Source: an uncultured bacterium
GTDB lineage: Bacteria; Patescibacteriota; Microgenomatia; Levybacterales; UBA12049
NCBI GenBank assembly: GCA_963826535.1
Contig: CAWGXL010000010.1
Location: 298,814 to 362,813, forward strand
Direction: 5' to 3'
Length of the DNA: 64,000 bases
Part shown: one piece after another, positions 1-64,000 of the stretch
Position numbering within the stretch: the first letter of the stretch is position 1
How the letters are laid out: every line of letters begins with the position of its first letter
Program-made: the position numbers and the translations under genes
The notes under the pieces: generated by a model
What the model saw: only the letters and a program-made list of their open reading frames with translations
Databases searched by the model: none
What the model was told of the DNA's origin: nothing

Positions 1-1193
1 TCGCGCCGGTGATAATTCATTTTTTGAGCAAGATCCCGATATGCGACCATCTGTCGGTAAGTACCGCTAATCGGTAACAAATATTTTGGTTTAGTTAATG
101 CGATAAGTAATTGAAGATCACCTGATGACCCATGCCCTGAAACATGGAAATCGTCTGAAATTTCCGAGTAAAGAACCTGCACACCTTTTTTGGATAATGC
201 ATCGATCAAAGAATTAACCGCTATCTCATTTCCCGGAATGATATCAGATGAGAGAACGACAACGTCGGCAGGACCAAGCTTTACATCTTTATGTACTCCA
301 TCAGCAATACGTGTCAATGCCGAATTTTCTTGTCCTTGACTGCCTGCAACCAAGAACAACACTTGACTATCCTTATATCTTCGCAACTGATCTATTGGTA
401 TTTCCATACCTCTGGGAATATGCATATATCCCAAACGCTCTGCAATAGTTTTAACTTTTATCATCGAACGACCGACGAAACAAACTTTACGGTTAAATTT
501 TTTAGCTGCCTGAATAACTTGGTTCATGCGTAAGATGTTAGAAGAATAAGTAGTTACAATAAATTTTCCGTTTGCCCCCCTCATTTCCCGCTCAAAATTA
601 GCAGATAGCCCTTCTTCGGAAGTAGAAAACCCGCGTCTATCAGAACCAAGTGAATCTGATAGAAGACAAAGTACTCCTTCCTCCGCGGCTTTAGCTATTT
701 TTCCGAACTCTGTTCTAATTCCGTCTGCAGGTGTAAAGTCAAATTTAAAATCGCTGCCGTGGTAAAGATTGCCAACCGGTGTATGAATAATAATATTAGC
801 ACTATCCGGTACAGAATGCGTGACTCGCAAAAATGTCGCGCTGAATTCACCAAGTTGTACTACGCTATTATCAAATTTAATTGTTTGAACAGCCGGCTTC
901 AAACCAAATTCCGAAAGCTTTTCATTTGCTAACGCGGCAGTTAGTGGGGAACCATATATTGGAAAAGGTGGTAGCTGCGGAATAATAAAAGGTAATCCGC
1001 CGATGTGGTCTTCATGCCCATGAGTAAGCACCAGTCCTACTATCTTTTTTTTCGCCGAGCCAACCGGCAGGCAAGTTGAAAGTAGATATGAAATATCAGG
1101 AAGCAATAGATCCACTCCCAACATTGTTTCATCAGGAAAACCCAATCCACAGTCTACAATGAGTATTTGATCTTTATACTCATATACGTACAT
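1..1193 (-). CDS. rnj: Ribonuclease J (metallo-beta-lactamase/beta-CASP RNase), 5' part; C-terminus runs off the window start
   Basis: Minus-strand translation reads MYVYEYKDQILIVDCGLGFPDETMLGVDLLLPDISYLL...IVGLVLTHGHEDHIGGLP, the HxHxDH motif of RNase J. ATG is the complement of 1191-1193, with an in-frame TAG just upstream. Not in the ORF track because it is open at the window edge. Confidence 0.8.
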   Translation of the reverse strand, partial: MYVYEYKDQILIVDCGLGFPDETMLGVDLLLPDISYLLSTCLPVGSAKKKIVGLVLTHGHEDHIGGLPFIIPQLPPFPIYGSPLTAALANEKLSEFGLKPAVQTIKFDNSVVQLGEFSATFLRVTHSVPDSANIIIHTPVGNLYHGSDFKFDFTPADGIRTEFGKIAKAAEEGVLCLLSDSLGSDRRGFSTSEEGLSANFEREMRGANGKFIVTTYSSNILRMNQVIQAAKKFNRKVCFVGRSMIKVKTIAERLGYMHIPRGMEIPIDQLRRYKDSQVLFLVAGSQGQENSALTRIADGVHKDVKLGPADVVVLSSDIIPGNEIAVNSLIDALSKKGVQVLYSEISDDFHVSGHGSSGDLQLLIALTKPKYLLPISGTYRQMVAYRDLAQKMNYHRR

Positions 1194-1405
1194 ATTTCGA
1201 GTGACGTTCCTCTAGACCTCCTAGCGAAATAAAGGAAACAGAATCATGTAGGGGAGGTGGAGTGGTTTTTAAATTTTTCTCTTCAATCATCTTATATTCT
1301 TATTTATACTTGTAATTATAACATACTCCACCCTAGCATAGTTTTTTTGTTAAACATACTACTGATTCAATTGAGGAATACTTTAGCTCTTCAAATAACT
1401 CAACT

Positions 1406-2131
1406 TTAAGGATTTTGCTCCTTTTGCTCCAAATTATTCCTAAACCTTTCTATTATTTGTGGATCCAAAACTGGCTTACTGGAAGTAAGCTTAATTTCTT
1501 TAGTCGCCAAATGTGACAATTCTTCTGCATTTCTAACCTCACTAAATATACCTTTAGCCTCATCGTTTGTAATGTCAGGTAACATTTTCATTACAAGCTG
1601 AAATTGAGCCTGATCTAATCTGGCTCTCATATAGGTTGATACATCATCGAAGTGATACCTCACGTCCGGAAATTGAGACCACATACTTAGGCCTAATCTT
1701 AAAAGCTTCGGTAAATCAGCACGCGGCATCTCATAAATCATTTTATGTCTTTCCCACTCTTCTGTTTGTTTCTCATTTAATTCTGCTAATGGTATTGGGA
1801 GGTTACCTTCTATCCCGTCAGAACTTTCTGTTCTCATCCAATCTTTTTGTCTTGCAAAATCCACATAAATAAAATTTTGGAGCATCTGAGGAAATTCTTT
1901 AATTACTTTATTTGAAACACCATGCATCAGTTCCATGTTCCTATTAAAGGTTTTATTACCCTCAATCTTTAAAGGAGGTCTATTTGCAGTATCCCGTAAA
2001 AAAAAGGGTGCTTCTTGTTTAAATAAATTAGGGTCTATTGCAAATAAAACCGGTAAACGAGGATTATATTTCTTTTCTCTATTTTTTATATCTGCTTCGC
2101 GATGTATCTGATCACCATTTTCTTCACCCAT
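1406..2131 (-). CDS. Hypothetical protein, last gene of the Lon-like ATPase cluster
   Basis: 241-aa ORF 64 bp downstream of the Lon-like ATPase on the same strand. No recognisable motif and no Lon protease S-K dyad (PKDGPSAG). Confidence 0.5.
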   Translation of the reverse strand: MGEENGDQIHREADIKNREKKYNPRLPVLFAIDPNLFKQEAPFFLRDTANRPPLKIEGNKTFNRNMELMHGVSNKVIKEFPQMLQNFIYVDFARQKDWMRTESSDGIEGNLPIPLAELNEKQTEEWERHKMIYEMPRADLPKLLRLGLSMWSQFPDVRYHFDDVSTYMRARLDQAQFQLVMKMLPDITNDEAKGIFSEVRNAEELSHLATKEIKLTSSKPVLDPQIIERFRNNLEQKEQNP

Positions 2132-2195
2132 ACTTACATTTATTATATCAATTTAAATCAAATAAATACAAATTGCATAACCATCAGCAATCCGT

Positions 2196-3521
2196 TTACC
2201 ATTCCGGCATAAATTGCTTAATATTATCGGGAGTGATACGGACAGTCTCAGCCTGACCTGATACAATTAACATAGCTGATTTGCGGCACATATTTGTGAT
2301 AAGACGGTCAAGCCCACGAATACCGGGGTCATAACCCAATGGCCTGACAAGCGGTCCCCATACCTCTTGGTCAATTTGTAATTGTTCCGGTAATAATCCT
2401 GTAACCTTCATAGTTTTAGGCAATACGAAATCCCGGCCGATGACGATTTTTTCTTCATCGTTATAAGAAGGCATGTGAATAATTTCTACGCGGTCAAGAA
2501 CAGCTGTCGCCACACTCGAAATATTATTAGCCGTAGCAATAAATATAATATGTTGAAGAGTAAAAGGATAATCTATGTAATGATCAGTAAAATTGGCATT
2601 TTGTTCCGGATCAAGAACTTCGATAAGTACACCCATAATATCTGCTCTGGCTGTATCAGTCACACGATCAAGTTCATCAAGACAGATAACCGGATTTTTT
2701 GATTTTGCTGAGACAAGTTTTTTAATTATAGCACCCGGTTCCGCATCCGGAAAAAATCTCGATTGTCCCCGCAAGACGCGGGAATCTGCCATACCTCCGA
2801 AAGCAATACGTTGGAATGACCTGCCAAGTGAATCGGCCAAAGCCTTGGCAAAAGTTGTTTTACCCGTACCTGCAAGCCCTACAACGCAGAGTATTGGTGC
2901 TTTTATAATATTATCCATGCCTTGATTGTTTTTGATATTCAACATAATTGACGCTATAAATTCCAAAACCCTTTGTTTAAGCGGCTCAAGACCGTAGTGG
3001 CTCTTATCCATTATTTCTTTAGCCTTTGCCAGATCCAACAGATCCTGACTCTCTAATTTCCAAGGCATATCTACAACCCAATTAACATATCGTGATGTTT
3101 GTTCGTATTCAATAATAAATGTCGAACTCATAAACCCGGAGCTTTGTCTGATTAGCGCAAGACGGGATATCCTTTCATTGAGAATAGTTTTCAATTCGTC
3201 AGGCAATGATGCCTTTTCGATCTTTTCACCCAATTGACGAATTTGGTCATTAGATTTACCATGGTCGGAAACAACACTGATCCCGTTTTTAGACGCGCCA
3301 TTTACTGTGTGATCAAGATTAAGATTTTCAGCAGCAGCAACATTATTCATTTTACTCAAATCCTCACTTTCAGAAGCCAAAGTTGCCTGCATACTATTCT
3401 CAATCTTCATCGGCATATCCCCGCTAGCCATTGCCGCTTTATCTTCAGCACTAGGAGCCGGCGCTGGTGGGGGTTGGGCCGCAGAATCACCTGTGGGTGG
3501 ATTTTGTGAAGAAGGATCCAT
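2196..3521 (-). CDS. Lon-derived AAA+ ATPase lacking LAN and protease domains
   Basis: Walker A VVGLAGTGKTTFAKALA, Walker B ICLDELDRV. Lon-specific pre-AAA helix YVNWVVDMPW...SHYGLEPLKQRVLEFIA and Lon lid helix GIRGLDRLITNMCRK. Ends at ...FMPEW, exactly where the Lon protease domain would begin. N-terminal 100 aa is low-complexity Pro/Ala/Ser. Confidence 0.75.
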   Translation of the reverse strand: MDPSSQNPPTGDSAAQPPPAPAPSAEDKAAMASGDMPMKIENSMQATLASESEDLSKMNNVAAAENLNLDHTVNGASKNGISVVSDHGKSNDQIRQLGEKIEKASLPDELKTILNERISRLALIRQSSGFMSSTFIIEYEQTSRYVNWVVDMPWKLESQDLLDLAKAKEIMDKSHYGLEPLKQRVLEFIASIMLNIKNNQGMDNIIKAPILCVVGLAGTGKTTFAKALADSLGRSFQRIAFGGMADSRVLRGQSRFFPDAEPGAIIKKLVSAKSKNPVICLDELDRVTDTARADIMGVLIEVLDPEQNANFTDHYIDYPFTLQHIIFIATANNISSVATAVLDRVEIIHMPSYNDEEKIVIGRDFVLPKTMKVTGLLPEQLQIDQEVWGPLVRPLGYDPGIRGLDRLITNMCRKSAMLIVSGQAETVRITPDNIKQFMPEW

Positions 3522-3658
3522 ATCTCAATATCATATCCTATTTAACATATAATTGAAAAGTACCAAAATAGTTGTCTAATCAATTTACAGCAAGCTTATA
3601 ATTCCTGCATGAGCATTAATGGCGTAATTTGAAGGTATATATATTTTGTAAAGAAATA

Positions 3659-4465
3659 TCACTCTCGTGGAACCTTCTGGTAGAGATGTTTTTCCAGTGC
3701 GTCAAAAAACGTACGCACACCTCTATATCCTTTTCCTTCTACCTTACCAGCTTCTTCTATTTTAGCTTCAGAAACTAAGAAAAATCCATCTGCTTTTACT
3801 CTCCTCATTCCCGGCTGGCTACCCTCACCGTCAAGACCTACAAACGACCTTTTGTAAAAATCATCCAAAAGATCAGGCTCTTTTAAGATTACTTGCAAAA
3901 ATTTAGTCATTACTACGCGTGGAAACTCTGTAGAGACATGAGCTGGAGTAAAAAAGCCTCTACTATCTACCTGTTCTCTATCTTGGAAAAAATGAATTGA
4001 TAATACCTCATTTTTAGGGTCGGCAATAGATGGCACAACGCTCAAAATATGGGAATTTACTAAATCTGGAAATTCACGCTGAGAACTATATATTCTTTGA
4101 TGCAAATACAAGATTTTGTTTTCTAGGGGGGATATGCGCAATCGGTCAGGTCCATGATCATAAAAGCCCTCAGCATCTGATCTACTTATTTCCACACCGT
4201 TAATTTTTGACCCAGCCGGAAGCTTGCCATGTACGTTTCTTCTGACAATGGCTTTTGCAAATTCCTCAGCCGACAATTTTATTTCTTCTGAACCTCCAGT
4301 TGCTATAATAGTCTCAGAACTGCTAATTTTATCCGCTGGGCGTAACGATTGAAGCGCCTCAACATCTTGTTCCGTTAAACTCCTCGTTTGCAATAAAGCA
4401 ATTAAGGTTTCAGTAGGAATCTGCTTTAATGCCTCCGGCATGGCCGTATCTCCAATTTCTCTCAT
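3659..4465 (-). CDS. Hypothetical protein, first gene of the Lon-like ATPase cluster
   Basis: 268-aa ORF with no recognisable domain. No SD. TATAAT lies 7 nt upstream of the ATG on the minus strand, so the transcript is probably leaderless. Confidence 0.5.
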   Translation of the reverse strand: MREIGDTAMPEALKQIPTETLIALLQTRSLTEQDVEALQSLRPADKISSSETIIATGGSEEIKLSAEEFAKAIVRRNVHGKLPAGSKINGVEISRSDAEGFYDHGPDRLRISPLENKILYLHQRIYSSQREFPDLVNSHILSVVPSIADPKNEVLSIHFFQDREQVDSRGFFTPAHVSTEFPRVVMTKFLQVILKEPDLLDDFYKRSFVGLDGEGSQPGMRRVKADGFFLVSEAKIEEAGKVEGKGYRGVRTFFDALEKHLYQKVPRE

Positions 4466-4577
4466 AAAGGAATTATAACACTTTTTACTTTAAAAACTCA
4501 AAAAAACATGAAAGTACATATTATGACAGTGCATACAGAGATTTTTTCAGCTTGACGACTTTTCTTAATATCCAAAA

Positions 4578-4698
4578 CCACCAATTTAAAGTAAATGGTG
4601 GAGAAATGGTCGAGGCTAATAACCATTTAAATGGTCAACAAATGGACAGTTGAGGCTAAAAAATAGTGACAAAAAAGGGTGAAATGGTGACCATTTTG
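4578..4698. promoter_or_regulatory. Array of AAATGGT/ACCATTT motifs including two perfect palindromes; putative operator between pnp and the Lon-like cluster
   Basis: AAATGGTG at 4593-4600 and AAATGGTC at 4604-4611. Palindrome ACCATTTAAATGGT at 4622-4635. AAATGGAC at 4640-4647. Palindrome AAATGGTGACCATTT at 4682-4696. Two copies of AAATGG-N-GAGGCTAA at 4604-4619 and 4640-4660. Confidence 0.4.
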
Positions 4699-4755
4699 GA
4701 AATAACAGGTTGAACTAAATTCACTAAATAGGGTTGTCCTTAAAAGTAGTAAAAC

Positions 4756-7017
4756 TTATCTGCTGAAGCGTTTTCGTGGCTTACTCTGGAATTTTTCTCT
4801 TTGGAACTGTCGACTTAAAGGATGATCGCGTCGTGTAGGTGGTGCGCTTGAGACTCTTTCCTGACTATAACCTGGTCGTGGTTGTTCACGTTGTTCCGGT
4901 CTCTGAGCTGCCCCTTCATCTTCTAAAATCATACTTAAGTTGACGCGTCCCTGTTGATCAATTTCAGCTACCCTGACCTTAACACTCTGTCCGATTGCAA
5001 CTACCTCCTCAGGACTTTTCACAAACCCGCGACCCATTTTTGAAACATGTACCATTCCCTCTTTCCCCGGTAAATATTCAATAAATGCTCCAAAAGGAAG
5101 AATTCTTTTAACCATCCCTTCAAATAATTCACCTGGAACCACTTCGCGTGTCATGCCCTTTATCCAATCCACCGCTTTCGCGACCGATTCTTCAGACATA
5201 CCTGAAATAGCCACTGTGCCATCATCTTCTACGTCAACTTGTGCCCCGGTCTGGGCTATAATCAACCGGATATTTTTACCTCCCGGGCCTATTATCTCTC
5301 CAATTTTTTCAACCGGAATTTGAATTAACTCAATCTTTGGGGCATATTCTGATACTTTTTCCCGGCGTTTGGGGATTACAGAAAGCATTTTCTCCAGGAT
5401 AAAAAGACGAGCTGTTCGTGCCCTGGCAAAAGTTTCACTTATTTGTTTCAAGGTTATTCCCGGAACTTTAACGTCAAGTTGAATCGCAGTAACCCCTTTT
5501 TCAGTACCGGCTACTTTAAAATCCATATCCCCGGAAAAATCCTCAAGACCAATAATATCCGTTAAAAGTACATATTTATCTCCGTCCGACATCATGCCAA
5601 CTGAAATCCCGGCAATAGGACTTGTAATAGGAACTCCCGCATCCATTAGTGCAAGAGTAGATCCACAAGCAGAAGCCATAGAAGTAGAACCGTTAGACGA
5701 AGTAATTTCTGAGACAATACGAATAGTGTAAGGGAAAACTTTTCTGTCTGGGATTACCGGCATCAAAGCTCGTTCAGACAGGGCGCCGTGCCCGATTTCA
5801 CGCCGGCTTGGAGACATCATTCGCCCCGTTTCGCCAACAGAGTAAGGTGGCATTGAATAATGATGAATATAGCGCTTAGTTTCTTCTCCTTCTGCAGATT
5901 CGATAATCTGTTCCAGACGCGGAGAGCCCAGCGTAACTACAGTTAACGCCTGTGTCAAACCTCTTTGAAAAATAGCCGACCCATGAGTCCTTGGTAAGAT
6001 TCCAACCTCTGCGGATAAATTACGGATCTCATCTATTTTACGTCCGTCAATTCGTTTATTCTTTTCAACAACATCCTTACGGATATATTTGAACATGACT
6101 TTTTCAAATGCCTCAGCAAGTATTTTTTTATCAAACTCTAGGCTAGGGTTAGTGCTTTTTTCCTGATCGTAAATTGTGTTTATTAATGCATCCTGTTCTT
6201 CATGGCCTGTTTCTCTATCAGCCCTGCGTTTTCCGACATCCAGGATTTCTTTTTTGTAAGTTTTTTCAAGTAAAGCGATGGTATCTTTTAATTTTGTATT
6301 TGGAGTGACTAGAGTCTTTTTCTGCCCTACTTTTTTAGTTAACTGTTCAATAAAAGAAATTACCTTTTTTGTTTCTTCATTGCCTAGTTTTATCGCCTCT
6401 TCTATTAACTCCTCCGGAACTTGATTTGCTCCTGCCTCTATCATGACTGATTTATCTTTGCATTGAGAAACTACGAGGTCAAGGTCGGAAATAGCACATT
6501 CACTTGTAGTTGGGTTCAAAATAAATTCATTCTTCCCTTCCTTATCCTTAACCAACCCAACTCTGATTGCTCCAATCGGTCCGTTCCATGGAATGTGAGA
6601 AATAGACAAAGCAGCAGATACTGCAATAAGAGAAAGAATATCCGGTTCGTTTTCTCCATCAACGGATAGAACCGTGATTACTACTTGCACATCATTTTTA
6701 TAATCTTTTGAGAATAAAGGACGAATTGATCTATCTATTAATCTACCGGTAAGAACTGCCTCATCTGAAGGTCGCCCCTCTCGCTTCACCCATCGGCTGC
6801 CTTTAATCTTGCCTCCGGCATAAAGTCTCTCAACATATTCAACACTAAGAGGAAACCAATTAATATCCGGGCGGATATTGCCAGCTACAACAGTTGCCAA
6901 TACCATAGTATCTCCCAAACGCGCCAAAACAGAAGCAGTCGCCTGGGGTGCTAAATGTCCTACTTCAAGGGTTAAAGTTTTTCCGGCAAATTCTAGCTTA
7001 ATTGAGGTTTTTTCCAT
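4756..7017 (-). CDS. pnp: Polynucleotide phosphorylase (PNPase)
   Basis: Two RNase PH-like domains, a KH domain (GPGGKNIRLIIAQTGAQVDVEDDGTV) and an S1 domain. C-terminal basic/Pro-rich tail of about 55 aa. Confidence 0.95.
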   Translation of the reverse strand: MEKTSIKLEFAGKTLTLEVGHLAPQATASVLARLGDTMVLATVVAGNIRPDINWFPLSVEYVERLYAGGKIKGSRWVKREGRPSDEAVLTGRLIDRSIRPLFSKDYKNDVQVVITVLSVDGENEPDILSLIAVSAALSISHIPWNGPIGAIRVGLVKDKEGKNEFILNPTTSECAISDLDLVVSQCKDKSVMIEAGANQVPEELIEEAIKLGNEETKKVISFIEQLTKKVGQKKTLVTPNTKLKDTIALLEKTYKKEILDVGKRRADRETGHEEQDALINTIYDQEKSTNPSLEFDKKILAEAFEKVMFKYIRKDVVEKNKRIDGRKIDEIRNLSAEVGILPRTHGSAIFQRGLTQALTVVTLGSPRLEQIIESAEGEETKRYIHHYSMPPYSVGETGRMMSPSRREIGHGALSERALMPVIPDRKVFPYTIRIVSEITSSNGSTSMASACGSTLALMDAGVPITSPIAGISVGMMSDGDKYVLLTDIIGLEDFSGDMDFKVAGTEKGVTAIQLDVKVPGITLKQISETFARARTARLFILEKMLSVIPKRREKVSEYAPKIELIQIPVEKIGEIIGPGGKNIRLIIAQTGAQVDVEDDGTVAISGMSEESVAKAVDWIKGMTREVVPGELFEGMVKRILPFGAFIEYLPGKEGMVHVSKMGRGFVKSPEEVVAIGQSVKVRVAEIDQQGRVNLSMILEDEGAAQRPEQREQPRPGYSQERVSSAPPTRRDHPLSRQFQREKFQSKPRKRFSR

Positions 7018-7290
7018 TTAATCTTTCAGCCCAATTTTTTTGAGAATATTGGTAACTCGGCTCTCATCAACTTTTTTGAGGAAGTTAATAAGTCGGCGTC
7101 TTTTAGCAATCATTGAGAGAAGTCCGCGTCTGCTATGCACATCATGGTTATGAATTTTAAGATGATCCGCAAGCCGGGCAACCCTCTTAGATAATAGTGC
7201 AATTTGAACTTCAGGACTACCTGTGTCACCTTTTGTGGTTTGGAATTCCGTTATAATCTCTTTCTTTTGCGTTATACTAAGTGGCATCAA
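7018..7290 (-). CDS. rpsO: 30S ribosomal protein S15
   Basis: GDTGSPEVQIALLSKRVARLADHLKIHNHDVHSRRGLL. Stop abuts the pnp start, the canonical rpsO-pnp operon. Confidence 0.95.
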   Translation of the reverse strand: MMPLSITQKKEIITEFQTTKGDTGSPEVQIALLSKRVARLADHLKIHNHDVHSRRGLLSMIAKRRRLINFLKKVDESRVTNILKKIGLKD

Positions 7291-7308
7291 AATTATTATA
7301 CCATGCTA

Positions 7309-8355
7309 CTATTCTTTTGACAATGGCACATTTTTTTCATTTGTCAATTCCTTTAACTTATTAAGATATTCTTTTACAATCCGTTTCACCTTATATATTT
7401 TAAGACCATACTTTTTACTCAATACTGCTATACTTTGCGGGTCTACATTATATAATCCTCTATGACTAACAAAAATATCTTTATCACGCTTTCCAGTTTC
7501 ACCTTGGCTAACAATGTCCAGTGCTTTAATCATATTTTCATATTGTTGTAAAATGTTAATTTCATCAATTGGACTTTCGGTAATTTCAGATGAGATTTTG
7601 TCATGAAATGTTTCGTCACCATCCTCCCCAATAGGATTATCCAAAGATACGACATTTCTCTCCATAAGAGTCAAAAGTTTCTTAACTTGTGATTCATTAA
7701 AGCCTGTCTCATCCGCAATCCCAGAAGCATTTATGGGAGTTGCACCAAAATGCTCTTTTTGAACGCGTTTTACTTTATTAATATCTTCATATTTATTATG
7801 TGGGAGACGAACAAGATCTACTTTTTCCATAATTCCTCTCTGAATACTATTCCGAATCCACCATGTAGCATATGTAGAAAATCTATATCCTTTTCTCCAT
7901 TTAAATTTATCAACAGCCTTAAAAAGGCCTTCATTTCCAGCCTGAATCAAATCCAGGAATTGAAATCGATCACCTATATAATTTTTCGCGATAAAAACAA
8001 CCAGACGTAAGTTGCTCTCTATAAGTTGATTTCGCGCTTTAATATTACCGGAATCTTTTTCTTTGGCAAGTTCAATTACGTCATTCGCAGTTAACAGCGA
8101 ATTTTTCCTGATATCACTAAGATAGATTCTTAAAATATCAAGATCCACATTTTTATCTTTACTGGCAACATAATCAAGAATTCTCTGATCGGGTTCTTTA
8201 AAGCTGGAAACTGCTTCTTGTGCCAAACTTTCAACCTTGTCCAACGATTTAGCATCAGGTTCATTTTCTGAGATCTCCAATTTCCCGACTTCTCGTTCTG
8301 ATTTATTCCCAGTTAAAGCAGTATTTTTTGCTCTTTCTCTTCTTTCTGCACTCAT
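7309..8355 (-). CDS. RNA polymerase sigma-70 family factor (RpoD-like)
   Basis: Region 2 motifs LRLVVFIAKNYIGDRFQFLDLIQAGNEGLFKAVDKFKWRKGYRFSTYATWWIRNSI, and region 4 is present. Start chosen at MSAERRE (ATG complement of 8353-8355) because the track's N-terminal 24 aa are hydrophobic junk. Confidence 0.85.
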   Translation of the reverse strand: MSAERRERAKNTALTGNKSEREVGKLEISENEPDAKSLDKVESLAQEAVSSFKEPDQRILDYVASKDKNVDLDILRIYLSDIRKNSLLTANDVIELAKEKDSGNIKARNQLIESNLRLVVFIAKNYIGDRFQFLDLIQAGNEGLFKAVDKFKWRKGYRFSTYATWWIRNSIQRGIMEKVDLVRLPHNKYEDINKVKRVQKEHFGATPINASGIADETGFNESQVKKLLTLMERNVVSLDNPIGEDGDETFHDKISSEITESPIDEINILQQYENMIKALDIVSQGETGKRDKDIFVSHRGLYNVDPQSIAVLSKKYGLKIYKVKRIVKEYLNKLKELTNEKNVPLSKE

Positions 8356-8473
8356 AATTGAATATCTATGAAAACAAAAACTATACAAAAAGTATAATAG
8401 TATACATTTCCAATAAAAATAATTCAATCAAAATTTTAGTTGACTTAATACAATTTGTTTGATAATATAAATC

Positions 8474-10150
8474 GTGCCCCTAACAAAAACTGCAATTAAA
8501 AAGACAAAATATATTTTTGTTTCCGGTGGAGTAATATCCGGAATTGGGAAAGGCACCACAGCCGCATCTATCGCATATCTACTTAAATCCGCGGGATACA
8601 AAGTCGCCCCCATTAAATTTGAAGGCTATCTCAATATAGATGCAGGCACTATTAATCCCATTGAACATGGTGATACCTTTTTATGTGAGGACGGAACTGA
8701 AACTGACATGGATATTGGTACATACGAAAAATTTCTCGACGAAGACATGAGCCGCGACAACTTCGTAACCATGGGCCAGGTTTATCAAACAATTATTGCC
8801 AAAGAACGCAGGTTTGAATACAACGGTGAAGATGTGGAAGCAGTGCACATCTCAGAGGAAATAATAAACCGTATTAAAAAACTTGCCAACAAGAAAAAAG
8901 CCGACGTCGTTATAATTGAGCTGGGAGGAACAGCAGGGGAGTACTGGAACGTTTTTTTCTATGAAGCGTCAAGAATGCTTGCCTTACAAAATGACGGTGA
9001 CGTTATTCATATCCATGTCAGCTATATGCCTACACCTCACCATTTAGGTGAACCAAAAACCAAACCAACACAGTTATCAGTTCGTACCCTAAATACACTT
9101 GGCATACAACCTGATTTTATAGTAGCACGTGGAGAGAAGCCTCTTGATCAACGCAGGAAGGATAGATTAGCCTTATTTTGCAACATTCGGCCTGATGATA
9201 TTATATCCAATCCCGACATGGACTCCCCATATGAAATACCATTAGTATTACATAAGCAAGAGCTTGATAAAAAAATTCTCCAAAAATTACACTTACCTCA
9301 ACGAGCCGCCAATCTAAAAGACATAGAGAAATTAGTAGCCCGGATCAAGAGTCCCAAGAAGAAGCAAATCGAAATCGCAATTGTCGGGAAATATTTCGGT
9401 ACAGGAGATTACCAATTGAGAGATTCCTATGCGGCATTGTTTGACGCAATAGATCATGCTGGTTGGCAGTTGGGGGTAGATATAAAGACTAAATGGATAG
9501 ATGCGGAAAAAGCTGAAAAAAACAGTATTCAAGATTTGATGGGAGCCCCCAATGGAATTATTGTACCCATTGGGTGGGGCCAACGTGGAGCAGAAGGAAT
9601 GATCAAAGCAGCCAATTATGCACGGGAGAAAAAAATTCCCTATCTTGGTCTATGTTACGGAATGCAACTATCTGTAATCGCGTTTGCCAGAGGAGTCTTA
9701 GAATGGAAAGATGCTGATACTACTGAAAATAATCCCAAGTCAACACATCCGGTTATTTACTTAATTCCCGCGCAAAAAGAATTCATGGAGACTAGAGCCT
9801 ACGGTGGCACCATGCGCCTCGGTGCCTGGGATGCGAGAGTAAAAAAAGGAACAAAAGCCTGGGAACTTTATAATAAGTACAATGAATTTATTGATAAAAA
9901 TAAAGACTTAACCAGCGAGCGCCATAGACATAGGTATGAGTTCAATAATAAATTTGTGCAGGATTTTGAGGATAAGGGACTAATTATTAGCTCCCGCTCG
10001 ATAAAAGAAAACCTTGTCGAAATAATCGAAATCCCCGATCACCCATTCTACCTTGCAACCCAAGGCCACCCCGAATACAAAAGCCGCCCCCTAAAACCCC
10101 ACCCAATCTTCCTCGGCTTCATCGAAGCCTGCAGCAAGGAAATTAAGTGA
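8474..10150 (+). CDS. pyrG: CTP synthase
   Basis: N-terminal synthetase KYIFVSGGVISGIGKGTTAAS. C-terminal GATase with catalytic GLCYGMQL. GTG start. Confidence 0.95.
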   Translation: MPLTKTAIKKTKYIFVSGGVISGIGKGTTAASIAYLLKSAGYKVAPIKFEGYLNIDAGTINPIEHGDTFLCEDGTETDMDIGTYEKFLDEDMSRDNFVTMGQVYQTIIAKERRFEYNGEDVEAVHISEEIINRIKKLANKKKADVVIIELGGTAGEYWNVFFYEASRMLALQNDGDVIHIHVSYMPTPHHLGEPKTKPTQLSVRTLNTLGIQPDFIVARGEKPLDQRRKDRLALFCNIRPDDIISNPDMDSPYEIPLVLHKQELDKKILQKLHLPQRAANLKDIEKLVARIKSPKKKQIEIAIVGKYFGTGDYQLRDSYAALFDAIDHAGWQLGVDIKTKWIDAEKAEKNSIQDLMGAPNGIIVPIGWGQRGAEGMIKAANYAREKKIPYLGLCYGMQLSVIAFARGVLEWKDADTTENNPKSTHPVIYLIPAQKEFMETRAYGGTMRLGAWDARVKKGTKAWELYNKYNEFIDKNKDLTSERHRHRYEFNNKFVQDFEDKGLIISSRSIKENLVEIIEIPDHPFYLATQGHPEYKSRPLKPHPIFLGFIEACSKEIK

Positions 10151-10162
10151 CAGATCAAATAT

Positions 10163-11233
10163 TTATTTCATTTGCTCAGAAACGTACATTTCAATAAGAG
10201 GAATTGAGAATTTTGGATTCAAATACGGCATAATAATTGTTGGCGTATTACTGTGTATTTCAGGATCAAATTTTTCCGACGATCCTTTCATGTGACTTGG
10301 TAAATTTAAATCTACATAGTAAAAGTCTGGCTCTCCACTTGAAACAGTAAACGTTGACGTTCCCTTTCTTGATTTAAGTTCCATTCCGCGTTTTTGTCCT
10401 AACCCAACAAGTCTCTCTGCTAATTGTTGCGGATTGAGTGGGAATTTTGCGACAACATCTTGATCCATAACCTCTATCGCAACAAAATTACCAAATTGTT
10501 CATTAAATTCTCCAATTTTTTTCAAATATGCTATTGGATCTAACGTAAATCCGAGATCTTTCCCATGGGATTCATCAGAGTACTCTGCTACAAAGGCTCT
10601 AATTTTTATACCCAACTCTGAAACATTTACAGTCTCAATTTTTAGTGCATCTCTATGTCCTTGGTGGAATATTCTATAAGTTTGTAAATTTCCTTGTTGA
10701 TCATAATCAGTTTGGAAAAGAGTTCCTTCAAATTTAGACTTATCACGACCCTCATCAAAAATATTTGTGTGACCGAATTTATCCTCACGGTAGTACATAT
10801 CTTGTGGAAATCGCTCAATCTGTGTAGGACTGGCTTTTTTCCCTTCACGGTCTTGTTGTTCGCATTTATATTTTAATCTGCTTCCCCACCATCTTTGACC
10901 TGTCAAATCGCGAGCCAGCGAATTGATTGCATATTTATGAGTTTCATAAGTAACTTCAGAGATACCCTTGTCCCTCTCTGTGGCTTTATTAACTTCGACT
11001 AAAGAAGTGTAAATTTCTTTTTCTTTTCGTTTTTTATCTAATTCGGCTCGTTGGTCAACTGTATCAGCATTTAGAGGAGAAACATATCTGCCTTGCGCGT
11101 AGGTATAATTTGTAACAAACAGAACATTTAATAACGAAGAAAGTTCTACTTTTGGTCTTATCTCAGCGGCTTGCCCTGCTTCTGGGATACCACCATGATC
11201 TTTACCTATATCCGAACGTAATTCATACTTCAT
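10163..11233 (-). CDS. Hypothetical protein (about 356 aa, no recognisable motif)
   Basis: Long uninterrupted ORF with protein-like composition. The track start is a TTG at 11269; an internal ATG at 11231-11233 gives MKYELRSD... TATAAT lies immediately upstream of the TTG on the minus strand. Confidence 0.5.
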   Translation of the reverse strand: MKYELRSDIGKDHGGIPEAGQAAEIRPKVELSSLLNVLFVTNYTYAQGRYVSPLNADTVDQRAELDKKRKEKEIYTSLVEVNKATERDKGISEVTYETHKYAINSLARDLTGQRWWGSRLKYKCEQQDREGKKASPTQIERFPQDMYYREDKFGHTNIFDEGRDKSKFEGTLFQTDYDQQGNLQTYRIFHQGHRDALKIETVNVSELGIKIRAFVAEYSDESHGKDLGFTLDPIAYLKKIGEFNEQFGNFVAIEVMDQDVVAKFPLNPQQLAERLVGLGQKRGMELKSRKGTSTFTVSSGEPDFYYVDLNLPSHMKGSSEKFDPEIHSNTPTIIMPYLNPKFSIPLIEMYVSEQMK

Positions 11234-11343
11234 AAAATTTATTACCGTAAAGTAACTTATAAACGACAATGATGGGTATTATATACGAAAATCTACAAAT
11301 TTCAAACAAATGTTCAACCCACAAACTTATAAGCCAGAAAACC

Positions 11344-11372
11344 TTGACAAGTTGTACGACAGTTTGTACAAT
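11344..11372 (+). promoter_or_regulatory. Near-consensus sigma-70 promoter with a direct-repeat operator for the Phd/YefM-RelE module
   Basis: TTGACA at 11344-11349, a 17-nt spacer, then TACAAT at 11367-11372. TTGTAC direct repeats at 11352-11357 and 11364-11369. The ATG at 11380 is only 7 nt after the -10 box, so the transcript is leaderless or nearly so. Confidence 0.55.
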
Positions 11373-11379
11373 ATCTTAT

Positions 11380-11634
11380 ATGACTAATGTAGTTGCTATA
11401 TCAGACGCGCGAGCCAATTTGCCAGAGCTTGTTAATAAGGTTAATAAAAATCTTCAAAGAATTGTAATTACCGTTAACGGACAACCAAAGGCCGTGCTTC
11501 TAAGTGAAGAAGAACTCGAATCACTTGAAGAAACAGCAGAAATTCTTGCTATCCCCGGAGCTTTAAAAAGCATAAAAAAGGGAGAGGGTCAAATAAAAAA
11601 GGGCCAAGTAGTTACCCTTTCTGACCTAAAATAA
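11380..11634 (+). CDS. Type II antitoxin, Phd/YefM family
   Basis: MTNVVAISDARANLPELVNKVNKNLQRIVITVNGQPKAVLLSEEELESLEETAEILAIPGA. The track's upstream extension (11269) is unlikely. The stop is 1 nt before the toxin ATG. Confidence 0.8.
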   Translation: MTNVVAISDARANLPELVNKVNKNLQRIVITVNGQPKAVLLSEEELESLEETAEILAIPGALKSIKKGEGQIKKGQVVTLSDLK

Positions 11635-11635
11635 T

Positions 11636-11888
11636 ATGCAGGTTGTTCTCTCCAAAAATGCTGCCAAACAATTTTCGCGTCTTCCTAAATCAGAACAAAC
11701 AAAAATAAAAAAGAAACTTCATTTACTAGAAACTGATCCTCTTGCAGGTAAAAAACTAGCAGGAGAACTATCAGGCCGCAGGTCACTCAAGTCCTGGCCA
11801 TACCGTATTATATTATAGAATGAACACGGTAGGGAATAAAATAGAGGTAAGCGATATATTGCACAGGCAAGGAGCATATAAGCCTTGA
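11636..11888 (+). pseudogene. RelE/ParE (YoeB-like) toxin interrupted by a +1 frameshift in a TATTATATTATA tract
   Basis: Frame 1 reads ...GKKLAGELSGRRSLKSWPYRIIL then stop at 11816-11818. Frame +1 continues YRMNTVGNKIEVSDILHRQGAYKP then stop at 11886-11888. This restores the RelE C-terminal HR..Y catalytic region. Confidence 0.6.
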
Positions 11889-11921
11889 GTATCTCTCTTT
11901 TTTCCGCTATAATACAATCAT

Positions 11922-12209
11922 ATGGTCACAACTATAAATTTTGTCCCCGGAGATATTGTGAAAGTCCACCAAAAGATCAAAGAAGGAGAAAAGAGCAGAA
12001 TCCAGATCTTCAGAGGAGTTGTACTTGGAATGCGGGGCAGGGGAGTCAATAAAATGTTTACTGTCCAAAAAATGGTCGGACAAATTTCAGTCGAACGTAT
12101 TTGGCCAATTATGTCGCCATTAATTGAAAAAGTAGAAGTTGAAGAACATTCCCGTAAAAAAATTCGCCGCGCCAAACTCAACTACCTCAAAGTACCAAAA
12201 CATAAATAG
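11922..12209 (+). CDS. rplS: 50S ribosomal protein L19
   Basis: RIQIFRGVVLGMRGRGVNKMFTVQKMVGQISVERIWPIMSPLIEKVEV. TATAAT at 11908-11913. Confidence 0.9.
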   Translation: MVTTINFVPGDIVKVHQKIKEGEKSRIQIFRGVVLGMRGRGVNKMFTVQKMVGQISVERIWPIMSPLIEKVEVEEHSRKKIRRAKLNYLKVPKHK

Positions 12210-12215
12210 TTTACA

Positions 12216-12581
12216 ATGCTTACTAACAAACAAATTGCAGGCGCAAAAGGTGAAGACCTGGCAGTTTCGTTTCTTCGAAAAAAGGGTTACAAAATTATTG
12301 AACGCAACTTCCGTATGAGAGGCGGAGAAATAGATATAATCGCGATTGATGATGACACTCTTGTTTTTATCGAAGTAAAAGCTCGTTCAACCACGGAGTT
12401 TGGATCTCCCTTAGAAGCGATTACTTACTGGAAGATGAATTCACTTATAAAAACAGCACAATTTTACAAAAACAAAAACCCCCGCCTTCCGCAAGCTTTA
12501 CGCATAGACGCGGTAGCAATAACCCTAGATGAAAGCAACGAAGTAAAAACAATAGAGCTTGTAAAAAACATCAGTTTATGA
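12216..12581 (+). CDS. YraN family (UPF0102) endonuclease
   Basis: GEDLAVSFLRKKGYKIIERNFRMRGGEIDIIAIDDDTLVFIEVKAR. Conserved synteny after rplS. Confidence 0.8.
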   Translation: MLTNKQIAGAKGEDLAVSFLRKKGYKIIERNFRMRGGEIDIIAIDDDTLVFIEVKARSTTEFGSPLEAITYWKMNSLIKTAQFYKNKNPRLPQALRIDAVAITLDESNEVKTIELVKNISL

Positions 12582-12599
12582 TAATTTCAAACCTATATA

Positions 12600-14009
12600 A
12601 TGAAAAATAAAAAAGTCAAAATAGTAGCCACTTTGGGGCCGGCTACTCATTCGCCGGAAATGATTGAAAAGTTAGCTCAAGCAGGAGTAGATGTTTTCCG
12701 TTTAAATCTTTCACATCAACGTAGAGACAGTATAGTTAATATAGTAAAGTCGATCCGTGATACGGAAAAAAAGATGAACAAACCACTTTCTATAATGGGC
12801 GACCTTGGAGGTTTAAAAGTAAGGATAGGGAATATCAAAGACGATACGATCCTCGATTATGGGAAAACTGTAAAAATTTCCACTGAGCCGGTTATTGGTT
12901 CAAAAGAAATATTTTCAATAAACCATCCTTCAATTATTAAACAATTAAAAAAAGGAACGGAAATACTAATCGATGATGGTCTAATTAAACTTATTGTAAT
13001 AAAAGAATTAAAAAATAATATTGCAATTGCAAAAGTAGAGGTAGGGGGATTGCTACTTCCGCATAAAGGTTTTTATGCGCAAGACGTTTCTCTTTTCACC
13101 ATCGGAGTGCCTGAAAAAGATGAAGAAGATATAAAGCTTATGACTGAAGTTAACGCTGATGCTATTGCAGTCTCCTTCGTTCAGACTAAGGATGATATTT
13201 TACAAATCAGAAAAAAACTCCCACCCGGTTCAAATATCGTCATAATCGCAAAAATAGAAACAAAATTAGCTATAGAAAATATGAAAAATATAATAGCTGT
13301 TGCCGATGGAGTTATGATAGCTCGCGGAGATTTGGGACTTGCTGTGCCGATCGCTGAGGTACCTTTTTTACAAAAAAAATTAATCTCGCTTTGTCTAAAA
13401 ATGGCTAAACCGGTCATTACCGCAACACAAATGCTTGAATCAATGGCAAAAAACCCCTTTCCAACCCGCGCAGAAGTAACTGATGTAGCCAATGCTATCC
13501 TCGACGGCACAGATGCGGTAATGTTATCCGACGAAACCGCCACAGGGAAATATCCACTTCAAACAGTCGAAATGATGAGTAAGATTATTGAGACATCCTC
13601 GCCACAAATACAAGTACGTGAGTTTCATGATGAAACCGAGATACCACATGCAGTCAGTTCTGCTGCAGGATTAATAGCAGATAAAGTTGGTGCGAGAATG
13701 ATTATCGCTTTCACCCAAAGCGGCTTTAGCGCCTTACAGATCGCCAGACATAGATATGCACAGGAAGTTATTGTCGCACTATCTCCAAATACAAAAACTC
13801 TTAGAAAACTTAATTTTTGCTGGGGAGTATACCCCAAGTTTATAAGCGCAACACACAGTTTTGATCATGCCCTGGAACAGACAAAAGAATTTATTCAAAA
13901 TAATGACATAATTAAATTGGAAAAAGGTGAACCCTATGTCATAGTTACCGGCCTGCCCTTCAACCAAGCAGGAGTAACCAATCTAATCCACGTCGATAAA
14001 GCGGAATAA
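12600..14009 (+). CDS. pyk: Pyruvate kinase
   Basis: KVKIVATLGPATHSPEMIEKLAQAGVDVFRLNLSHQ. ...MIARGDLGLAVPIAEVP... Confidence 0.9.
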   Translation: MKNKKVKIVATLGPATHSPEMIEKLAQAGVDVFRLNLSHQRRDSIVNIVKSIRDTEKKMNKPLSIMGDLGGLKVRIGNIKDDTILDYGKTVKISTEPVIGSKEIFSINHPSIIKQLKKGTEILIDDGLIKLIVIKELKNNIAIAKVEVGGLLLPHKGFYAQDVSLFTIGVPEKDEEDIKLMTEVNADAIAVSFVQTKDDILQIRKKLPPGSNIVIIAKIETKLAIENMKNIIAVADGVMIARGDLGLAVPIAEVPFLQKKLISLCLKMAKPVITATQMLESMAKNPFPTRAEVTDVANAILDGTDAVMLSDETATGKYPLQTVEMMSKIIETSSPQIQVREFHDETEIPHAVSSAAGLIADKVGARMIIAFTQSGFSALQIARHRYAQEVIVALSPNTKTLRKLNFCWGVYPKFISATHSFDHALEQTKEFIQNNDIIKLEKGEPYVIVTGLPFNQAGVTNLIHVDKAE

Positions 14010-14196
14010 TAATGCCCTTTATCAATTATCCTGTATTGCAACGAAATATCCTACTAATATTACAAATCAATTTTTGAAATAAGGAAAAAACTGTATAATT
14101 TTTTCAAGCACAAATACAGCTACCCTACACTTTAGGAGCAACTATTAAAACTACTCTTAAATTCTCAAGAATACCGGAATAGTATATAATTAAATA

Positions 14197-14469
14197 ATGC
14201 TGTTTAAACCAAGACAGATGGAGCGCATTGTAAAGGGTTTTGCAAATCATCGACGGATAGCGATGATTGAATTACTGCAGCAGAATCCTGAATTATCGTT
14301 GCAAGAAGTTTCAACCAAATTAAAAATAAACAACAAAACAGCTAGTGATCATCTCCGTAGACTCGAGATAGGAGGACTTATATTCAAGCGTAACCGGGCA
14401 AACAATGTCATGCATAAATTATCTCCTCGCGGCAAAACTATTCTGGAATTCTTAAGAAAACTAGAATAG
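14197..14469 (+). CDS. ArsR/SmtB-family winged-helix transcriptional regulator
   Basis: HRRIAMIELLQQNPELSLQEVSTKLKINNKTASDHLRRLEIGGLI. Confidence 0.7.
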   Translation: MLFKPRQMERIVKGFANHRRIAMIELLQQNPELSLQEVSTKLKINNKTASDHLRRLEIGGLIFKRNRANNVMHKLSPRGKTILEFLRKLE

Positions 14470-14510
14470 AATTTTATATTACTAATTTGTAACATACGCA
14501 AGAAAAATTC

Positions 14511-16508
14511 CTATCTCTCTTGGATCATTTTTATCTGTTCTCTCAATCGAATTGCCGTCTCAAAGTCCAATCCCTCAGCCGCCTCCTTCATAAATTTACG
14601 CATTTTCTTCACCAAATCTTCCCGCTCATCCGGCAAAAGAACATCCTTTTTACCAAATTCGATCAAAGACTCTAGTGTGTGAACTTTTTTCTCTTCCTCA
14701 TTTTCCTCAACCAATTTTGCCCTCACAGATTTCTGAATTCCTTTAGGAGTGATATTATGCTTTTTATTATAAATTACCTGTATATTCCGTCTGCGCTCCA
14801 CTTCATCAATTGCAGCCTTCATTGACTTTGTAATTTTATCGGCATACATGATCACCTCAGAATCAACATTTCTCGCCGCCCGCCCCATTGTTTGAATAAG
14901 AGAAGTTCTACTACGTAAAAATCCTTCTTTATCGGCATCCAAAATAACTACTAAAGAAACTTCCGGAAGATCCAAGCCTTCACGCAATAAATTAATTCCC
15001 ACAATAACATCTTTTTCACCCAGGCGTAAACTATCCAACACATCCTGACGTGCGAGAGTCACAATATCGGAATGCAAATAGGCTACTTTAACCCCTTTTT
15101 CTTCCAGGTAGCTTGTTAATTCCTCGGCCATTCGTTTTGTCAAAGTTACAACCAGTATCCTCTGCCTCTTCGCGACCCGCTTTTTAATCTCTGCAATCAG
15201 ATCATCAATTTGTCCCGCACTTGGCTTGATTTTAATTTCCGGGTCAATAAGTCCTGTCGGCCGGATAAGTTGCTCAACTACCCCGTCTTTTGTTTCCGCG
15301 GCCAGTGACAATTCATAATCATTTGGTGTAGCACTGACATAAACAATTTGATGTGCTTTCCTCATTAATTCATCATATTGCAATGGCCTGTTATCCCGGG
15401 CAGAAGGTAAACGAAATCCATAATCAATTAACATTTGCTTTCTTGACCGGTCGCCATTGTACATACCGCGCAGTTGCGGAAGCGTAATATGTGACTCGTC
15501 AACAACAAGCAGCCAATCCTTTGTCGCAGCCTCAAAATAATCAATGAGAGAATATGGCGGAGTTCCTGGTTTACGTCCGTCAAAATAGATAGAATAATTT
15601 TCAATCCCGTTCACGTATCCAACTTCCCGGATCATTTCAAGATCAAAATTAGTCCGCTGAGTCAACCTTTGTGCCTCTATCAATTTATTTTGTTCTTTAA
15701 GTTCCACAACTCTCTTATCCAGGTCACCTCTAATTCTCGCAAAAGCATCAGTATAAGTTCGCGGATCAGTCATATAATGTTTGGCCGGATAAATTACTGT
15801 TGCTTCGAGAGGATTTGTTATATCACCGGTCAAAGGATTAAATTCATACATGTTAATAATTGATTCACCAACCTCGATTCTTATACCGAAATCTACGTAT
15901 GCGGGAAAAAGATCAATACTGTTACCCCGGACACGGAATGTTCCCCGCTTGAATTCATAGTCGGAGCGCATATATTGCAAATCCGTAAGCCGGATCATAA
16001 TATCCTTCAATGTGACATGAACTCCGCGACGCAATTCAAGTACAAATTTACCATACTCAACCGGCGACCCTAAGTTATAAATACATGAAACTGAAGCCAC
16101 CACAATTACATCTTTCCTCGTCAACAAATTAGCCGTAGCTGCCAAACGCAGTTTATCAATCTCCTCATTAATTTCCGCCTCTTTCTCAATATATGTATCC
16201 GTCTGTGGTATATATGCTTCCGGCTGATAATAATCATAATAAGAAACAAAATAACATACGGAATTATTTGGAAAAAAATCACGGAACTCTTGATAAAGTT
16301 GTGCTGCCAAGGTTTTATTATGCGAGATAACGAGAGTTGGACGTTGCACGTTTTTTATTACATTAGCCATTGTAAAAGTTTTCCCGCTTCCCGTTACCCC
16401 TAATAGAACTTGATGTCTTGCGTCTGCTTTAAGATTATTTGTTAATTTTTCAATAGCCTGCGGCTGGTCCCCGGTAGGTTGAAAATGCGAAGTTAATTTA
16501 AATTTCAT
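14511..16508 (-). CDS. uvrB: Excinuclease ABC subunit B
   Basis: N-terminus HFQPTGDQPQAIEKLTNNL, Walker A GVTGSGKTFTMANVI, helicase motifs and the C-terminal UvrB/UvrC interaction region. Confidence 0.95.
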   Translation of the reverse strand: MKFKLTSHFQPTGDQPQAIEKLTNNLKADARHQVLLGVTGSGKTFTMANVIKNVQRPTLVISHNKTLAAQLYQEFRDFFPNNSVCYFVSYYDYYQPEAYIPQTDTYIEKEAEINEEIDKLRLAATANLLTRKDVIVVASVSCIYNLGSPVEYGKFVLELRRGVHVTLKDIMIRLTDLQYMRSDYEFKRGTFRVRGNSIDLFPAYVDFGIRIEVGESIINMYEFNPLTGDITNPLEATVIYPAKHYMTDPRTYTDAFARIRGDLDKRVVELKEQNKLIEAQRLTQRTNFDLEMIREVGYVNGIENYSIYFDGRKPGTPPYSLIDYFEAATKDWLLVVDESHITLPQLRGMYNGDRSRKQMLIDYGFRLPSARDNRPLQYDELMRKAHQIVYVSATPNDYELSLAAETKDGVVEQLIRPTGLIDPEIKIKPSAGQIDDLIAEIKKRVAKRQRILVVTLTKRMAEELTSYLEEKGVKVAYLHSDIVTLARQDVLDSLRLGEKDVIVGINLLREGLDLPEVSLVVILDADKEGFLRSRTSLIQTMGRAARNVDSEVIMYADKITKSMKAAIDEVERRRNIQVIYNKKHNITPKGIQKSVRAKLVEENEEEKKVHTLESLIEFGKKDVLLPDEREDLVKKMRKFMKEAAEGLDFETAIRLREQIKMIQER

Positions 16509-16632
16509 ACGAAGCTATTGTAGCACATGGAAATTTGTAATAATTTTGTCAGATTAATATCAAGTTAGTTCAGCAATATAGGGATATAATTACCATAATG
16601 TTTACACAAACTCAGTCAGATGGAGGTTTTAT

Positions 16633-18120
16633 ATGGCAAAAAGCGCAGCAGCGTTATCATCAGTTGAAGGTGGCAGAAGTTACAGCTCCGGCCTTGTCAG
16701 TATATCGGGGGGACGGGACAGTGGAAAAATTAGCCAAACATATGGTGGAATTGAAGGAGGTCGACGGGGATCTTCGGAGTTCAGCTCTCGAGGTTTATCT
16801 AGCTTCAAACCAGAGTCGGGCAAAAGGCCAAATCTAAGATTAGTTCAATCTTCATCTCAATCAGAGCGCATAAAGACAAGCGAATCAAGAATAAGATTTA
16901 AACCATATCTAATTTCAAACAACAAAGATTTTAAGCCGATTGTTAGCTATAATAACACAGAAAGCAGACAACATTTGCCTGCTATTAACAAATCACGCAA
17001 AGTAAGTTTGTCACTCATAAAAAATTCAGTTCCGAGTCCAGTCGAAAGTCTGAGGCCTAGGCGACTTTCTGCTGAGGTTTCGAATTTAGATCTTTATAAT
17101 AATGTTATATCCCTAAAAGTCATCAGAGAGCAGAAAAATAATTTATCGTGGCCAACTATAAAATATGAAAATAACGTTTTTGCATTTAAAAAGAAAGCGA
17201 CTCTCCCGTCAATAAATCAAGGCCAAATTCAAGTTGACACCGCAAAGCAAGCTAAAGCTGCCCTACTAAGGAGAGATTTAGACAGAGCTGTAACAAAAAA
17301 ACCAATTGAGAAATTAAAAGTAAAAACTGATCAAAGCTATACTATTAATACTAATGATAGAATAACCGGGCGTAATTACAAAAATTTAACCGCTATGCAT
17401 GAATACCCAAAAACATATCCAGATCAGCCTGTATTTACAGGAATTGCACAAATTTTTGAAGAAACACGCGGATTTACAACACCAAGTCCGGAGATAAAAT
17501 CTATACAAAAAGTATTTGAAAAACCGGAACAACAATTACGTACAATTCAAAGTCATCCGAATACTTTACCTTCAATAAGGAATGAAAGTAAAACACATGA
17601 TCTCCAAGCTATTAATATTGCACAGCAAGAACAGCAAGCTATAAATATAGACATAAATGAAAATACAAGTAATAATCCTCAAATACAACAGGATGCAACA
17701 CCTGCAGCGCCAAAACCTAAAATCAAACCGGAGGAAAAGCATTTTATAGTCTACACGGAAGCAAAAAGAGTAAGATCTGAAATTGCTGCCGCTGCTATTA
17801 AAGAAAAATTTAGCGAAACTTCAATCGATAATAAGCCTGCATATGTGATCGGCAGTTCACTTCAATTACCAAGTCCTCCGCCTCAAGAAGCATTGAGCCC
17901 CATCGCTATAAATGGAGATGGATCATATGCGGGCTTTAGATCTGCTGTAAATAGCGCAATTATTTTTACACCCGAACATGCAGATAATATTATAAAACAA
18001 GCGAATAATGAAAATAATCCTGTTACAACAGCTCGAACCAGGCAAAACGCGGCAACTCCAGAAGAGGTGAGAAAGGTATTGTCTGGTGACAATTCATCAA
18101 CTAAGTCGCCAAGCAATTGA
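16633..18120 (+). CDS. Hypothetical low-complexity (Ser/Gly/Asn/Gln-rich), probably disordered protein
   Basis: 495-aa ORF with no competing ORF on either strand. TATAAT near 16583, divergent from uvrB. No motif recognised. Confidence 0.45.
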   Translation: MAKSAAALSSVEGGRSYSSGLVSISGGRDSGKISQTYGGIEGGRRGSSEFSSRGLSSFKPESGKRPNLRLVQSSSQSERIKTSESRIRFKPYLISNNKDFKPIVSYNNTESRQHLPAINKSRKVSLSLIKNSVPSPVESLRPRRLSAEVSNLDLYNNVISLKVIREQKNNLSWPTIKYENNVFAFKKKATLPSINQGQIQVDTAKQAKAALLRRDLDRAVTKKPIEKLKVKTDQSYTINTNDRITGRNYKNLTAMHEYPKTYPDQPVFTGIAQIFEETRGFTTPSPEIKSIQKVFEKPEQQLRTIQSHPNTLPSIRNESKTHDLQAINIAQQEQQAINIDINENTSNNPQIQQDATPAAPKPKIKPEEKHFIVYTEAKRVRSEIAAAAIKEKFSETSIDNKPAYVIGSSLQLPSPPPQEALSPIAINGDGSYAGFRSAVNSAIIFTPEHADNIIKQANNENNPVTTARTRQNAATPEEVRKVLSGDNSSTKSPSN

Positions 18121-18231
18121 AAATCTTCAAAAACTGAAAATATTAACTCACGTTACGCAATAATCCCAGCTAATTTCTAAACAGAAGTAATGGTGCGTAA
18201 AGTTAGCTATTGCGATATAATATGCTAAATC

Positions 18232-18678
18232 ATGAAGACACTTCTTATTTACGCCACATACTCCGGAAGCACTCTTGAAGTAAGCAATTATATTGCAAGC
18301 GTTTTTACTCAAAAGGGCTTTGAAATTAAACAAAAAGATGCCAGAGAAGTAGAACCTGATGAATTTAATAACTACGACTTAATTATACTTGGCTCACCAA
18401 CTTGGGGAGAAGGCGATGCCCATGATTTATTTAAAAGACTAATTGAAAAATTTGATAATATTACTCTTCCCGGCAAACATTTTGCAATTTTTGGCTTAGG
18501 AGATACTAACTATGCTCATTTTTGCGGCGCCGCAGAACAATTAGAAGAATTCGTAAAAAAGCTAAATGGAAAATTAATCATCAAGACTCATAAAATAAAT
18601 AATTTTTACTTCAACCAACAAGAAGAGATACCAAGAGTTGAAAACTGGGCGATCAAAATGATTAGGCTCCTAACATGA
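18232..18678 (+). CDS. Short-chain flavodoxin
   Basis: MKTLLIYATYSGSTLEVSNYIA...LIILGSPTWGEGD...FAIFGLGDTNYAHFC. Confidence 0.85.
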   Translation: MKTLLIYATYSGSTLEVSNYIASVFTQKGFEIKQKDAREVEPDEFNNYDLIILGSPTWGEGDAHDLFKRLIEKFDNITLPGKHFAIFGLGDTNYAHFCGAAEQLEEFVKKLNGKLIIKTHKINNFYFNQQEEIPRVENWAIKMIRLLT

Positions 18679-18705
18679 AGCATTTTTAGTGCTTAAGTTA
18701 TAAGT

Positions 18706-19140
18706 ATGGAATTCGATAATAGCATTACAAGTATAAAAATAGATCATTTAACTCTCCAAAATGAAGTATCATCTTTAATCAACGAATATAAGTTTCTGCG
18801 GAAAAGAAAACTAAAAACTAATCCTAATATAAAGTTTAGGCATTGTACGGAAAGGCATCAAGGAAATACAAACGGTTCAGTTAATAAAAGTTTACTCTGG
18901 CGCCAAAATGAGGCTTACGAAAGACATTATTTAAATATACGCAGAGAAACATCAACTGAAATAGTTGAAATTGAAATTTATAAAAGCTTAGGTACTGAAC
19001 CGCCTACTGAAATTAATATAAGTATACAAACTTTGCCAGTGGGAATAAAAACATACTATGAAAATTATAAATTTGCTTCTATAACAGGCCGTGAATTAAT
19101 CAACGGGTTACCCTTGACGTTAACAAAACCGCATGGCTAA
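18706..19140 (+). CDS. Hypothetical protein
   Basis: 144-aa ORF. Overlaps the next ORF by 8 nt (operon-like). No motif. Confidence 0.4.
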   Translation: MEFDNSITSIKIDHLTLQNEVSSLINEYKFLRKRKLKTNPNIKFRHCTERHQGNTNGSVNKSLLWRQNEAYERHYLNIRRETSTEIVEIEIYKSLGTEPPTEINISIQTLPVGIKTYYENYKFASITGRELINGLPLTLTKPHG

Positions 19141-19654
19141 AAAAAAGATTTACCTGCCCTATGCTTTAGTTGCATTTATAGGAGAAATGTATTACAATTC
19201 TAATATTATGGAACGATTTAGTCGTAGGAAACAAGAACAAGACAACCAAAATGGCGTAGGTCAAGTTTTTACCGAAATAGAAACACTATTTGAGTCAACC
19301 TGGATAAACGATACTCCTACAGAAAAAGTAGCTGGAAGTGGAATAAATAAAAAAAATGGACAAAGGCCTGAGGATCCAAATGTTGGAACTCTGGTAGGGA
19401 TTGGTGAAAATGAATTAAGAATCGAAAGATATACAAAAGTCAGAGAAGAATTTAAAAGACCCTCTATAATAATGCATCACAAACTAACCCTAGACTCTAG
19501 TGAAAAAGGAAATGCTCAAATAGTTTACAAAATATTAGGTACTAGGGGTAAATTCAATATGAAACCAATAATTAAAAGTGGACACGAAGCTGCTGACTTA
19601 GCCAGACAAATGGTCAAATCACGACCCGCTACATTTGATATTGTCCCCATATAA
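19133..19654 (+). CDS. Hypothetical protein
   Basis: 173-aa ORF, no motif. Confidence 0.4.
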   Translation: MAKKKIYLPYALVAFIGEMYYNSNIMERFSRRKQEQDNQNGVGQVFTEIETLFESTWINDTPTEKVAGSGINKKNGQRPEDPNVGTLVGIGENELRIERYTKVREEFKRPSIIMHHKLTLDSSEKGNAQIVYKILGTRGKFNMKPIIKSGHEAADLARQMVKSRPATFDIVPI

Positions 19655-19730
19655 CAAAACTTAGTATAATGAAAACACAGTTTTTACTGAACTGTTGAAC
19701 TTTTAAGGAACCTGTAGTATAATCTCGATT

Positions 19731-20270
19731 GTGTTTATTTTTGAAGTAGAAATAGGGAGATCAATCCCGGTAGATTTTATAGCTAGAGAACCAGAAGTAG
19801 TAAAAGACACACTTTCACCTTCAGAATTAGATTTAAAAACTACAGATCTGATAACTGACTTTAGAGCAAAGGCATTGGGCGTTTTGACCGAGAATATTGG
19901 CGAAGGTTCTGTTTTTCTTGATTTTGAATTTGGTGGTGATTTTCCTCATATTTTTAATAGACAGACATCAACAAGAATCTCTTTTGAAAGTTATTCAACT
20001 CATTTATTACTTAGATGTCAAGATGAATATTTAGACATGCCTGAGAAAAATAGAGTTCGAGAAGCAACCGTAGATAGTAAGTTATTACGAATACCTGGAC
20101 TGATAAAGCCAGGAAAAACTATTTTTCATTCCGAGTTCAAATTAGTAAGCGTTAATGAAAAACAAATAAGAGACGTAAACAGCCTACAAGCATATGATAA
20201 AGTCTCGGCTCTTATAAAAAATTTACCTATGGGAAAAATTCGACATCATATTAGTCCATTAAATGTTTAA
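19731..20270 (+). CDS. Hypothetical protein
   Basis: 179-aa ORF with a GTG start. Preceded by TTGAAC (19695-19700), a 17-nt spacer, then TATAAT (19718-19723). Confidence 0.45.
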   Translation: MFIFEVEIGRSIPVDFIAREPEVVKDTLSPSELDLKTTDLITDFRAKALGVLTENIGEGSVFLDFEFGGDFPHIFNRQTSTRISFESYSTHLLLRCQDEYLDMPEKNRVREATVDSKLLRIPGLIKPGKTIFHSEFKLVSVNEKQIRDVNSLQAYDKVSALIKNLPMGKIRHHISPLNV

Positions 20271-20308
20271 TATTGAACCACCACCTTTTTTAAGCTACAA
20301 TTGAAACC

Positions 20309-23300
20309 ATGTTTAAACCCGTTTCACCTAAAGTAGACTTCCCGGAAAAAGAACTAGAATTATTAAAGATGTGGCATGAAGAAGGAATTGTCGAAAAATA
20401 TTTACACCGCAACGATAAATCCAACAACCGTTTTTCCTTTTTAGATGGACCTATAACAGCAAACAATCCCATGGGTGTGCACCATGCATGGGGACGTACA
20501 TACAAAGACCTCTGGCAACGCTTTTGGAATATGCGGGGATATAAACAGCGTTTTCAAAATGGCTTTGACTGCCAGGGACTTTGGGTAGAAGTCGAGGTCG
20601 AAAAAGAATTGGGAATTCGTAATAAAAAAGATATAGAAAACCTTGTGCCAGGAAAAAAGAAGGAAAGCATCGCCAAATTTGTAAGTCTCTGCAAAGAACG
20701 AGTCCGCAAATTTAGTCATATTCAGACAGAGCAAAGTAAACGCCTAGGTTACTTTATGGATTGGGACAATTCTTACTTCACAATGTCGGATGAAAATAAT
20801 TACATGATCTGGTATTTTCTCAAAACTTGCCATGAAAAAGGCTGGATCTATAAAGGCAATGATTGCGTCCCCTGGTGTCCGCGCTGCGAAACAGCCATTT
20901 CTCAGCACGAAATGCTTACAGAAGACTACAAAGAAATTCAACACGAAACAGTTTTTCTCAAATTACCAATCGTTAGTCAGGGATGGGAAAATACGTATCT
21001 CCTAGTTTGGACTACCACGCCATGGACTATTCCTGCCAATGTCGCTATTGGCGTAAATGCCAAATATACCTATGGGGTATGGCAGAATGATGTATCAGGT
21101 GAAAAAGTTTTATTTATTGATAAAGATGAGAATAATATTACGCCTACCCGGCTATTAAAAGGAAAAGAAATTCCGGTAAATGAATATATTTTATTTAACC
21201 TCGAAAACGCTTTCACCAAAATAAAAGAAGTACCAGGACAGGAATTAGTCGGTCTTCACTATTTAGCACCATTTGACAATCTCCCCCTTGTCCAAAAAGC
21301 CAAAGACGAACACCCCAAAACATTCCATAAAGTTGTGAACGCCTCAAAAATTGTAACCGCTGGAGAGGGGACAGGATTATTACATGTTGCCCCCGGTGCC
21401 GGAAAAGAAGACTTTGACTTAGCTAAAACTGAACATTTATCCGTAATATCTCCGATAAACGATACTGCAGCATATGTTCAAGAAATGGGAGAATTTAACA
21501 GCAAAAACGCTAAAAAACACCCCGAACTAATTATCGATTATTTAAAAAATCAAGACAACGGAAAGTTTTTACTCAAAACAATGCACTACACCCATCGCTA
21601 TCCTGCATGTTGGCGCTGCAAAACCGAACTCGTCTGGAAAGTAACCCAAGAATGGTATATAGCCATGGATAAGCCGGAGAACTTGTCCGCCAGCCGGCGG
21701 AAAGGCAAAGGTAAAACTTTAAGAATGCAGATGATCGAAGTCGCCAAAAAAATCGACTGGCACCCCAAATTTGGCTTAGAAAGAGAATTAGATTGGTTAG
21801 CAAACATGCACGATTGGTTAATTAGTAAGAAGAACAGATATTGGGGCCTCGCCCTTCCTATCTACGAATGTAATAAATGTGGACACTTCGAAGTCATCGG
21901 CTCCAAAGAAGAACTAAAAGAAAAAGCTGTTTCCGGCTGGAAAGAATTTACAGGTCACACCCCGCATAAGCCATATATTGATGAGGTAAAAATAAAATGT
22001 TCCAAATGTGCGGAGACTGTCTCTCGTCTTGATGACGTCGCCAATGTTTGGCTCGATGCCGGTATTGTTCCATTTTCCACTCTTATAGATCCGCAAACCA
22101 AGAAATTAAGCTACACTACAGACAAGAAATACTGGAAGAAATGGTTTCCTGCTGACTTGGTTAGTGAACAGCTTGCCGGACAATTTAAGAATTGGTTTTA
22201 TGCTTTGATAGCCATGTCAACAGTTCTTGAAAAAACAAATCCTTTTAAGTCGCTTTTTGGCTACGGAACTGTTTTTGGGGAGGATGGAAGACCCATGCAT
22301 AAATCTTGGGGTAATTCTATCGAATTTAATGAAGCAGCAGACAAAATCGGTGTTGATGTGATGCGATGGATGTATGCAACAGCGGATCCGGAGCAAAATA
22401 TTTTATTTGGTTACAAAAAAGCTGATGAAGTGCGCCGGAGATTTCATCTTATGCTCTGGAATATCTATAATTTTTTTGTAACCTATTCCAATGTTGACTC
22501 ATGGGAACCGGATCTCACCAAATTCGCGACCCGTCCATCTGATAATATTCTTGACACCTGGATCATTTCTCGTTTACACGCAACCATTAAAATAGTTACT
22601 CAAAACTTAGAAAAATACGATATCCAAAATGCAAGTCTTGCAATTGAATCATTTGTTCAGGACATATCGCTCTGGTATATCCGCCGGAGTCGTGTCAGAG
22701 TCGGACCTTCTGCGGTAAATGAAAAAGATAAGAAAAATTTTTATGAAACAACTTACGCGCTACTTATTACATTAAGCAAACTGCTCGCACCTTTCACCCC
22801 ATTTATTGCAGAAGAAATCTATACCAATCTTACAGGTGAATCATCCGTTCATCTCACTAATTGGCCAAATACAATAAATCAATTATTAAATCCTGAGCTT
22901 GAAACCGATATGTCAAATGGCCGTTTACTCGCATCGGAAGTATTAATGAAACGTAAAATCACAAGTATTAAAGTCCGTATACCTTTGAAAAAAATAACTT
23001 ATATTGGACCTGAAGAATTATCCGTAAGTGTCAATAAAATCGTTCGGGATGAAGTTAATGTGCAGGATCTAAAATTTGCACAACAAAGTCAATCTTACGA
23101 GGTAAAAAGTCCCGATAAAGAACTTTCAGATATTAGCAATCAGGATGAAGAGCTCGGACATGCCCGGGAGATTGTAAGACAAATCCAGGAAGAGAGAAAG
23201 AAGCTCGCGACTAGACTGGATGAAAAAGTTGATGTGACACTAACCGAATGGCCTTCTTTACACGAGGAATATATCAAAAGAAACGCTCTAGTTAGTTCAC

Positions 23301-23338
23301 TTAAGAAAGGGGAGTTTCAAGTTAAGCGTTTGAGTTAA
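20309..23338 (+). CDS. ileS: Isoleucyl-tRNA synthetase (type 2)
   Basis: Class I HIGH-region variant PMGVHHAWGRT. Zn-binding CPRCETAI / CWRCKT. DWLISKKNRYWG. KMSKS-like MHKSWGNS. 1009 aa. Confidence 0.85.
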   Translation: MFKPVSPKVDFPEKELELLKMWHEEGIVEKYLHRNDKSNNRFSFLDGPITANNPMGVHHAWGRTYKDLWQRFWNMRGYKQRFQNGFDCQGLWVEVEVEKELGIRNKKDIENLVPGKKKESIAKFVSLCKERVRKFSHIQTEQSKRLGYFMDWDNSYFTMSDENNYMIWYFLKTCHEKGWIYKGNDCVPWCPRCETAISQHEMLTEDYKEIQHETVFLKLPIVSQGWENTYLLVWTTTPWTIPANVAIGVNAKYTYGVWQNDVSGEKVLFIDKDENNITPTRLLKGKEIPVNEYILFNLENAFTKIKEVPGQELVGLHYLAPFDNLPLVQKAKDEHPKTFHKVVNASKIVTAGEGTGLLHVAPGAGKEDFDLAKTEHLSVISPINDTAAYVQEMGEFNSKNAKKHPELIIDYLKNQDNGKFLLKTMHYTHRYPACWRCKTELVWKVTQEWYIAMDKPENLSASRRKGKGKTLRMQMIEVAKKIDWHPKFGLERELDWLANMHDWLISKKNRYWGLALPIYECNKCGHFEVIGSKEELKEKAVSGWKEFTGHTPHKPYIDEVKIKCSKCAETVSRLDDVANVWLDAGIVPFSTLIDPQTKKLSYTTDKKYWKKWFPADLVSEQLAGQFKNWFYALIAMSTVLEKTNPFKSLFGYGTVFGEDGRPMHKSWGNSIEFNEAADKIGVDVMRWMYATADPEQNILFGYKKADEVRRRFHLMLWNIYNFFVTYSNVDSWEPDLTKFATRPSDNILDTWIISRLHATIKIVTQNLEKYDIQNASLAIESFVQDISLWYIRRSRVRVGPSAVNEKDKKNFYETTYALLITLSKLLAPFTPFIAEEIYTNLTGESSVHLTNWPNTINQLLNPELETDMSNGRLLASEVLMKRKITSIKVRIPLKKITYIGPEELSVSVNKIVRDEVNVQDLKFAQQSQSYEVKSPDKELSDISNQDEELGHAREIVRQIQEERKKLATRLDEKVDVTLTEWPSLHEEYIKRNALVSSLKKGEFQVKRLS

Positions 23339-23359
23339 CCACTCACCCTACTCAAATTA

Positions 23360-23408
23360 TTGTCATTCCCGCGCCTGCCCGCCTATGGAGGGTTTAGGGG
23401 AATGACAA
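23360..23408. repeat. Palindromic intergenic element, copy A (TTGTCATTCCC...GGGGAATGACAA)
   Basis: 10-bp perfect terminal inverted repeat around a GC-rich loop (gcgcctgcccgcctatggagggtttag). Lies between ileS and rodA. Confidence 0.6.
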
Positions 23409-23444
23409 AGCTTTGTTTAACATGAGTTAAACGACGATTCTTTC

Positions 23445-24521
23445 ATGGGAATAAAACTAAAAATCGATTTTTGGCTTCTCGCTCCAGTTTGCGTGCTCCT
23501 GCTTATCGGACTTACAACACTTTCTTCAATAAACCCTCTATTTCTTCGAAATCAAAGCTTTTCCCTTATTATTGCGATTATTATTTTTTTATTTTTAACT
23601 CAAATAGACTATAAAGTTTATAAAAATATAAAAATCCCGATTTATATTCTCTCAATAATAATGCTTTTTATAGTACTTCTAATAGGTCTAGAAAGTAGAG
23701 GAGCAGTCCGCTGGATTGAACTATTTGGAGTACGTATACAACTTTCCGAGATCTTCAAGCCAATTCTCTCCTTGGCTTTTGCAGCTTATATTGCAGATAA
23801 AAAACGCATAACATTCAAAACATTTCTTTCCATGATTATATTTTTAATTCCTGTCGCGGTTTTAATTTACCTTCAGCCGGATTTAGGGAATGCTTTAATT
23901 TATATCGGAGTTTTTTTTCTCACATTAATTATCATCGGACTTCCAATTGTTTGGTTTTTAATAGCTGTTTTGCCCGTAATATTAGTTTCTCCATTTTTCT
24001 GGAATATGCTTCATGATTACCAGCGGCAAAGAATTATTACATTTTTAAATCCCACAAATGACCCGCTCGGGACGTCATATAATAGCATCCAAGCTTTAAT
24101 TGCCGTCGGCTCAGGAATGTTCTTTGGAAAAGGGCTCGGAGAAAGCACGCAATCAGGATTACGATTTCTTCCCGAAAGGCATACGGATTTTATCTTCGCT
24201 ACGCTCTCAGAAGGAATGGGTTTTACCGGTGGGATTATTGTAATTCTCGCTTTCACTTTCCTTTTATATCGTATCTATAAAATTTTCGGAAGCGCGACTG
24301 GTCTATATGAAAAAACCTTTCTTGCCTGTGGCTTTTTTTTCTTTCTCATTCAATTTTTATTAAATATAGGCATGAATATTGGTATCCTACCGGTAGTTGG
24401 AGTTACTCTACCATTCGTTTCATTTGGCGGAAGTTCACTTGTAGCTAATTTTATCTTCTTGAGCATTATTTCTTCAATCAGCGTTTCACAGAAAAAAAGT
24501 TACGTGCTGGAAATTAAATGA
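23445..24521 (+). CDS. SEDS-family peptidoglycan glycosyltransferase (FtsW/RodA)
   Basis: Polytopic protein with GSGMFFGKGLGESTQSGLRFLPERHTDFIFATLSEGMGFTGG. Confidence 0.85.
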   Translation: MGIKLKIDFWLLAPVCVLLLIGLTTLSSINPLFLRNQSFSLIIAIIIFLFLTQIDYKVYKNIKIPIYILSIIMLFIVLLIGLESRGAVRWIELFGVRIQLSEIFKPILSLAFAAYIADKKRITFKTFLSMIIFLIPVAVLIYLQPDLGNALIYIGVFFLTLIIIGLPIVWFLIAVLPVILVSPFFWNMLHDYQRQRIITFLNPTNDPLGTSYNSIQALIAVGSGMFFGKGLGESTQSGLRFLPERHTDFIFATLSEGMGFTGGIIVILAFTFLLYRIYKIFGSATGLYEKTFLACGFFFFLIQFLLNIGMNIGILPVVGVTLPFVSFGGSSLVANFIFLSIISSISVSQKKSYVLEIK

Positions 24522-24550
24522 ATATTTTGGTATAATTTAATCTCAATAAT

Positions 24551-24931
24551 ATGGACTATGCAATTATAGAATCAGGAGGCAAGCAATATAAGGCTAGCAT
24601 TGGTGGAATATTAGATATTGATAGGTTGAATCTGGCTCCGGGAAATACACACTTATTTGAAAAAGTGCTGTTGTACACAGCAGGAGGTGTATGCAAAATT
24701 GGCCGCCCTACACTAAATGAAGTTTCGGTACAGGGAAAAGTATTAGAACATTTTAAGGGAGACAAAATCCGCGTCGCGAAATTTAAAGCCAAAGCCAGGT
24801 ACAGAAAAGTTCAGGGTCATAGACAATTGCTCACCAGAATACAAATCACTGAAATTTCAAACAATCAATCAAATGCCAAGTCAGAGAAGAAAGCCGCAGC
24901 TGCCACGGATGTTAAAAAAAGTAAAAAATAA
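24551..24931 (+). CDS. rplU: 50S ribosomal protein L21 (with C-terminal Lys/Ala-rich extension)
   Basis: MDYAIIESGGKQYKASIGGILDIDRL...KIRVAKFKAKARYRKVQGHRQLLTRIQITEI. Confidence 0.9.
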   Translation: MDYAIIESGGKQYKASIGGILDIDRLNLAPGNTHLFEKVLLYTAGGVCKIGRPTLNEVSVQGKVLEHFKGDKIRVAKFKAKARYRKVQGHRQLLTRIQITEISNNQSNAKSEKKAAAATDVKKSKK

Positions 24932-25041
24932 TTAAGAATTCTTATAGCTTTACCGATTAATACTTGACATCCGTGAAAAGCTATCGTATTATAAAAATAA
25001 ATTTTCACAATTCAATTTTAACTTTGAACTTTTAATTATAT

Positions 25042-25293
25042 ATGGCACATACAAAAGCACAAGGATCAGTAAAAGGCAATCGCGATTCTAGACCAAAATA
25101 CCTGGGGATAAAATTATATGGCGGAGAAAAAGCAATTCCGGGTAATATTCTGGTGCGTCAAAGGGGCAGCAAATTTAATGCCGGAAAAGGTGTATCAACT
25201 GGAAAAGACTTTACACTTTTCGCGACAGAAGCTGGAAAAGTAAGCTACATACAGCGGCTAGGTAAAAGAATAGTCCAAGTTATAAATGAATAA
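25042..25293 (+). CDS. rpmA: 50S ribosomal protein L27
   Basis: MAHTKAQGSVKGNRDSRPKYLGIKLYGGEKAIPGNILVRQRGSKFNAGKGV. Promoter TTGACA...TATTAT lies in the 110-bp gap after rplU. Confidence 0.95.
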   Translation: MAHTKAQGSVKGNRDSRPKYLGIKLYGGEKAIPGNILVRQRGSKFNAGKGVSTGKDFTLFATEAGKVSYIQRLGKRIVQVINE

Positions 25294-26110
25294 TCCCATT
25301 CAGGATAACAAAATATATGAATTGGACACAATGGAACTGCAGACCAATCCTCTGCAGCCGAGAGGTGTAATTACCCCTGATTCTCTTGCAGATCTGGTAG
25401 AATCTATCCGCGAACAAGGAATACTTGAACCCATTGTTGTCGCCAAAACACCAGCCGGATATCAAATTATTGCCGGCGAACGCCGTTGGCGGGCAGCCAA
25501 AATTCTCGGTCTAACTAAAATACCCGTTGTTGTCAAAGAAACTACACCGCAAGGGATGCTGGAAATGTCCATAGTTGAGAATGTTCAGCGTGAAGACCTC
25601 AATCCTATTGAACGCGCTCTGGCATATCGAAGACTTATTGACGAATTCGGATTAGGAACTACTGAGGTAGCCAAAAGAGTCGGAAAAAGTGTGCCGGCAG
25701 TCTCTAACACAATTCGACTTCTCTCATTACCCGATGCTATAAAAGATGCACTTGTCGCAGGAGTAATTACAGAAGGTCATGTACGCCCATTGCTTTCCCT
25801 GGGCGATCCCAAATTAATGCTTGATGTCTTCAAAACAATTTTGAAGGACAATTACACAGTCCGTCAAACAGAAGAATTAGCCCGTAAAATAAAAGGTGAT
25901 ATACAACAAAAAGAACCGAAGTCGGAAAAAGCCCACTTATGGATTCCTGAACAGGACCAAATGGCCAAGGAAATACAGGAGAAATATGAAGCAGATGATG
26001 TTGCCATTCAGCAATCTGGCAGACAAGTTAAAATCGTTATTATTATGAAAGGCGAACCTGAAATCACCACTAAGAAACTCCACCATCTTCACAAAACACT
26101 AACAGGGTAA
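25286..26110 (+). CDS. parB: ParB/Spo0J-family partition protein (orphan, no parA in window)
   Basis: ParB box GERRWRAAKILGLTKIPVVV. HTH TEVAKRVGKSVPAVSNTIRLL. Overlaps the rpmA stop by 8 nt. Confidence 0.85.
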   Translation: MNNPIQDNKIYELDTMELQTNPLQPRGVITPDSLADLVESIREQGILEPIVVAKTPAGYQIIAGERRWRAAKILGLTKIPVVVKETTPQGMLEMSIVENVQREDLNPIERALAYRRLIDEFGLGTTEVAKRVGKSVPAVSNTIRLLSLPDAIKDALVAGVITEGHVRPLLSLGDPKLMLDVFKTILKDNYTVRQTEELARKIKGDIQQKEPKSEKAHLWIPEQDQMAKEIQEKYEADDVAIQQSGRQVKIVIIMKGEPEITTKKLHHLHKTLTG

Positions 26111-26114
26111 ATTA

Positions 26115-26687
26115 TTATTTAGTAGAAGCTATATATGGATTTGTAATCGGCCTCATCGTATTCACAGGCCAGTACACGTAGAATGATATTCCGATAATAT
26201 CATCTTTACCTAGAAATCCCCACTCCCTCGAATCAGAGCTATAAGGCCTATTGTCACCCATAACAATAAAATTACCCTCAGGAACTACAATTGGCTCACC
26301 ATCCTTCATAAAAGAACCTCCATAAGTTCTCATATCACTTGCCAAATAAACACTTTCATTAAGCTTGCTTCCATTCACATATACAAACCCCTCCTTAACA
26401 AGCACTGTGTCTCCATGTTCGCCTATTACCCTCTTAATAAAATCTTTTTCTTTATCCGTTGGCGCTTTAAATACAATGACATCACCTTTATGTGGCTCAC
26501 TAAACCGTAAACCAATAAGATTAGTAAGAATATATTCTTTATTTTTAAATGTAGGATGCATAGAATCCCCGCTTACTTGGAATGGCCTGAGAATAAAAAT
26601 ATATATAACCAAAAAAATCGATGCAGCCATGAGAAATGTCTGCATAATATCAAGCACGATTGAGTAGGCCTTTTTCAGTATCTCCAT
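26115..26687 (-). CDS. lepB: Signal peptidase I
   Basis: N-terminal TM segment. Catalytic Ser box GDSMHPTF. Box E GDNRPYSSDSREWG. Confidence 0.85.
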   Translation of the reverse strand: MEILKKAYSIVLDIMQTFLMAASIFLVIYIFILRPFQVSGDSMHPTFKNKEYILTNLIGLRFSEPHKGDVIVFKAPTDKEKDFIKRVIGEHGDTVLVKEGFVYVNGSKLNESVYLASDMRTYGGSFMKDGEPIVVPEGNFIVMGDNRPYSSDSREWGFLGKDDIIGISFYVYWPVNTMRPITNPYIASTK

Positions 26688-26761
26688 AATGGAACTAATT
26701 ATCTCAATTGCGATTTACATTTGTCAACGTGGAGAGTTTTTGTTAAGATGAAAAAATATCA

Positions 26762-26835
26762 GGCCATTTAGCTCAGTTGGTTAGAGCGCTTCGTTCACAT
26801 CGAAGAGGCCGAAGGTCCGAATCCTTCAATGGCCA
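26762..26835 (+). tRNA. tRNA-Val(CAC): tRNA-Val (anticodon CAC)
   Basis: Hand-folded cloverleaf. Acceptor GGCCATT/AATGGCC (7 bp). D-stem GCTC/GAGC. Anticodon stem CTTCG/CGAAG with loop TTCACAT. T-stem GAAGG/CCTTC. Discriminator A73. CCA not encoded. The T-loop reads TCCGAAT (C at position 55). Confidence 0.85.
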
Positions 26836-26846
26836 CTATAATGCTT

Positions 26847-27641
26847 TTATGCTGCTTGTCTGTCTCGCTTTGAGAGAGGACTTAACATCCCCTGCTTTAA
26901 AAGCATTCTTTTCAGCCAATCTGATTTAGATTGAGCATCCTTTGTGGGTTGAATACCTTGTCTCCTAAGTCCGCTTTCAACCATTCTATTTGCCCTTAAC
27001 AAGCTATCATAGTGTCCGGGGATAAAAGGGGGCTTCAATTCAATTTCAATCACCTTTAATTTATCGCCCGCAAACCTTCTATATTCAGCTATCGATTGCT
27101 CCTTAAGTATTTCACATCTGTCCCCTGCAATCTCGACAATTGTCCCGTCAGACATTTGCACATCTCTCATCCATCTCTCTTTAATGAAAGTTGGTGAAAA
27201 AATTTGTATGTCAGGATTTACATTTAGCTGAATCAATGCACTTTCTATAGCTTTCGTCCTGCTTTTATCAGACTTAGGGTCAAATCGTATTTGGTTTTCT
27301 TGCATCGCAGAGAAGAATTGCATTTCATCATTTTCTTTAAGCGGTTCTTTATAACGCACTATGCTTCCCTCAGGGGCTTCAATCACCGTTACGCTTTTAT
27401 ATTTTGGTTTATTACCTGAGGTATTAACTTCTTCCGAAAAAACACAAAAACGGTTCGAGCTTTGGTATCTTGTGTCAGATACACCTCTGGCCCACGTAAT
27501 TTCAAGAGAACTTATTATTCTCTTAACTTTAGCACGGGAATCCAGCCCAATTCGTGCCTCAATCTCCACATGCCTTTTTTCTAGGTCAGATCCAGCATTC
27601 TCCCGATTTTCTTCTACACTTCTACCCATGTTTTTGTTCAA
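26847..27641 (-). CDS. Hypothetical protein with CYTH/triphosphate-tunnel-metalloenzyme-like signature
   Basis: N-terminal HVEIEARIG and C-terminal VIEIELKPP alternate-glutamate strands, plus IVEIAGD. Overlaps the upstream AAA+ gene by 20 nt. The fold assignment is an inference. Confidence 0.45.
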   Translation of the reverse strand: MNKNMGRSVEENRENAGSDLEKRHVEIEARIGLDSRAKVKRIISSLEITWARGVSDTRYQSSNRFCVFSEEVNTSGNKPKYKSVTVIEAPEGSIVRYKEPLKENDEMQFFSAMQENQIRFDPKSDKSRTKAIESALIQLNVNPDIQIFSPTFIKERWMRDVQMSDGTIVEIAGDRCEILKEQSIAEYRRFAGDKLKVIEIELKPPFIPGHYDSLLRANRMVESGLRRQGIQPTKDAQSKSDWLKRMLLKQGMLSPLSKRDRQAA

Positions 27642-28890
27642 ATATTATAATATTTCTTTTAATTTGCTCACCTGTTATTATAATTTGCGCGTTACCGTCA
27701 CCATTCCTTAGACGACGAGTCCGCACGGATGCTCGATAAAGAACATTCTTCAATTCTCGGGCATTTCTTGGCCAGTCATATTCTAAAAGTACCCGGTTTG
27801 CGTCTAAGCCCAAAGCATACTGCTTTCCGTCTGTACTCATTTTCTCTAAAAAATATTTTCCAAGTTCCCGAATATCCTCTGGACGCTCACGAAGAGGATC
27901 TAACTCAATAAATCCAGTTGTTAGTCGTTCAACTAGATCTTCATCCAATTCCAAATCATCTAGTCGTTTGTTTGTTGCTGTAACAACACGACCATTGAAA
28001 AAATCAGGTTTTTTTAAATTTTGGCTGCCCACCGAAATAATTTCTCCAGTATCAAAGAATGTTAAGAGTTTTGCCCGCACAGGTGGAGGCAGATGAGAAA
28101 CCTCATCTAGAAATATCGTACCACCATCTACTTGTCTAAATAAACCCCTACTGCTTCTAAATGCACTGGTAAAAGCTCCCTTTTCATGACCAAAAAGAAT
28201 ACTTTCAGCCATCTCGGGAGGAATTTGAGCGCTGTTAAATTTAATGTATGGTTTATTTCTTCTCTCTGAAAAAATATGTAAAAGCCTGGCTACAAGGTCT
28301 TTGCCTGTACCTGATTCTCCTTGTATTAGCACGGTTCCGCCTCCCTCTGCATAATCTTTAACCTTTTCAACAACCTCCTTACTACTCTCGCTCGCACAAA
28401 CCATCTCAATCCCGTTCCCCAATGGTATACGTTCTACCTCAGAATTATTTTTAGGCAGTTGCTCACTCCCAATTATATTATATGAGTAATCCTCATTAGG
28501 AGATAATTTCATTCTGCGATCAACAGTACCCCACGTCATTCCCATGCGTTCAGCAACCATTTTCTTACTATATCCCTGTCTGTTTAGCATATTCATAAAT
28601 GCATTAGATATAGCTTTAAAATTTGTTTGTTTATAATCAAAGACAATTGTAGCTTCACCACTTGCTCCCATTTCAATATGAATCGCTTTTCTATAAAGTG
28701 GTTCTTCTTGAGTATTTAAAACGACTTTCGTTCCTATGGTAGTTTGATTTGAGGATTGTTCTCGTCTATAACCACGAGCTTCTATATTGGGTGTTTCAGC
28801 CTCAGAAAGTCTTAGTAATGAAACTACATCTACCTGATGTTTATCGCCTTCTCGTATTGTTCTCAAATCTCTATAAACCTCATTTGCCAT
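27622..28890 (-). CDS. Sigma54-activator-like (bEBP/NtrC-type) AAA+ ATPase with an atypical architecture
   Basis: Walker A LIQGESGTGKDLVARLLH. GAFTSA instead of GAFTGA. Walker B GTIFLDEV. C-terminal DWPRNARELKNV. No receiver domain and no C-terminal Fis HTH. The 190-aa N-domain carries an HTH-like segment YSKKMVAERMGMTWGTVDRRM. Confidence 0.7.
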   Translation of the reverse strand: MANEVYRDLRTIREGDKHQVDVVSLLRLSEAETPNIEARGYRREQSSNQTTIGTKVVLNTQEEPLYRKAIHIEMGASGEATIVFDYKQTNFKAISNAFMNMLNRQGYSKKMVAERMGMTWGTVDRRMKLSPNEDYSYNIIGSEQLPKNNSEVERIPLGNGIEMVCASESSKEVVEKVKDYAEGGGTVLIQGESGTGKDLVARLLHIFSERRNKPYIKFNSAQIPPEMAESILFGHEKGAFTSAFRSSRGLFRQVDGGTIFLDEVSHLPPPVRAKLLTFFDTGEIISVGSQNLKKPDFFNGRVVTATNKRLDDLELDEDLVERLTTGFIELDPLRERPEDIRELGKYFLEKMSTDGKQYALGLDANRVLLEYDWPRNARELKNVLYRASVRTRRLRNGDGNAQIIITGEQIKRNIIIFEQKHG

Positions 28891-28982
28891 ATATAATTAT
28901 AAGATTATAGTAAGATAAATGTATTATATAGATAAGAATGTAATTTTCAAGTAGCAAGCTATATAATACAAATAACTAAATT

Positions 28983-30023
28983 ATGACAATTCTCTTTCTG
29001 GCACGACTTTTCTATCCTCACATTGGCGGGGTAGAGAAGCACGTCTTAGAAGTAAGCAAAAGATTAGTACAACTGGGCCATAGGGTTATTGTAGTTACTG
29101 AAAACCATAAACCCCCCTTGACCCATTTAGTTAATAGGATAGAGGGGATTGAAATAATCAGAATTAACGCGGGTAAAGATGACATGTTCAAAAAATTTAG
29201 AATTTGGAAAAGCTTATGGCAACTAAGAACGATAATAAAAGAAGCTGACATAATCCATTGTCACGACGTATTCTTTTGGTACCTACCCTTTCGCTTCCTT
29301 TACCCCCGTAAACCTGTTTATACAACCTTTCATGGTTATGAAAGCTACCCGGTTTCCATGAAAGCAATCATAATAAGAAAAATTTCTGAAAAATTATCCT
29401 GGGGTAATATTTGCATTGGAGACTTTATAAAAAAATGGTATGGTACAAAGTCTGATTATGTTTCATACGGGGCAGTAGATAGTGTCATTGCGAGGAGGCA
29501 CGACCAAGCAATCCTCAAAAATGACAAAAAATATTCAGCCCTTTTTATCGGCAGACTTGACGAGCAGACTGGTATATTAACCTATGTAAAAGCTCTTGAA
29601 ATACTTAAGATAAAATATCCAAACTTTGAATTACTAGTCGTAGGCGATGGGGAATATAAACGCCTAATTGAAAGACAAGTAAAAGTTTTAGGCTTCCAAA
29701 AAAATCCTGAGAAATATTTAAGACAATCTCATTTTGCATTTGTTTCCCGTTATTTATCTATTCTTGAAGCAATTGCCGCAAAAAGATTGGTTTTTGCCGT
29801 GTACGATAATCCAATTAAAGAAGACTATTTAAAAATGACACCATTTGCCAAGTTTATTATTATTGAAAATGATCCTGAAAGACTTGCAGAAAAAGTTAAA
29901 TACTTTTTAACCCATCCCGAAAAAGAAAAGGATTTAGTGAATGATGCTTATGATTGGGTGAAAAAACAGTCATGGGACACTTTGGTAAAATTATATTTGT
30001 CTCTTTGGAATAAACCTCTTTAA
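28983..30023 (+). CDS. Glycosyltransferase (GT4-like, GT-B fold)
   Basis: N-terminal YPHIGGVEKHVLEVSKRL typical of GT4. 346 aa. First gene of the glycan locus. Confidence 0.65.
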   Translation: MTILFLARLFYPHIGGVEKHVLEVSKRLVQLGHRVIVVTENHKPPLTHLVNRIEGIEIIRINAGKDDMFKKFRIWKSLWQLRTIIKEADIIHCHDVFFWYLPFRFLYPRKPVYTTFHGYESYPVSMKAIIIRKISEKLSWGNICIGDFIKKWYGTKSDYVSYGAVDSVIARRHDQAILKNDKKYSALFIGRLDEQTGILTYVKALEILKIKYPNFELLVVGDGEYKRLIERQVKVLGFQKNPEKYLRQSHFAFVSRYLSILEAIAAKRLVFAVYDNPIKEDYLKMTPFAKFIIIENDPERLAEKVKYFLTHPEKEKDLVNDAYDWVKKQSWDTLVKLYLSLWNKPL

Positions 30024-31739
30024 CCGGATTATTAATGCAATTCCTAATACAGTTGCAGATAAAGCACTTATCCATTTTGCAATTCTACGTTCTAAAGAAT
30101 CCGTAAATATTACTTCTACTTTATGTAATCCTTTACCTAATTTAAAAATAATAACACCAGGATAATGTTTATTTTTGTAATTAATTTGTGTTTCTATATT
30201 ATCTACCAACACTTTCCAGCCAGGAAAATAATATGTATTTTCCTTAAGTTCAACTTTTGATTTTGCAGAGATGATATATTCATGATTCGTAATTAAATGT
30301 GATAATTCAACAATTTCAGCATTTCCAGACAAAATTTCAATATGCTTGTTGGGTATTTTACCAATCCACGGTTTATATTTATCTACCCAAATAGGCGTAA
30401 GTGCATTAACTTGCCCAATATAATCGTCAAAAACCATTTGATTTCTGAGAACGGCGTCCGCTGTTTGCGGCATCGCTTTTCTATTTCCCCAATTTAAAAT
30501 CGTGTAAGCAATTGTTATAAAACACAGTAAAATAAAGAATTTTTTATTAGTATAAGTTTTAATAACAATTGCCGCAATTACTCCGATCACGATAATTACC
30601 TGGATTGATAATCGCCACGAAAACTGAAAATTGTTAATAATAGGAATAATATCCCAAAGTGGTTTTGTAAAAGATTGCATCATTAAAAATAAAATGAAGA
30701 ATATTATTATAGAACTTGTTAACACTATTTTCGCTTTCCCATGAACTTTTTTCTTTAAAAGAATAAAAATACCTATAAAAACAACTAGCCATTGTGTATA
30801 TCCAATGCTCGTATAAATTTCACCCTTATTTCCCTGAAATAATAAACCAAATAGATTTGGTGGATAGAAAAAATCGCGGAAAGAATGAAAAGATATCACA
30901 ACCTCTGTTCCATAAGCAGTGTACTTGCTTTCTATAAGAACAGGTATCCAATAAAAAGCAGTCAAAAGTAAACCATTTATAAAAGCAAAAATCATATGTA
31001 ATAGTATCTTAATATTTTTTTTCTTGTATCTTAACCACACACTAAATCCATAAATAATAAGAAAAGGGAAAGAAGCTAATGAGGTTACCTGATGCGAAAG
31101 GATCAACAAAGCAAAAAGAATAGAAGTATAAATAAAAAAAATAGAATACCTGGTTTCTACAAAACGCTTGGTAGTTAAAAATAAAAAGGGCAGAATAGCC
31201 ATTGAAACTAATTCGGCAATACTAACTCGAAAATGCAAATCAATTAGATGATATGGGGCAAATAGATAAAAAACAGCAGCCGCAAATCCTGATTTATCTC
31301 CGAATTCATCCTTCATCCATAAATACATACCTATCCCTGAAAGAATAAAGGAAATGGCAATGAGTATTTTCGCACTTGTGATAAATGAAAAGCCCAAAAC
31401 ATGAATAATTGAGATAAGATAATGAGATAATAAAAATGTAAATATAAAATCCGGACAGCCATAACCTGAGCATTGTTTCTCGATCCAGGCGGGAATTAAT
31501 TGTCCCTGTTTAAGATTTTCAAAAAATTGCATTGCGAATTTTACATGAAAATTAAGATCACCGCTCTCATAAGAACCAATTCGCAAAATACTAACAAGCG
31601 GTAATAAAGAAATAATTATTAATAAAAATAGAAAATTAATTCTTTTTTTAGGATAAACTTTAGTGTATAGTAACAAGCCTGCAATAAGAATTGCTGAAAT
31701 TATAAGATTCACGACGATCATTCTATAAGGATCAAGCAT
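29991..31739 (-). CDS. Polytopic membrane protein, GT-C-like (YfhO/ArnT/PMT-like) glycosyltransferase candidate
   Basis: 582 aa with at least 12 predicted TM helices and a C-terminal soluble domain. No precise family motif recognised. Confidence 0.5.
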   Translation of the reverse strand: MLDPYRMIVVNLIISAILIAGLLLYTKVYPKKRINFLFLLIIISLLPLVSILRIGSYESGDLNFHVKFAMQFFENLKQGQLIPAWIEKQCSGYGCPDFIFTFLLSHYLISIIHVLGFSFITSAKILIAISFILSGIGMYLWMKDEFGDKSGFAAAVFYLFAPYHLIDLHFRVSIAELVSMAILPFLFLTTKRFVETRYSIFFIYTSILFALLILSHQVTSLASFPFLIIYGFSVWLRYKKKNIKILLHMIFAFINGLLLTAFYWIPVLIESKYTAYGTEVVISFHSFRDFFYPPNLFGLLFQGNKGEIYTSIGYTQWLVVFIGIFILLKKKVHGKAKIVLTSSIIIFFILFLMMQSFTKPLWDIIPIINNFQFSWRLSIQVIIVIGVIAAIVIKTYTNKKFFILLCFITIAYTILNWGNRKAMPQTADAVLRNQMVFDDYIGQVNALTPIWVDKYKPWIGKIPNKHIEILSGNAEIVELSHLITNHEYIISAKSKVELKENTYYFPGWKVLVDNIETQINYKNKHYPGVIIFKLGKGLHKVEVIFTDSLERRIAKWISALSATVLGIALIIRLKRFIPKRQI

Positions 31740-31775
31740 ACTGATATAATATACATCAGTGAACTAAACAGCAAC

Positions 31776-32225
31776 ATGAAAATTTATTTTCTTAAAAAAG
31801 TAATTTTTTATATACTTTTCGCTATATGGATTTTCCTTGCCATTTTTAGTCTGTTTTATAATGCCGGAAAAACAATTTCGGAAATGAATGAATGGGCTTA
31901 CTTATCCGATAGCGAAAAAAGGCTTAAAATTTTTGGGGATTTGCATAACTTTTTCATTTTAATAAAAGACAATACAGAAGAAAAGTCTAATATATTTATT
32001 CTTTCTAAAGACATAAAAACTCCTTACCTTAGCATATATTATTTATATCCTCGAACTATTACTACCACAGATGATAAAAGCAAATTCATAAAAACAGCCC
32101 TTGCTCAAAAACATTTATATTTAGCGGTATATAAACAGGTTATTAAACTTGAAAACTATGAAAGGGTCGCTTCTTTTTCCTCGAAAACGAGCTCTGATTT
32201 TGGTTATCTTTATAAAAGAAAATGA
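31776..32225 (+). CDS. Hypothetical membrane-anchored protein
   Basis: 149 aa with an N-terminal TM helix. Confidence 0.4.
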   Translation: MKIYFLKKVIFYILFAIWIFLAIFSLFYNAGKTISEMNEWAYLSDSEKRLKIFGDLHNFFILIKDNTEEKSNIFILSKDIKTPYLSIYYLYPRTITTTDDKSKFIKTALAQKHLYLAVYKQVIKLENYERVASFSSKTSSDFGYLYKRK

Positions 32226-33532
32226 ATATTATTATTACATTGATTACTATTCTATTTATAACAGCCGTTGGTTTTGCCATTATTCGTGGCTTTAATTTAA
32301 TTTCAAATAAGGACAAGTTATTGAGTATTGCTTGCTCATATGGATTAGGCGTAGGTCTAATTTCAATGCAGTTGTATGTCTTTTCACGATTAAACTTCCC
32401 CTGGCACAAAGAACTATTAATTTATCCTTGGCTTATTTTAGTAGGAGTTATTTTATTCAGAAGTAGAAATCGAATAAATTTTAAGCTACCTTTATTTCCA
32501 AAATTCACTAACTTACAAATTTTCTTACTTTGTGGAATATTAGTTGCTTGTAGTTACACCATTTTTGAGGCTTTAATTCGTCCTGTTACAGTTTGGGACG
32601 GATGGGCTATTTGGCTTCTTAAATCTAAGATATTTTTTCTTGATGGCACAATTGATCCTGAAATGCTTAATTATATAAAATCCGACTACCCATTAATAAT
32701 TAGTCTTTTAGGAACATTTATTTATATTATATTAGGTAGGGTAGATGATACCGCAGTACTTATTACATCTACCGCTTTCTATTTAGCTCTAGCATTATTA
32801 TTTTTGTCAGCTGTGAAAAAAAAGTTTGGTTTTACTTATGCACTGTTATTTACGTTTCTCTTAGTTACTACGCAAAATTTTGTCAGACATGGTGGTAGGC
32901 TCGAAGCTGGTCTGGCAGATTTAGCACTGGGATATTATGCTTTTGCCTGTTTCATTTTATTAATAATTTATCTGAAAACAAGTAGTGGAAAACTGTTATT
33001 ATTACTTAATATATTTTTAGGAATTACTACACTCATTAAATTTGAAGGTGTAACAATAACTCTGCTTTTATCATGTTTTATGTTTTATCATATTACTAAA
33101 AATAGACTATATAGTCATTTCATATTTTTTCTTATTTGGTTTATACCCTTTACGGATTGGCAGACATATAAAAAAATTCACCTTGCAAGTGTAAATTATT
33201 TTACCGCTCATAAATTTGAATTTTCTATATCCAAAACACTTAACGTTTTTTCGGGGACATTTAAAGAATTAATAAATGTAAAAAGCTGGAACATGCTTTG
33301 GATAATCTATTTTTATACACTTTTTATTTTTAAAATAACTAAAAATAAAGAGCTTATGATATTAAATACTATAATTCTTTTTCAATTTGCTGTATATATA
33401 ATAATTTACATATTTACCTCTGGTAACTCTCCTGAAAGCTCGATAGAAAGGTTATTAATTCATATTGCGCCTCTCGCTTTATATTCCGTAGCTATATTAT
33501 TTAATAACAATCAACCTGAAAAGTCCCGCTAA
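32222..33532 (+). CDS. Polytopic membrane protein (GT-C-like / O-antigen-polymerase-like)
   Basis: 436 aa, almost entirely hydrophobic helices. Start overlaps the upstream stop by 4 nt. Confidence 0.45.
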   Translation: MNIIITLITILFITAVGFAIIRGFNLISNKDKLLSIACSYGLGVGLISMQLYVFSRLNFPWHKELLIYPWLILVGVILFRSRNRINFKLPLFPKFTNLQIFLLCGILVACSYTIFEALIRPVTVWDGWAIWLLKSKIFFLDGTIDPEMLNYIKSDYPLIISLLGTFIYIILGRVDDTAVLITSTAFYLALALLFLSAVKKKFGFTYALLFTFLLVTTQNFVRHGGRLEAGLADLALGYYAFACFILLIIYLKTSSGKLLLLLNIFLGITTLIKFEGVTITLLLSCFMFYHITKNRLYSHFIFFLIWFIPFTDWQTYKKIHLASVNYFTAHKFEFSISKTLNVFSGTFKELINVKSWNMLWIIYFYTLFIFKITKNKELMILNTIILFQFAVYIIIYIFTSGNSPESSIERLLIHIAPLALYSVAILFNNNQPEKSR

Positions 33533-35369
33533 ATGATTTTAATATTCCTGGAATAGCAAATTTTTTTACAACAATCAGTTTTTTCATCCTCTTATTTTTT
33601 TTATTAAAATTAATATTCCTTTCTATCAATGTCTCTATTTTATCCGCATTTTCATAGTTTTCAACAATAAAGACCTTTTTAGTTTCATTCGTATAAGGCA
33701 ATTTGATATACATGGGATTTTTTAAGTAATAGGACGATGGTTTTATAGCGGATTCAATATAACTGTTTTTTATAATATCCCGCGTATCAATATCATACAC
33801 TTTACAATCAGTATCATTACTATTTTGAATCTTTTTATCAGGTTGGAATATGAGTATCAGATACTTTTTTTTATTTTCGTAAACTGAATAATTACTAAAT
33901 ATCCATTTTGTTACAAGTGGATTTCTTGAAAAATTAGGAATATCATCAAGACTTAAAGCGCTTATTGAATCTATACTCAATATAATATATTTAGGTGGAG
34001 ACCCACTTAGTTTTTCTACCGCTTTTTTCTCAACAATAGAACTGGAGTACTCATAAAATTGTAGAGGAAGTGTATTAAATGTTGTGCTATATATATTAAG
34101 AAGATAACTGTCATAAGGATAAACTAAAACATTCTGTGGATTATCTTTTATAAGAGACTCAAAATATTGAAAATCATACTTCGTAAAAGAATAATCTCCG
34201 GTTAATTTATAAATATCAAAAAATGATATATTTTCTGTAGCCAAAGCAATTGACAATTTAAAATATTTTATCGAGATATTAGAATAATAATTTTCTTTAA
34301 AAGGTATCAATATATAAAAAATCAAAAAAATAAATATAATAATTAATCTTAATTTCTCCCGTAATATAAAATAAAAAAGTATAAATAAAATAATTAGACT
34401 TGGATATATGCCCATAATAATATGATCTTCATCTGGCCTGATAAATGCTGACTTTAATTGAATTAATGCTACTAGAGTTAGAAAAATAAAAGTCTGCTTA
34501 ATATTTTTCTTTATTCGTGTTTTCCTAATTGCATAAATCAATAATAACGTTAGGGCTATAGGAAACAAAAATAAAATAGTACTTCGATTAAATGACAAGG
34601 GTAAATTCATAACATATTGATAATTTTTAATGGTATCAAGCGAATAAACTAAATAATTAAAACTACCACTAATAAGGAAACTAATTATTAATTCAATAAA
34701 TATAATCAATCCAATTTGAATTACACTAATAAAAATTAATTTTCTAAGTAGTCTTTTGTTATTTTTCTCGTGATAAGTAGTATAAATCTTGTATATAATA
34801 AAAAGAACGGATATCATCAAACACGTAACTAAAATATCAAAACTATACATACCAAAAATTGGAGGTAAAATGAAAATTGCTAAGTTTTTCAAAGTAGGCG
34901 TATTTTTTAGAGGATCAAAGCGTAAAAGAAGTAAGCTATAAAAAAAAGTGAGTAGAATTCTAAAAAGAGTATTGCTATCATATGCAATTAGACCTATAAA
35001 AAAAAAGAGGTAACAAGTAAGAATAATTTGCTCATTCCGGTCCTTTGTTATCAATTTAATGATAAAATAAAGTAAAATAACACAAAATACTGTTATAAGA
35101 ATTGGAGCGTAAAGTACGGAAATATATGAACTTTGCCCAAATATTAATGCAGGGATAGCATAAATAAATTGAAACAATGGACCATATGTAAATATAAAAT
35201 CTCGCCCTGCAATATAACCATGTAATAGTCTTTCAACATTATCTGTTTGCCATGAAAAATCAAGAGTATTAGTAAGCAAAATAACATTACTTATTTGGCC
35301 ACCCAGTAATAAAAGTTTTAAAAAAACAGAAAGTGTAATGATAAAGATTAATATAAAGCCGACAATCAT
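33501..35369 (-). CDS. Polytopic membrane protein (GT-C-like)
   Basis: 622 aa. N-terminal half polytopic, C-terminal roughly 250 aa soluble. Confidence 0.45.
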   Translation of the reverse strand: MIVGFILIFIITLSVFLKLLLLGGQISNVILLTNTLDFSWQTDNVERLLHGYIAGRDFIFTYGPLFQFIYAIPALIFGQSSYISVLYAPILITVFCVILLYFIIKLITKDRNEQIILTCYLFFFIGLIAYDSNTLFRILLTFFYSLLLLRFDPLKNTPTLKNLAIFILPPIFGMYSFDILVTCLMISVLFIIYKIYTTYHEKNNKRLLRKLIFISVIQIGLIIFIELIISFLISGSFNYLVYSLDTIKNYQYVMNLPLSFNRSTILFLFPIALTLLLIYAIRKTRIKKNIKQTFIFLTLVALIQLKSAFIRPDEDHIIMGIYPSLIILFILFYFILREKLRLIIIFIFLIFYILIPFKENYYSNISIKYFKLSIALATENISFFDIYKLTGDYSFTKYDFQYFESLIKDNPQNVLVYPYDSYLLNIYSTTFNTLPLQFYEYSSSIVEKKAVEKLSGSPPKYIILSIDSISALSLDDIPNFSRNPLVTKWIFSNYSVYENKKKYLILIFQPDKKIQNSNDTDCKVYDIDTRDIIKNSYIESAIKPSSYYLKNPMYIKLPYTNETKKVFIVENYENADKIETLIERNINFNKKNKRMKKLIVVKKFAIPGILKSFSGTFQVDCY

Positions 35370-35444
35370 AATTAATAATAATGGGGCAACTAAATGTAAC
35401 TTTACTGTTTACATTTTATAGTTTTTCTAATAAGATTGCCATAT

Positions 35445-36508
35445 ATGGAAAAAACACTAATCGTTACAGGTGGTTGTGGCTTCATAGGTACCAACATCTC
35501 ACTATTAGCAAAAAAAAAGGTTACTCCGTAACAGTTTTTGACTCACTTATTCGTCCGCACACCGAAGAAAATGCTGAAATACTTAAAAAAGCAAATATAC
35601 AGATAATTAGAGGAGACGTAAGAAACTTGCATGATATTGAAAGACTACCAAAAAAAGCCACTGGTATTATACATCTCGCTGCAAATCCGGGAATACCCTG
35701 GTCAATCAAATGGCCGTCATATGATTTTGCAGCCAACGCTCTAGGCACACTTAATATACTTGAATTTTCAAGATTAAATCATAAAATTCCTATTATTTTT
35801 GCTTCTACAAACAAAATATATTCGGAAGAAATAAACATAATTCCCGTTACCGAACTAAAATCCCGTTATATATGGAACTTTAATAAAATAAATAAGAAAT
35901 CCACAAGGAGTACGATTTTAGAAGGGATAACGAAAAAAGGTGTCAATGAAAATTTTCCAATGGATAGTTCTGGAAAATTTCCCCACAGTCCATATGGCGT
36001 ATCAAAAGCCACGGGAGATCTTTATTGTCAGGAATATTTTCATATTTATGGTGTACCTACAGTTATAAATCGAATGTCATGCGTTTACGGTTTATATCAG
36101 AAAGGAGTTGAGGATCAAGGCTGGCTTGATTGGTTTGTGCAGGCGAAAATAAACAATTTACCGCTTAACATTTACGGTGATGGTAAGCAGGTTAGAGATA
36201 GCGTTTTTGGTACAGATATAGCGGAATTGTATCTTTTACAATTGGAAAACATTCGTAAAGTCAAAGGTCAGGTATTTAATATCGGCGGAGGTCTAAAAAA
36301 TACAATAAGTCTTATTGAGACAATAGATTATTTGAATAGTAAAGGAGGAAAAAAACTAGATCTTACTTTCAAACCTTGGCGACCTGCTGACCAAAAAGTT
36401 TATATCACGGATATTTCCAAAATTAAGAAACATCTAGGTTGGGAGCCCAGGGTAAGTGTATCTAAAGGACTTGATCAAATTTGGGCACAATACATGAGGA
36501 AATACTAA
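35445..36508 (+). CDS. NAD-dependent epimerase/dehydratase (extended SDR), frameshifted in an A8 run
   Basis: ATG at 35445 gives MEKTLIVTGGCGFIGTNISLLAKKK (Rossmann GxxGxxG) and stops at 35529-35531. The downstream frame continues GYSVTVFDSLIRP...YGVSKATGDLYC (YxxxK). The frame break is in the A-run at 35510-35518. Confidence 0.7.
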
Positions 36509-37209
36509 TTTGATTTTTTTAATCCATATAAATACCACCTTAAATAAAAACGCAAATTTCTAAACAATCTAAACTTTGAAACACCTTTCTCTCGGTCTTT
36601 CCATATCGTTGGAATCTCTGCTATTTTTAAATTCTTCTTATATGCTTTAACAGTTAATTCCAAAGGTAATTCAAATCCCTCCTCACTTTCAATAATAATG
36701 TCTTTGAGTATTGATCTTTTAAAACACTTGAATGCGTTTGTAGCATCGTGTGTCGGTAATCCAGTGAGTAATCTCAAGCTCTTACAGGCAATTAAGGATA
36801 ATAGTCCCTTTATCATTGGCCCGCCAACCCGTTTCCCATGTCTGCTGTATCGAGACGCACATACTAGGTCAAAACCATTATTAATTTCTAAAACCATTTT
36901 ATCTATGTCCCTAGGATCGTCGGAAAGATCTGCCATCATGATAGTAATTATAGAAGCTTTGGTATTATTAAAGCCATACTTGAGAGCTTTCAACATGCCT
37001 TTTCCATCTTTCGTAAAAAGCACATTAATATTTTTTATTTTTGTTTCAAGTTTTTTTATCTCCTTTAATGTTGGATCGTTTTTGTCTTGTAACACAATTG
37101 TTATTACATGTTCGGTTTTGACATATTTATGAATTTGCTCTAATACTTTTTCAATATTGTTCTGCTCGTAATAGGTTGGTAGTATAATATCAAGAAGAGC
37201 TTGTGTCAT
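36505..37209 (-). CDS. GT2 glycosyltransferase, polyprenol-phosphate mannose/glucose synthase-like (Dpm1/Ppm1-like)
   Basis: ILPTYYEQNNIEKVLEQIHKYV...LSDDPRDI... 234 aa single GT-A domain. Confidence 0.75.
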   Translation of the reverse strand: MTQALLDIILPTYYEQNNIEKVLEQIHKYVKTEHVITIVLQDKNDPTLKEIKKLETKIKNINVLFTKDGKGMLKALKYGFNNTKASIITIMMADLSDDPRDIDKMVLEINNGFDLVCASRYSRHGKRVGGPMIKGLLSLIACKSLRLLTGLPTHDATNAFKCFKRSILKDIIIESEEGFELPLELTVKAYKKNLKIAEIPTIWKDREKGVSKFRLFRNLRFYLRWYLYGLKKSN

Positions 37210-37258
37210 AATGCAAATTATATGTTAGGCTGAGTAATAATTCAATGAAGTAATTACC

Positions 37259-39802
37259 ATGAAGATATCTTTTGTTACCACAATATTTAATGAGGAAAAA
37301 ACAATAGAGAAGTTTCTTGACTCACTATTTTCGCAAACCCAATTACCGGATGAAATTATTATTGTAGATGGGGGAAGCACTGACCATACAATCGCTAAGC
37401 TGGAAAATCACAAAGAAAAATTTTTACTTTTAATTAAAAAAGGCAATAGATCGGTCGGTAGAAATGTAGCAATTAAGCACGCTAAAGGTGATATAATTGT
37501 CTGTTCCGATGCCGGAAATATATTGGATAAAAAATGGTTAGAGAATATCACAAAGCCTTTTAAAGATAAAAATAATGATGTCGTTGCAGGTTTCTACAAA
37601 GGAAAAGCGGAAAATATTTTACAAAAATGTTTAATTCCTTATGCCCTTGTAATGCCCGATAAAGTCGACCCCAATAACTTCCTCCCTTCCGCCCGTTCAA
37701 TGGCCTTTAAGAAATCTATCTGGAAAAAAATCGGTGGATTCCCGGAAAAATATAGTCATAATGAGGATTATGTTTTCGCCAATCAACTTAAAAAAATAAA
37801 TGCAAGTATTTTTTTCGCCAAAGACGCGATTGTGTATTGGTTCCCTAGAAACACGTTCAATGAAGCGTTTAATATGTTTTACCGTTTTGCATTAGGCGAC
37901 ATTGAAGCAAAAATATTCCGCTCCAAAGTATTACTGCTTTTCGCGCGTTATTTTCTCGGATTATATTTAATTTTTTTATCAATTTTATATCAATCAGTCA
38001 TAGGCGAGGTTATAATTCTTAGTATTTTTATAATTTATCTACTTTGGGCAATTCAGAAAAACTATAGATATGTACTAGATATTCGCGCCCTTTACTTACT
38101 TCCTGCAATTCAACTTACTTCAGACGCTGCAGTCATATTTGGATCTGTAGTTGGTTTGTTAAAAATAATAATACAGTTTAATTATCTTACTTTTATAAAA
38201 CAAAACAAATTATTATTTGTTATTCTGACTATATATATTTCATTTCTAGTATTCACCTTAAAATGGGGGATACCCAATCAAAATCACCCATTCCCCTACC
38301 ATATGGATGAATGGCATCAACTGCAGGCAGTAGCAAATACTTTCAGATTTGGAACACCTAATACTGTAGGATCAGCCAATGGAACCATGTTCCATTTTCT
38401 CTTTTCCGGCTTTTACCTCCTACCCTTCACATTACTTCAAATCATAAATCCCTTTGAACTTCAAATCGATAATTTTCAGATGCGGGAAAGAATATTTGAA
38501 ATTTTTAGATTTCAAACAATAATTTTTGGATCATTTTCAATATTAATTATCAATAAAATTGCGCAGTTGATTAATGCGTCAAAAAAATTGGTGATAACCT
38601 TGTTTACATTTTCTCCAATTTGGTTGATACTTAGCGGCTATTTTAAATATGATATTGCTCTCATTTTTTGGATTTTATTTTCATTATATTATATCGTTAA
38701 ATTTTCTAAATTACCTAGCAATCGAAATTTCATAATTGCCGCAATACCGGCAAGTTTAGCTATTGCAATAAAAGTAAGCGCTATTCCGCTATTACCGATC
38801 TATATTTTTTCATTTTTCCTATTTAGTCCATCTATTAGAAAAAACATCAAATTTTTATTTATAGGTGTTATTATTTTTATCTTTACACTTCTTTTGTTTG
38901 GCTTTCCTGACACATTATTTGGGAAAGGGAATTTATTACTATACCTTTTCGAGAACATTGTTCAAGGCCCGCAATCGTCATCAAATTTTATTTTAGGAAT
39001 GTCCCCATACACATTTCTGATCCTAAGACATTACCCTGTAATTTTTGGTCATGGTTTAATTTTCCTGTTTATCATTTCATGTATATTTTGGATCTATATA
39101 TGGTCAAAGAATGGATTTAGTAAATATAAACATGTGCTGTTTCTTTTCTTTTGTTTTTTAATTTTTTTTATTAGTATCCTGCCCCTAAAAATTTACGCAG
39201 GTGGAAACAGAAGTCTTGTTCTTTTACCATTTTTTACACTGCTTGTTTCTTTAACCTGGGGCGAATTCAAAATATGGCCAAGGCTAAAGCTCTTGGTATT
39301 AGTTATGTTAATTATCGCTCTAAGTTTACAGATATATGAATCGTCATTATGGGCAGCAATTAAGATTGGCAACAGCCCCCAAGAAGTATCATCGGAATGG
39401 ATACAAAAAAATATACCCAAAAATTCTACAATCGGTATAGAGAATGTCCCAATATATCAAAATATCCCGGATATAATTCAAAAAGAATTTTACTTTGATC
39501 AATATAATATAAATCAAGAAAAAAGATATAAATATCAAATAATCGATGCCGAGTCCGGATCATTACCACAATATATTGTAATTACTTCCGGGGATATTGA
39601 AAAAAAACTTGTTAAAGAATCACCAAAAAAGGACTTGTTAAATAGACTTAGTAAAGAAAAATATATAATATTGATTTCCTTTTCGCCCATTGCAATAAAA
39701 TATTTACCTTTAATAAATGATGTAGATTACTATTTCAGCTGGCTGGGAGCCCCTCCACTAACAACTACCATTTATGTATATCCAATCCTTGTGAAACAGT
39801 AA
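37259..39802 (+). CDS. GT2 glycosyltransferase domain fused to a large polytopic membrane domain
   Basis: N-terminus MKISFVTTIFNEEKTIEKFLDSLFSQTQLPDEIIIVDGGSTDHT (GT-A with DxD), followed by about 600 aa of TM helices. Confidence 0.7.
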   Translation: MKISFVTTIFNEEKTIEKFLDSLFSQTQLPDEIIIVDGGSTDHTIAKLENHKEKFLLLIKKGNRSVGRNVAIKHAKGDIIVCSDAGNILDKKWLENITKPFKDKNNDVVAGFYKGKAENILQKCLIPYALVMPDKVDPNNFLPSARSMAFKKSIWKKIGGFPEKYSHNEDYVFANQLKKINASIFFAKDAIVYWFPRNTFNEAFNMFYRFALGDIEAKIFRSKVLLLFARYFLGLYLIFLSILYQSVIGEVIILSIFIIYLLWAIQKNYRYVLDIRALYLLPAIQLTSDAAVIFGSVVGLLKIIIQFNYLTFIKQNKLLFVILTIYISFLVFTLKWGIPNQNHPFPYHMDEWHQLQAVANTFRFGTPNTVGSANGTMFHFLFSGFYLLPFTLLQIINPFELQIDNFQMRERIFEIFRFQTIIFGSFSILIINKIAQLINASKKLVITLFTFSPIWLILSGYFKYDIALIFWILFSLYYIVKFSKLPSNRNFIIAAIPASLAIAIKVSAIPLLPIYIFSFFLFSPSIRKNIKFLFIGVIIFIFTLLLFGFPDTLFGKGNLLLYLFENIVQGPQSSSNFILGMSPYTFLILRHYPVIFGHGLIFLFIISCIFWIYIWSKNGFSKYKHVLFLFFCFLIFFISILPLKIYAGGNRSLVLLPFFTLLVSLTWGEFKIWPRLKLLVLVMLIIALSLQIYESSLWAAIKIGNSPQEVSSEWIQKNIPKNSTIGIENVPIYQNIPDIIQKEFYFDQYNINQEKRYKYQIIDAESGSLPQYIVITSGDIEKKLVKESPKKDLLNRLSKEKYIILISFSPIAIKYLPLINDVDYYFSWLGAPPLTTTIYVYPILVKQ

Positions 39803-39883
39803 AAAGTTAATTACCCAAACAATGTTCCTCCTGAGTGAGGGGGAGTAGTATAAAACAACTCAACTGGTATAATATTAATAAAT

Positions 39884-41116
39884 ATGGGCTACACAAAAGA
39901 TGCCGTCAAAGGCATATCATGGATAGCGGTTCTTCGTATTTCAACTCGTGCAGTCGCCTTTCTCAAAACGGTTATTCTTGCCAGGATACTTGTGCCATCG
40001 CAGTTCGGTGCTTATGGAGTTGCGCTATTGGTTGTAGGGTTTCTGGAAGTAATGACTGAAACAGGTGTAAATGTACTTCTTATCCAGGAAAAAGAATCAG
40101 ATAAATATATAAATTCAGCATGGTTTGTTTCTATTATTCGGGGAATTATTATCGCACTAATTATTATTTTATTTACGCCTTTTATCGCTGATTTTTTCCA
40201 TTCGCCCGAATCCAAAATTTTATTGTATACGATGAGTATGGTTCCATTTCTCCGTGGATTTATTAACCCATCAATTGTAAATTTTCAAAAGCAACTTAAC
40301 TTCAACCTTGAATTTCGGTATAGATTTTCTATTTTTCTACTGGACTCAATTGTAGCGATCATACTCACATTAATAACACAAGATCCAATAGGTATAGTGT
40401 ACGGTATGATTGCCGGAGTTATACTGGAAGTATTACTTTCATATTTTATTGTAAAACCTATACCCCACTTTACCTTAAATTCTGATTACATCTCTAAAAT
40501 TCTTCATAGAGGCAAGTGGGTTACTGCTAGCGGAATTTTTAATTATTTATTTCACAACGCGGATAATATTGTAGTCGGCAGACTACTTGGAACATCTTCA
40601 CTTGGTATTTATCAAATAGCTTATTCACTTTCAATTCTCCCCATTACAGAAATTGCCGATGTCTTCTCCCGGGTCACATTTCCTGTATACACCAAAATTG
40701 CCGGAGACAAAGCTCGTTTGCGCAAAGCATTTATTAAAACACAGCTGGTAATAGCCTCTCTTACAATTCCATTAGGTATTATTCTATTTATATTCCCTAC
40801 AGAAATTGTTTCTTTAATCTTGGGAGAGAAGTGGCTGGGTGCAGTAGTTATCCTCCCAACTCTGGCAGTTTTTGGTGTAATTAGAGCTACTTCCGGATCT
40901 GCCTCAGCACTTTTTTTAGCTGTTGGCAAACAAGAGTATGTTACCGCTGCTACTTTAGTTAGCACATTAGGTCTTATAATTCCACTTATCCCGCTGGTTA
41001 TGAAATATGGCATTTATGGAGCTGCATTATCAGCATTAATAGGTTCTATTGCCGCTGTCCCTGTTTTCGTATATTATGCATTGAAAGTATTAAATACAAA
41101 AGATGAAAAGCGTTGA
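39884..41116 (+). CDS. Wzx-like oligosaccharide flippase (MOP superfamily)
   Basis: N-terminus KGISWIAVLRISTRAVAFLKTVILARILVPSQFGAYGVALLVVGF. 410 aa, about 12 TM helices. Confidence 0.75.
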   Translation: MGYTKDAVKGISWIAVLRISTRAVAFLKTVILARILVPSQFGAYGVALLVVGFLEVMTETGVNVLLIQEKESDKYINSAWFVSIIRGIIIALIIILFTPFIADFFHSPESKILLYTMSMVPFLRGFINPSIVNFQKQLNFNLEFRYRFSIFLLDSIVAIILTLITQDPIGIVYGMIAGVILEVLLSYFIVKPIPHFTLNSDYISKILHRGKWVTASGIFNYLFHNADNIVVGRLLGTSSLGIYQIAYSLSILPITEIADVFSRVTFPVYTKIAGDKARLRKAFIKTQLVIASLTIPLGIILFIFPTEIVSLILGEKWLGAVVILPTLAVFGVIRATSGSASALFLAVGKQEYVTAATLVSTLGLIIPLIPLVMKYGIYGAALSALIGSIAAVPVFVYYALKVLNTKDEKR

Positions 41117-41933
41117 TTCAAAAATTTACGACAAAGATTATTATCTGCATTCATGTTTGGGTTTTGAAGAATTTAAAAAATTTAAAGGTAAAAGGGTCCA
41201 TCTTCTAGGTGAAAAGTTTCTAGATCGAATTTCTATAATGCCTGGAATGAAAGTCCTAGACATTGGCTGCGGTAGAGGAGATCTGGCAATTGAATGTGCA
41301 AGAAGAGGAGCAAAAGCAACAGGTATAGATTACTCGGAAGACGGAATAGAAATTGCAAAGAGCTCATTGAAAAAGCAAAAATTGAATATTCAGAAAAATG
41401 TAAGTTTCTTTAAAATGGATTCAAAGAAACTGGAATTTGAAATCAATTCCTTTGATATAATTACATCTTATGACGTGTTTGAACATCTTTATAAAGATGA
41501 ACTGGAAATAGTAATGAATGAAATCTCCCGGGTTTTAAAGCCGAAAGGAATTCTATTAGTTCATACAGAAACTAATAAAATCTATTTAGATTTCACTCAT
41601 CATATTTGGTCTTACCCTTTAGATCAATTATTAATAAAAATTAACAAATTAATAACAAAAAAAGAATATCCCGGTTTACCGAAAGACCCACGGAACGAAC
41701 TTCATAAAAAGCAACATGTAAATGAACCAACCTACTTTTATCTAAGAAATCTTTTTATACGGCATTTATTTTCTGGCAAAATAATATCGCTTATTCCTAA
41801 GAAGCAAATATTTAGTTGGAAAGACAAAATCCATAATATACTTATTTCCCTTTATCCTATTTCTGGTTTCTTTCCTTTTCATCTTCTTTTTGCACATGAT
41901 TATATTTGCATTATGAAAAACAGTAAAAAATAA
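41103..41933 (+). CDS. Class I SAM-dependent methyltransferase
   Basis: Motif I VLDIGCGRGDLAIECARRGAKATGIDYS. Confidence 0.75.
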   Translation: MKSVDSKIYDKDYYLHSCLGFEEFKKFKGKRVHLLGEKFLDRISIMPGMKVLDIGCGRGDLAIECARRGAKATGIDYSEDGIEIAKSSLKKQKLNIQKNVSFFKMDSKKLEFEINSFDIITSYDVFEHLYKDELEIVMNEISRVLKPKGILLVHTETNKIYLDFTHHIWSYPLDQLLIKINKLITKKEYPGLPKDPRNELHKKQHVNEPTYFYLRNLFIRHLFSGKIISLIPKKQIFSWKDKIHNILISLYPISGFFPFHLLFAHDYICIMKNSKK

Positions 41934-43064
41934 ATGAAAATAGCAATCTTTCATGAACTGCATTCAGGCGGCGCAAGAAGATCTGTAAATGAATTCGCTA
42001 AAAGACTTAAGAAAAACCATATTGTCGATCTATACTTTGTAGATGAATTAAAAAACGACAATGAAAAGACTTTCTTCAGCAATGTCAATTATTATAAATT
42101 TATCCCAAAGAAATGGACTGGCAATGATTGGAAAACAAAATTATATAAAGACACTATTGAACTAATTAAACTTTATATTTTACACAAGAAAATTGCAATT
42201 GAGATTGACAGTAAAAAATATGACATTGTATTCATAGATCCGTCTAGGTTTACACAAGCGCCTTTTATTTTAAGATTTCTTAAGACCAAAAAAATATATT
42301 ATTGTCAGGAGCCTCTTAGGATGGTTTATGAAGAAGTATTTGATATAAAAAAAGATTTACACCCTCTAAAATTTCTTTACGAAAAATTAAATAGGTTAAT
42401 CAGAAAAAAAATAGACAATAAAAATATCAAATATGCTGATCTAATTATTGCGAATTCAAAGTATACCCAAAGCAATATCATGAAATCTTATGGCTTAAAA
42501 AGTACTTTTAGTTATATGGGAGTAGATACACAAGTATTTAAACCGGTCGAAATTAAAAAAGATATTGACATATTATTTATTGGAGCGTTTGAGTTTAGTG
42601 ATGGCTATAACTTATTTGAAAATGCAAAAAAATTTTTAAAGTCAAAAGCAAATATAAAAATTCTAGCTTCTGAAAAACAATGGATATCAAATGACCTAAT
42701 GATAAGAAACCTCTATTGCCGCTCCAGGTTAGTACTGGCATTAGCATTTAATGAGCCTTTTGGACTAATACCAATAGAAGCTATGGCATGTGGAGTTCCG
42801 GTTGTAGCAGTAAATGAAGGAGGGTATAAAGAGACTATTATTGATGGCGAAACTGGTTTTCTCGTTTCTAGAAATCCTAAAATTCTTGCTCAAAAACTAG
42901 ATTTTCTTTTAACACATCAATTGATCCTACAAAAAACGGGAGACAACGCACGTCGGAAAGTTACATCCCGCTGGACATGGGAAAAAAGTACTAATAAACT
43001 TGAAAACATATTGTTGAAGCACAATTCGCCGTCTGATTCTTACCCTCGTCTTACCAATTTCTAA
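41934..43064 (+). CDS. Glycosyltransferase family 4
   Basis: EAMACGVPVVAVNEGGYKETIIDGETGFLV (the GT4 E-X7-E region). Confidence 0.8.
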   Translation: MKIAIFHELHSGGARRSVNEFAKRLKKNHIVDLYFVDELKNDNEKTFFSNVNYYKFIPKKWTGNDWKTKLYKDTIELIKLYILHKKIAIEIDSKKYDIVFIDPSRFTQAPFILRFLKTKKIYYCQEPLRMVYEEVFDIKKDLHPLKFLYEKLNRLIRKKIDNKNIKYADLIIANSKYTQSNIMKSYGLKSTFSYMGVDTQVFKPVEIKKDIDILFIGAFEFSDGYNLFENAKKFLKSKANIKILASEKQWISNDLMIRNLYCRSRLVLALAFNEPFGLIPIEAMACGVPVVAVNEGGYKETIIDGETGFLVSRNPKILAQKLDFLLTHQLILQKTGDNARRKVTSRWTWEKSTNKLENILLKHNSPSDSYPRLTNF

Positions 43065-43119
43065 AGTTAAAATTTTAATATTGTACTAGTATTAAGTATT
43101 AATCAGGAGTTATATAAAT

Positions 43120-43392
43120 ATGGCAGATACTACAATGTTACGATCATATATAGACAGTTCAGTATACAAAAGAGATCAGGCAAGGCAGTATATAGACTCT
43201 TATATGAAACAAGCTGAACAATACGAGCAACAAGCGCAGACTTATATGAAACAAGCTGATGATTATAGACAACGAGCTCTACAGTATCAAACGGATGAAC
43301 AACAGGCTCAAAAAGATTTAGATTATTATCAACAACAAGTAACAGAGGCCGAACAGGAAGCATTACAAGCTTTACAGGAATCCGCCGGTTAG
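43120..43392 (+). CDS. Hypothetical Gln/Tyr-rich coiled-coil protein with an internal repeat
   Basis: YMKQAEQYEQQAQTYMKQADDYRQRA. The DNA direct repeat tatatgaaacaagctga occurs twice. An antisense ORF (43130-43396) is judged spurious. Confidence 0.4.
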   Translation: MADTTMLRSYIDSSVYKRDQARQYIDSYMKQAEQYEQQAQTYMKQADDYRQRALQYQTDEQQAQKDLDYYQQQVTEAEQEALQALQESAG

Positions 43393-43442
43393 ACAAACAA
43401 CCCCTTGAAAATTACAGATGACTCTGCTATCTTACAAGCAAC

Positions 43443-43931
43443 ATGATCCTCAAATTTATATATACATTATTTATTGGTATCCTCCTTGCTCTTTTTGTAG
43501 GCTTTGGAATAGCTGCATTCTATGAAGAACCAAAATATCCGGAACCTCCAATTAGTTTAAGATATCCTTCACCTTTATACTTGGAATCGAAAGAAAGTAC
43601 AATTGCCTCGCAACCTACAAAAGGTCAAATTGAGCAGGAAAAGCAACAGAAAAAATTCCAAAAGGACATAGAAGTATATAATAGAAATGTTTCCGTCATC
43701 GGTCTAATCTCGGCAATTATTTTTTTAATTATAAGCTTGCTTCTTGTAAAAAATTTACTTTTAATTTCCGATGGGCTACTACTTGGAGGAGTTTTTACTT
43801 TGCTTTATAGTATAGGGCGTGGATTTGCCAGTCATGACAATAAATTTCAATTTATTGCAGTCGCTATTGGACTGGTAATATCATTAATCCTGGGTTATAT
43901 AAAGTTTATAAAATCTGCCTCCAAAAAATAG
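43443..43931 (+). CDS. Hypothetical membrane protein
   Basis: 162 aa with N-terminal and C-terminal hydrophobic helices. Confidence 0.45.
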   Translation: MILKFIYTLFIGILLALFVGFGIAAFYEEPKYPEPPISLRYPSPLYLESKESTIASQPTKGQIEQEKQQKKFQKDIEVYNRNVSVIGLISAIIFLIISLLLVKNLLLISDGLLLGGVFTLLYSIGRGFASHDNKFQFIAVAIGLVISLILGYIKFIKSASKK

Positions 43932-44038
43932 TGTTCTCTTCTTTCTGAACGCTTACAGTAATTTTGTTGAACTCTCACTGTTAAGTCATATCATTAAACT
44001 TGAACAAGTAACTATATGTAAAAAGGAGGTGATAAAAT

Positions 44039-44224
44039 ATGGTATACAAAACAAAAAAAAGTGGTAGGGGTTTTGCCTCAATGAATCCTGATAAACAAAG
44101 ATTAATTGCGAGCAAAGGTGGAAAAGCAGCGCACCAAAAAGGTACTGCACACCAATGGACTAGCGAAGAAGCTCGGGCTGCAGGACAAATAGGCGGTAGA
44201 GCACGCCAAAGAAAAATAGCTTAA
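44039..44224 (+). CDS. KGG-repeat general stress protein (YciG/Con-10-like)
   Basis: GRGFASMNPDKQRLIASKGGKAAHQKG...GQIGGRARQRK. SD AAGGAGGTGA 8 nt upstream. Confidence 0.7.
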   Translation: MVYKTKKSGRGFASMNPDKQRLIASKGGKAAHQKGTAHQWTSEEARAAGQIGGRARQRKIA

Positions 44225-44278
44225 TTTTTATTAAATACCGGAAAAAATACTCGTTTTTAAAAAGCGGGTATTTTTTTG

Positions 44279-44298
44279 CCCTGCCTGCCGGCAGGCAG
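44279..44298. terminator. GC-rich hairpin (20-bp perfect palindrome CCTGCCTGCCGGCAGGCAGG) after the KGG gene
   Basis: 8-bp GC stem with a CCGG loop, followed by tctttctcatt. Island-like GC content in an AT-rich region. Confidence 0.5.
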
Positions 44299-44395
44299 GT
44301 CTTTCTCATTACTTACAATATTTTTGTTCAACTCTTATTGATAAGTATTACTATACTCAAGTGATTCTAATAAACAGAGAGGAGGTGAATTAAAT

Positions 44396-44647
44396 ATGAA
44401 TATTATATCCTGGATAATATTTGGATTAATTGTCGGAATAATAGCAAATGCTATTGATCCAGAACCAGCTCGTGGAGGATTGTTAAATGCAATGCTTCTT
44501 GGTATTGTAGGAGCACTCATTGGTGGATTTTTGGCAGATCTTATATTCGGCGTAAATGTCACCGGATTTAATTTAACTTCGTTCTTAATCGCGGTTGCCG
44601 GTTCCCTGATATTGCTCTTTATAGGAAGAGCAATGAGGAGAGCTTAG
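44396..44647 (+). CDS. GlsB/YeaQ/YmgE-family stress-response membrane protein
   Basis: MNIISWIIFGLIVGIIANAI...LLGIVGALIGGFLADLIF. SD GAGGAGGTGA. Confidence 0.8.
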   Translation: MNIISWIIFGLIVGIIANAIDPEPARGGLLNAMLLGIVGALIGGFLADLIFGVNVTGFNLTSFLIAVAGSLILLFIGRAMRRA

Positions 44648-44702
44648 TCGCTAAGGTATAAAACCTAGGTGACCAAATCCCAAGTAAAGGAGGTGAAAAA
44701 AT

Positions 44703-45029
44703 ATGACAAATGATCAAAACAAAAATGAAGATCATAATAATAAAAAAGGAATAAGTGCTGCGAAGGCAGGAGCCGTAGGGCTTCTGCTTGGAGCAGCAGG
44801 AACTGCCGCTCTGGTGCTGTCTGATCGTGAAATGCGAAAAAGAGCAACTAAAAAAGCAGGAGAAATGAGTCATACTATTGGTATATGGAGCAATAAAACA
44901 ATAAAAAATCTCCAGGGCACAACTGAAAAAACAAAAGAAAATTTAAAAGAGAATATTACAGAGTTAAAAGAAAAGCAAAAAGAAATTGACTCAAACGCAA
45001 AAGATAAGCTCGCGCGCAGTATCCACTAA
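44703..45029 (+). CDS. YtxH-like (DUF948) general stress protein
   Basis: KGISAAKAGAVGLLLGAAGTAALVLSDREMRKRATKKAGE then a coiled-coil tail. SD AAGGAGGTGA. Confidence 0.6.
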   Translation: MTNDQNKNEDHNNKKGISAAKAGAVGLLLGAAGTAALVLSDREMRKRATKKAGEMSHTIGIWSNKTIKNLQGTTEKTKENLKENITELKEKQKEIDSNAKDKLARSIH

Positions 45030-45033
45030 GCAT

Positions 45034-45079
45034 TAAAAAAGAAGGAGCAGAAATAATAATTATCTTCTCCTTCTTTTTT
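45034..45079. terminator. Bidirectional intrinsic terminator between convergent genes
   Basis: A-run, then stem AAGAAGGAG (45039-45047) / CTCCTTCTT (45067-45075), then TTTT. Confidence 0.6.
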
Positions 45080-45082
45080 GTG

Positions 45083-45808
45083 TTAAAGTAAGTAATTCAA
45101 CGGAGAATTTTCCTGAGAGGCTAGGAGTAGTTCTTCCTCCAACCTTCTCACATTCTTAATAATAAATAATCTGCCAATCTTCCCCAAGTATCCCTGTTTT
45201 TCCAATTTTTTCATCTCCAACGAAGTAGTTTCACGCGTAACTCCAACCATTGTTGCGATATCACGATGAGTAAGTGGTACCTGAACTACCATATCATTTC
45301 CTTGTTGCTCGCCAAATTTTTTAGCACAAATTAAAAGTGTCGTCGCTACTTTTATATACGCATTGCTAAAAATCAAATATTCAATTCTGGTGAGTACTCC
45401 GTCAAATTTAACTATAATTCTACTCGTCAGTTCAAACAAAACATCCGGATTTGCTTTAATAAAAGCAATAAATTGATCTTGTGGAGATTTCCATAATTCA
45501 AGTTGAGTAATTGATTCTAAGAAATAAGGGTTACTAATAATATTTATTCCGTAGGTAAAAGGAAAAAAGTCTCCCGGCTTTAAAATCATTAGTGTCAATT
45601 CCTCACCCTTTTCCGAAATCCTAAATACACGCAGGTATCCGCTTTTTAAATAAAACACACTTGCTGAACTATCTTGAGCATGAAGTATTAAATCTCTATT
45701 TTTATATCGCAATAACGGAAATATTTTGAAGAATAAATCAAGTTTTGAAAGGCTAACTGAATAGGTTTTTTCTAACATAAAACTATAAGCCATCTTATAG
45801 GGAGGCAA
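45083..45808 (-). CDS. Crp/Fnr-family transcriptional regulator
   Basis: cNMP-binding fold FYLKSGYLRVFRISEKGEELTLMILKPGDFF. HTH LTHRDIATMVGVTRETTSLEMKKLEKQGYL. Confidence 0.8.
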   Translation of the reverse strand: MPPYKMAYSFMLEKTYSVSLSKLDLFFKIFPLLRYKNRDLILHAQDSSASVFYLKSGYLRVFRISEKGEELTLMILKPGDFFPFTYGINIISNPYFLESITQLELWKSPQDQFIAFIKANPDVLFELTSRIIVKFDGVLTRIEYLIFSNAYIKVATTLLICAKKFGEQQGNDMVVQVPLTHRDIATMVGVTRETTSLEMKKLEKQGYLGKIGRLFIIKNVRRLEEELLLASQENSPLNYLL

Positions 45809-45918
45809 TTATAAAAAAATGAAGATAATGTAAGAAACTCATAATAAAAGCTTAGTTTTCGAAATAAACCTTGAAACAATTTGATTATTTGCTAAAATAA
45901 TATATCTTGCCCTACTTA

Positions 45919-45978
45919 CTGTCATTCCCCACAGGGGCAGACGAAAGTGACTGCTAGCTAGACAAGAGTAGGGGAATC
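45919..45978. repeat. Palindromic intergenic element, copy B (CTGTCATTCCCC...GGGGAAT)
   Basis: Terminal inverted repeat plus an internal ccccacagggg hairpin. Upstream of the histidine kinase. Confidence 0.5.
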
Positions 45979-45993
45979 TTTAAATTTTGTTTT

Positions 45994-47100
45994 ATGGCAA
46001 TATTATTAAAAAAAATAAATAAATCTACACTAAAGCTACTTGAAGCAGAATCATTTCCACAACTCTGTACTATGGTGCTCGAGGAGGCTATACAAGTGAC
46101 CGGCATACCGGCTGGAGAATTATTGCTTCTTTACAATGACAAATTAGAAAAAATATGCTCATCAAAGTTTCCCAAAAAAATAAAATTTAACAAAAACAAT
46201 AAAATTTATAAAATATTAAAAAAAGGAAAAATATTAATTTCACAAAATACTCTTTATATTCCGTTTGTTTACCACTATGAGTCAATAGGAATATTAATTC
46301 TCTTTTCTCCAACCGAGATAAACCTAAACAAGAAAGATATTGACTTATTACAGCTATTTGCAGCAACAATCGCGCTCACTATGAAAAAAACACAATTGCA
46401 CACTCAGGTACAAAATGCGCTTGAAATGAGAGATCGATTTATCTCATTGGCTTCTCATGAACTCCGAACTCCCCTTACTTCCTTAAATGGGTATATCCAA
46501 TTATTACATAGAAAACTTGCACATAAAAACACTCTTGAATCCCGTTGGGTTGAGGAATTATATCAGGAGAGCACAAGACTAACGAATTTAATAAAGGAAT
46601 TATTAGATATAAACCGAATTAAACAAGGACAACTTGAATTTATTTTACACGAGGTAGATGTAGTTGAAGTTATCATGAAGGCAATTGAACGTTTCCGCTT
46701 TATTAACAAGGAAAACGAGGTGATATTTTCAAATAAAATTAATAAGGAGCAGGGAAGAATTATAGGTGATTTCGATAAACTATTACAAATGGTAGCCGCT
46801 TTAATTAGCAATGCCGGTAAATTTTCCAAACCACGATCTAAAATACAAATAATCCTTGAAAGTAACAACCGCGATGTATTGTTAAAAGTTGAAGACCAGG
46901 GAAAAGGAATACCAAAAAAAGAGATAACAAAAATTTTTAACGGTTTCTATAAAATAGGAAAAGAAGAAAAAGAAGGTATGGGTGTTGGGCTCTTGCTTTC
47001 TGAACATATTGTTCAACATCACCATGGCAAAATAGAAATCACATCTCTTGAGAACAAAGGAACTACCATCGAAGTTCAATTACCCCGGATTAAAATATAA
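45994..47100 (+). CDS. Cytoplasmic sensor histidine kinase (GAF-like N-domain + HisKA + HATPase_c)
   Basis: H-box LASHELRTPLTSLNGYIQLL. G-boxes ...GKGIPKKEITKIFNGFYK...GMGVGLLL. No TM segment. Confidence 0.85.
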   Translation: MAILLKKINKSTLKLLEAESFPQLCTMVLEEAIQVTGIPAGELLLLYNDKLEKICSSKFPKKIKFNKNNKIYKILKKGKILISQNTLYIPFVYHYESIGILILFSPTEINLNKKDIDLLQLFAATIALTMKKTQLHTQVQNALEMRDRFISLASHELRTPLTSLNGYIQLLHRKLAHKNTLESRWVEELYQESTRLTNLIKELLDINRIKQGQLEFILHEVDVVEVIMKAIERFRFINKENEVIFSNKINKEQGRIIGDFDKLLQMVAALISNAGKFSKPRSKIQIILESNNRDVLLKVEDQGKGIPKKEITKIFNGFYKIGKEEKEGMGVGLLLSEHIVQHHHGKIEITSLENKGTTIEVQLPRIKI

Positions 47101-47209
47101 AAAAAACACTATATACAATTTCATATTGTAAGAAAATTCATGTTCAGCTTGACTTAGCTAAAATAATTGTATTAGATATACTTACACATTTTTAACAAAA
47201 GAACTGCCC

Positions 47210-48523
47210 ATGAGTAAAAAGGATCTAACTGAAATTATATATAAATCAATGTTATCAATGGCAACAGAGGAGGGAATTAATGCCTCAGGAAAAGAAGAAA
47301 TCTTTGGTTGCATTTTTGGTCGTGATAGTTTTATAACCATCCTAAAACTTCTAAAGGTCGTAGCCAATAAAGACGCTCAAAACACAATTGATGTTTCCCC
47401 GTTAAAAGAGATGTCGAAAAGAGCGCTAACCACCTTAATTAGCCTGCAAGGAAGAGAAACTAACCTCGAAAGCGGCGAAGAACCAGGTAAATTTATCCAT
47501 GAGTACCGCAAAGACAAATACGAACGTCTCGTAAATCGGTCTGTTCGTCCATGGTTTTTATACCCGGATAAAATTCTGCGCAATTATGATTCTCTTGATT
47601 CCACCCCTTTGGGTCTTATCGCGATCTATAAGTTTTGGCATACGACCGGAGACGATGCTTTTCTTATTAAATCACTACCATCAATTGAAGCAGGATTAAA
47701 CTGGATAATTACTTATGGAGATAGGGATAAAGACCAGCTTCTCGAGTATGAATTTCCAAAAAATCGCATTCATGGTGGCTTACAAGTCCAGTCATGGACC
47801 GATTCTAAGGAATCCTTACTTAGCTTAGATGGTACTTTCCCAATGTATCCAATTGCCCCCGTTGAAGTTCAGGGATACGCGTGGTTAGCTCTTAAATTAT
47901 GGTCTGATTTCTATAATGATCCATCTCATAAATATACCGGGTCTGAAAATTTCTCTCGCAAATTGAGTAAATATGCAAATCAGATGAAAAAAAAATTTAA
48001 CGAGTGTTTCATATTCGAATCAGAACGATTAAACTATCCCTCGCAGGCATTAGACGGGCAAAAAAAACAAATTCAAACAGTCACAGGTAATCCACTTCTA
48101 CTTCTATGGGCAACTTATGAGAACCAGGGACAACCGGAATCAATTATATACAATGAATACATCCCTCACTTAGTAGAACGGGTATTCAAAGGCGACATGT
48201 TTGATATAGACGCCGGTATTAGGACTATGAGCGCAATGGCTTCCACTTATATCGAAGGCCAAAATTCCTATCACAACGGAAGTTTCTGGCCAAAACTCAA
48301 TGGCCTAAGCCATGAAGGATTAAGTAATTGGGGATATATCAAGGAAGCTAATCTATTGCATAATGCAACTTTAAGACCCATAGAATTCTTCGGTTCTGCA
48401 ATCGAAGTATATGTAAAATCTGTCTCAGGTCAATACCTTCCATATCGTAATGAAAGTGGCCGGGAAGGCTGCCGTCAACAAGCCTGGTCCGCCGCCGCCG
48501 CCCTCGATCTCCTCACCTTATAA
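47210..48523 (+). CDS. (alpha/alpha)6-barrel glycoside hydrolase, GH15 / amylo-alpha-1,6-glucosidase-like
   Basis: IFGCIFGRDSFITILKLL resembles the xWGRD/WxRD motif of GH15 and GDE_C. 437 aa. The family call is tentative. Confidence 0.55.
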   Translation: MSKKDLTEIIYKSMLSMATEEGINASGKEEIFGCIFGRDSFITILKLLKVVANKDAQNTIDVSPLKEMSKRALTTLISLQGRETNLESGEEPGKFIHEYRKDKYERLVNRSVRPWFLYPDKILRNYDSLDSTPLGLIAIYKFWHTTGDDAFLIKSLPSIEAGLNWIITYGDRDKDQLLEYEFPKNRIHGGLQVQSWTDSKESLLSLDGTFPMYPIAPVEVQGYAWLALKLWSDFYNDPSHKYTGSENFSRKLSKYANQMKKKFNECFIFESERLNYPSQALDGQKKQIQTVTGNPLLLLWATYENQGQPESIIYNEYIPHLVERVFKGDMFDIDAGIRTMSAMASTYIEGQNSYHNGSFWPKLNGLSHEGLSNWGYIKEANLLHNATLRPIEFFGSAIEVYVKSVSGQYLPYRNESGREGCRQQAWSAAAALDLLTL

Positions 48524-48715
48524 GACATACGGCCTAAGAGTTTCGCCACGCAATAGTTTTTAGGAATTAATCCAAGTATGATTTCCAAACTAATTTAATC
48601 CAATTTTCAGACAATTTCGAGGCTCGTTTTTTAAGTATATTCTTTTATGGTTTTTTTGCGTGCTCGACTACTGGTTGAATATTATTAATATATATTATAT
48701 AATATAGGTCATTAT

Positions 48716-50161
48716 ATGGCAGAAAAAGAAACAAGAGGGCAAGGTAATCAAGAAGTAGCCGAAAATAAAGTACCAACTGCAGCTTTCTCAGAGCGGAAAA
48801 TTTTTATTGCTCAAGGAAAAGGAGCCGAACGGTTCGCTGAAAGAATGAGAGCAACTGATCCTGATGAATTACAGCGATTACTAGAGCAAAGAGAAAAATA
48901 TGAACCACCGAAACTAATTGATGCAGTGCGGGACGGATTTCGCCGGGTAAGTCGGGATCTTATAGGGCGAGAAGACACTTTGAACCAGACTTTTTTGGCA
49001 CTGCTTACCCGCGAACATCAGCTTATTTATAGCAAAGCAGGCACAGCGAAAACTTTGTTGGCTTCATCGGTATTTAATCAATTCGATAATGCAAGAGTAT
49101 TTTCTATTCAGTTTACAAAAGGAACCCCAGAAGAGGCTGTAGTAGGCGGAGTGGATTTAACTGAATTAAAAAATGGAAGGGTAAAACATAATACTAGAGG
49201 AACAATTGTAGATGCCAGACTAGCCTTTTTGGATGAACTATTTGACGCAAATGATGTGACGCTTCGGTCTATTCTCGGAATCCTTAACGAGAGGTGGTTT
49301 AAAAAGGGAAGTCAAGAAGAAAGAGCATTAATGCATACAGCTATAGCCGCGACTAATTATATCCGCTCTACAGATGTAACTGAGGCAGTAATAGATCGTT
49401 TTGCTTTTAGATCTTTCATAATCCCCAATCAAAATGCATATGATTTATTACGTATAGATAAGGCATATGCAGAATCAGTCGGTAAAGTCCGACAACCGAA
49501 TAAAAAAATTCCATTTGATTATATTGATTACCTGGCTGATATAGTTGAAGGAGAAATTGAAGGGAGAGAGATTAAGTCTCCACCCCATGTTCTATTTTTA
49601 AAAAATGAAATCATAAGAGAGTATCTTGATTTAATAAATACTGACAGAAAGGCAAATGATAAACCTGAACTATACTTAAGTCCAAGGACTATTGCGAAAG
49701 CTCGGGATGTATTGAATGCATCCGCATTGCTCCATAACCGTCAAGAGACGACTATAGAAGATCTAAATGCATTGAAATATATGATCTGTACACTAGGAAG
49801 TCCTGATGAAGATCAAGTGAAGGTATTTGAAAACGCAAAAAGGAATGTTAAAGGATCTGTAAACAGACATGATCTTGAAACTGTTGATACTTTAATAAAT
49901 ACAAATGATGTGCTTGAACAAATTATTGAAGCAAAAGAAACCGGAATACCACTGGATCTTAGACTTCTGGATAGAATAAAACTTTTTCTCGGAATAACAT
50001 CACTGTCGGAATTAACTTTTTCACAAATAGTCCAGGTTGTAAATAGGGCAAGACCATCGAATCCGAGAGTTGCAGAGATTCAAAAAGGGATAGCTTCACG
50101 CATGGCTATTGAAGCCCAGCGCTTTGCATCAACAGGCACTAATAATCCTAATCTTTTTTAA
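48716..50161 (+). CDS. MoxR/AAA_5-like AAA+ ATPase with N- and C-terminal extensions
   Basis: LIGREDTLNQTFLALLTREHQLIYSKAGTAKTLLASSVF (P-loop variant of GvPGtAKT). Walker B RLAFLDELFDAN. 481 aa, versus about 300 for canonical MoxR. Confidence 0.6.
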   Translation: MAEKETRGQGNQEVAENKVPTAAFSERKIFIAQGKGAERFAERMRATDPDELQRLLEQREKYEPPKLIDAVRDGFRRVSRDLIGREDTLNQTFLALLTREHQLIYSKAGTAKTLLASSVFNQFDNARVFSIQFTKGTPEEAVVGGVDLTELKNGRVKHNTRGTIVDARLAFLDELFDANDVTLRSILGILNERWFKKGSQEERALMHTAIAATNYIRSTDVTEAVIDRFAFRSFIIPNQNAYDLLRIDKAYAESVGKVRQPNKKIPFDYIDYLADIVEGEIEGREIKSPPHVLFLKNEIIREYLDLINTDRKANDKPELYLSPRTIAKARDVLNASALLHNRQETTIEDLNALKYMICTLGSPDEDQVKVFENAKRNVKGSVNRHDLETVDTLINTNDVLEQIIEAKETGIPLDLRLLDRIKLFLGITSLSELTFSQIVQVVNRARPSNPRVAEIQKGIASRMAIEAQRFASTGTNNPNLF

Positions 50162-50177
50162 TAGATAGCTTACTATT

Positions 50178-51815
50178 ATGAGCCATGAGAAAGCCGCATA
50201 TGATAAATCAAATGTTATTCAAACTCCTGAAAAACCAATAGATTCTCCCCTAAGGCAATATATCACTTCATTCGGTATAGATCCGATCAAGGAGCTTTTT
50301 CCGCAAGATATTGTAGTCTTTTCTGCAGCAAAAAAACTTGAGAGATTTATCGATGATATAACGATCAAGACAGCCAGAAAACGAGCTCCTGAACAAAAAA
50401 CAATCAAAGTTGAAAGATTGGTGGAGGAACAGATACAGCATACTTCATATATAGAAGGTGAAGAAATTTCAAGAACGCCTGCAGACTCTATGGATGTCGG
50501 GCAAATTCAGAATCCAACTGACTTACCGGAGATTTTACCGGCACAGTGGGTAGAAGCAGAGGTCGCGCCTGACTACTTTGTAAAGAAGCTTTTGGAGAAA
50601 CGATTATTAAAAAGAGTTTGGATTGAAAAAACACGAAAACCTGTAATTTCATTTGAGACCGTACAAAAAAAGAAAATGGTTGAAGAGCCCGCTCCGCCTG
50701 AGGATGAAAAACGGTTTGCCTATGTATTGCTGGATAAATCAGGATCAATGAATCGAGGCGGCAAGCAAATTGCCGGAAAATCGTTAGCTCTTGCTTTTCT
50801 TCGTAAAGGCAAAATAGAGCGGTCTGAGTTGTATTTTCGAGCATTCAATTATATTCCGGAAGAAATGCATGAAGGAAAAACAGATGAAGGATTTAAAAAA
50901 TTGGCTTTAAAAATCCTACGAACAGATAATGACGGTGATACAGATATTCAACTTGCTCTTGAAAAAGCAGTAGAAGATATTAATTCGGGCGGAAAGTTTG
51001 CATATGCAGATATTTTATTAATTACCGACGGGCTTTCCAGACTTGAAAATAATCCTTTAGGTAAGGTAAAACTTCATACCGTCAGATTGGCACAATCGGA
51101 TAAGGACTTATTTGAATCTGAAGAAACTCAATTAAAAAAATTGAAAGCATGGAGTAAAAATTATAAATTGGTAGACCCATCCGAGTTCCAGGACGAACAT
51201 ACAAAACCAGAAGAAGAAAAAGAATTGGAGATTGAAGTACTAAAATCTCTACCTGACCGATTTTCCAAGCCAAAAAGCCTAAGTGAACTAAAAAAACTTA
51301 TGCAATCGAGAGGCCATATCGAGGACGCACTTCAATATGGCCAATCAGTTAAGGGTAGCTCAGCTTTAACTTCAGAACAGTTAATTGATCTTGACGATAT
51401 CATCTCCCAGCTTAATGATTTGAGAGATTCATCCGCAATGCAAAAACATATTGAGGAATACGAGCAACAGCAAAAAATAAAGGAAAGTAATGAAGCCAAG
51501 AAGAAAAGACGATTGGAACGCATACGTAAAAAACAAGAAGCAGAAACAGAACAAATTCTTAAGCAATTAGAGGAATTAACAGAGAAAATCCCCAATGTAG
51601 AAATTCCTTCTGAGCCGGTTAGTCCCCGCTCAAATTCGTCTACAACTGTTCATGAATCACCTGAAGAATTATTAAATAAATTAAAACAATTGACTAACAC
51701 AGAGTCAAGCGTGGATTATCCGGAGGAGACAAAGACTGCATCGAATAACCCAAATCAAAAATCTAATATAATTCAAACAATTGCAAATTGGATCAAAAAG
51801 AGATTTGGAAGATAA
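50178..51815 (+). CDS. von Willebrand factor A (VWA) domain protein, partner of the MoxR-like ATPase
   Basis: MIDAS YVLLDKSGSMNRGGK...ILLITDGLS. Long Lys/Glu-rich coiled-coil C-terminus. Confidence 0.65.
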   Translation: MSHEKAAYDKSNVIQTPEKPIDSPLRQYITSFGIDPIKELFPQDIVVFSAAKKLERFIDDITIKTARKRAPEQKTIKVERLVEEQIQHTSYIEGEEISRTPADSMDVGQIQNPTDLPEILPAQWVEAEVAPDYFVKKLLEKRLLKRVWIEKTRKPVISFETVQKKKMVEEPAPPEDEKRFAYVLLDKSGSMNRGGKQIAGKSLALAFLRKGKIERSELYFRAFNYIPEEMHEGKTDEGFKKLALKILRTDNDGDTDIQLALEKAVEDINSGGKFAYADILLITDGLSRLENNPLGKVKLHTVRLAQSDKDLFESEETQLKKLKAWSKNYKLVDPSEFQDEHTKPEEEKELEIEVLKSLPDRFSKPKSLSELKKLMQSRGHIEDALQYGQSVKGSSALTSEQLIDLDDIISQLNDLRDSSAMQKHIEEYEQQQKIKESNEAKKKRRLERIRKKQEAETEQILKQLEELTEKIPNVEIPSEPVSPRSNSSTTVHESPEELLNKLKQLTNTESSVDYPEETKTASNNPNQKSNIIQTIANWIKKRFGR

Positions 51816-51851
51816 TTTTTATCCAAAGTGGAATACAAACCCTATTTTTAC

Positions 51852-52523
51852 CTACTCTTTTATCATATACCCAAACCCTCTAACCGAATGCAGAAGTTGC
51901 TTAGCATAACCTGTATCAACTTTCTTTCTAAGATATCCCATATAAACATCAACAACTCGTGTTTCAACATCTGTTGAGTAGAGCCAGATTCGCGAAAGTA
52001 TCATTTCCCGTGTAAGAATTCTACCTTTATTACTCATTAAGTATTGTAGAAGCTTATATTCCTGAGGTGTAAGCTGGATCAACTTACCAAGTCGTTTTAC
52101 TTCAAGAGTTTTACTATTTAGCTCCAAGTCCGCTATTTTTAGAACCGCATCATTATTACCTTGCTTTCGCAGTCTTGCTTTAATTCTTGCCAGGAATTCA
52201 TCCGCCACAAAAGGTTTAGTGATATAGTCATCTGCGCCAAAATTCAACCCTTTTACAATATCTGTTACCGCGTCCTTAGCTGTAAGGACAATAATTGGCA
52301 GATCTTTATGTTTTTTCCTTACTTCCTGGCAAACCGTCTCTCCGCTCATCGTCGGTAATCCCAAATCCAACACCATGAGATCAGGTACAGTTCTTTGAAA
52401 ATAATCTAGTGCGGCGATCCCGTCACCGGCAGTATGTACAGCATATCCATTATCCAAAAGTAGTTCTTTGAGATATTTTTGCAATCCGCGATCATCCTCA
52501 ACAACAAGAATCGTATAATTCAT
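51852..52523 (-). CDS. OmpR-family response regulator (REC + winged helix)
   Basis: ILVVEDDRGLQKYL...DLMVLDLGLPTMSGE...IIVLTAKD. C-terminal trans_reg_C domain. Confidence 0.9.
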   Translation of the reverse strand: MNYTILVVEDDRGLQKYLKELLLDNGYAVHTAGDGIAALDYFQRTVPDLMVLDLGLPTMSGETVCQEVRKKHKDLPIIVLTAKDAVTDIVKGLNFGADDYITKPFVADEFLARIKARLRKQGNNDAVLKIADLELNSKTLEVKRLGKLIQLTPQEYKLLQYLMSNKGRILTREMILSRIWLYSTDVETRVVDVYMGYLRKKVDTGYAKQLLHSVRGFGYMIKE

Positions 52524-52615
52524 ATTCGGATAATGGAATTATAGCAAGTGAAAGCAAGTAGAGCAATAGAATAAGTGAATTCTATTGCAAGAATATTCTT
52601 ATCCGGCTTTCACAA

Positions 52616-52650
52616 TTCTTACATGATTCTGCTTGTATTTCTTACATGAG
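52616..52650. promoter_or_regulatory. Direct repeats TTCTTACATGA(T/G), one at 52616-52627 and one at 52639-52650 (starts 23 bp apart), in the divergent promoter region
   Basis: 11/12-identical direct repeat next to TTGACA at 52651-52656. This is OmpR-box-like geometry between the RR gene and the GH18/GH19 gene. Confidence 0.4.
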
Positions 52651-52669
52651 CTTGACAGAGCTGTGAATT

Positions 52670-54196
52670 GTGTTAAACTTTTGCCATCCTCTATTTATGA
52701 TTTTTTTTCTGCCCAAAAGAAAATTAAAGGTAAAAATTTCCAATTATCTCCATGCAATTTATAAAAAAAGCCGAAAGCGTCCCTTTGAATTCAGCTGGAC
52801 TTATATTACCTGCTCCTTAAGCGTCATTTGCTTACTCCTTATTTTTTCGTATAATCCCGTTACCACTGCACAATTCTTTCTATCATTTATACAACAGACT
52901 CAAAATAAACCTGTCGAAAAAACATTTAGTTTTATTCCCGGATCAGCACCAAATAAATTTGATAATATAGTTTTACAAAACCTAACACTTTTATCCTTCT
53001 ACGATTTACCTTTTAACACTGACGGCTCGCTTAATACAGAAGTAACGGGCTATGAGTCATTCTATAGCGAAAGAGCAAATTTACTTTTTCAATCAGCTAA
53101 AGAAAAAGGCACAAAAGTTCATGCGACTCTCACTCAAACCTATAACGACGACATTTATGAATTTCTCAATAGCCAAAAAGCGCAGGATAAATTATATGAA
53201 CAAGCAGCTCAGGCGGTACGTGACACAAATATTGATGGAATTACAATAAATGTAGAGTTTGCAGGAGACGCAAACTCAGAATACAAAAACAAGTTTAGCA
53301 ATTTTGTTGCCAAATTTACTGAATACATGCACAACAATATTCCTGGTTCAACCGTAGCAATCGCTCTGCCAAGCAATATACAAAAAAACAGTATTTATGA
53401 TATTAAAGAACTAGCCTCAGCTTCTGATTATACCCTGATAATAGCATATGATTTTGCCGTTCCGGAATCCCAAAATACAGGACTCAGGTCCCCTGTTTTT
53501 GGATTTAATAGTGTTGATTATCAAAAAATTCTTGTAAAAGCTACAACCAATTTTCAGGACGTTGTTCCTTTGAATAAACTTGTCATGGAACGTGCGTGGT
53601 ATGGCAATGGCGATAATTACCATCTTTATTCCTCTAATAATACTCCCTTGTATAATGAGACCACAAATACTCTAAATGCAACTTTATCAACCAACACTAT
53701 TGAGAGACTAATCTCGGATGTGCCGCTTGATGCCCAAAGCGCTGCAAGAAAAAATTTGCCTTTTATTCTTAATGCACTAAAAAATGAAAATATACTCAAT
53801 GCCAATGTTCTCGCTTATGCTTTAGCGACAATTCAACACGAAACAGCAAACACATTTGAACCGATAGATGAATATAAAGGACGCAAAAGTGCGCGCAGAC
53901 TTGGCTATGAAGGTGGAACAAACTATTTCGGTCGCGGTTTTATTCAGTTAACACATCTTCGCAATTACGAAAAAATGGGAAATCGGATCGGAATCGGCAA
54001 CAAACTGGTCAAAAACCCAAACCTTGCATCCAGTTCTGACATTGCTGCAAGAATTTTAGCAGCTTACTTTAAAGACTTTGGAATTGCCGAGCTTGCAACA
54101 AATGGTAATTTTATAGACGCGCGTACACTGATAAACCCTGACTACTATGGAGAAATAATCGCCCAAATTGCGTACGTATATCTAAACGCGATATAG
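52670..54196 (+). CDS. Membrane-anchored dual glycoside hydrolase: variant GH18 domain + GH19 (lysozyme/chitinase-like) domain
   Basis: GH18-like DGITINVEF (DxxDxDxE with D to T/N) and LIIAYDFAVPESQNTGLRSPVF (MxYD...tG..apL). GH19-like ATIQHETANTFEP and FGRGFIQLTHLRNYEKMG (compare FGRGPIQLSWNYNY). N-terminal TM anchor. The start codon is uncertain. Confidence 0.6.
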   Translation: MLNFCHPLFMIFFLPKRKLKVKISNYLHAIYKKSRKRPFEFSWTYITCSLSVICLLLIFSYNPVTTAQFFLSFIQQTQNKPVEKTFSFIPGSAPNKFDNIVLQNLTLLSFYDLPFNTDGSLNTEVTGYESFYSERANLLFQSAKEKGTKVHATLTQTYNDDIYEFLNSQKAQDKLYEQAAQAVRDTNIDGITINVEFAGDANSEYKNKFSNFVAKFTEYMHNNIPGSTVAIALPSNIQKNSIYDIKELASASDYTLIIAYDFAVPESQNTGLRSPVFGFNSVDYQKILVKATTNFQDVVPLNKLVMERAWYGNGDNYHLYSSNNTPLYNETTNTLNATLSTNTIERLISDVPLDAQSAARKNLPFILNALKNENILNANVLAYALATIQHETANTFEPIDEYKGRKSARRLGYEGGTNYFGRGFIQLTHLRNYEKMGNRIGIGNKLVKNPNLASSSDIAARILAAYFKDFGIAELATNGNFIDARTLINPDYYGEIIAQIAYVYLNAI

Positions 54197-54217
54197 TAAA
54201 CAGCTAAATTTAAATAT

Positions 54218-55297
54218 ATGTTAAACAAATATCAGGAATTACCAAAATTCATCAAAGTATTTTTCATGACATTTACTTCAATGTTTCTCATAGTTGCTCT
54301 ACAACATTTAGGGTTCAGATTACCACTATTGCAACATTTTAAAATGCAGATCAATCTGGTAAGTCCTCTACCGGAAAAAAACTATTTTCTGGACACCGTA
54401 CTTCCCCTGCTTGAACAAAAAAAAATGCAATTTGAATTAAAAAATGATACATCTCTTATTCCCCAATCATATGCGGCTGGTGAATTAGATGCCGACACAG
54501 CCAATGCGTATACGGTTATCGATCTAGATACCGGACTGATTTTATTCGAAAAAAATGGTGAGAAAAGGTTTGCTGTTGCTTCATTGACTAAAATTATGAC
54601 TGCTTTAACCGCTCTAGACCTTGCTTCGCCCAATGAAATATTCACTATTGAAAAACGCGCAACAAGAGCTATACCCTCAGTTATTGGCGTAACAGAAGGC
54701 GAAAAATTAACGCTTACTGAATTACTTAACGGCGCACTACTAATGTCAGGCAATGATGCCGCCGAGGCGATTCGGGATGGAATTGATGCAAAATACGGTG
54801 AGCTTGTTTTTATTAGAGCAATGAATGAAAAAGCAAAATTTTTAGGCCTTGTAAATTCCAACTTTAGTAATCCGCAAGGATTCGATTATGGAAATAATCA
54901 CAGCAGTGCGCATGATATGGCTAGACTCACACAATATGCCTTGACCCAATATCCTCTTATAAATAGCATAGTAAAACAGGATTATCTGACAATCCCTTCA
55001 AATGCCAATCACAAAGAATTTGAGATGAAAAACTGGAATGGATTGATTGGAGTTTATCCGGGTGCTCAAGGGGTAAAAATCGGATTTACCGAATCTGCCG
55101 GAAAAACTACAATAGTAGTCGCGAATAGAAACGGGAAAAATATCTTAGTCGTCCTCCTCGGAGCTCCCGGCATTTTAGAAAGAGATCTCTGGGCAGCCCA
55201 ACTTCTCGACCTTGGCTTCCAAAAGTCAATTGGCCTTGAACCGGTAAATATTACCGAAGAACAACTACAAATAAAATACGCAAGCTGGTATAATTAA
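54218..55297 (+). CDS. D-alanyl-D-alanine carboxypeptidase (S11, PBP5/6-like)
   Basis: SxxK ASLTKIM. SxN MSGNDAAEAI. KTG KIGFTESAGK. Confidence 0.85.
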   Translation: MLNKYQELPKFIKVFFMTFTSMFLIVALQHLGFRLPLLQHFKMQINLVSPLPEKNYFLDTVLPLLEQKKMQFELKNDTSLIPQSYAAGELDADTANAYTVIDLDTGLILFEKNGEKRFAVASLTKIMTALTALDLASPNEIFTIEKRATRAIPSVIGVTEGEKLTLTELLNGALLMSGNDAAEAIRDGIDAKYGELVFIRAMNEKAKFLGLVNSNFSNPQGFDYGNNHSSAHDMARLTQYALTQYPLINSIVKQDYLTIPSNANHKEFEMKNWNGLIGVYPGAQGVKIGFTESAGKTTIVVANRNGKNILVVLLGAPGILERDLWAAQLLDLGFQKSIGLEPVNITEEQLQIKYASWYN

Positions 55298-55306
55298 CTC
55301 CTCTAA

Positions 55307-55864
55307 ATGATTAAACAAAATAAACAAAAAGCCCTCGATAAAATTGCCAGGGAAATTAATAACTGCGAAACCTGTAAACTAGGAAAAAGCGGCAAAGCAG
55401 TTCCGGGTGAAGGTAATCCTGATGCAAACATTATTTTTATAGGAGAGGCGCCTGGTAGAAAAGAAGCCGAGTCAGGACGACCCTTTATCGGCAGATCCGG
55501 ACAATTACTCCGCTCAATGATTAGAGACTTGGGTTTGGATGATGTAAAAGATGTCTTTATCACAAGTCCTGTAAAATATTTACCTGACCGTGGCACTCCG
55601 ACCCCAACTGACATTAAACACGGAAGAATCCATCTCATGCAACAGCTAGAATTAATTAATCCTAAATTAATTGTCCTACTTGGAGGCGTTGCGACACGAG
55701 GTATTCTGGAAGAAATTATACCGGTTAAGAAAATGCATGGACAAATTATTGATCGCAATCAAAAAAAATATTTTATCACCCTCCACCCTGCTGCCGCCCT
55801 TCGCTTCCCTCCCCTTAAAATATTAATAAAAGAGGACTTCATAAAACTGAAAAAATTAGTATAA
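55307..55864 (+). CDS. Uracil-DNA glycosylase family 4
   Basis: CETCKLGKSGKAVPGEGNPDANIIFIGEAPGRKE...GRSGQLL. Confidence 0.85.
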   Translation: MIKQNKQKALDKIAREINNCETCKLGKSGKAVPGEGNPDANIIFIGEAPGRKEAESGRPFIGRSGQLLRSMIRDLGLDDVKDVFITSPVKYLPDRGTPTPTDIKHGRIHLMQQLELINPKLIVLLGGVATRGILEEIIPVKKMHGQIIDRNQKKYFITLHPAAALRFPPLKILIKEDFIKLKKLV

Positions 55865-55961
55865 CTAAACCCAATATCTTACCTAATTCTATCCAACTTT
55901 TTACACCTGTTAAGTTACAAACTTTATAGTATACCTATACACAGATTTAAATTTAACAAAA

Positions 55962-57782
55962 GTGAAAAAAACACACGCTCTCTTCAAAAACTCCAATAGA
56001 GAGTTATTCCTTATTCTAATAGTGATATTGGGTTTTGCAATCTTTATTCCGATTTTTACATATATCTTTTTCGCACAAGATCTAAAAGACAAAAACAGTA
56101 TAATGAATAAGAATGACACAGGTGTTATTCTATTTGATAGCCAAAATCATCCCTTTTTTACTTTATATCAGGCTAAATACATAAAATTTATTCCTTTTTC
56201 GCAAATTCCAAAAACTATGCAGTTTGCAGTTATTGCATCGGAAGACAAAGACTTTTATAACCATTCAGGTTTTTCTCTCAAGTCTATTTTAAGAGCTATA
56301 TCCATGAACTTAACAACCAAAGACCAATTATACGGCGGATCCACCATAACACAACAGCTTGTTAAGAATGCGTTATTAAATTCCAATAAAAATATTACCA
56401 GGAAATTACAGGAAGTCGTTCTTGCACTTGAAATAGAAAGAAAATACAGTAAAAGCGAAATCCTGGAAATGTATTTAAATTCAGTATATTTTGGAGAAGG
56501 ATCATTCGGGGTAGAAAATGCCGCAAAATTTTATTTCAATAAAAATACAACAGCACTAAATCTCAACGAGGAAGCTTTTTTGGCAGCTATCCTTCCTTCT
56601 CCTTCTTCGCTCTCACCTTTCAGGGGAAATGTAGTAAATGTAAAAAAACTCAAAAACATAGTTCTAAAAAAAATGTATGAACAAAAATACATTACAAAAT
56701 TACAAATGCACCGGGCAATTAACGAGCCATTGGTGTTCCATACCGGCAACAAAGATATAAATGTAATTGCTCCCCATTTTGCGTTAATGATACGGGATGA
56801 ATTAGTAAAGAATTACGGTGAAGAATTTATTTCTCGCTCAGGTTTCCGGGTAAAAACTACACTAAATCCCGACTGGCAGGAAATAACAGAAAAAGCAGTT
56901 TCCGACCAAGTTACAAATCTGCAAAGAAATAATGTAAGTAACGGTGCGGCCGTAGTATTAGACCCAAGAACCGGTGAAATTAAAGCACTTGTAGGTAGCA
57001 CTAATTGGTACGATGATAAATTCGGAAAAATGAATCTTGCTACTGCCCCCCGCTCCATGGGTTCGTCATTCAAGCCTATTGTATATTCGGCAGCACTTGA
57101 ACTGGGCCTCATAACGCCTGAAACTATTTTGCGTGACGTACCGACAACCTTTGAAGGGGGATATAAGCCGAACAATTATGACAGAAAATTCAGAGGAAAC
57201 GTATCAGTCCGTCGCGCTCTTGCTAATTCCTTAAATGTTCCTTCAGTTGAAGTAATGCAAAGAGTTGGAATTCATAATGCTCTGGAAATGGTTAAAAGAT
57301 TAGGTATAACCTCATTAAAAACCCCGTCTGATTATGGATTGTCTCTTGTTTTAGGTGCAGGAGAAGTAAGTCTTTTGGAAATGACCGGAGTTTACGCGGT
57401 ACTAGCTAATCAAGGAGTAAAAAACACACCTATAACTATTCTAGAGATTTATAACAAACAAGAAAAGAAAATATATACATACGTTCCCGCTCGAAAAAAA
57501 GTATTAAACCCGGAAGTTACCACAATAATCACCTCTATACTTTCAGACAATAAAGCCAGAGCAGAAGTATTTGGCAATCTCTTAACGGTCTCACAATCTG
57601 CGGCAGTCAAAACAGGAACAGCGGAAGATTGGCGCGATTCAATAACAATAGGTTATACTCCTACCCTTTCCATTGGAGTATGGATAGGAAATAATGATAA
57701 TACACCTATGGACGGTATAGCTGGCTCACTTGGAGCTGCTCCTATTTGGAAAACTCTTATTCAAAAACTATCTTCCTCGTAA
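55962..57782 (+). CDS. Bifunctional class A penicillin-binding protein (GT51 transglycosylase + transpeptidase)
   Basis: GT51 motifs EDKDFYNHSGF and GGSTITQQLVKN. Transpeptidase SxxK SMGSSFKP. N-terminal TM anchor. Confidence 0.9.
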   Translation: MKKTHALFKNSNRELFLILIVILGFAIFIPIFTYIFFAQDLKDKNSIMNKNDTGVILFDSQNHPFFTLYQAKYIKFIPFSQIPKTMQFAVIASEDKDFYNHSGFSLKSILRAISMNLTTKDQLYGGSTITQQLVKNALLNSNKNITRKLQEVVLALEIERKYSKSEILEMYLNSVYFGEGSFGVENAAKFYFNKNTTALNLNEEAFLAAILPSPSSLSPFRGNVVNVKKLKNIVLKKMYEQKYITKLQMHRAINEPLVFHTGNKDINVIAPHFALMIRDELVKNYGEEFISRSGFRVKTTLNPDWQEITEKAVSDQVTNLQRNNVSNGAAVVLDPRTGEIKALVGSTNWYDDKFGKMNLATAPRSMGSSFKPIVYSAALELGLITPETILRDVPTTFEGGYKPNNYDRKFRGNVSVRRALANSLNVPSVEVMQRVGIHNALEMVKRLGITSLKTPSDYGLSLVLGAGEVSLLEMTGVYAVLANQGVKNTPITILEIYNKQEKKIYTYVPARKKVLNPEVTTIITSILSDNKARAEVFGNLLTVSQSAAVKTGTAEDWRDSITIGYTPTLSIGVWIGNNDNTPMDGIAGSLGAAPIWKTLIQKLSSS

Positions 57783-59431
<1,649 letters not shown>

Positions 59432-59575
59432 AAAATCACCTACAAGCTCATTCTTTATTAACTCTTTCTTACGCTATTCTAATTAATTATACACCAACAA
59501 GCAATACAATTTTATTTATAAGGTCAACAACAATAATTACAAATATACACATCAATGAGAGGAGGTGATAACTAT

Positions 59576-59764
59576 ATGGTTAAAAAAATAGGCTTAGCAA
59601 CAGGAACTTTCGCGCTTGCTGCAATAATGGCAGGAACAGTAGCCTTTGCGCAAACTGCAACACCAACAGCAACTGTAAGCCCAATTCCAACAACTAGTAC
59701 AACAACACTGACACCAACGCCATCTGCTTCAATTCCTAGCGGAGCACCTGCAACTGGTAGATAA
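59576..59764 (+). CDS. Small secreted Thr/Pro-rich protein
   Basis: Signal peptide MVKKIGLATGTFALAAIMAGTVAFA, then a T/P-rich 40 aa ending PATGR. Near-perfect SD GAGGAGGTGA. The track's upstream ATG lies inside the SD. Confidence 0.45.
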   Translation: MVKKIGLATGTFALAAIMAGTVAFAQTATPTATVSPIPTTSTTTLTPTPSASIPSGAPATGR

Positions 59765-59792
59765 TGATGCTAAGAAATATATGATGTAAAAT

Positions 59793-59832
59793 AAGAAAGA
59801 TGTGTCCGCCGTTTGGTTGGCGCATCTTTCTT
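59793..59832. terminator. Stem-loop AAGAAAGATG...CATCTTTCTT with an inner CGCC/GGCG stem
   Basis: 10-bp outer inverted repeat at 59793-59802 and 59823-59832. The flanks are A-rich rather than T-rich, so terminator function is uncertain. Confidence 0.35.
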
Positions 59833-59840
59833 AAAAAAGC

Positions 59841-60459
59841 ATGAGAAAATTATTAAGCATTTGTCTAGTTATAATTATTATATTCGGTGGCATTTTACTT
59901 GGAGTTACGATTGCTCAAAAAGCCAAACACAGAGAGATAATTAAAGACAAACCTCAAACCCTCTCAACTCAAACCAAAGTTACACCAACCGCGGTTGCAA
60001 CTTTAACAATATTACCCGAAATACCTAGTCAACTTTCAATCCCATCTATTAATGTAAATGCGGACATAGAGCAGGTCGGTCTTGATGCACAAGGAAAAAT
60101 GGACGTACCCAAAACACATATCACTGTAGGTTGGTACTCATTGGGATTTAGACCGGGGCAGAAAGGGAATGCTGTGCTCGCTGGACATTTAGACCATCCC
60201 AGCGGGTCACCGGCAGTATTTTGGAATTTGCCTAAACTCAAAGCCGGTGACAAAATAATTATCACTGATTCAAATAGAAACTCTTACACATTTTCAGTCA
60301 CACATACGGAAAAATATCCACACGAACCAATTTCCCTTAATCGAGGTTTTTGGCAACTCGGATCAGGCTGGATTGAATCTGATCACTTGTGAAGGCTCCT
60401 GGAATAGCGTAACTGAAAACTATTCTCATAGGACAGTAGTCTATACCAAAATGGATTAA
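59841..60459 (+). CDS. Sortase (class D/E-like transpeptidase), frameshifted in a T5 run
   Basis: TM anchor, then LAGHLDHP (catalytic His). The ORF stops at 60392. The +1 frame continues GNSDQAGLNLITCEGSWNSVTENYSHRTVVYTKMD (TLxTC Cys and conserved Arg) to 60459. Dropping one T of the TTTTT near 60345 restores the frame. Confidence 0.65.
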
Positions 60460-60471
60460 TTTTTCTATTTT

Positions 60472-60524
60472 TATTCCCTCTCATTTTAGGTGCGGAGCCA
60501 CGGCAAGCCCGCCTGTTATGACAA
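60472..60524. repeat. Palindromic intergenic element, copy D (minus orientation: TTGTCAT...GAGGGAATAA)
   Basis: The reverse complement begins TTGTCATaacaggcgggcttgcc...gagagggaataa. It shares the termini and the GC-rich gcccgcc core with copy A. Confidence 0.45.
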
Positions 60525-60630
60525 GAGCGGAGAGAGTTAGGGTGAAGTTAAATTAAGCATGCTATTGCCTGCCGAAATAATCATTAGGGTTTACACAGCT
60601 CATCATTTTAATATAAAATAAATGTGCCAA

Positions 60631-60993
60631 ATGAATAAAAAAATCCTGATCGCAGAAGACGACGCGGCAATCCTGGAAGTAATAAAAATTATTTTAGAAG
60701 GAGAAGGTTACGCAATTATCTCAACCGATGATAAAGAAACGATCTTCTCACTGATTACGGAGCACAGCCCCGGCTTGATTTTGCTTGATATTTGGCTTTC
60801 CGGGCATGACGGAGGCAAAATAGCAAAAAATCTAAAAACTAAAGAAGAAACACAACACATTCCTGTAATCCTGATTTCTGCCAATAACGAAACTGCCAAA
60901 ATCACCAAAGAATCAGGTGCTGACGATTATCTCCTCAAACCCTTTGATATCGATGATTTATTAAAAATTGTTAAAAAATACCACCAAAATTAA
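60631..60993 (+). CDS. Single-domain CheY-like response regulator
   Basis: KKILIAEDDAAILEVI...LILLDIWLSGHDGGKIAKNLK...ILISAN...KPFDIDDL. The track start at 60622 (MCQM) is probably 3 codons too early. Confidence 0.85.
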   Translation: MNKKILIAEDDAAILEVIKIILEGEGYAIISTDDKETIFSLITEHSPGLILLDIWLSGHDGGKIAKNLKTKEETQHIPVILISANNETAKITKESGADDYLLKPFDIDDLLKIVKKYHQN

Positions 60994-60994
60994 C

Positions 60995-62335
60995 CTAAGC
61001 TTCAACCCCTAACTCACTTAATAGATAAAAAGACCCGGTAATAACTATTTTGGTTTTATCTTTTGAATTTAATAAATCTGCAAAAGCCATTTTTGGATTT
61101 GTTTTAATTCGATAATTTGTGAATCCGATTTGCGAAAGAGTACTGGTAATTAATTTGGGTTTTATTGATTCATGAAACCAATCATGTGTATAAATTTTAA
61201 ATGAGGTAATCATAATACTTTTAGCCAACGGAGCAATTATTTGCAATAATGGTTTAATTTCTTTTGTACTCTTAAAAGCAATTAAAAAATTAAATTTGTA
61301 TTTAGGATACAAATGCGCAATTGCTTGAATAAAAGCTTTCATTTTTTGTTCATTATGTGCTGCATCAAAAATAACCATTTTTTTACTTATACGGTATATA
61401 CTTAATCGACCAAAAAAATCTGCTTTTATTAAAGCTTGACGAAGAAGATTTTCGTCAATAACAAAACCATCACGCTTGGACAGAACACTAAGCGCAGCCA
61501 ATGCTAAACTGCAATTTTCTGCCTGAAATGCTCCTATTAATCCCAGAGTTAGTTTTAGCCAATGATTCCCAAAAAAATTAAAAGTAAATATTGTTTTATC
61601 TTTAAATTCTTTTACATCTTTAAAATTAACCCTCTCCCGAATAACAATTGTTTTTGCCATTTTTAATTTCGCGGTATTTGTCAATATCAACTGCGCTTCA
61701 GTTTTTTGCCCGGTAGTTATAACAACTGCATTATTAGTAATTATCCCGGCCTTTTGTTTCGCTATAGCAATAATGCCCTTCCCCAAAATCTCCATATGAT
61801 CCAATCCAAGTTTAGTTATAATGCAAATCTTATCATCGCGATCCACAACGTTTGTAGCATCCATTAGACCACCAATTCCTGTTTCTATCACTGCATAATT
61901 TACATTTTCTTTCCAAAAATAATAAAAAGCTAAAGCCGTAAGAATCTCAAAATATGTAGGAGAACCAAACTCGGTTTCACGCATCTTTTCAATAAATGGA
62001 ATGAGCTGATTTAAATACTTAACAAACTGATTTTTCCGGATAAATCTATTATTTATACGGATCCGCTCTCTAATATCATTAATATGAGGTGAAATAACAA
62101 GTCCGGTACTCTTTCCCTGAGAAGCCAATATAACACTCAGAAGATAAGCAGTAGAACTTTTCCCCGAAGTTCCTGCTATATGTATTACTTTCAATTTATT
62201 CTGAGGATTCCCTAAAAATTGCAATAAATATTTAGTCCGCCTAACCCCAACACCACCCTGAAAAAGCCTCCTAGGATTTTCGGGAATATGAGCAGATAAA
62301 TAACTCAGCCCTTCTGTGAAATTCTCAATCTTCAT
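60995..62335 (-). CDS. folC: Folylpolyglutamate synthase/dihydrofolate synthase (Mur ligase family)
   Basis: P-loop KVIHIAGTSGKSSTAYLL. Mur ligase middle and C-terminal domains. Its stop lies 1 nt from the RR stop (convergent). Confidence 0.8.
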   Translation of the reverse strand: MKIENFTEGLSYLSAHIPENPRRLFQGGVGVRRTKYLLQFLGNPQNKLKVIHIAGTSGKSSTAYLLSVILASQGKSTGLVISPHINDIRERIRINNRFIRKNQFVKYLNQLIPFIEKMRETEFGSPTYFEILTALAFYYFWKENVNYAVIETGIGGLMDATNVVDRDDKICIITKLGLDHMEILGKGIIAIAKQKAGIITNNAVVITTGQKTEAQLILTNTAKLKMAKTIVIRERVNFKDVKEFKDKTIFTFNFFGNHWLKLTLGLIGAFQAENCSLALAALSVLSKRDGFVIDENLLRQALIKADFFGRLSIYRISKKMVIFDAAHNEQKMKAFIQAIAHLYPKYKFNFLIAFKSTKEIKPLLQIIAPLAKSIMITSFKIYTHDWFHESIKPKLITSTLSQIGFTNYRIKTNPKMAFADLLNSKDKTKIVITGSFYLLSELGVEA

Positions 62336-62550
62336 TTTATTTTCTTATTTTATTTCGCACGCACACCTTTCAATTGAATCTGATTATTGAAAACGTTGCA
62401 GCTCACGAAAGCATTCACATTCATCCATACGTGGAATTATATATTTTAGATCGTAAATATTCAATTAGACCCAAGCCAACCGAAAGGTTGCTAAAAACCC
62501 TAAAATATGATTAACTAATCACAACCTGTATTTTAATTTGCAAACATAAA

Positions 62551-63003
62551 ATGGAAAATAATACTTCAGTAATGCACAATTTTAACGATAAAAATTCAAA
62601 AAACCCATTCTCTTTGAAATATGTCATAGTGCTTGTTGTCATAATTGGCCTCGGATTTGGCTCAGGCTTTATTTTATCTAAAATTTCTCCAAACCTGATT
62701 CAAGATAATGCCTTACCATCGCCAGTTGGAAAAAACGCAATAGAAAAAGGGAAAACTTACGGATCCAATGATACAAGTACTTTCAAAGACAGCACTGAGG
62801 GGGTCTTAAAAGAAGGAGGAATAGAAGGCGAAGGACAATACCATTTAGTACGTCCCGGAGGAGATAGTCAAAACGTCTATGTTACATCTTCGCTTGTGGA
62901 TTTATCACTTTTTTTAAACAAGAAAATTAAAGTCTGGGGTGAAACTCAAACAGCCCAAAAAGCCGGCTGGCTCATGGATGTAGGAAGGGTTGAAGTGCTT
63001 TAA
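62551..63003 (+). CDS. Hypothetical membrane-anchored protein
   Basis: 150 aa with an N-terminal TM helix [20 protein letters not shown] and a soluble C-terminal domain. Confidence 0.4.
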
Positions 63004-63009
63004 TTAGTT

Positions 63010-63693
63010 ATGATTAAGCTTGATAATGTCTCAAAAGTATATAAGACTGGGACAGCCGCATTAACAGACTTAACATTCTCAATTGATAAAGGGGAATTTG
63101 TTTTCCTTGTTGGCCCATCAGGTTCAGGAAAAACAACTCTTTTTCGTTTGCTTATTAGAGATACTTTGCCATCAAAAGGTATGATACATATCAACGAATG
63201 GGAATTAAGCAAATTATCCAAAAAAAAAGTCCCGCACTTGCGTAAAAAAATAGGCGTTGTATTCCAAGACCTAAAACTTCTCAAAGACAGGACTGTATAC
63301 GAGAATATTTTATTTCCCCTCGAAGTAACTAATACGTCAAATGCAGCTGCAAAACAAAAAGTCGACAAAATCCTCGAAGAAGTAGGAATTACCGAACACA
63401 AAAATAAATTTCCTCTCCAGCTCTCCGGTGGGGAGTTACAACGTGTTGCAATTGCCCGTGCTTTAGTTTTTAATCCAGACATTGTACTTGCAGATGAGCC
63501 TACAGGCAACCTCGATATGACAACTTCCTGGGAAATACTCAGGCTACTTCAAGACATAAATAAAACTGGTACCACAATTATCATGGCAACCCACAATACT
63601 GATATAATAAATAGTCTGCTAAAACGTGTAATAACACTGGAAAAAGGAAAAGTTATAAAAGATGAAAGTAACCGTTCAAAAAAAGTTAAATGA
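63010..63693 (+). CDS. ftsE: Cell-division ABC ATPase FtsE
   Basis: Walker [20 protein letters not shown] signature [15 protein letters not shown]. Walker [13 protein letters not shown]. Confidence 0.9.
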
Positions 63694-63754
63694 AAATTAA
63701 TAATTATCTGATGAGTGAGAACAATAAACTATCCCGCAGCAAGCTGACGGGTTA

Positions 63755-63855
63755 TTGTCATTCCGAGCGACCAACGGGAGTCGAGGAATCTCATACCACA
63801 ATGTTACTAAGTGACATGAGATCCCTCCACGCGCTTCGCTTAGTCGGGATGACAG
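63755..63855. repeat. Palindromic intergenic element, copy C (TTGTCATTCC...GGGATGACA), about 100 bp imperfect inverted repeat between ftsE and ftsX
   Basis: Head tgtcattccgagcga and tail (reverse complement) tgtcatcccgactaagcga. It fills most of the unusual 215-bp ftsE-ftsX spacer. The track ORF 63690-63911 that covers it is judged spurious. Confidence 0.5.
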
Positions 63856-63907
63856 CGTCTCCGCTGCAAGAAACGAGCAATAAAACCTTAAAAGAGATAA
63901 AATTTTT

Positions 63908-64000
63908 ATGAGATCGGTAAAAACAAGCTGGAAACATATCAGAAGAAATCCATATCAGTCAATGGCTGCAATCTTCATAACAATGATTACGTTTTTTGCC
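63908..64000 (+). CDS. ftsX: Cell-division protein FtsX (N-terminal fragment, runs off the window end)
   Basis: MRSVKTSWKHIRRNPYQSMAAIFITMITFF matches the FtsX N-terminal pattern (K..R.NP..S....). Confidence 0.7.
   Translation, partial: MRSVKTSWKHIRRNPYQSMAAIFITMITFFA

Follow-up and report, generated by a model that had tools for sequence, protein, structure and literature searches.

TGTC-tagged REP units and head-to-head dimers as decayed repeats in a Patescibacteria (CPR) genome

GC-rich palindromes with TGTCATTCC termini recur in the 64-kb window analysed here (the window being the whole stretch of 64,000 nucleotides), one of them between ftsE and ftsX, which raises the question of what kind of element they represent and how they came to be dispersed. 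A preliminary description had listed four copies, A to D, as a REP/MITE-like or structured-RNA family. Three of these (A, B and D) were found to be real, while no support was obtained for C. They belong to a class of repeat that has already been described and is pan-bacterial, present here as decayed copies in a genome of the Patescibacteria (CPR). Taken jointly, membership of the TGTC-tagged REPs, an Ssn-type nuclease as the likely agent and the state of the copies as decayed relics form a reading that is considered very probable.

Searching the window with the unit pattern TGTCATYCC-N18-48-GGRAT returned five matches (A on both strands, B, and the left and right units of D) against 0.04 expected, a number reached in none of 100 shuffles. 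The exact sequence TGTCATTCC was found four times against 0.60 expected (23361+, 23399-, 45920+ and 63756+). A structural search of the window gave six matches against 1.85 expected, with GC-rich stems in the four preceded by T, and a generic scan of the window for GTC and any stem was not above chance (36 matches, 25 expected). The density of four loci per 64 kb stands beside 0-5 loci per ~20 kb in relatives. The features are collected in Table 1.

Table 1. Tagged units, dimers and associated features of the window
Feature	Positions	Strand	Watson-Crick stem pairs	3' tail	Description
Locus F	18144..18209				REP-less outer palindrome TAACTCACGTTACGCA-N34-TGCGTAAAGTTAGCTA in the spacer upstream of a flavodoxin gene; arms at 18146-18159 and 18194-18207
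Outer inverted repeat around A	23341..23427				ACTCACCCTACTCA (23341-23354), TGTTTAACATGAGT (23414-23427)
Copy A	23360..23408		6	G on both strands	Collapsed head-to-head REP dimer, TTGTCATTCCCGCG..AGGGGAATGACAA, perfect 11-bp arms
Copy E	29483..29516	+	5 plus G.A/A.G	CTC	Unit TGTC-ATTGCGAGGAGGCACGACCAAGCAAT-CCTC, in frame in GT4 glycosyltransferase ORF 28983-30023
Copy B	45920..45978	+	7	CTT	Single unit TGTC-ATTCCCC..(43-nt loop)..GGGGAAT-C
Reported copy C	60472..60524				GC-rich stretch in the sortase / response-regulator gene spacer; not a member
ftsE-ftsX spacer with D	63694..63907	+			214 nt, lineage-specific
Copy D	63755..63855		5 plus G.A/A.G		Head-to-head REP dimer
D, left unit	63756-63790	+		CTC	
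D, right unit	63820-63854	-		CTC	

The module common to the copies is a tagged hairpin unit, GTC-ATYSC..GSRAT-C, in the form TGTC-[ATTCC..GGAAT]-C. TGTC lies directly 5' of the stem in A (on both strands), B, both units of D and E. All stems in the window begin AT..AT and comprise five to seven Watson-Crick pairs, with about 20-43 nt enclosed by the terminal perfect stem. Terminal inverted repeats of 7-10 bp, which had been put forward as the unifying feature, hold for A and D but not for the other copies.

The stretch reported as copy C was rejected as a member of the family. It has only TGTCATAAC / GGGAATA, matched neither the pattern nor the covariance model, and its Smith-Waterman similarity to A, B and D was no better than that of shuffles (p 0.03-0.7). 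Its fold was likewise close to that of shuffled sequence (z just -1.4).

Copy A was found to align end to end with head-to-head dimers and to have lost all of a canonical ~117-bp dimer except its outermost ~14 nt and ~13 nt; it has no 3' C of the tagged unit. The canonical dimer is intact in the same ileS-rodA spacer of L164, one of the related loci examined (positions 5603-5718), with no element at this site in L165 or L166. A is an internally deleted remnant of the canonical dimer. An outer inverted repeat around A had been overlooked in the preliminary description, and its ACTCAYGTTACGCA / TGCGTAACRTGAGT arms were also identified flanking dimers in L173, L177, L171, L167 and L175. Such a palindrome occurs without a REP at locus F, where the first arm is the exact outer-arm consensus and the fold is weakly better than that of shuffles (z -1.6).

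Copy B is situated in the divergent spacer between a CRP-like gene on the minus strand and a histidine kinase gene on the plus strand. It possesses a 7-bp stem, the GTC tag and the 3' C, and as its end is GGGGAATC without GACA it is a single unit with no pair of terminal inverted repeats. A further unit, E, had also been overlooked. It scores 7.9 bits with R1, a covariance model of the canonical unit, and encodes SVIARRHDQAIL, 12 residues in the inter-domain linker of a glycosyltransferase whose Pfam domains span residues 14-152 and 173-324. The L164 ortholog of this glycosyltransferase carries the same type of unit in a different reading frame (LSLRGAKRRSNL). Tagged units tolerate in-frame residence within a gene.

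The two units of D are the best two R1 matches across the window (14.7 and 11.4 bits), with marginal E-values of 0.1 and 0.8, and the ends of the spacer between them are complementary (CTCAT..ATGAG). D is homologous to a dimer in L165 (4446-4566), which sits at another locus. Separation of the normally contiguous ftsE and ftsX had been attributed to copy C through a slip in labelling; the separator is D, and the claim of contiguity itself was borne out in L039, L040 and L043, where the ftsE stop and the ftsX start overlap by 4 nt as ATGA. In L041 a different, GC-rich spacer of ~57 nt was found between these genes. A direct repeat, CCGCWGCAAG (9/10), flanks D at a distance and does not adjoin its termini; it is borderline, with p about 0.05 by a rough estimate.

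Folding of each copy placed A (z -3.75) and D (z -3.4 on the plus strand, -5.6 on the minus strand) far beyond shuffles, but not C, nor B, the hairpin of which was no better than shuffles. Single units (B, D-left and D-right) folded as ssDNA were no more stable than shuffles, and R1 recovered neither of the long-loop units, A and B, in the window. The covariation count from R1 was circular, since its training units had been chosen for perfect stems, and was replaced by an end-anchored test on 131 dimers picked by their end sequences alone, independently of the hairpin. Interior pair 3 was Watson-Crick in 87% of these dimers against 36% in permutations, and interior pairs 1-2 were Watson-Crick or tandem G.A/A.G. 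A right end with the matching GGRATC, denoting a true inverted dimer, was present in 108 of the 131 elements. Long loops are common in the family, with unit lengths of 20-64 nt among 216 units.

A strict dimer pattern identified at least 120 loci in GTDB genomes of many phyla, with ~6 chance matches estimated; Parcubacteria, Saccharibacteria, Magasanikbacteria and Portnoybacteria are among these groups. Dimers homologous to the window copies were found at unrelated loci in relatives and in metagenomes, with 12 further copies of the A-type dimer in metagenomes, indicating past mobility of the elements. At orthologous sites some relatives have a copy where others have none, and dimers often sit inside the loop of another palindrome. 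A single unit also stands alone at L040 11631. Canonical units matching the published SRM motif are present in L039, L164 and metagenome loci, and the homologous copies there have the full 8 bp stem. Target-site duplications, which the preliminary description had proposed to look for, were found adjoining no copy, nor at 14 homologous dimers. A scan of viral contigs with TGTCATTCC-N15-45-GGAATGACA mostly recovered a 37-nt palindrome, prophage or IS-like, that has no relation to these elements; L008 was the only match of NTS type. The earlier suggestion of a REP/MITE-like dispersed family is upheld in the form of TGTC-tagged REP units that also pair as head-to-head dimers, with orthologous sites both occupied and vacant, and homologous copies elsewhere in relatives.

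The CGTC-tagged REP superfamily includes dRS3 of Neisseria (CGTC-1) and RPE-6 and RPE-4 of Rickettsia, with many copies scattered through a genome (PMC3733652). Its tag may be TGTC (or CCTC) and is unpaired, the stem starts A-T, T-A and has 8-9 bp, the loop has 4-5 nt and the 3' tail begins with C (consensus CCA); most members are head-to-head dimers, intragenic copies are known and some dimers are nested in palindromes (PMC3733652). In Neisseria, cleavage of the NTS (CGTCATTCCCGCGMAVGCGGGAATCYRG) depends on the upstream GTC and binding on the C that follows its palindrome, and the GIY-YIG nuclease SsnA is active on ssDNA only, its published role being cleavage of transforming ssDNA, which it restricts (PMC11893778). 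In NTS/SRM-Ssn systems a gene for a small stand-alone nuclease of the GIY-YIG type (cd10448) is present in the genome, typically with the repeats on its flanks (PMC11893778). The window elements, Neisseria dRS3/NTS, Rickettsia RPE-4/RPE-6 and the Ssn-related motifs are of the same class. The SRM motif, HGTCWYN(0-2)YYVSBRHN(0-5)WNVSBRGN(0-2)RNCYNB, had no match in the window (0.04 expected); across relatives and metagenome loci (184 kb) it matched 12 times, and 11 of these matches were true REP units. It misses 77 of the 120 listed dimer loci, the GAGCG..CGAGG subfamily, and the units adjoining GIY-YIG genes in L150 and L179.

No GIY-YIG gene was identified in the window by regex, phmmer or Pfam on small ORFs, nor in the close relatives L039-L043 (~99 kb) and the additional ~105 kb of L164-L178. 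RAYT genes were likewise not found in the window and the relatives, nor any other candidate mobilising gene in the window; the cognate transposase that the preliminary description had suggested seeking was not found among its small ORFs. Among the 120 listed dimer loci, only four have a GIY-YIG gene at most 8 kb away. In L150 (Portnoybacteria), a 92-aa GIY-YIG ORF (Pfam 1e-15) has D-type dimers on both sides, and in L179 (Daviesbacteria, Microgenomates) a 90-aa GIY-YIG gene is flanked by units.

The proposed mechanism starts from a module made up of an unpaired 5' (T/C)GTC, a stem of ATTCC../..GGAAT or ATTGC../..GCAAT, and a 3' C. Two such modules in inverted orientation, with tags outward, form a head-to-head dimer acting as a small non-autonomous mobile element. 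Units may fold whenever replication, repair or transformation exposes single-stranded DNA, and a stand-alone Ssn-type GIY-YIG nuclease of ~90 aa would bind the folded unit and nick a few nt upstream. This nuclease, whose own gene is flanked by units, probably drives their spread or maintenance. The folding, nicking and spread steps rest on published work and on two other CPR genomes. Signs of decay in the window copies include long irregular loops, weak single-unit hairpins and the missing 3' C of A. As the copies are decayed and the window holds no nuclease gene, they are best read as relics with passive effects only, which would be the separation of ftsE from ftsX and the addition of 12 residues to the glycosyltransferase linker. 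It appears improbable that the Patescibacteria dimers are currently mobile, moved in trans by an Ssn-type GIY-YIG enzyme, the gene of which they flank, with a preference for the loop of the ACTCAYGTTACGCA..TGCGTAACRTGAGT palindrome and occasionally entering genes in frame.

It is unlikely, with some chance nonetheless, that the hairpins are mainly RNA elements, protecting upstream mRNA from decay, dampening read-through or adjusting the expression ratios of ftsE to ftsX and of ileS to rodA. RNA-level roles of this sort have been proposed for many REPs. With neighbouring genes that point the same way, A and D would be transcribed, the predicted RNA fold of D is strong (-39 and -47 kcal/mol; z -3.4 and -5.6), and action at the RNA level has been argued for many REPs (PMC3733652). 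Against this, the antisense strand of D gives the better fold, none of A, B and D has a terminator-like tail, B is situated in a divergent promoter spacer and E within coding sequence. No Rfam family accounts for the copies: at the gathering threshold only a tRNA-Val was found in the whole window, and E-value mode at C and D gave noise far below gathering scores. Intrinsic terminators and promoters were also rejected as explanations, as there are no terminators and promoter-like matches are at chance level. Orthologous sites in close relatives are without the elements, so that any RNA role is dispensable, and an RNA role would account for something the elements may do secondarily but leave their origin unexplained. 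The earlier label of a structured-RNA family is not sustained given the lack of an Rfam match and of a terminator signature, the copy in frame in a gene, and a partner enzyme that acts on ssDNA and not on RNA (PMC11893778).

Movement as GTAG-type REPs/REPINs by a RAYT (Y1, IS200-like) transposase would fit the REPIN-like architecture (a tagged hairpin, inverted doublets forming a long hairpin and no target duplication), but is very unlikely, as TGTC stands in place of the GTAG tag, the small ORFs of the window yielded no Y1_Tnp domain, and the unit-flanked genes in CPR are GIY-YIG genes. Nor has any RAYT gene been found flanked by CGTC units (PMC3733652). Conventional MITEs, with a DDE transposase recognising TGTCATTCC terminal inverted repeats, would agree with the inverted termini of A and D and with the presence/absence polymorphism of dimers; this is extremely unlikely in view of units that occur alone (B, E and L040 11631), the lack of a flanking target-site duplication at every copy, small window ORFs without a transposase, and a supposed terminal repeat that is itself a tagged hairpin with covarying stems. 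A coincidental likeness among unrelated GC-rich hairpins, to which the differing interiors and the truly unrelated C lend some colour, has a negligible chance and is already refuted for A, B and D by five matches where 0.04 were expected and by the full-length homologs of A and D in relatives.

The main value of the finding lies in annotation: unusual spacers, among them the one that splits ftsE from ftsX, and palindromes rich in GC receive an explanation. So do spurious or extended ORFs in CPR genomes, examples being the in-frame SVIARRHDQAIL, LSLRGAKRRSNL and VIPA..AGIQ peptides and, in L041, a possible fusion of folC with folP. Both the type of element and the enzyme that partners it have been published before; Patescibacteria are added to the documented hosts of CGTC/TGTC REPs and of the GIY-YIG enzymes that accompany them, and the filled, empty and decayed orthologous sites of close relatives, together with nesting in a second palindrome, form a small natural data set on repeat spread. 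If mobility by GIY-YIG were true, the long-missing 'transposase' of CGTC REPs would be a GIY-YIG enzyme with a new transposition chemistry, and there would be a link to DNA uptake in these epibiotic, competence-dependent bacteria.

In comparison with known systems, the elements share with CGTC REPs the tag, the A-T/T-A stem start, the C-initial tail and head-to-head dimers with 20-100-bp spacers and often complementary ends, along with in-frame intragenic copies and dimers nested inside longer palindromes. They differ in that the window stems have 5-7 Watson-Crick pairs and loops of about 14-43 nt, canonical forms being present in close relatives, and in a large subfamily with tandem G.A/A.G stem mismatches (GAGCG..CGAGG). 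Patescibacteria were absent from the five phyla given for CGTC REPs in 2013 (PMC3733652). The core of NTS/SRM recurs as GTCATTCC..GGAATC(Y), with the GTC and 3' C determinants of cleavage and binding kept in B, D-left, D-right and E, and the C absent from A. As in the Ssn system, stand-alone GIY-YIG genes of ~90 aa flanked by units occur in CPR (L150 and L179), whereas the window is without an ssn-like gene and its copies fail the published degenerate motif. Tagged hairpins, inverted doublets forming a long hairpin, the lack of target duplication and singlets as remnants of dimers are features in common with GTAG REP/REPIN-RAYT systems, from which the elements differ in their tag and in an enzyme class that is GIY-YIG instead of Y1 HUH transposase. 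Compared with Rickettsia palindromic elements, the host phylum is another and single units of 30-60 nt take the place of the ~100-150-bp RPE-1, but the two are alike in residing within genes: E, like two units in the orthologous gene of L164, contributes translated, in-frame sequence to linkers or surface loops of the glycosyltransferase.

The gene names of the preliminary description agreed with NCBIfam matches across the window, which has a GC content of approximately 36%, and the named IleS proteins nearest to that of the window were from the Patescibacteria group, Candidatus Levybacteria and CPR3 (64-70% identity). This places the organism among the CPR bacteria, probably in the vicinity of Microgenomates. 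Copies A, B and D of the palindromic elements described there were present at the positions reported. The exact sequence TGTCATTCC occurred four times in the window (0.6 expected), and the pattern TGTCATYCC-N18-48-GGRAT was matched five times (0.04 expected), namely by A on both strands, by B, and by the left (63756-63790, + strand) and right (63820-63854, - strand) parts of D. The 9-mer with one mismatch was unenriched alone (18 occurrences against 14 expected); the signal resides in the combined signature and not in the 9-mer by itself. The REP/MITE-like character first proposed was upheld for A, B and D, which belong to a real repeat family, while the remaining proposed member, copy C, was rejected, as it possesses only TGTCATAAC and GGGAATA, is unmatched by any pattern or model and has a similarity to the other copies no higher than that of shuffled sequence. 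No target-site duplications were seen.

Repeat copies and neighbouring genes in the window
Feature	Position	Strand	Detail
Copy A	23360-23408		ileS-rodA spacer
Copy B	45920-45978		
Copy C (rejected)	60472-60524		
Copy D	63755-63855		ftsE-ftsX spacer
Copy E	29483-29516		TGTC-ATTGCGAGGAGGCACGACCAAGCAAT-CCTC; in frame in GT4 glycosyltransferase ORF 28983-30023
Locus F	18144-18209		outer palindrome ACTCACGTTACGCA..TGCGTAAAGTTAGC; no REP inside
ileS	20309-23338		NCBIfam
rodA	23445-24521		NCBIfam
CRP-like regulator	45083-45808	-	NCBIfam
Histidine kinase	45994-47100		NCBIfam
Class F sortase	59841-60392		NCBIfam
Receiver-only response regulator	60622-60993		NCBIfam
folC	60995-62335	-	NCBIfam
ftsE	63010-63693		NCBIfam
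ftsX	start 63908		

Comparison of these copies with those of relatives revealed a common module, a tagged hairpin of the form (T)GTC-[ATTCC..GGAAT]-C (the REP unit). D is a pair of these units, inverted relative to each other and with their tags outermost (a head-to-head dimer), and B, previously taken for an inverted-terminus pair, is a single unit ending GGGGAATC.

The FtsE and IleS neighbourhoods of relatives (77-88% protein identity) contained filled, empty and decayed sites. The ftsE and ftsX genes overlap as ATGA in L039, L040 and L043 and are separated by a different spacer of approximately 57 nt in L041, while the spacer of the window is 214 nt and holds D, which is homologous to a dimer lying between unrelated genes in L165 (4446-4566) and shares with it the spacer start CTCATACCACA. 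In L164, the ileS-rodA spacer holds a canonical head-to-head dimer of approximately 117 bp (TTGTCATTCCCGCGAACGCGGGAATCCAG..AT-rich..CTAGATTCCCCTGTCCAGGGGAATGACAA), with no dimer present in that of L165 and L166. Copy A aligns with both outer ends of the L164 dimer with the middle deleted (alignment A4) and, because it matches only these ends, is a collapsed dimer. Dimers of the L164 type were also identified, AT-rich centre included, at another locus of L039 (12994-13110), where the spacers of L040 and L041 are 4-12 nt, and in 12 metagenome contigs. Together, these sites and the homologs at non-orthologous positions demonstrate past mobility within the lineage.

The ftsE-ftsX spacers of the window (63731-63751) and L041 (approximately 10695-10740) also have a small hairpin motif in common, CCGC..CTGACGG, outside the REP dimer, and a 9/10 direct repeat, CCGCWGCAAG (63733-63742 and 63862-63871), brackets D at a distance. 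Elsewhere in L041, a GCAATGACA-type head-to-head dimer (8050-8160) was found at the place at which L039 has separate, overlapping folC and folP genes. These genes are called in L041 as a single fused ORF of 759 aa (7209-9488, - strand) that contains the dimer, which may represent read-through across it.

An additional unit, copy E, encodes SVIARRHDQAIL in the linker of a GT4 glycosyltransferase, between its two Pfam domains. The L164 ortholog was found to carry an E-type unit in another reading frame (LSLRGAKRRSNL, 10734-10772) and a separate in-frame unit of 22 residues (VIPARRFEEASTLGVNAGIQ, 10307-10370), which neither the window nor L165 has; the linker of the L165 ortholog is of equal length and contains no recognisable unit. 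A further palindrome, locus F, has arms (ACTCAYGTTACGCA..TGCGTAACRTGAGT) that also enclose A (23341-23354 and 23414-23427) and many metagenome dimers, and were not present around the dimer copies of L039, L164 and L172. With such arms around A and many of the metagenome dimers, dimers are frequently nested within the loop of an independent palindrome, which suggests that they insert into it. Separately, the region of approximately 30000-44000 was observed to have a GC content of 27-33%, compared to approximately 37-39% elsewhere. Among its genes are a glycosyltransferase and a membrane PTPS-related gene, and the region may have been acquired horizontally as a cluster for cell-surface glycans. 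The gene for ribosomal protein L19 is adjoined by a Phd/YefM-type antitoxin ORF and a YraN/UPF0102 PD-(D/E)XK nuclease-like ORF (11269-11634, 12216-12581), neither having a relation to the repeats.

A search of GTDB (one genome per species) with the strict dimer pattern TGTCATTCC-N8-30-GGAATC-N40-70-GGRATGACA identified at least 120 loci, with a chance estimate of approximately six for the whole collection. The matches listed were from Acidobacteriota, Pseudomonadota, Nitrospirota, Planctomycetota, Chloroflexota, Bacteroidota, Verrucomicrobiota, Elusimicrobiota, Armatimonadota, Gemmatimonadota, Omnitrophota and five CPR (Patescibacteria) lineages, among others. Covariation was examined in 131 dimers chosen by their end sequences alone, which avoids circularity. 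Interior stem pair 3 was Watson-Crick in 87% of these (36% in permutations), and pairs 1-2 were Watson-Crick or else tandem G.A/A.G; the tandem form is that of the GAGCG..CGAGG subfamily, which includes D. A matching partner was present at the right end in 108 of the 131. Units of the family were 20-64 nt long, most commonly 24 nt. A conserved 37-nt palindrome with conserved flanks, TGTCATTCCAGTAATATRCAATCAAAAAGGAATGACA, found on many IMG/VR prophage contigs (L001-L038, e.g. L002 4818-4854), was rejected as a member, being unrelated with 9-nt termini in common by chance.

The Neisseria Transformation Sequence (NTS), CGTCATTCCCGCGMAVGCGGGAATCYRG, includes the dRS3 repeat and has been extended to a general class of Ssn-related motifs (SRM); SsnA, a 94-aa stand-alone GIY-YIG nuclease, binds and cuts the NTS as ssDNA only, with cleavage dependent on three bases upstream of the palindrome and binding on the C after it (Chenal et al. 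2025, PMC11893778). Neither a GIY-YIG gene nor a Y1 transposase was identified in the window, in approximately 99 kb of close relatives (L039-L043) or in another 105 kb or so from L164-L178. Within a Candidatus Portnoybacteria locus (L150), a 92-aa GIY-YIG ORF (Pfam 1e-15) was found with D-type head-to-head dimers on both sides. Homologs of this ORF occur, often on many contigs, in Parcubacteria, Portnoybacteria, Daviesbacteria, Ignavibacteria and Poribacteria. Units likewise flank a GIY-YIG gene in Daviesbacteria (Microgenomates; L179). Because units flank these genes at both loci, the link between repeat and nuclease that was published from other phyla holds in CPR. Several CPR Ssn-like GIY-YIG proteins (P0313, P0304, P0270, P0284) were identical in sequence on 16-68 contigs, as would fit genes that are multi-copy or have spread recently. 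The window also has a GC-rich perfect palindrome, CCTGCCTGCCGGCAGGCAGG (44279-44300), beside an AT-rich terminator-like hairpin, and in L179 (about 6850-6885) an identical palindrome makes up the loop of a REP unit.

The copies of the window are degenerate relative to canonical units. A has a G after the palindrome where the binding-critical C is expected, and none of the window copies match the published SRM motif, which also misses the units directly flanking the CPR GIY-YIG genes and 77 of 120 dimer loci among the matches listed. When the whole window was scanned with a covariance model (R1) of 37 canonical units (alignment A1), the two units of D ranked first and second with only 14.7 and 11.4 bits. 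A, with perfect 11-bp arms, and D, a hairpin of approximately 100 nt, folded far better than shuffles, and B was at chance level; as ssDNA, whole D and collapsed A were again more stable than shuffles, and the single units (B and both units of D) were not.

A role at the RNA level is possible but unsupported, with no terminators found, and the proposal of a structured-RNA family is likewise unsupported, there being no Rfam match. As mobile DNA, the units would fold into ssDNA hairpins that an Ssn-type nuclease recognises, and this or another enzyme would spread them. The window copies are probably relics whose only effects are passive: they separate ftsE from ftsX, which overlap directly in three relatives, and add a 12-residue linker segment.

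The elements of the window fit the CGTC-tagged REP superfamily defined earlier by Di Nocera et al. 2013 (PMC3733652), in which the tag is often TGTC, the stem begins A-T, T-A and the tail is 3 nt. Its members are mostly head-to-head dimers, with intragenic copies known and some dimers nested in palindromes, as reported there for Halothiobacillus; the class equates to dRS3 and to RPE-4 and RPE-6 of Rickettsia, and no dedicated transposase was known as of 2013 (PMC3733652). The kind of element was thus already described in 2013 and 2025, and what is new here is the host lineage along with the local variants.

Follow-up and report, generated by a model that had tools for sequence, protein, structure and literature searches.

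An orphan NtrC-family AAA+ ATPase gene probably inserted beside a gene for a putative triphosphate-tunnel protein in a hypervariable slot of a Candidatus Levybacteria genome

Background

In a genome of Candidatus Levybacteria (CPR/Patescibacteria), a gene for an AAA+ ATPase of the NtrC/bEBP (sigma54 activator) family overlaps a gene for a protein that resembles the triphosphate-tunnel (TTM/CYTH) enzymes. Do the two proteins constitute a functional module, as the preliminary description of this DNA proposed, and what role can a bEBP-type protein have in a reduced genome that possibly lacks sigma54? We analysed 64 kb (hereafter the window) of the 494-kb contig that carries the two genes and report that their adjacency is most likely a lineage-specific insertion and not a conserved functional module, and that the proteins are two divergent members of known superfamilies. 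The features discussed are (coordinates in the window):

26762..26836, plus strand: tRNA-Val(CAC) gene, conserved edge of the variable slot
26847..27629, minus strand: gene for a divergent protein of predicted TTM/CYTH fold, 260 aa from ATG 27629 (alternative TTG start at 27641, 264 aa); from the ORF, AF2 and Foldseek
27552..27566, minus strand: strand-1 motif E22-x-E24-x-R26 of that protein, corresponding to the ExExK signature of CYTH proteins (R26 is K in the L007 homologue); from the family alignment
27622..28890, minus strand: gene for the orphan NtrC/bEBP-family AAA+ ATPase, 422 aa; from the ORF, Pfam and PDB matches
27715..28407, minus strand: AAA+ sigma54-activator core and lid (aa 162-392); from Pfam and alignment to relatives
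28162..28179, minus strand: L1-loop motif GAFTSA (aa 238-243); from the translation
28507..28605, minus strand: Fis-type helix-turn-helix (HTH; aa 96-128), N-terminal to the AAA+ core; from the HTH_8 match and NtrC4 alignment
28923..28950, minus strand: sigma70-type promoter-like site (TTGAAA-16-TATAAT, 11/12), 33 nt upstream of the AAA+ gene
28913..28977, no strand assigned: AT-rich inverted repeat with 19-nt arms, 84% complementary, bracketing the promoter-like site

The variable slot and its genes

The slot that follows tRNA-Val is hypervariable across Levybacteria. Its edges are the tRNA-Val gene, which lies beside the genes for the S26 signal peptidase, ParB, L27 and L21, and a gene for a GT4 glycosyltransferase. 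Compared with the closest relative, DNA similarity ends at position 26842 and picks up again at 28961, and in that relative hflX-msrA-msrB stand at the position held here by the ATPase gene. The TTM-like gene at this position is syntenic with those of loci L003 and L007, which shows that it is older here than the ATPase gene; it belongs to a small, fast-evolving family (about 240-290 aa) that is resident in the slot in a Levybacteria subclade. The 250-280-aa ORFs at the equivalent position in other loci (L010, L012, L014-L018, others) were considered as diverged TTM homologues, and are GT2 glycosyltransferases. Integration of an island at the tRNA was likewise considered, and a search for a repeated copy of the tRNA-Val 3' end found none. 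Codon usage and GC3 of the ATPase gene are the same as in host genes, and the codon usage of the TTM-like gene is also host-like; composition thus rules out recent horizontal transfer of the two genes, and for the ATPase gene it suggests long residence under selection.

Both ORFs of the preliminary description, and all motifs quoted from them, were found in the translations. The TTM-like ORF was first called as 26847..27641 (minus strand), 264 aa from TTG, with a 20-nt overlap. Judging from the database call and the syntenic L007 homologue, which both begin 'MG...', translation most likely starts at ATG 27629, giving 260 aa and an 8-nt overlap with the ATPase stop (ATGGGTAG). The sigma70-type site at 28923..28950 is probably the promoter of a two-gene transcript, and the inverted repeat that brackets it is possibly an operator, or may be due to chance.

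On balance we favour, with some confidence, the reading that a lineage-specific insertion put an orphan ATPase before a resident divergent TTM triphosphatase, without the two forming a module. Specifically, a TTM-family gene would occupy the hypervariable slot in a Levybacteria subclade, and in this genome alone hflX, msrA and msrB upstream of it would have been replaced by the single ATPase gene; the two genes would now be co-transcribed from one sigma70-type promoter across their 8-nt stop/start overlap.

The ATPase: architecture and relatives

Pfam assigned aa 164-323 to Sigma54_activat (PF00158; E=2.8e-44, cut-off 20.2 bits) and aa 334-389 to AAA_lid_14, and PDB matches were NtrC1, NtrC4, NifA and PspF (E about 1e-47 to 1e-39), in agreement with the earlier assignment of a bEBP AAA+ core. 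The motifs lie at aa 191-198 (GESGTGKD), 238-243 (GAFTSA), 257-264 (GTIFLDEV) and 373-382 (WPRNARELKN). Walker A (GESGTGK), Walker B (DE), the R-finger R322, sensor II R378 and the F and T of the L1 loop are intact, and these are shared with NtrC1 and NtrC4 of Aquifex aeolicus, NifA and PspF, whose AAA+ cores are about 40-47% identical to that of the ATPase. Unlike these proteins, however, the ATPase has by Pfam neither a recognisable sensor domain (receiver, GAF, PAS) nor a C-terminal HTH_8, only 30 aa extending beyond the lid domain, and it carries a Fis-type HTH before the core. The HTH_8 match (aa 99-128) is weak (E=0.016), and the same segment aligns with the C-terminal Fis-type HTH of NtrC4. 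The arrangement is that of the preliminary description, except that about 160 aa, not 190 aa, precede the AAA+ core. LevR-type activators of Firmicutes have an HTH N-terminal to their sigma54-interaction AAA+ domain, with PRD and EIIA regulatory domains after it; the position of the HTH is thus as in the ATPase, but the LevR HTH is of a different type and no sequence similarity to LevR-type proteins was seen outside the AAA+ core.

No relative with more than 47% identity was found in a set of 5.8 billion proteins, in JGI metagenomes or in viral contigs, and in all three the similarity was limited to the AAA+ core. With phmmer the ATPase matched only itself among all ORFs of 86 loci, and none of 80 Levybacteria loci that share the ParB-S26-tRNA-Val anchor contains it (0/80). 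A phage origin was rejected: the 'phage' tblastn matches were generic bEBPs with ~40% identity over the core, mostly on mislabelled bacterial contigs, and a relative on a viral contig was not found. Membership of a defence system was also rejected, since the PADLOC RtcR_PspF matches span the AAA+ core only, a CARF domain is lacking and the TTM protein had no match. The ATPase, which is probably a DNA-binding and ATP-hydrolysing regulator, indicates that bEBP-type AAA+ proteins occur in Levybacteria, rarely and in rearranged form.

Among the highly conserved core positions, 60/70 are kept and 10/70 are changed. Four substitutions (Q272R, R316D, V325T and G375R) affect residues that are invariant in the 119 nearest bEBP relatives; in the FRxDLxxRL segment R322 is retained, and the first Arg, present in 100% of the 119, is replaced by Asp316 at a position that we take to be equivalent to PspF R162. 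In the alignment this loss of an invariant Arg is more unusual than GAFTSA, which is also found in two bEBPs of canonical architecture (P0048 and P0070), while GAFTDA is present in 15/120 bEBPs, canonical REC/GAF-AAA-HTH_8 proteins included. Moreover, FlgR carries a substitution (D) at position 5 of the L1 loop and is still a functional activator (PMC3162934). GAFTSA is a tolerated natural variant; the loop change seen in the preliminary description is real, and it provides no evidence of sigma54 independence.

Possible dependence on sigma54

The ATPase could be an ordinary sigma54-dependent enhancer-binding protein. In that case other parts of the 494-kb contig would carry rpoN and the target promoters, and the neighbouring TTM gene would be unrelated. 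We regard this as possible but rather unlikely. It agrees with the intact L1-loop F and T, Walker A/B, R-finger and sensor II, and with the occurrence of GAFTSA and GAFTDA in canonical proteins and of a D in functional FlgR. The missing C-terminal HTH has precedents in Helicobacter FlgR and chlamydial CtcC. Enhancer-binding proteins generally co-occur with sigma54 (PMC12316311). Against this, neither the window nor 1.2 Mb of related loci from Levybacteria yielded an RpoN box or a Sigma54 domain. The sigma54 promoter consensus was counted as not enriched in the window (TGGCAC-N5-TTGC with 2 mismatches, 47 matches vs 35+/-6 expected; core TGGC-N8-TGC, 7 matches vs 3.9+/-2.1 expected), where none of the -24/-12 sites is positioned and oriented to serve a gene downstream. 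The four altered invariant residues, R316D among them, and the lack of any orthologue also speak against it.

Sigma54-dependent action hinges on the presence of rpoN in the genome. If rpoN is absent, sigma54-independent action would by analogy be possible, as for TyrR, DhaR, HupR and Caulobacter NtrC; these are sigma54-independent bEBP homologues in which the GAFTGA loop is lost or disrupted (PMC3162934; bioRxiv 10.1101/2023.06.06.543975), whereas the ATPase keeps G-A-F-T-x-A. Our literature searches for GAFTSA, and for sigma54 or rpoN in CPR, returned nothing relevant.

The TTM-like protein

A word-indexed homologue search with the 260-aa protein returned only the protein itself and the profile version one further match; in total 4 relatives were detectable in 1.84 billion representatives, plus the L007 homologue, and family members share only 25-31% identity. 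The Pfam CYTH profile (PF01928) had no match at E<=10 in five of the six family members (those of alignment A1, all but the L007 member), and the TTM-like protein gave none in NCBIfam or in PDB sequence searches. The AF2 model from its single sequence was unusable (pLDDT 34.8), while the model from five sequences (pLDDT 82.7, pTM 0.81) is an eight-stranded barrel. At E<=1e-3 Foldseek gave 29 PDB matches, all of them CYTH/TTM enzymes (6yp4, 5a60, 2een, 7z67, 4pn0/4pn1) or Med18/Med20, which have the same fold; the probability was 1.00 for 6yp4, 5a60, 2een, 7z67 and for viral CYTH/triphosphatase models, and TM-scores against CYTH/TTM enzymes were low (0.45-0.60). The best matches were HpAC1, YgiF, PH1819, Pct1, mimivirus RNA triphosphatases, viral CYTH proteins and capping-enzyme triphosphatases. 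BFVD gave 25 matches at E<=1e-3, several of them unnamed and all named ones a CYTH protein or an mRNA 5'-triphosphatase/capping enzyme. With hhalign, strands 6-8 aligned to the CYTH domain of YgiF (FIKERW/FYREKW, VEIAGD/IEIALD, IEIE/LELE; 39% over 44 columns), motif against motif, at a weak E=0.017 and a probability of only 2.7%. Structure prediction thus supports the TTM/CYTH-type barrel fold that had been suspected from the motifs HVEIEARIG, IVEIAGD and VIEIELK.

The N-terminal [ED]x[ED]x[RK] motif and the strand-6 [KR]x[KR] are present in 6/6 family members, and among the ten invariant columns are six charged residues on strands (R60, R92, K94, E111, D170, E195), the conserved charged residues being placed on alternating strand faces. 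Taken together, the residues that the family conserves are the catalytic residues of TTM enzymes (ExEx[R/K], R, RxK, E, [KR]x[KR], D, ExE). The protein is alike to YgiF (E. coli, 5a60), HpAC1 (Hippeastrum, 6yp4), PH1819 (Pyrococcus, 2een) and TTM1 (Arabidopsis, 7z67) in its predicted eight-stranded tunnel barrel, and shares with these enzymes the N-terminal ExEx[K/R], basic residues on strands 2, 4 and 6, and D and ExE on strands 7-8. It differs from them in lacking a PF01928 match, in being longer and in its C-terminal helical extension of roughly 60 aa, which ends ...AA. The barrel, a comparable length (about 260 aa) and a pair of strands rich in glutamate are shared with the Cet1/Pct1-type and giant-virus mRNA 5'-triphosphatases (4pn0/4pn1, 2qy2; BFVD); however, these are capping enzymes of eukaryotes and viruses, the 260-aa protein has no sequence similarity to them, and there is no capping apparatus here. 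Since the protein combines the barrel fold with the retained metal/triphosphate-binding residues of CYTH enzymes and Cet1-type RNA triphosphatases, it is most likely a divalent-cation-dependent triphosphatase, with tripolyphosphate, NTP and the 5'-ppp end of RNA as candidate substrates. If confirmed, it would represent a small CPR-restricted branch of the TTM superfamily that current sequence libraries have missed and that only structure prediction from a shallow alignment brought to light.

A non-enzymatic scaffold of the same fold is improbable. Med18 and Med20 chains do match CYTH enzymes in Foldseek score, but they are subunits of the eukaryotic Mediator, and the positions conserved at 25-31% identity are exactly the charged strand residues, acidic and basic, with which TTM enzymes line their tunnel.

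The pair as a proposed module

In a genuine two-component module the two proteins would act jointly: the TTM enzyme might make or destroy a phosphorylated signal controlling the AAA+ protein, or it might regulate this sensor-less ATPase in trans. PspF-type activators are under control in trans, PspA being the trans-regulator of PspF, and the ATPase resembles them in having no recognisable sensor domain; the 8-nt stop/start overlap and the single upstream sigma70 promoter would also fit. Yet gene overlaps are common in compact genomes, and the TTM-like gene predates the ATPase gene here. Co-occurrence was tested from the side of the TTM family, there being no close ATPase relative for the reverse direction: the five further contexts in which the family occurs, three being syntenic Levybacteria loci, contain no ATPase/bEBP gene (0/5). 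The neighbours are instead HflX (L002, L003, L007) or NUDIX-NUDIX (L004/5). Together with the absence of the ATPase from the 80 Levybacteria loci, and with literature searches that turned up nothing relevant on a link between CYTH proteins and sigma54 activators, this makes the module proposed in the preliminary description implausible. The lesson is a negative one: overlapping neighbours in one compact genome were no sign of conserved functional coupling.

We also give little weight to the possibility that the ATPase gene is decaying or without function, left over from a transferred bEBP gene that lost its C-terminal HTH and whose catalytic-interface residues are drifting. It is a singleton without that HTH, and the changed core positions include the invariant Arg, but the 422-codon ORF is intact, most conserved positions retain their residue, codon usage and GC3 match those of host genes and a strong promoter is predicted upstream.

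Very unlikely, in our judgement, is that in a CPR bacterium without sigma54 a sensor-less NtrC-type ATPase with a relocated HTH was recruited to a sigma54-independent job, controlling or controlled by a co-translated, fast-evolving and apparently degron-tagged (...AA) TTM enzyme; if true, a role of the pair in conflict or stress, and not in housekeeping, would be conceivable.

The Crp/Fnr-type regulator gene mentioned in the preliminary description is present in the window, at 45083..45808; at a distance of 17 kb it provides no link to the pair.

Gene structure and transcription of the pair

Both minus-strand ORFs of the preliminary description were recovered, together with all the motifs it quoted, in the translations of:

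27622..28890, minus strand, AAA+ ATPase gene of the NtrC/bEBP type (422 aa; bEBP, bacterial enhancer-binding protein)
26847..27641, minus strand, downstream ORF for a TTM-like protein (264 aa from a TTG start; TTM, triphosphate tunnel metalloenzyme)

The start of the second gene is most likely ATG 27629, since the public gene call has 260 aa and the syntenic homologue likewise begins with 'MG'. With this start the two genes overlap by 8 nt (ATGGGTAG), not by the 20 nt initially proposed. A near-consensus sigma70-type promoter (TTGAAA-16-TATAAT) precedes the ATPase start by 33 nt and is flanked on both sides by an AT-rich inverted repeat. In codon usage and GC3 neither gene stands out from the rest of the window, which rules out a recent import of the ATPase gene from a GC-rich donor.

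Fold and family of the TTM-like protein

The 260-aa protein defines a small family of the TTM superfamily, restricted to CPR and missed by sequence libraries. Searches of Pfam, NCBIfam, PADLOC, PHROGs and PDB sequences gave zero matches, and no member other than the protein itself was present in a word-indexed set of 5.8 billion proteins. Four relatives with 26-30% identity (E=2e-17 to 7e-5) were identified using HMMER against 1.84 billion cluster representatives, and a sixth member is found in L007, the locus from the closest related genome.

The single-sequence AlphaFold prediction gave a pLDDT of 35, and with a five-sequence alignment the pLDDT was 82.7 and the pTM 0.81; four of the five models agreed, and the predicted structure has eight long beta-strands plus helices. 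Foldseek against the PDB returned 29 matches at E<=1e-3, every one a CYTH/TTM enzyme or Med18/Med20, which have the same barrel. Among the former are HpAC1 (6yp4), E. coli YgiF (5a60), PH1819 (2een), AtTTM1 (7z67) and Pct1 (4pn0/4pn1), and next come the Mimivirus RNA triphosphatase chains 2qy2, 2qze and 3bgy (E 7e-3 to 2e-2). In BFVD, the named matches at E<=1e-3 were all phage or giant-virus CYTH proteins or mRNA 5'-triphosphatases of capping enzymes, and several were unnamed. With hhalign, the match to the YgiF CYTH domain has poor statistics (E=0.017, probability 2.7%) and yet pairs strands 6-8 by motif (FIKERW/FYREKW, VEIAGD/IEIALD and IEIE/LELE).

The family alignment has ten invariant columns, six of them charged and on predicted strands (R60, R92, K94, E111, D170 and E195). 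The motif [ED]x[ED]x[RK] occurs on strand 1 in all six members (ExExK in L007), [KR]x[KR] on strand 6 likewise in all six, and ExE on strand 8 in five of the six. On each of these strands such residues take turns with hydrophobic ones, a pattern fitting a polar tunnel lining, and the family alignment explains why the fold persists. The CYTH/TTM-type fold proposed earlier was thus borne out by the Foldseek search with the AlphaFold model and by the family residues, and this assignment has some value. On the basis of the model we conclude that fold and active site make the protein a member of the TTM superfamily; by sequence it is not a Pfam CYTH member. It probably binds a triphosphate and a divalent metal, and we infer its activity and substrate.

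Four of the six members (the window protein, at 26847-26855, and those of L001, L002 and L007) end in [R/K/Q]-A-A. Across all sequence compared, a terminal AA is found in only five of the 1027 ORFs with a length of 150 aa or more, four of the five being from this family. This C-terminus resembles an ssrA/ClpX-type degron, which suggests that the proteins may be subject to regulated proteolysis.

The ATPase and the sigma54 question

In the ATPase, Pfam detects Sigma54_activat at aa 164-323 (E=2.8e-44) and the AAA lid at aa 334-389. No C-terminal HTH_8 was predicted by Pfam, only 30 residues remaining beyond the lid; the one trace of an HTH, at aa 99-128, matches HTH_8 weakly (E=0.016). In the PDB search aa 96-128 (NAFMNMLNRQGYSKKMVAERMGMTWGTVDRRMK) align with the C-terminal Fis-type HTH of Aquifex NtrC4, and the core matches NtrC1, NtrC4, NifA, FleQ and PspF (E 1e-47 to 1e-39). 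NCBIfam matches are generic throughout and confined to the core. Among 5.8 billion proteins the best relatives, with 47% identity in the AAA+ core only, belong to the common NtrC/NifA type with REC or GAF domains and come from other phyla, and no closer relative was found in JGI metagenome contigs or viral contigs. Matches labelled 'phage' in tblastn were generic, and a phage origin was rejected. Judged from these comparisons, the ATPase is an orphan member of the bEBP family with a rearranged domain order. In LevR-type activators the HTH likewise precedes the AAA+ core, a likeness shared by the ATPase.

The GAFTSA loop had been noted as a departure from GAFTGA. Among the 120 best matches, GAFTSA occurs in two proteins of canonical architecture and GAFTDA in 15, and a position-5 substitution was recorded by Francke et al. 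in functional FlgR (PMC3162934); the loop is nothing out of the ordinary. Relative to its 119 nearest relatives the ATPase agrees with 60 of the 70 columns conserved at >=90%, and departs at four that are 100% conserved (Q272R, R316D, V325T and G375R). R316D replaces the leading arginine of FRxDLxxRL, which we take to be equivalent to PspF R162, by Asp. The principal arginine finger, R322 (NtrC1 R299, PspF R168; PMC7175178), is retained. This comparison tells more about the ATPase than GAFTSA does.

A sigma70 gene is present at 7309..8427. No Sigma54 domain was found among the 20 large window ORFs scanned, and the RpoN box is absent from every ORF of the window and the 86 loci compared. The -24/-12 consensus is not enriched in the window, neither with <=2 mismatches (47 observed vs 35+/-6 expected) nor as core pattern (7 vs 3.9+/-2.1), and the best matches lie within genes or are wrongly oriented. 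The literature searched is silent on sigma54 in CPR; a survey reports that EBPs and sigma54 co-occur in KEGG genomes (PMC12316311). The ATPase gains interest only if the genome truly is without rpoN.

A single sigma70-driven transcript would give rise to the two proteins. The HTH-bearing AAA+ protein, whose catalytic interface is altered, is probably an oligomeric, DNA-binding and ATP-hydrolysing protein, and its partner would be sigma54, if present, or another. The translationally coupled TTM-fold protein probably hydrolyses a triphosphate substrate, with E22/E24/E195/E197 as putative metal site and R26/R60/R92/K94/K150/R152 as putative phosphate clamp.

Conservation of the gene neighbourhood

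The two genes were suggested to form a bEBP-TTM module. No conserved pairing was seen in L002-L005, loci carrying relatives of the TTM-like gene (L001 is too short for judging context), or in 80 loci taken around ParB homologues (62-88% identity; all Levybacteria/Levyibacteriota or Patescibacteria MAGs). L003 is syntenic with the window (PTPS-related membrane protein, GT4, MsrB, MsrA, HflX, TTM-like, tRNA-Val, S26 peptidase, ParB, L27, L21, FtsW, IleRS) and is devoid of the AAA+ gene. The contexts are:

L002, 1882-4014, hflX divergent from the TTM-like gene
L003, 8813-10873, hflX/TTM-like
L007, 11578-13836, hflX(+)/TTM-like(-)
L004, 4509-6130, NUDIX/TTM-like; in L004/L005, of a different lineage, two NUDIX hydrolase genes lie upstream in the same orientation

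The divergent hflX is seen in all three other Levybacteria-type contexts.

With phmmer against every ORF of the 80 loci, the ATPase matched only the window's own copy, and among these loci and the window the TTM-like family is present only in the window and L007 (ParB 88% identical). The order is S26, tRNA-Val, TTM-like(-), AAA+(-), GT4 in the window, and S26, tRNA-Val, TTM-like(-), HflX(+), MsrA, MsrB, GT4 in L007; DNA similarity ends at 26842 and restarts at 28961. The TTM-like proteins are only 25% identical, though ParB is 88% and GT4 57%. In the next closest relative, L008, MsrA-MsrB directly follow tRNA-Val, and both TTM and HflX are missing. The variable region is:

26837-28960, hypervariable slot of the window; in L007-L086 downstream of tRNA-Val(CAC), beside S26 peptidase-ParB-L27-L21

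Between tRNA-Val and the conserved pair of GT4 and a large membrane protein, the gene count of the 80 loci varies from zero to over seven, and glycosyltransferases, frequently GT2, are common. A search of the window for a repeat of the tRNA-Val 3' end was negative. From the L007/L008 synteny and the varying gene count, the AAA+ gene is a genome-specific arrival in this slot, beside a TTM-like gene already present. The coupling is positional and genome-specific; neither protein is a new kind of system and, judged by gene order, the pairing is not a system. A functional link between them is conceivable, if improbable, and found no comparative support.

Surroundings of the slot

The stretch 30000-44000 has a GC content of 0.27-0.33, compared with about 0.38 elsewhere, and forms a surface-glycan cluster next to the slot, with genes for large membrane proteins, glycosyltransferases, a polysaccharide flippase-like protein and an epimerase/dehydratase. 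The Crp/Fnr-type regulator of the preliminary description is present (cNMP_binding and HTH_Crp_2), divergent from a histidine kinase (HisKA and HATPase_c; weak, sub-threshold GAF-like N-terminal match) at 45083-47100; it is 17 kb from the pair, with no evidence of a link. Evidently mislabelled are many MAG records that show the ParB-L27-L21 synteny of Levybacteria (ParB 66-88% identical to that of the window; L007, L008, L010, L014-L016 and others) under the title 'uncultured Gammaproteobacteria bacterium', as are a few with other plainly wrong names (Limnocylindrales, Sulfotelmatobacter, Saccharimonadales). Finally, a MoxR-type AAA+ protein followed by a 545-aa ORF is encoded at 48716-51815 and matches the bpMoxR domain of MoxR-vWA-beta-propeller ternary systems (E=2e-31).

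Follow-up and report, generated by a model that had tools for sequence, protein, structure and literature searches.

The locus lies within a window of 64,000 nucleotides, this being the whole stretch of DNA that was analysed, on a contig from an uncultured Levybacterales bacterium. A single uninterrupted reading frame at 52670..54196 (+) encodes 508 amino acids from a GTG start, and its GC content resembles that of its surroundings. The initial annotation had described this frame as a membrane-anchored fusion of a variant GH18 domain and a GH19 lysozyme/chitinase-like domain, and the strings that it quoted (LIIAYDFAVPE, LVMERAWYGNG, DGITINVE, HETANTFEPIDE and GRGFIQLTHLRNY) were all found in the translation. 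A database gene call, P0001, is 100% identical to the protein and matches a start at ATG 52697, which gives 499 amino acids. On account of this gene call, of homologue starts at the same position and of a promoter-like site overlapping GTG 52670, ATG 52697 is preferred and is probably the true start. An NCBIfam search of the protein gave no meaningful match, and an Rfam scan of the window returned one tRNA and nothing else.

The promoter-like site (TTGACA-16 nt-TAAACT, TG-extended; 52652..52679 (+)) was identified by consensus match only. As such sites are not enriched across the region (18 were found against 21.8 expected), this intergenic site counts as a hint only. Directly upstream of its -35-like hexamer lies a candidate operator, a tandem direct repeat in which TTCTTACATGA occurs twice at 23-nt spacing (52616..52649 (+)). 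The tandem pair is unique within the window, and in the upstream regions of 28 homologous genes the gene strand carries 26 copies of the core TTCTTAC, as compared to 1.6 +/- 1.2 occurrences in Markov simulations. Counted singly, TTTCTTAC shows no enrichment over the window as a whole (7 vs 4.6 expected). Meaning attaches solely to the tandem arrangement upstream of the gene and to the enrichment of the repeat across genomes. A divergent gene for an OmpR-family response regulator at 51852..52523 (-) encodes a possible regulator of the cluster, which may act via this upstream repeat. Of 29 loci, 11 have a homologue of the regulator (68-86% identical) upstream, at a distance of at most 5 kb.

Downstream, the dacA-like and PBP1A neighbours that had been proposed were confirmed. 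An S11 D-Ala-D-Ala carboxypeptidase gene (54218..55297 (+); Pfam PF00768, 147.5 bits) begins 21 nt after the reading frame, and a class A PBP gene (PBP1A; Transgly+Transpeptidase) is found at 55962..57782 (+). A gene for a family-4-type uracil-DNA glycosylase (55307..55864 (+)) is inserted between them in this genome only, and no match to it was found in the homologous loci. Synteny was counted over 29 loci of the fused gene, 28 of which include downstream DNA. The S11 gene follows immediately in 28 of these 28, with a gap that ranges from a 20-nt overlap to 21 nt, and is itself followed by PBP1A in 19 of 28. Housekeeping genes surround the reading frame, and neither secretion-system or toxin-immunity genes nor holin, spanin or phage structural genes were found near it. 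The synteny establishes functional linkage with wall synthesis rather than the direction in which the protein acts.

The combination of GH18 and GH19 in one exported protein had been called rare. This did not hold, as at least 204 homologues (clusters at 90% identity) of roughly 500 amino acids were recovered, mostly from Microgenomates (Daviesbacteria, Levybacteria). Conservation counts given below refer to the best 120 of these homologues. All 120 are full-length and the gene recurs on 29 independent contigs, which together with the uninterrupted frame upholds the reading of one gene rather than two. In the literature, no description was found of a GH18-GH19 fusion or of a comparable CPR wall hydrolase.

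The protein begins, from the probable ATG start, with a basic cytoplasmic segment (MIFFLPKRKLKVK...KKSRKRPFE; 52697..52789 (+)), followed by a single transmembrane signal-anchor (FSWTYITCSLSVICLLLIF; 52790..52846 (+)) for which an N-in, C-out topology is predicted. The anchor is a hydrophobic 19-mer (aa 41-59, Kyte-Doolittle score 1.97) and the net charge around it, +2.6 before and +0.75 after, follows the positive-inside bias. An equivalent segment is present in 111 of the best 120 homologues, the remaining 9 being shorter, N-truncated gene calls. Membrane anchoring, claimed at the outset for this one protein, is thus borne out as a family trait.

The C-terminal half, from 53699 to the stop codon at 54196 (+), is an endolysin-type (lysozyme-like) GH19 domain by Pfam, PDB profile search and Foldseek. 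The Pfam match to PF00182 (31.4 bits, cut-off 25.5) covers aa 409-461. In a family-profile search against the PDB the three top matches were the phage endolysins 4ok7 (6.6e-13), 9ms7 and 9eoi, with chitinases ranking lower. The model of the domain (pLDDT 85) likewise retrieved GH19 endolysins as its four top Foldseek matches, 9ms7 (TM 0.77), 4ok7 (0.76), 9eoi (0.73) and 8p8e (0.66), and chitinases were not seen among the top 50; sequence identity to the solved endolysin structures is 17-19%. The lysozyme-like part of the original label therefore stands, while the chitinase part gives way to the endolysin (muramidase) branch, to which sequence and fold matches both assign the half.

The active-site residues agree with this assignment. 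HETANTFEPIDE (53837..53872 (+)) holds the proposed proton donor Glu391 and base Glu401, both invariant in 120/120 and aligning with the H-E of SPN1S (E49) and the second Glu of the PWe2 endolysin; their roles were assigned according to the GH19ED table. GRGFIQLTHLRNY (53930..53968 (+)) carries the GH19 core G-R-G, Q426, the water-holding T428 and N432-Y433, all invariant or nearly so, and maps to ELYS standard positions 123-125, 128, 130, 134 and 135. E391, E401, Q426 and T428, equivalent to ELYS E49, E58, Q128 and T130, are unchanged in 120/120 with zero changes on the tree. Mean pairwise identity is 68.5% for the GH19 half vs 41% for the GH18 half.

The GH19 endolysins grouped as ELYS (SPN1S 4ok7, PaGH19Lys 9eoi, PWe2 9ms7 and KTN6 gp46 8p8e) share with the CPR protein a lysozyme-like alpha-helical fold (TM 0.66-0.77) and the H-E...E...G-R-G-x-x-Q-x-T...N-Y core with both Glu residues and the water-holding Thr. 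They also share the kind of partner domain, which is peptidoglycan-binding and not chitin-binding. According to GH19ED, endolysin-type domains are accompanied by LysM and PG_binding_1 only and never by chitin CBMs, and 9eoi is a muramidase, proven by enzyme assays with muropeptide LC-MS, and without chitin activity. The closest non-CPR relatives of the module are cyanobacterial and carry PG_binding_1; elsewhere the module is fused to LysM+NlpC/P60 or Peptidase_M23+LysM, and it also stands at the ends of proteins of 1000-1986 aa, one of which has an LPD38 polyvalent-protein domain. The CPR protein differs from the ELYS group in that it is chromosomal, membrane-anchored and part of a peptidoglycan-synthesis cluster rather than phage-borne, in a Glu-Glu spacing of 10 instead of 9 and in an invariant loop of its own, SARRLGYEGG. 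Phage endolysins as a functional class are encoded in the lysis cassette of a phage or prophage; the neighbours here are housekeeping genes with cross-genome synteny.

The N-terminal half belongs to GH18, as had been suggested. Pfam PF00704 matches aa 139-345 with 54.8 bits (cut-off 29.6), the match spanning model positions 57-258 of 317. In the full-length AF2 model (pLDDT 92, pTM 0.82) DSSP assigns seven barrel strands to this half and not a complete (beta/alpha)8 barrel. Pfam, DSSP and comparison with stand-alone relatives place the GH18-derived domain, beta1 to beta7 without the last beta/alpha unit, at 52919..53623 (+), and an Asn/Thr-rich linker of lower model confidence in the AF2 model (pLDDT 61-87) connects it to the GH19 domain (53624..53698 (+)). 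In the alignment, the segment that bears GVGIWAL in complete relatives, the beta8 Trp strand, corresponds to the GH19 module here; PYW on beta1 and the YYGY motif are missing too. By alignment and model, the half is a truncated barrel in which the GH19 module has replaced the last beta/alpha unit.

The stand-alone relatives, the membrane-anchored GH18 proteins P0141, P0168, P0212 and P0249, have the same anchor and the same beta1 to beta7 at 20-28% identity. They match PF00704 completely (positions 3-317 of 317, 107-150 bits), conserve DGxNxDFEY, MAYDF, YYGY and GVGIWAL throughout and have no GH19 module. The S11 gene is immediately downstream in 4/4 of their loci, with PBP1A adjoining in 2/4.

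A variant catalytic motif had been reported for the GH18 half, with two Asp replaced. DGITINVE was confirmed at aa 189-196 (D189, T192, N194, E196; 53234..53257 (+)), the sequence D-G-I-T-I-N-V-E departing from DxxDxDxE with its helper Asp two residues before the Glu, but the deviation goes beyond two residues in that the end of the barrel is missing. The second Asp position is occupied by Thr as a rule in this family, and by Asp in none of the 120 homologues. Position 194 is Asp in 95, Asn in 12 and Ala in 10 of the 120, making Asn194 a minority state, and the column has changed at least 15 times on the tree, with Ala in close relatives of the query protein. Asn194 was considered as a lineage-defining, GH85-like adaptation and downgraded on the strength of these changes. 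The Tyr and Asp of the beta6 MxYD motif are present in the query protein (Tyr260-Asp261), but among the fused-family members no more than 56 of 120 retain Tyr260 (a loss in 53%), as compared to 21 of 21 stand-alone relatives; the latter also keep the position-194 residue in 26 of 26. From these patterns, the canonical catalytic positions of the GH18 half appear to be under relaxed constraint; the Fisher tests used are uncorrected for phylogeny. The catalytic acid/base Glu196 is kept in 118/120, conserved residues of the half cluster at strand ends, and the family-specific invariants E266, E307 and W310 are situated at strand ends that point towards the active site. As Glu196 is nearly invariant, Asp194 is retained in 79% and new invariants have arisen, the GH18 remnant may still be catalytic, perhaps via a modified mechanism.

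By fold, the GH18 half is matched best by the Firmicutes GH18 enzymes SleL/YaaH, YdhD and 4wiw, which act on peptidoglycan of the spore cortex (Foldseek 3e-9 to 8e-9), with ordinary chitinases following closely (3e-9 vs 1e-8). The motif of these proteins also lacks the middle Asp (DGVVIDFE in 4wiw), and SleL is an N-acetylglucosaminidase that acts on peptidoglycan. In these three proteins, however, the barrel is complete, LysM repeats are present and expression is specific to sporulation, whereas in the CPR protein the barrel is truncated and the helper Asp variable. SleL/YaaH enzymes are marked by two N-terminal LysM repeats and a sporulation context; for the CPR protein Pfam gave no LysM match, and a membrane anchor is found instead. 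Non-catalytic GH18 lectins usually lose the catalytic Glu. Inactive chitinase-like lectins with degenerate motifs keep their barrels for glycan binding (PMC3662789). They resemble the GH18 half in having a GH18 barrel with a degenerate catalytic motif and differ in that their barrel is complete, while in the CPR family Glu196 is nearly invariant.

The reading that we favour, with somewhat more confidence than doubt, is that of a type-II membrane-anchored extracytoplasmic hydrolase acting on the glycan strands of the cell's own wall, in which the GH19 domain cuts and the GH18 remnant has been repurposed. Remodelling of the organism's own peptidoglycan had been put forward beside attack on a host wall or on a chitin-like polymer; the former is the best-supported option, given the invariant S11 synteny and frequent PBP1A adjacency, and the latter two find little support. 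The hydrolase would be co-expressed with the DD-carboxypeptidase and the class A PBP. Its C-terminal endolysin-type domain would be the conserved catalytic unit, a predicted inverting N-acetylmuramidase in which Glu391 is the acid and Glu401 the base, the water being held by Thr428. The ancestor of the GH18-derived domain would be a complete GH18 enzyme with a membrane anchor, encoded in the same genomic slot from the outset; upon replacement of the last beta/alpha unit by the GH19 module, the canonical substrate-assisted machinery would have come under relaxed constraint. With Asn194 and without the beta8 Trp, the remnant would most likely serve in glycan binding or scaffolding, with weak or altered activity, a parallel to LysM and PG_binding_1, with which this GH19 module is combined elsewhere. 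Physiologically, glycan strands would be cut or trimmed in wall growth and cell separation.

A more active role for the GH18 half was weighed against this. The protein could be bifunctional, the GH18 half being a SleL-like N-acetylglucosaminidase with Asn194 in the role of the Asp and the GH19 half a muramidase, such that both beta-1,4 bonds are cut. Retention of Glu196 (118/120), of Asp194 (95/120) and of Tyr260-Asp261 in the query protein is in line with such activity, as are the grouping of conserved residues at strand ends and the peptidoglycan-active top folds SleL, YdhD and 4wiw; GH85 enzymes moreover have a conserved Asn in the position of the stabilising carboxylate. Yet complete relatives line their -1 subsite with the beta1 Tyr/Trp and the Trp strand of beta8, both of which are missing here. 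Ala at position 194 in 10 of 120 members, the query's close relatives among them, is unable to fill the role of Asn, Tyr260 has been lost in 53% of members, and the GH18 half shows much faster evolution than its GH19 partner. Bifunctionality is on balance unlikely, while deserving to be kept in mind. Use of the enzyme against others, whereby an episymbiotic CPR cell would breach or graze the peptidoglycan of a bacterial host at the contact site, is improbable. In its favour, the GH19 module belongs to the lytic type of phages, the long module-bearing proteins (1000-1986 aa, one with LPD38) could be offensive, and a symbiotic lifestyle is widely inferred for CPR bacteria; a tethered enzyme at the epibiont-host contact could also still reach the host wall. 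The single N-terminal anchor nevertheless keeps the enzyme at its own membrane beneath its own wall, the gene is invariably linked, in operon-like fashion, to the DD-carboxypeptidase and PBP1A of the cell itself, the ancestral complete GH18 sits in the same housekeeping slot, and secretion-system and toxin-immunity genes were not found nearby.

Homologues are named 'predicted chitinase' in their sources, each of the two Pfam families is known chiefly for its chitinases, and GH18 and GH19 are scored as chitin degradation in CPR surveys. A chitinase or chitodextrinase that obtains GlcNAc from environmental chitin could be derived from this, the more so as some lysozyme-fold enzymes are known to be promiscuous. 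The protein is however tethered to the membrane rather than secreted, its GH18 half is truncated, no chitin-binding module was found by Pfam, its GH19 half groups with endolysins, the nearest characterised structure, 9eoi, being without chitin activity, and its neighbours serve peptidoglycan synthesis rather than sugar uptake or catabolism. Such a function is very improbable, and the protein labelled 'predicted chitinase' is probably not a chitinase. As phage endolysins are closest to the GH19 module, the remnant of a prophage lysis cassette was also considered, along with an assembly or gene-call artefact joining two genes. Both were rejected as next to impossible on the conserved full-length homologues, the synteny and the housekeeping neighbours, with which the matching GC content, the lack of holin, spanin and phage structural genes and the confident full-length AF2 model agree.

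The anchored own-wall hydrolase that we favour resembles MltG/MpgA (YceG family) in its mode of working. MltG/MpgA combines a single N-terminal anchor with a glycan-cleaving domain that lies outside the cytoplasm and belongs to the lysozyme superfamily, and it is functionally associated with class A PBPs. Pfam gave no match to the YceG domain in the CPR protein even at E <= 10, which places it outside the MltG/YceG family. By analogy, we infer that a strand-terminase role may be considered. In a more elaborate version, the GH18 remnant and the GH19 module would form one composite machine, in which the open seven-stranded barrel with Glu196, E266, E307 and W310 packs on the SARRLGYEGG loop beside the GH19 cleft and processes nascent glycan strands together with PBP1A and the DD-carboxypeptidase. 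The machine would stand in functionally for MltG in Microgenomates or contain a non-canonical second active site, and the ATTTCTTAC tandem operator would be controlled by the response regulator; this version is speculative and we think it rather doubtful.

GH19 peptidoglycan hydrolases characterised to date are all phage-derived according to a 2025 study. The CPR family would accordingly represent a cellular, housekeeping use of a module otherwise characterised from phages only, in a lineage about whose wall hardly anything has been learned. It also points to an order of events in which a complete anchored GH18 beside the DD-carboxypeptidase came first, the GH19 module then replaced its last beta/alpha unit and the older site subsequently decayed or was repurposed. 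Counts of GH18 and GH19 have been used to credit CPR bacteria with chitin degradation; if wall-remodelling enzymes are labelled 'predicted chitinase', this inference is inflated. The conserved upstream repeat, in turn, offers a testable handle on the regulation of CPR cell-wall genes.

One ORF (52670..54196, + strand of the window; 508 aa from a GTG, from which residues are numbered) encodes the protein under study, as the initial annotation had claimed, and all the peptide strings quoted there were found in its translation. Both of the domains assigned to it were backed by Pfam HMMs above the curated cut-offs, with GH18 (PF00704) scoring 54.8 bits against 29.6 at aa 139-345 and GH19 (PF00182) 31.4 bits against 25.5 at aa 409-461, and the variant GH18 motif was confirmed as DGITINVE at aa 189-196. 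The true start is likely ATG 52697, giving 499 aa, because a 100% identical database protein is called from there and homologues begin there. A promoter-like consensus match, TTGACA-16-TAAACT at 52652-52679, overlaps the GTG.

The supposed rarity of the GH18-GH19 fusion was contradicted by a homologue search of a 5.8-billion-protein collection, in which 8000 candidates were scored and a conserved family with at least 204 matches was obtained. The best 120 of these at least 204 homologues are all 427-579 aa long, each alignment taking in 82-100% of the query with 41-67% identity, and both Pfam families are present in 104. The few named homologues belong to Candidatus Levybacteria, Saccharimonadales and Daviesbacteria, the last being part of the Microgenomates group of Patescibacteria. 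Among GTDB contigs (one genome per species) 26 full-length fused loci were found under the names Daviesbacteria, Levyibacteriota, 'Patescibacteria group', Saccharimonadales and, for several MAGs, 'uncultured Gammaproteobacteria', and the full-length family forms about 12 clusters at 50% identity. The gene cluster typical of CPR, the Patescibacteria-type ultra-small bacteria, was seen in 'uncultured Gammaproteobacteria bacterium' MAGs at database loci L006, L011, L012, L014, L015, L017, L018, L023-L026 and L029-L031, with 42-58% identity to the window protein; this NCBI organism label looks wrong or like a placeholder on these assemblies. A hydrophobic N-terminal 19-mer is present in 111 of the 120 family members, the remaining 9 being short, N-truncated gene calls, and the charge around it is positive-inside (+2.6 ahead of the segment versus +0.75 behind). 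Fused proteins are therefore predicted to be type-II anchored with both domains extracytoplasmic.

As judged from alignments and structural models, the GH19 half is an endolysin-type (muramidase) domain and forms the conserved core of the fused family, within which mean pairwise identity is 68.5% for this half versus 41% for the GH18 half. When the PDB was searched with a profile built from the C-terminal domain, the top three matches were phage lysins, namely SPN1S endolysin 4ok7 (6.6e-13), PWe2 9ms7 (5e-8) and 9eoi (1e-7), with plant and bacterial chitinases ranking after them at 4e-7 or weaker. The domain-only AlphaFold model (pLDDT 85) matched 9ms7, 4ok7, 9eoi and 8p8e at TM 0.77, 0.76, 0.73 and 0.66, all of them GH19 endolysins, and no chitinase was among its top 50 fold matches. 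The 9eoi enzyme is PaGH19Lys, which cuts the MurNAc-GlcNAc bond and is inactive on chitin, chitohexaose and chitosan. According to the GH19 Engineering Database (GH19ED) paper, the common catalytic core comprises a proton-donor Glu, a base Glu and a water-holding Ser/Thr, in endolysins E49, E58 and T130, to which G123-R124-G125, Q128 and N134-Y135 are added. Query residues E391, E401, G421-R422-G423, Q426, T428 and N432-Y433 align onto these positions, the 4ok7 chain alignment having been corrected for a 15-residue tag offset. They are invariant or nearly so in the family, and E391, E401, Q426 and T428 show no change anywhere on its tree. The catalytic Glu residues are 10 residues apart in the fused family as compared to 9 in endolysins.

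The domain partners of the GH19 module elsewhere point to peptidoglycan. Its nearest non-CPR relatives (30-39% identity) are mostly cyanobacterial proteins of 255-320 aa, and PG_binding_1 was matched at the N-terminus of five cyanobacterial relatives, in four of them above the Pfam cut-off and in the fifth slightly under it. An exhaustive HMM search recovered the module at 150-340 bits in many further architectures, and in those scanned the partners were LysM with NlpC/P60, Peptidase_M23 with LysM (twice) and the LPD38 polyvalent-protein domain. In the GH19ED, chitin-binding CBMs occur only with chitinase-type domains and endolysin-type domains are accompanied only by LysM and PG_binding_1. 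The endolysin-type module is also C-terminal in very large proteins (P0136, 1475 aa; P0142, 1210 aa; P0144; P0157; P0158, 1986 aa; P0166), the rest of which has almost no Pfam matches apart from an LPD38 domain in one; a role as virion-associated or as offensive lysins is possible. A 285-aa CPR protein of a Levyibacteriota contig (L032, 4665-5519) carries a GH19-type module alone after an anchor-like N-terminus and a Gln/Ala-rich linker, and the unfused module is therefore also present in the same phylum.

Sequence and model alike describe the GH18 half as a truncated, decaying barrel. Its Pfam match spans only model positions 57-258 of 317, and the full-length model (pLDDT 92, pTM 0.82) has seven barrel strands, then coil, then the GH19 helices. 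Top fold matches were three peptidoglycan-active GH18 proteins, SleL (4s3j, 3.4e-9; an N-acetylglucosaminidase of the spore cortex), 4wiw and YdhD (3cz8); ordinary chitinases came close behind at 1e-8 and weaker, and with this narrow margin the ranking is suggestive only. Stand-alone relatives recovered by exhaustive search, which lack GH19 and share the N-terminal anchor with the fused family, match the Pfam GH18 model along its whole length (positions 3-317, 107-150 bits). They carry FGFxPYW at beta1, DGxNxDFEY at beta4, MAYDF at beta6, LGVPYYGY at beta7 and a C-terminal GVGIWAL at beta8, whereas the fused family has FxFIPG, DGxTx[D/N/A]xE, A[Y/S/D][D/N]FxVPE and E[R/T]AWYGNG in their place and then passes directly to the linker and GH19 module, without the last beta/alpha unit and its Trp. 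The helper Asp was found in 26/26 stand-alone versus 95/120 fused proteins (Fisher p = 0.008) and the beta6 Tyr in 21/21 versus 56/120 (p = 1e-6), both values being uncorrected for phylogeny. Position 194 underwent at least 15 changes among Asp, Asn and Ala on a neighbour-joining tree, and the query's closest relatives have Asn, Ala or Asp. The Asn noted in the initial annotation is thus no fixed adaptation; the column is relaxed, and Asn is one of its states. Asn does the job of the helper Asp in GH85 enzymes and, by analogy, could in principle do so here, which Ala could not. Two observations speak against simple decay: 118/120 fused members retain Glu196, and E266, E307 and W310, missing from the stand-alone relatives, do not vary among the fused ones. 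The SARRLGYEGG loop beside the GH19 catalytic residues has a pLDDT of 52-72 in the isolated domain versus 86-94 in the full-length model, a weak hint that it packs on the GH18 remnant, as the two models differ in alignment depth too.

The dacA-like and PBP1A neighbours noted initially correspond to an S11 D-Ala-D-Ala carboxypeptidase gene (54218-55297) and a class A PBP gene (55962-57782), between which lies a family-4-type uracil-DNA glycosylase gene (55307-55864) that occupies this slot in no homologous locus. Among 29 distinct contigs, S11 is directly downstream of the fused gene in 28/28 with downstream DNA, and the class A PBP gene comes next in 19 of those loci. In other genomes the called gene boundaries span a 20-nt overlap at one extreme and a 4-nt gap at the other; the window has 21 nt between the fused gene and S11. 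The fused gene is linked to synthesis of the cell's own wall, and among the roles that the initial annotation offered, this adjacency best supports the one on the organism's own peptidoglycan. Each of four placed stand-alone complete GH18 genes also has S11 directly downstream (overlapping or within 22 nt), PBP1A adjoining two of the four, and the GH18-S11(-PBP1A) cluster is therefore older than the fusion. A sortase gene at 59841-60392 fits a Gram-positive-type envelope. A prophage remnant or two-gene artefact was refuted by the homologue search, the 29-contig synteny and the window neighbours.

We propose a mechanism that builds on the architecture, truncation, conservation and synteny observed for the query. 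The protein would sit in the membrane with both domains towards the wall, where the GH19 module, using the inverting Glu/Glu/water mechanism known for its family, would cut MurNAc-GlcNAc bonds. The GH18 remnant may bind or position glycan strands, as a counterpart of the LysM and PG_binding_1 domains found with this module in other proteins, or keep weak or modified activity. In growth and cell separation the protein would trim or release strands alongside the DD-carboxypeptidase and PBP1A. MltG-type proteins are membrane-anchored strand cleavers, and the query resembles them in its proposed way of working only; membership of the MltG family was ruled out by Pfam, which found no YceG domain. 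That the protein is instead a bifunctional glucosaminidase and muramidase is plausible but less likely, and the foremost of the rival readings; attack on a host wall, fitting poorly with the anchor and operon, is improbable. A chitinase agrees with the database labels and disagrees with the evidence, and we hold it to be very improbable. We caution that genes like the query should not be scored as chitin degradation in CPR surveys.

The GH18 and GH19 domains are of known kinds and constitute no new category. No description of their fusion, or of a CPR wall hydrolase of such type, was found in the literature searched, and the accessible part of a large GH18 domain-architecture survey makes no mention of a GH19 partner. 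Characterised GH19 peptidoglycan hydrolases are all phage-derived according to a 2025 paper.

Just upstream of the -35-like TTGACA, a perfect tandem direct repeat, TTCTTACATGA x2, 23 nt apart, lies at 52616-52649, and the pair occurs once in the window. Its core TTCTTAC has 26 gene-strand copies in the 330-nt regions upstream of 28 homologous genes, against 1.6 +/- 1.2 expected and a maximum of 6 in 500 first-order Markov simulations, and is joined to TTGACA in two loci. The direct-repeat element, which also sits upstream of the gene in L002, L003, L004, L007, L018, L024 and others, looks like a conserved candidate operator. An OmpR-type response regulator gene is the divergent upstream neighbour in the window (51852-52523), an OmpR-family gene lies within 5 kb in 11/29 loci, and the repeat is possibly the operator for this adjacent regulator. 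The same divergent intergenic region holds a perfect 10-nt inverted repeat, GCAATAGAAT-N6-ATTCTATTGC, at 52563-52588, nearer the regulator gene. Upstream of the latter, 48716-51815 is taken up by two adjoining genes, one for a vWA-domain protein and one for a MoxR-type AAA+ ATPase with a bpMoxR domain. The GDE_C/MGH1-like glycoside hydrolase encoded at 47210-48523 (437 aa) has counterparts of 52-69% identity upstream of the cluster in six further genomes (L004, L006, L010, L014, L018, L028), and synteny therefore reaches past the wall genes. A cluster of glycosyltransferase and sugar epimerase/dehydratase genes lies in the low-GC stretch at 30000-36000 (27-29% versus about 37%), together with two large ORFs without a Pfam match, at 32222-33532 (+) and 33501-35369 (-).
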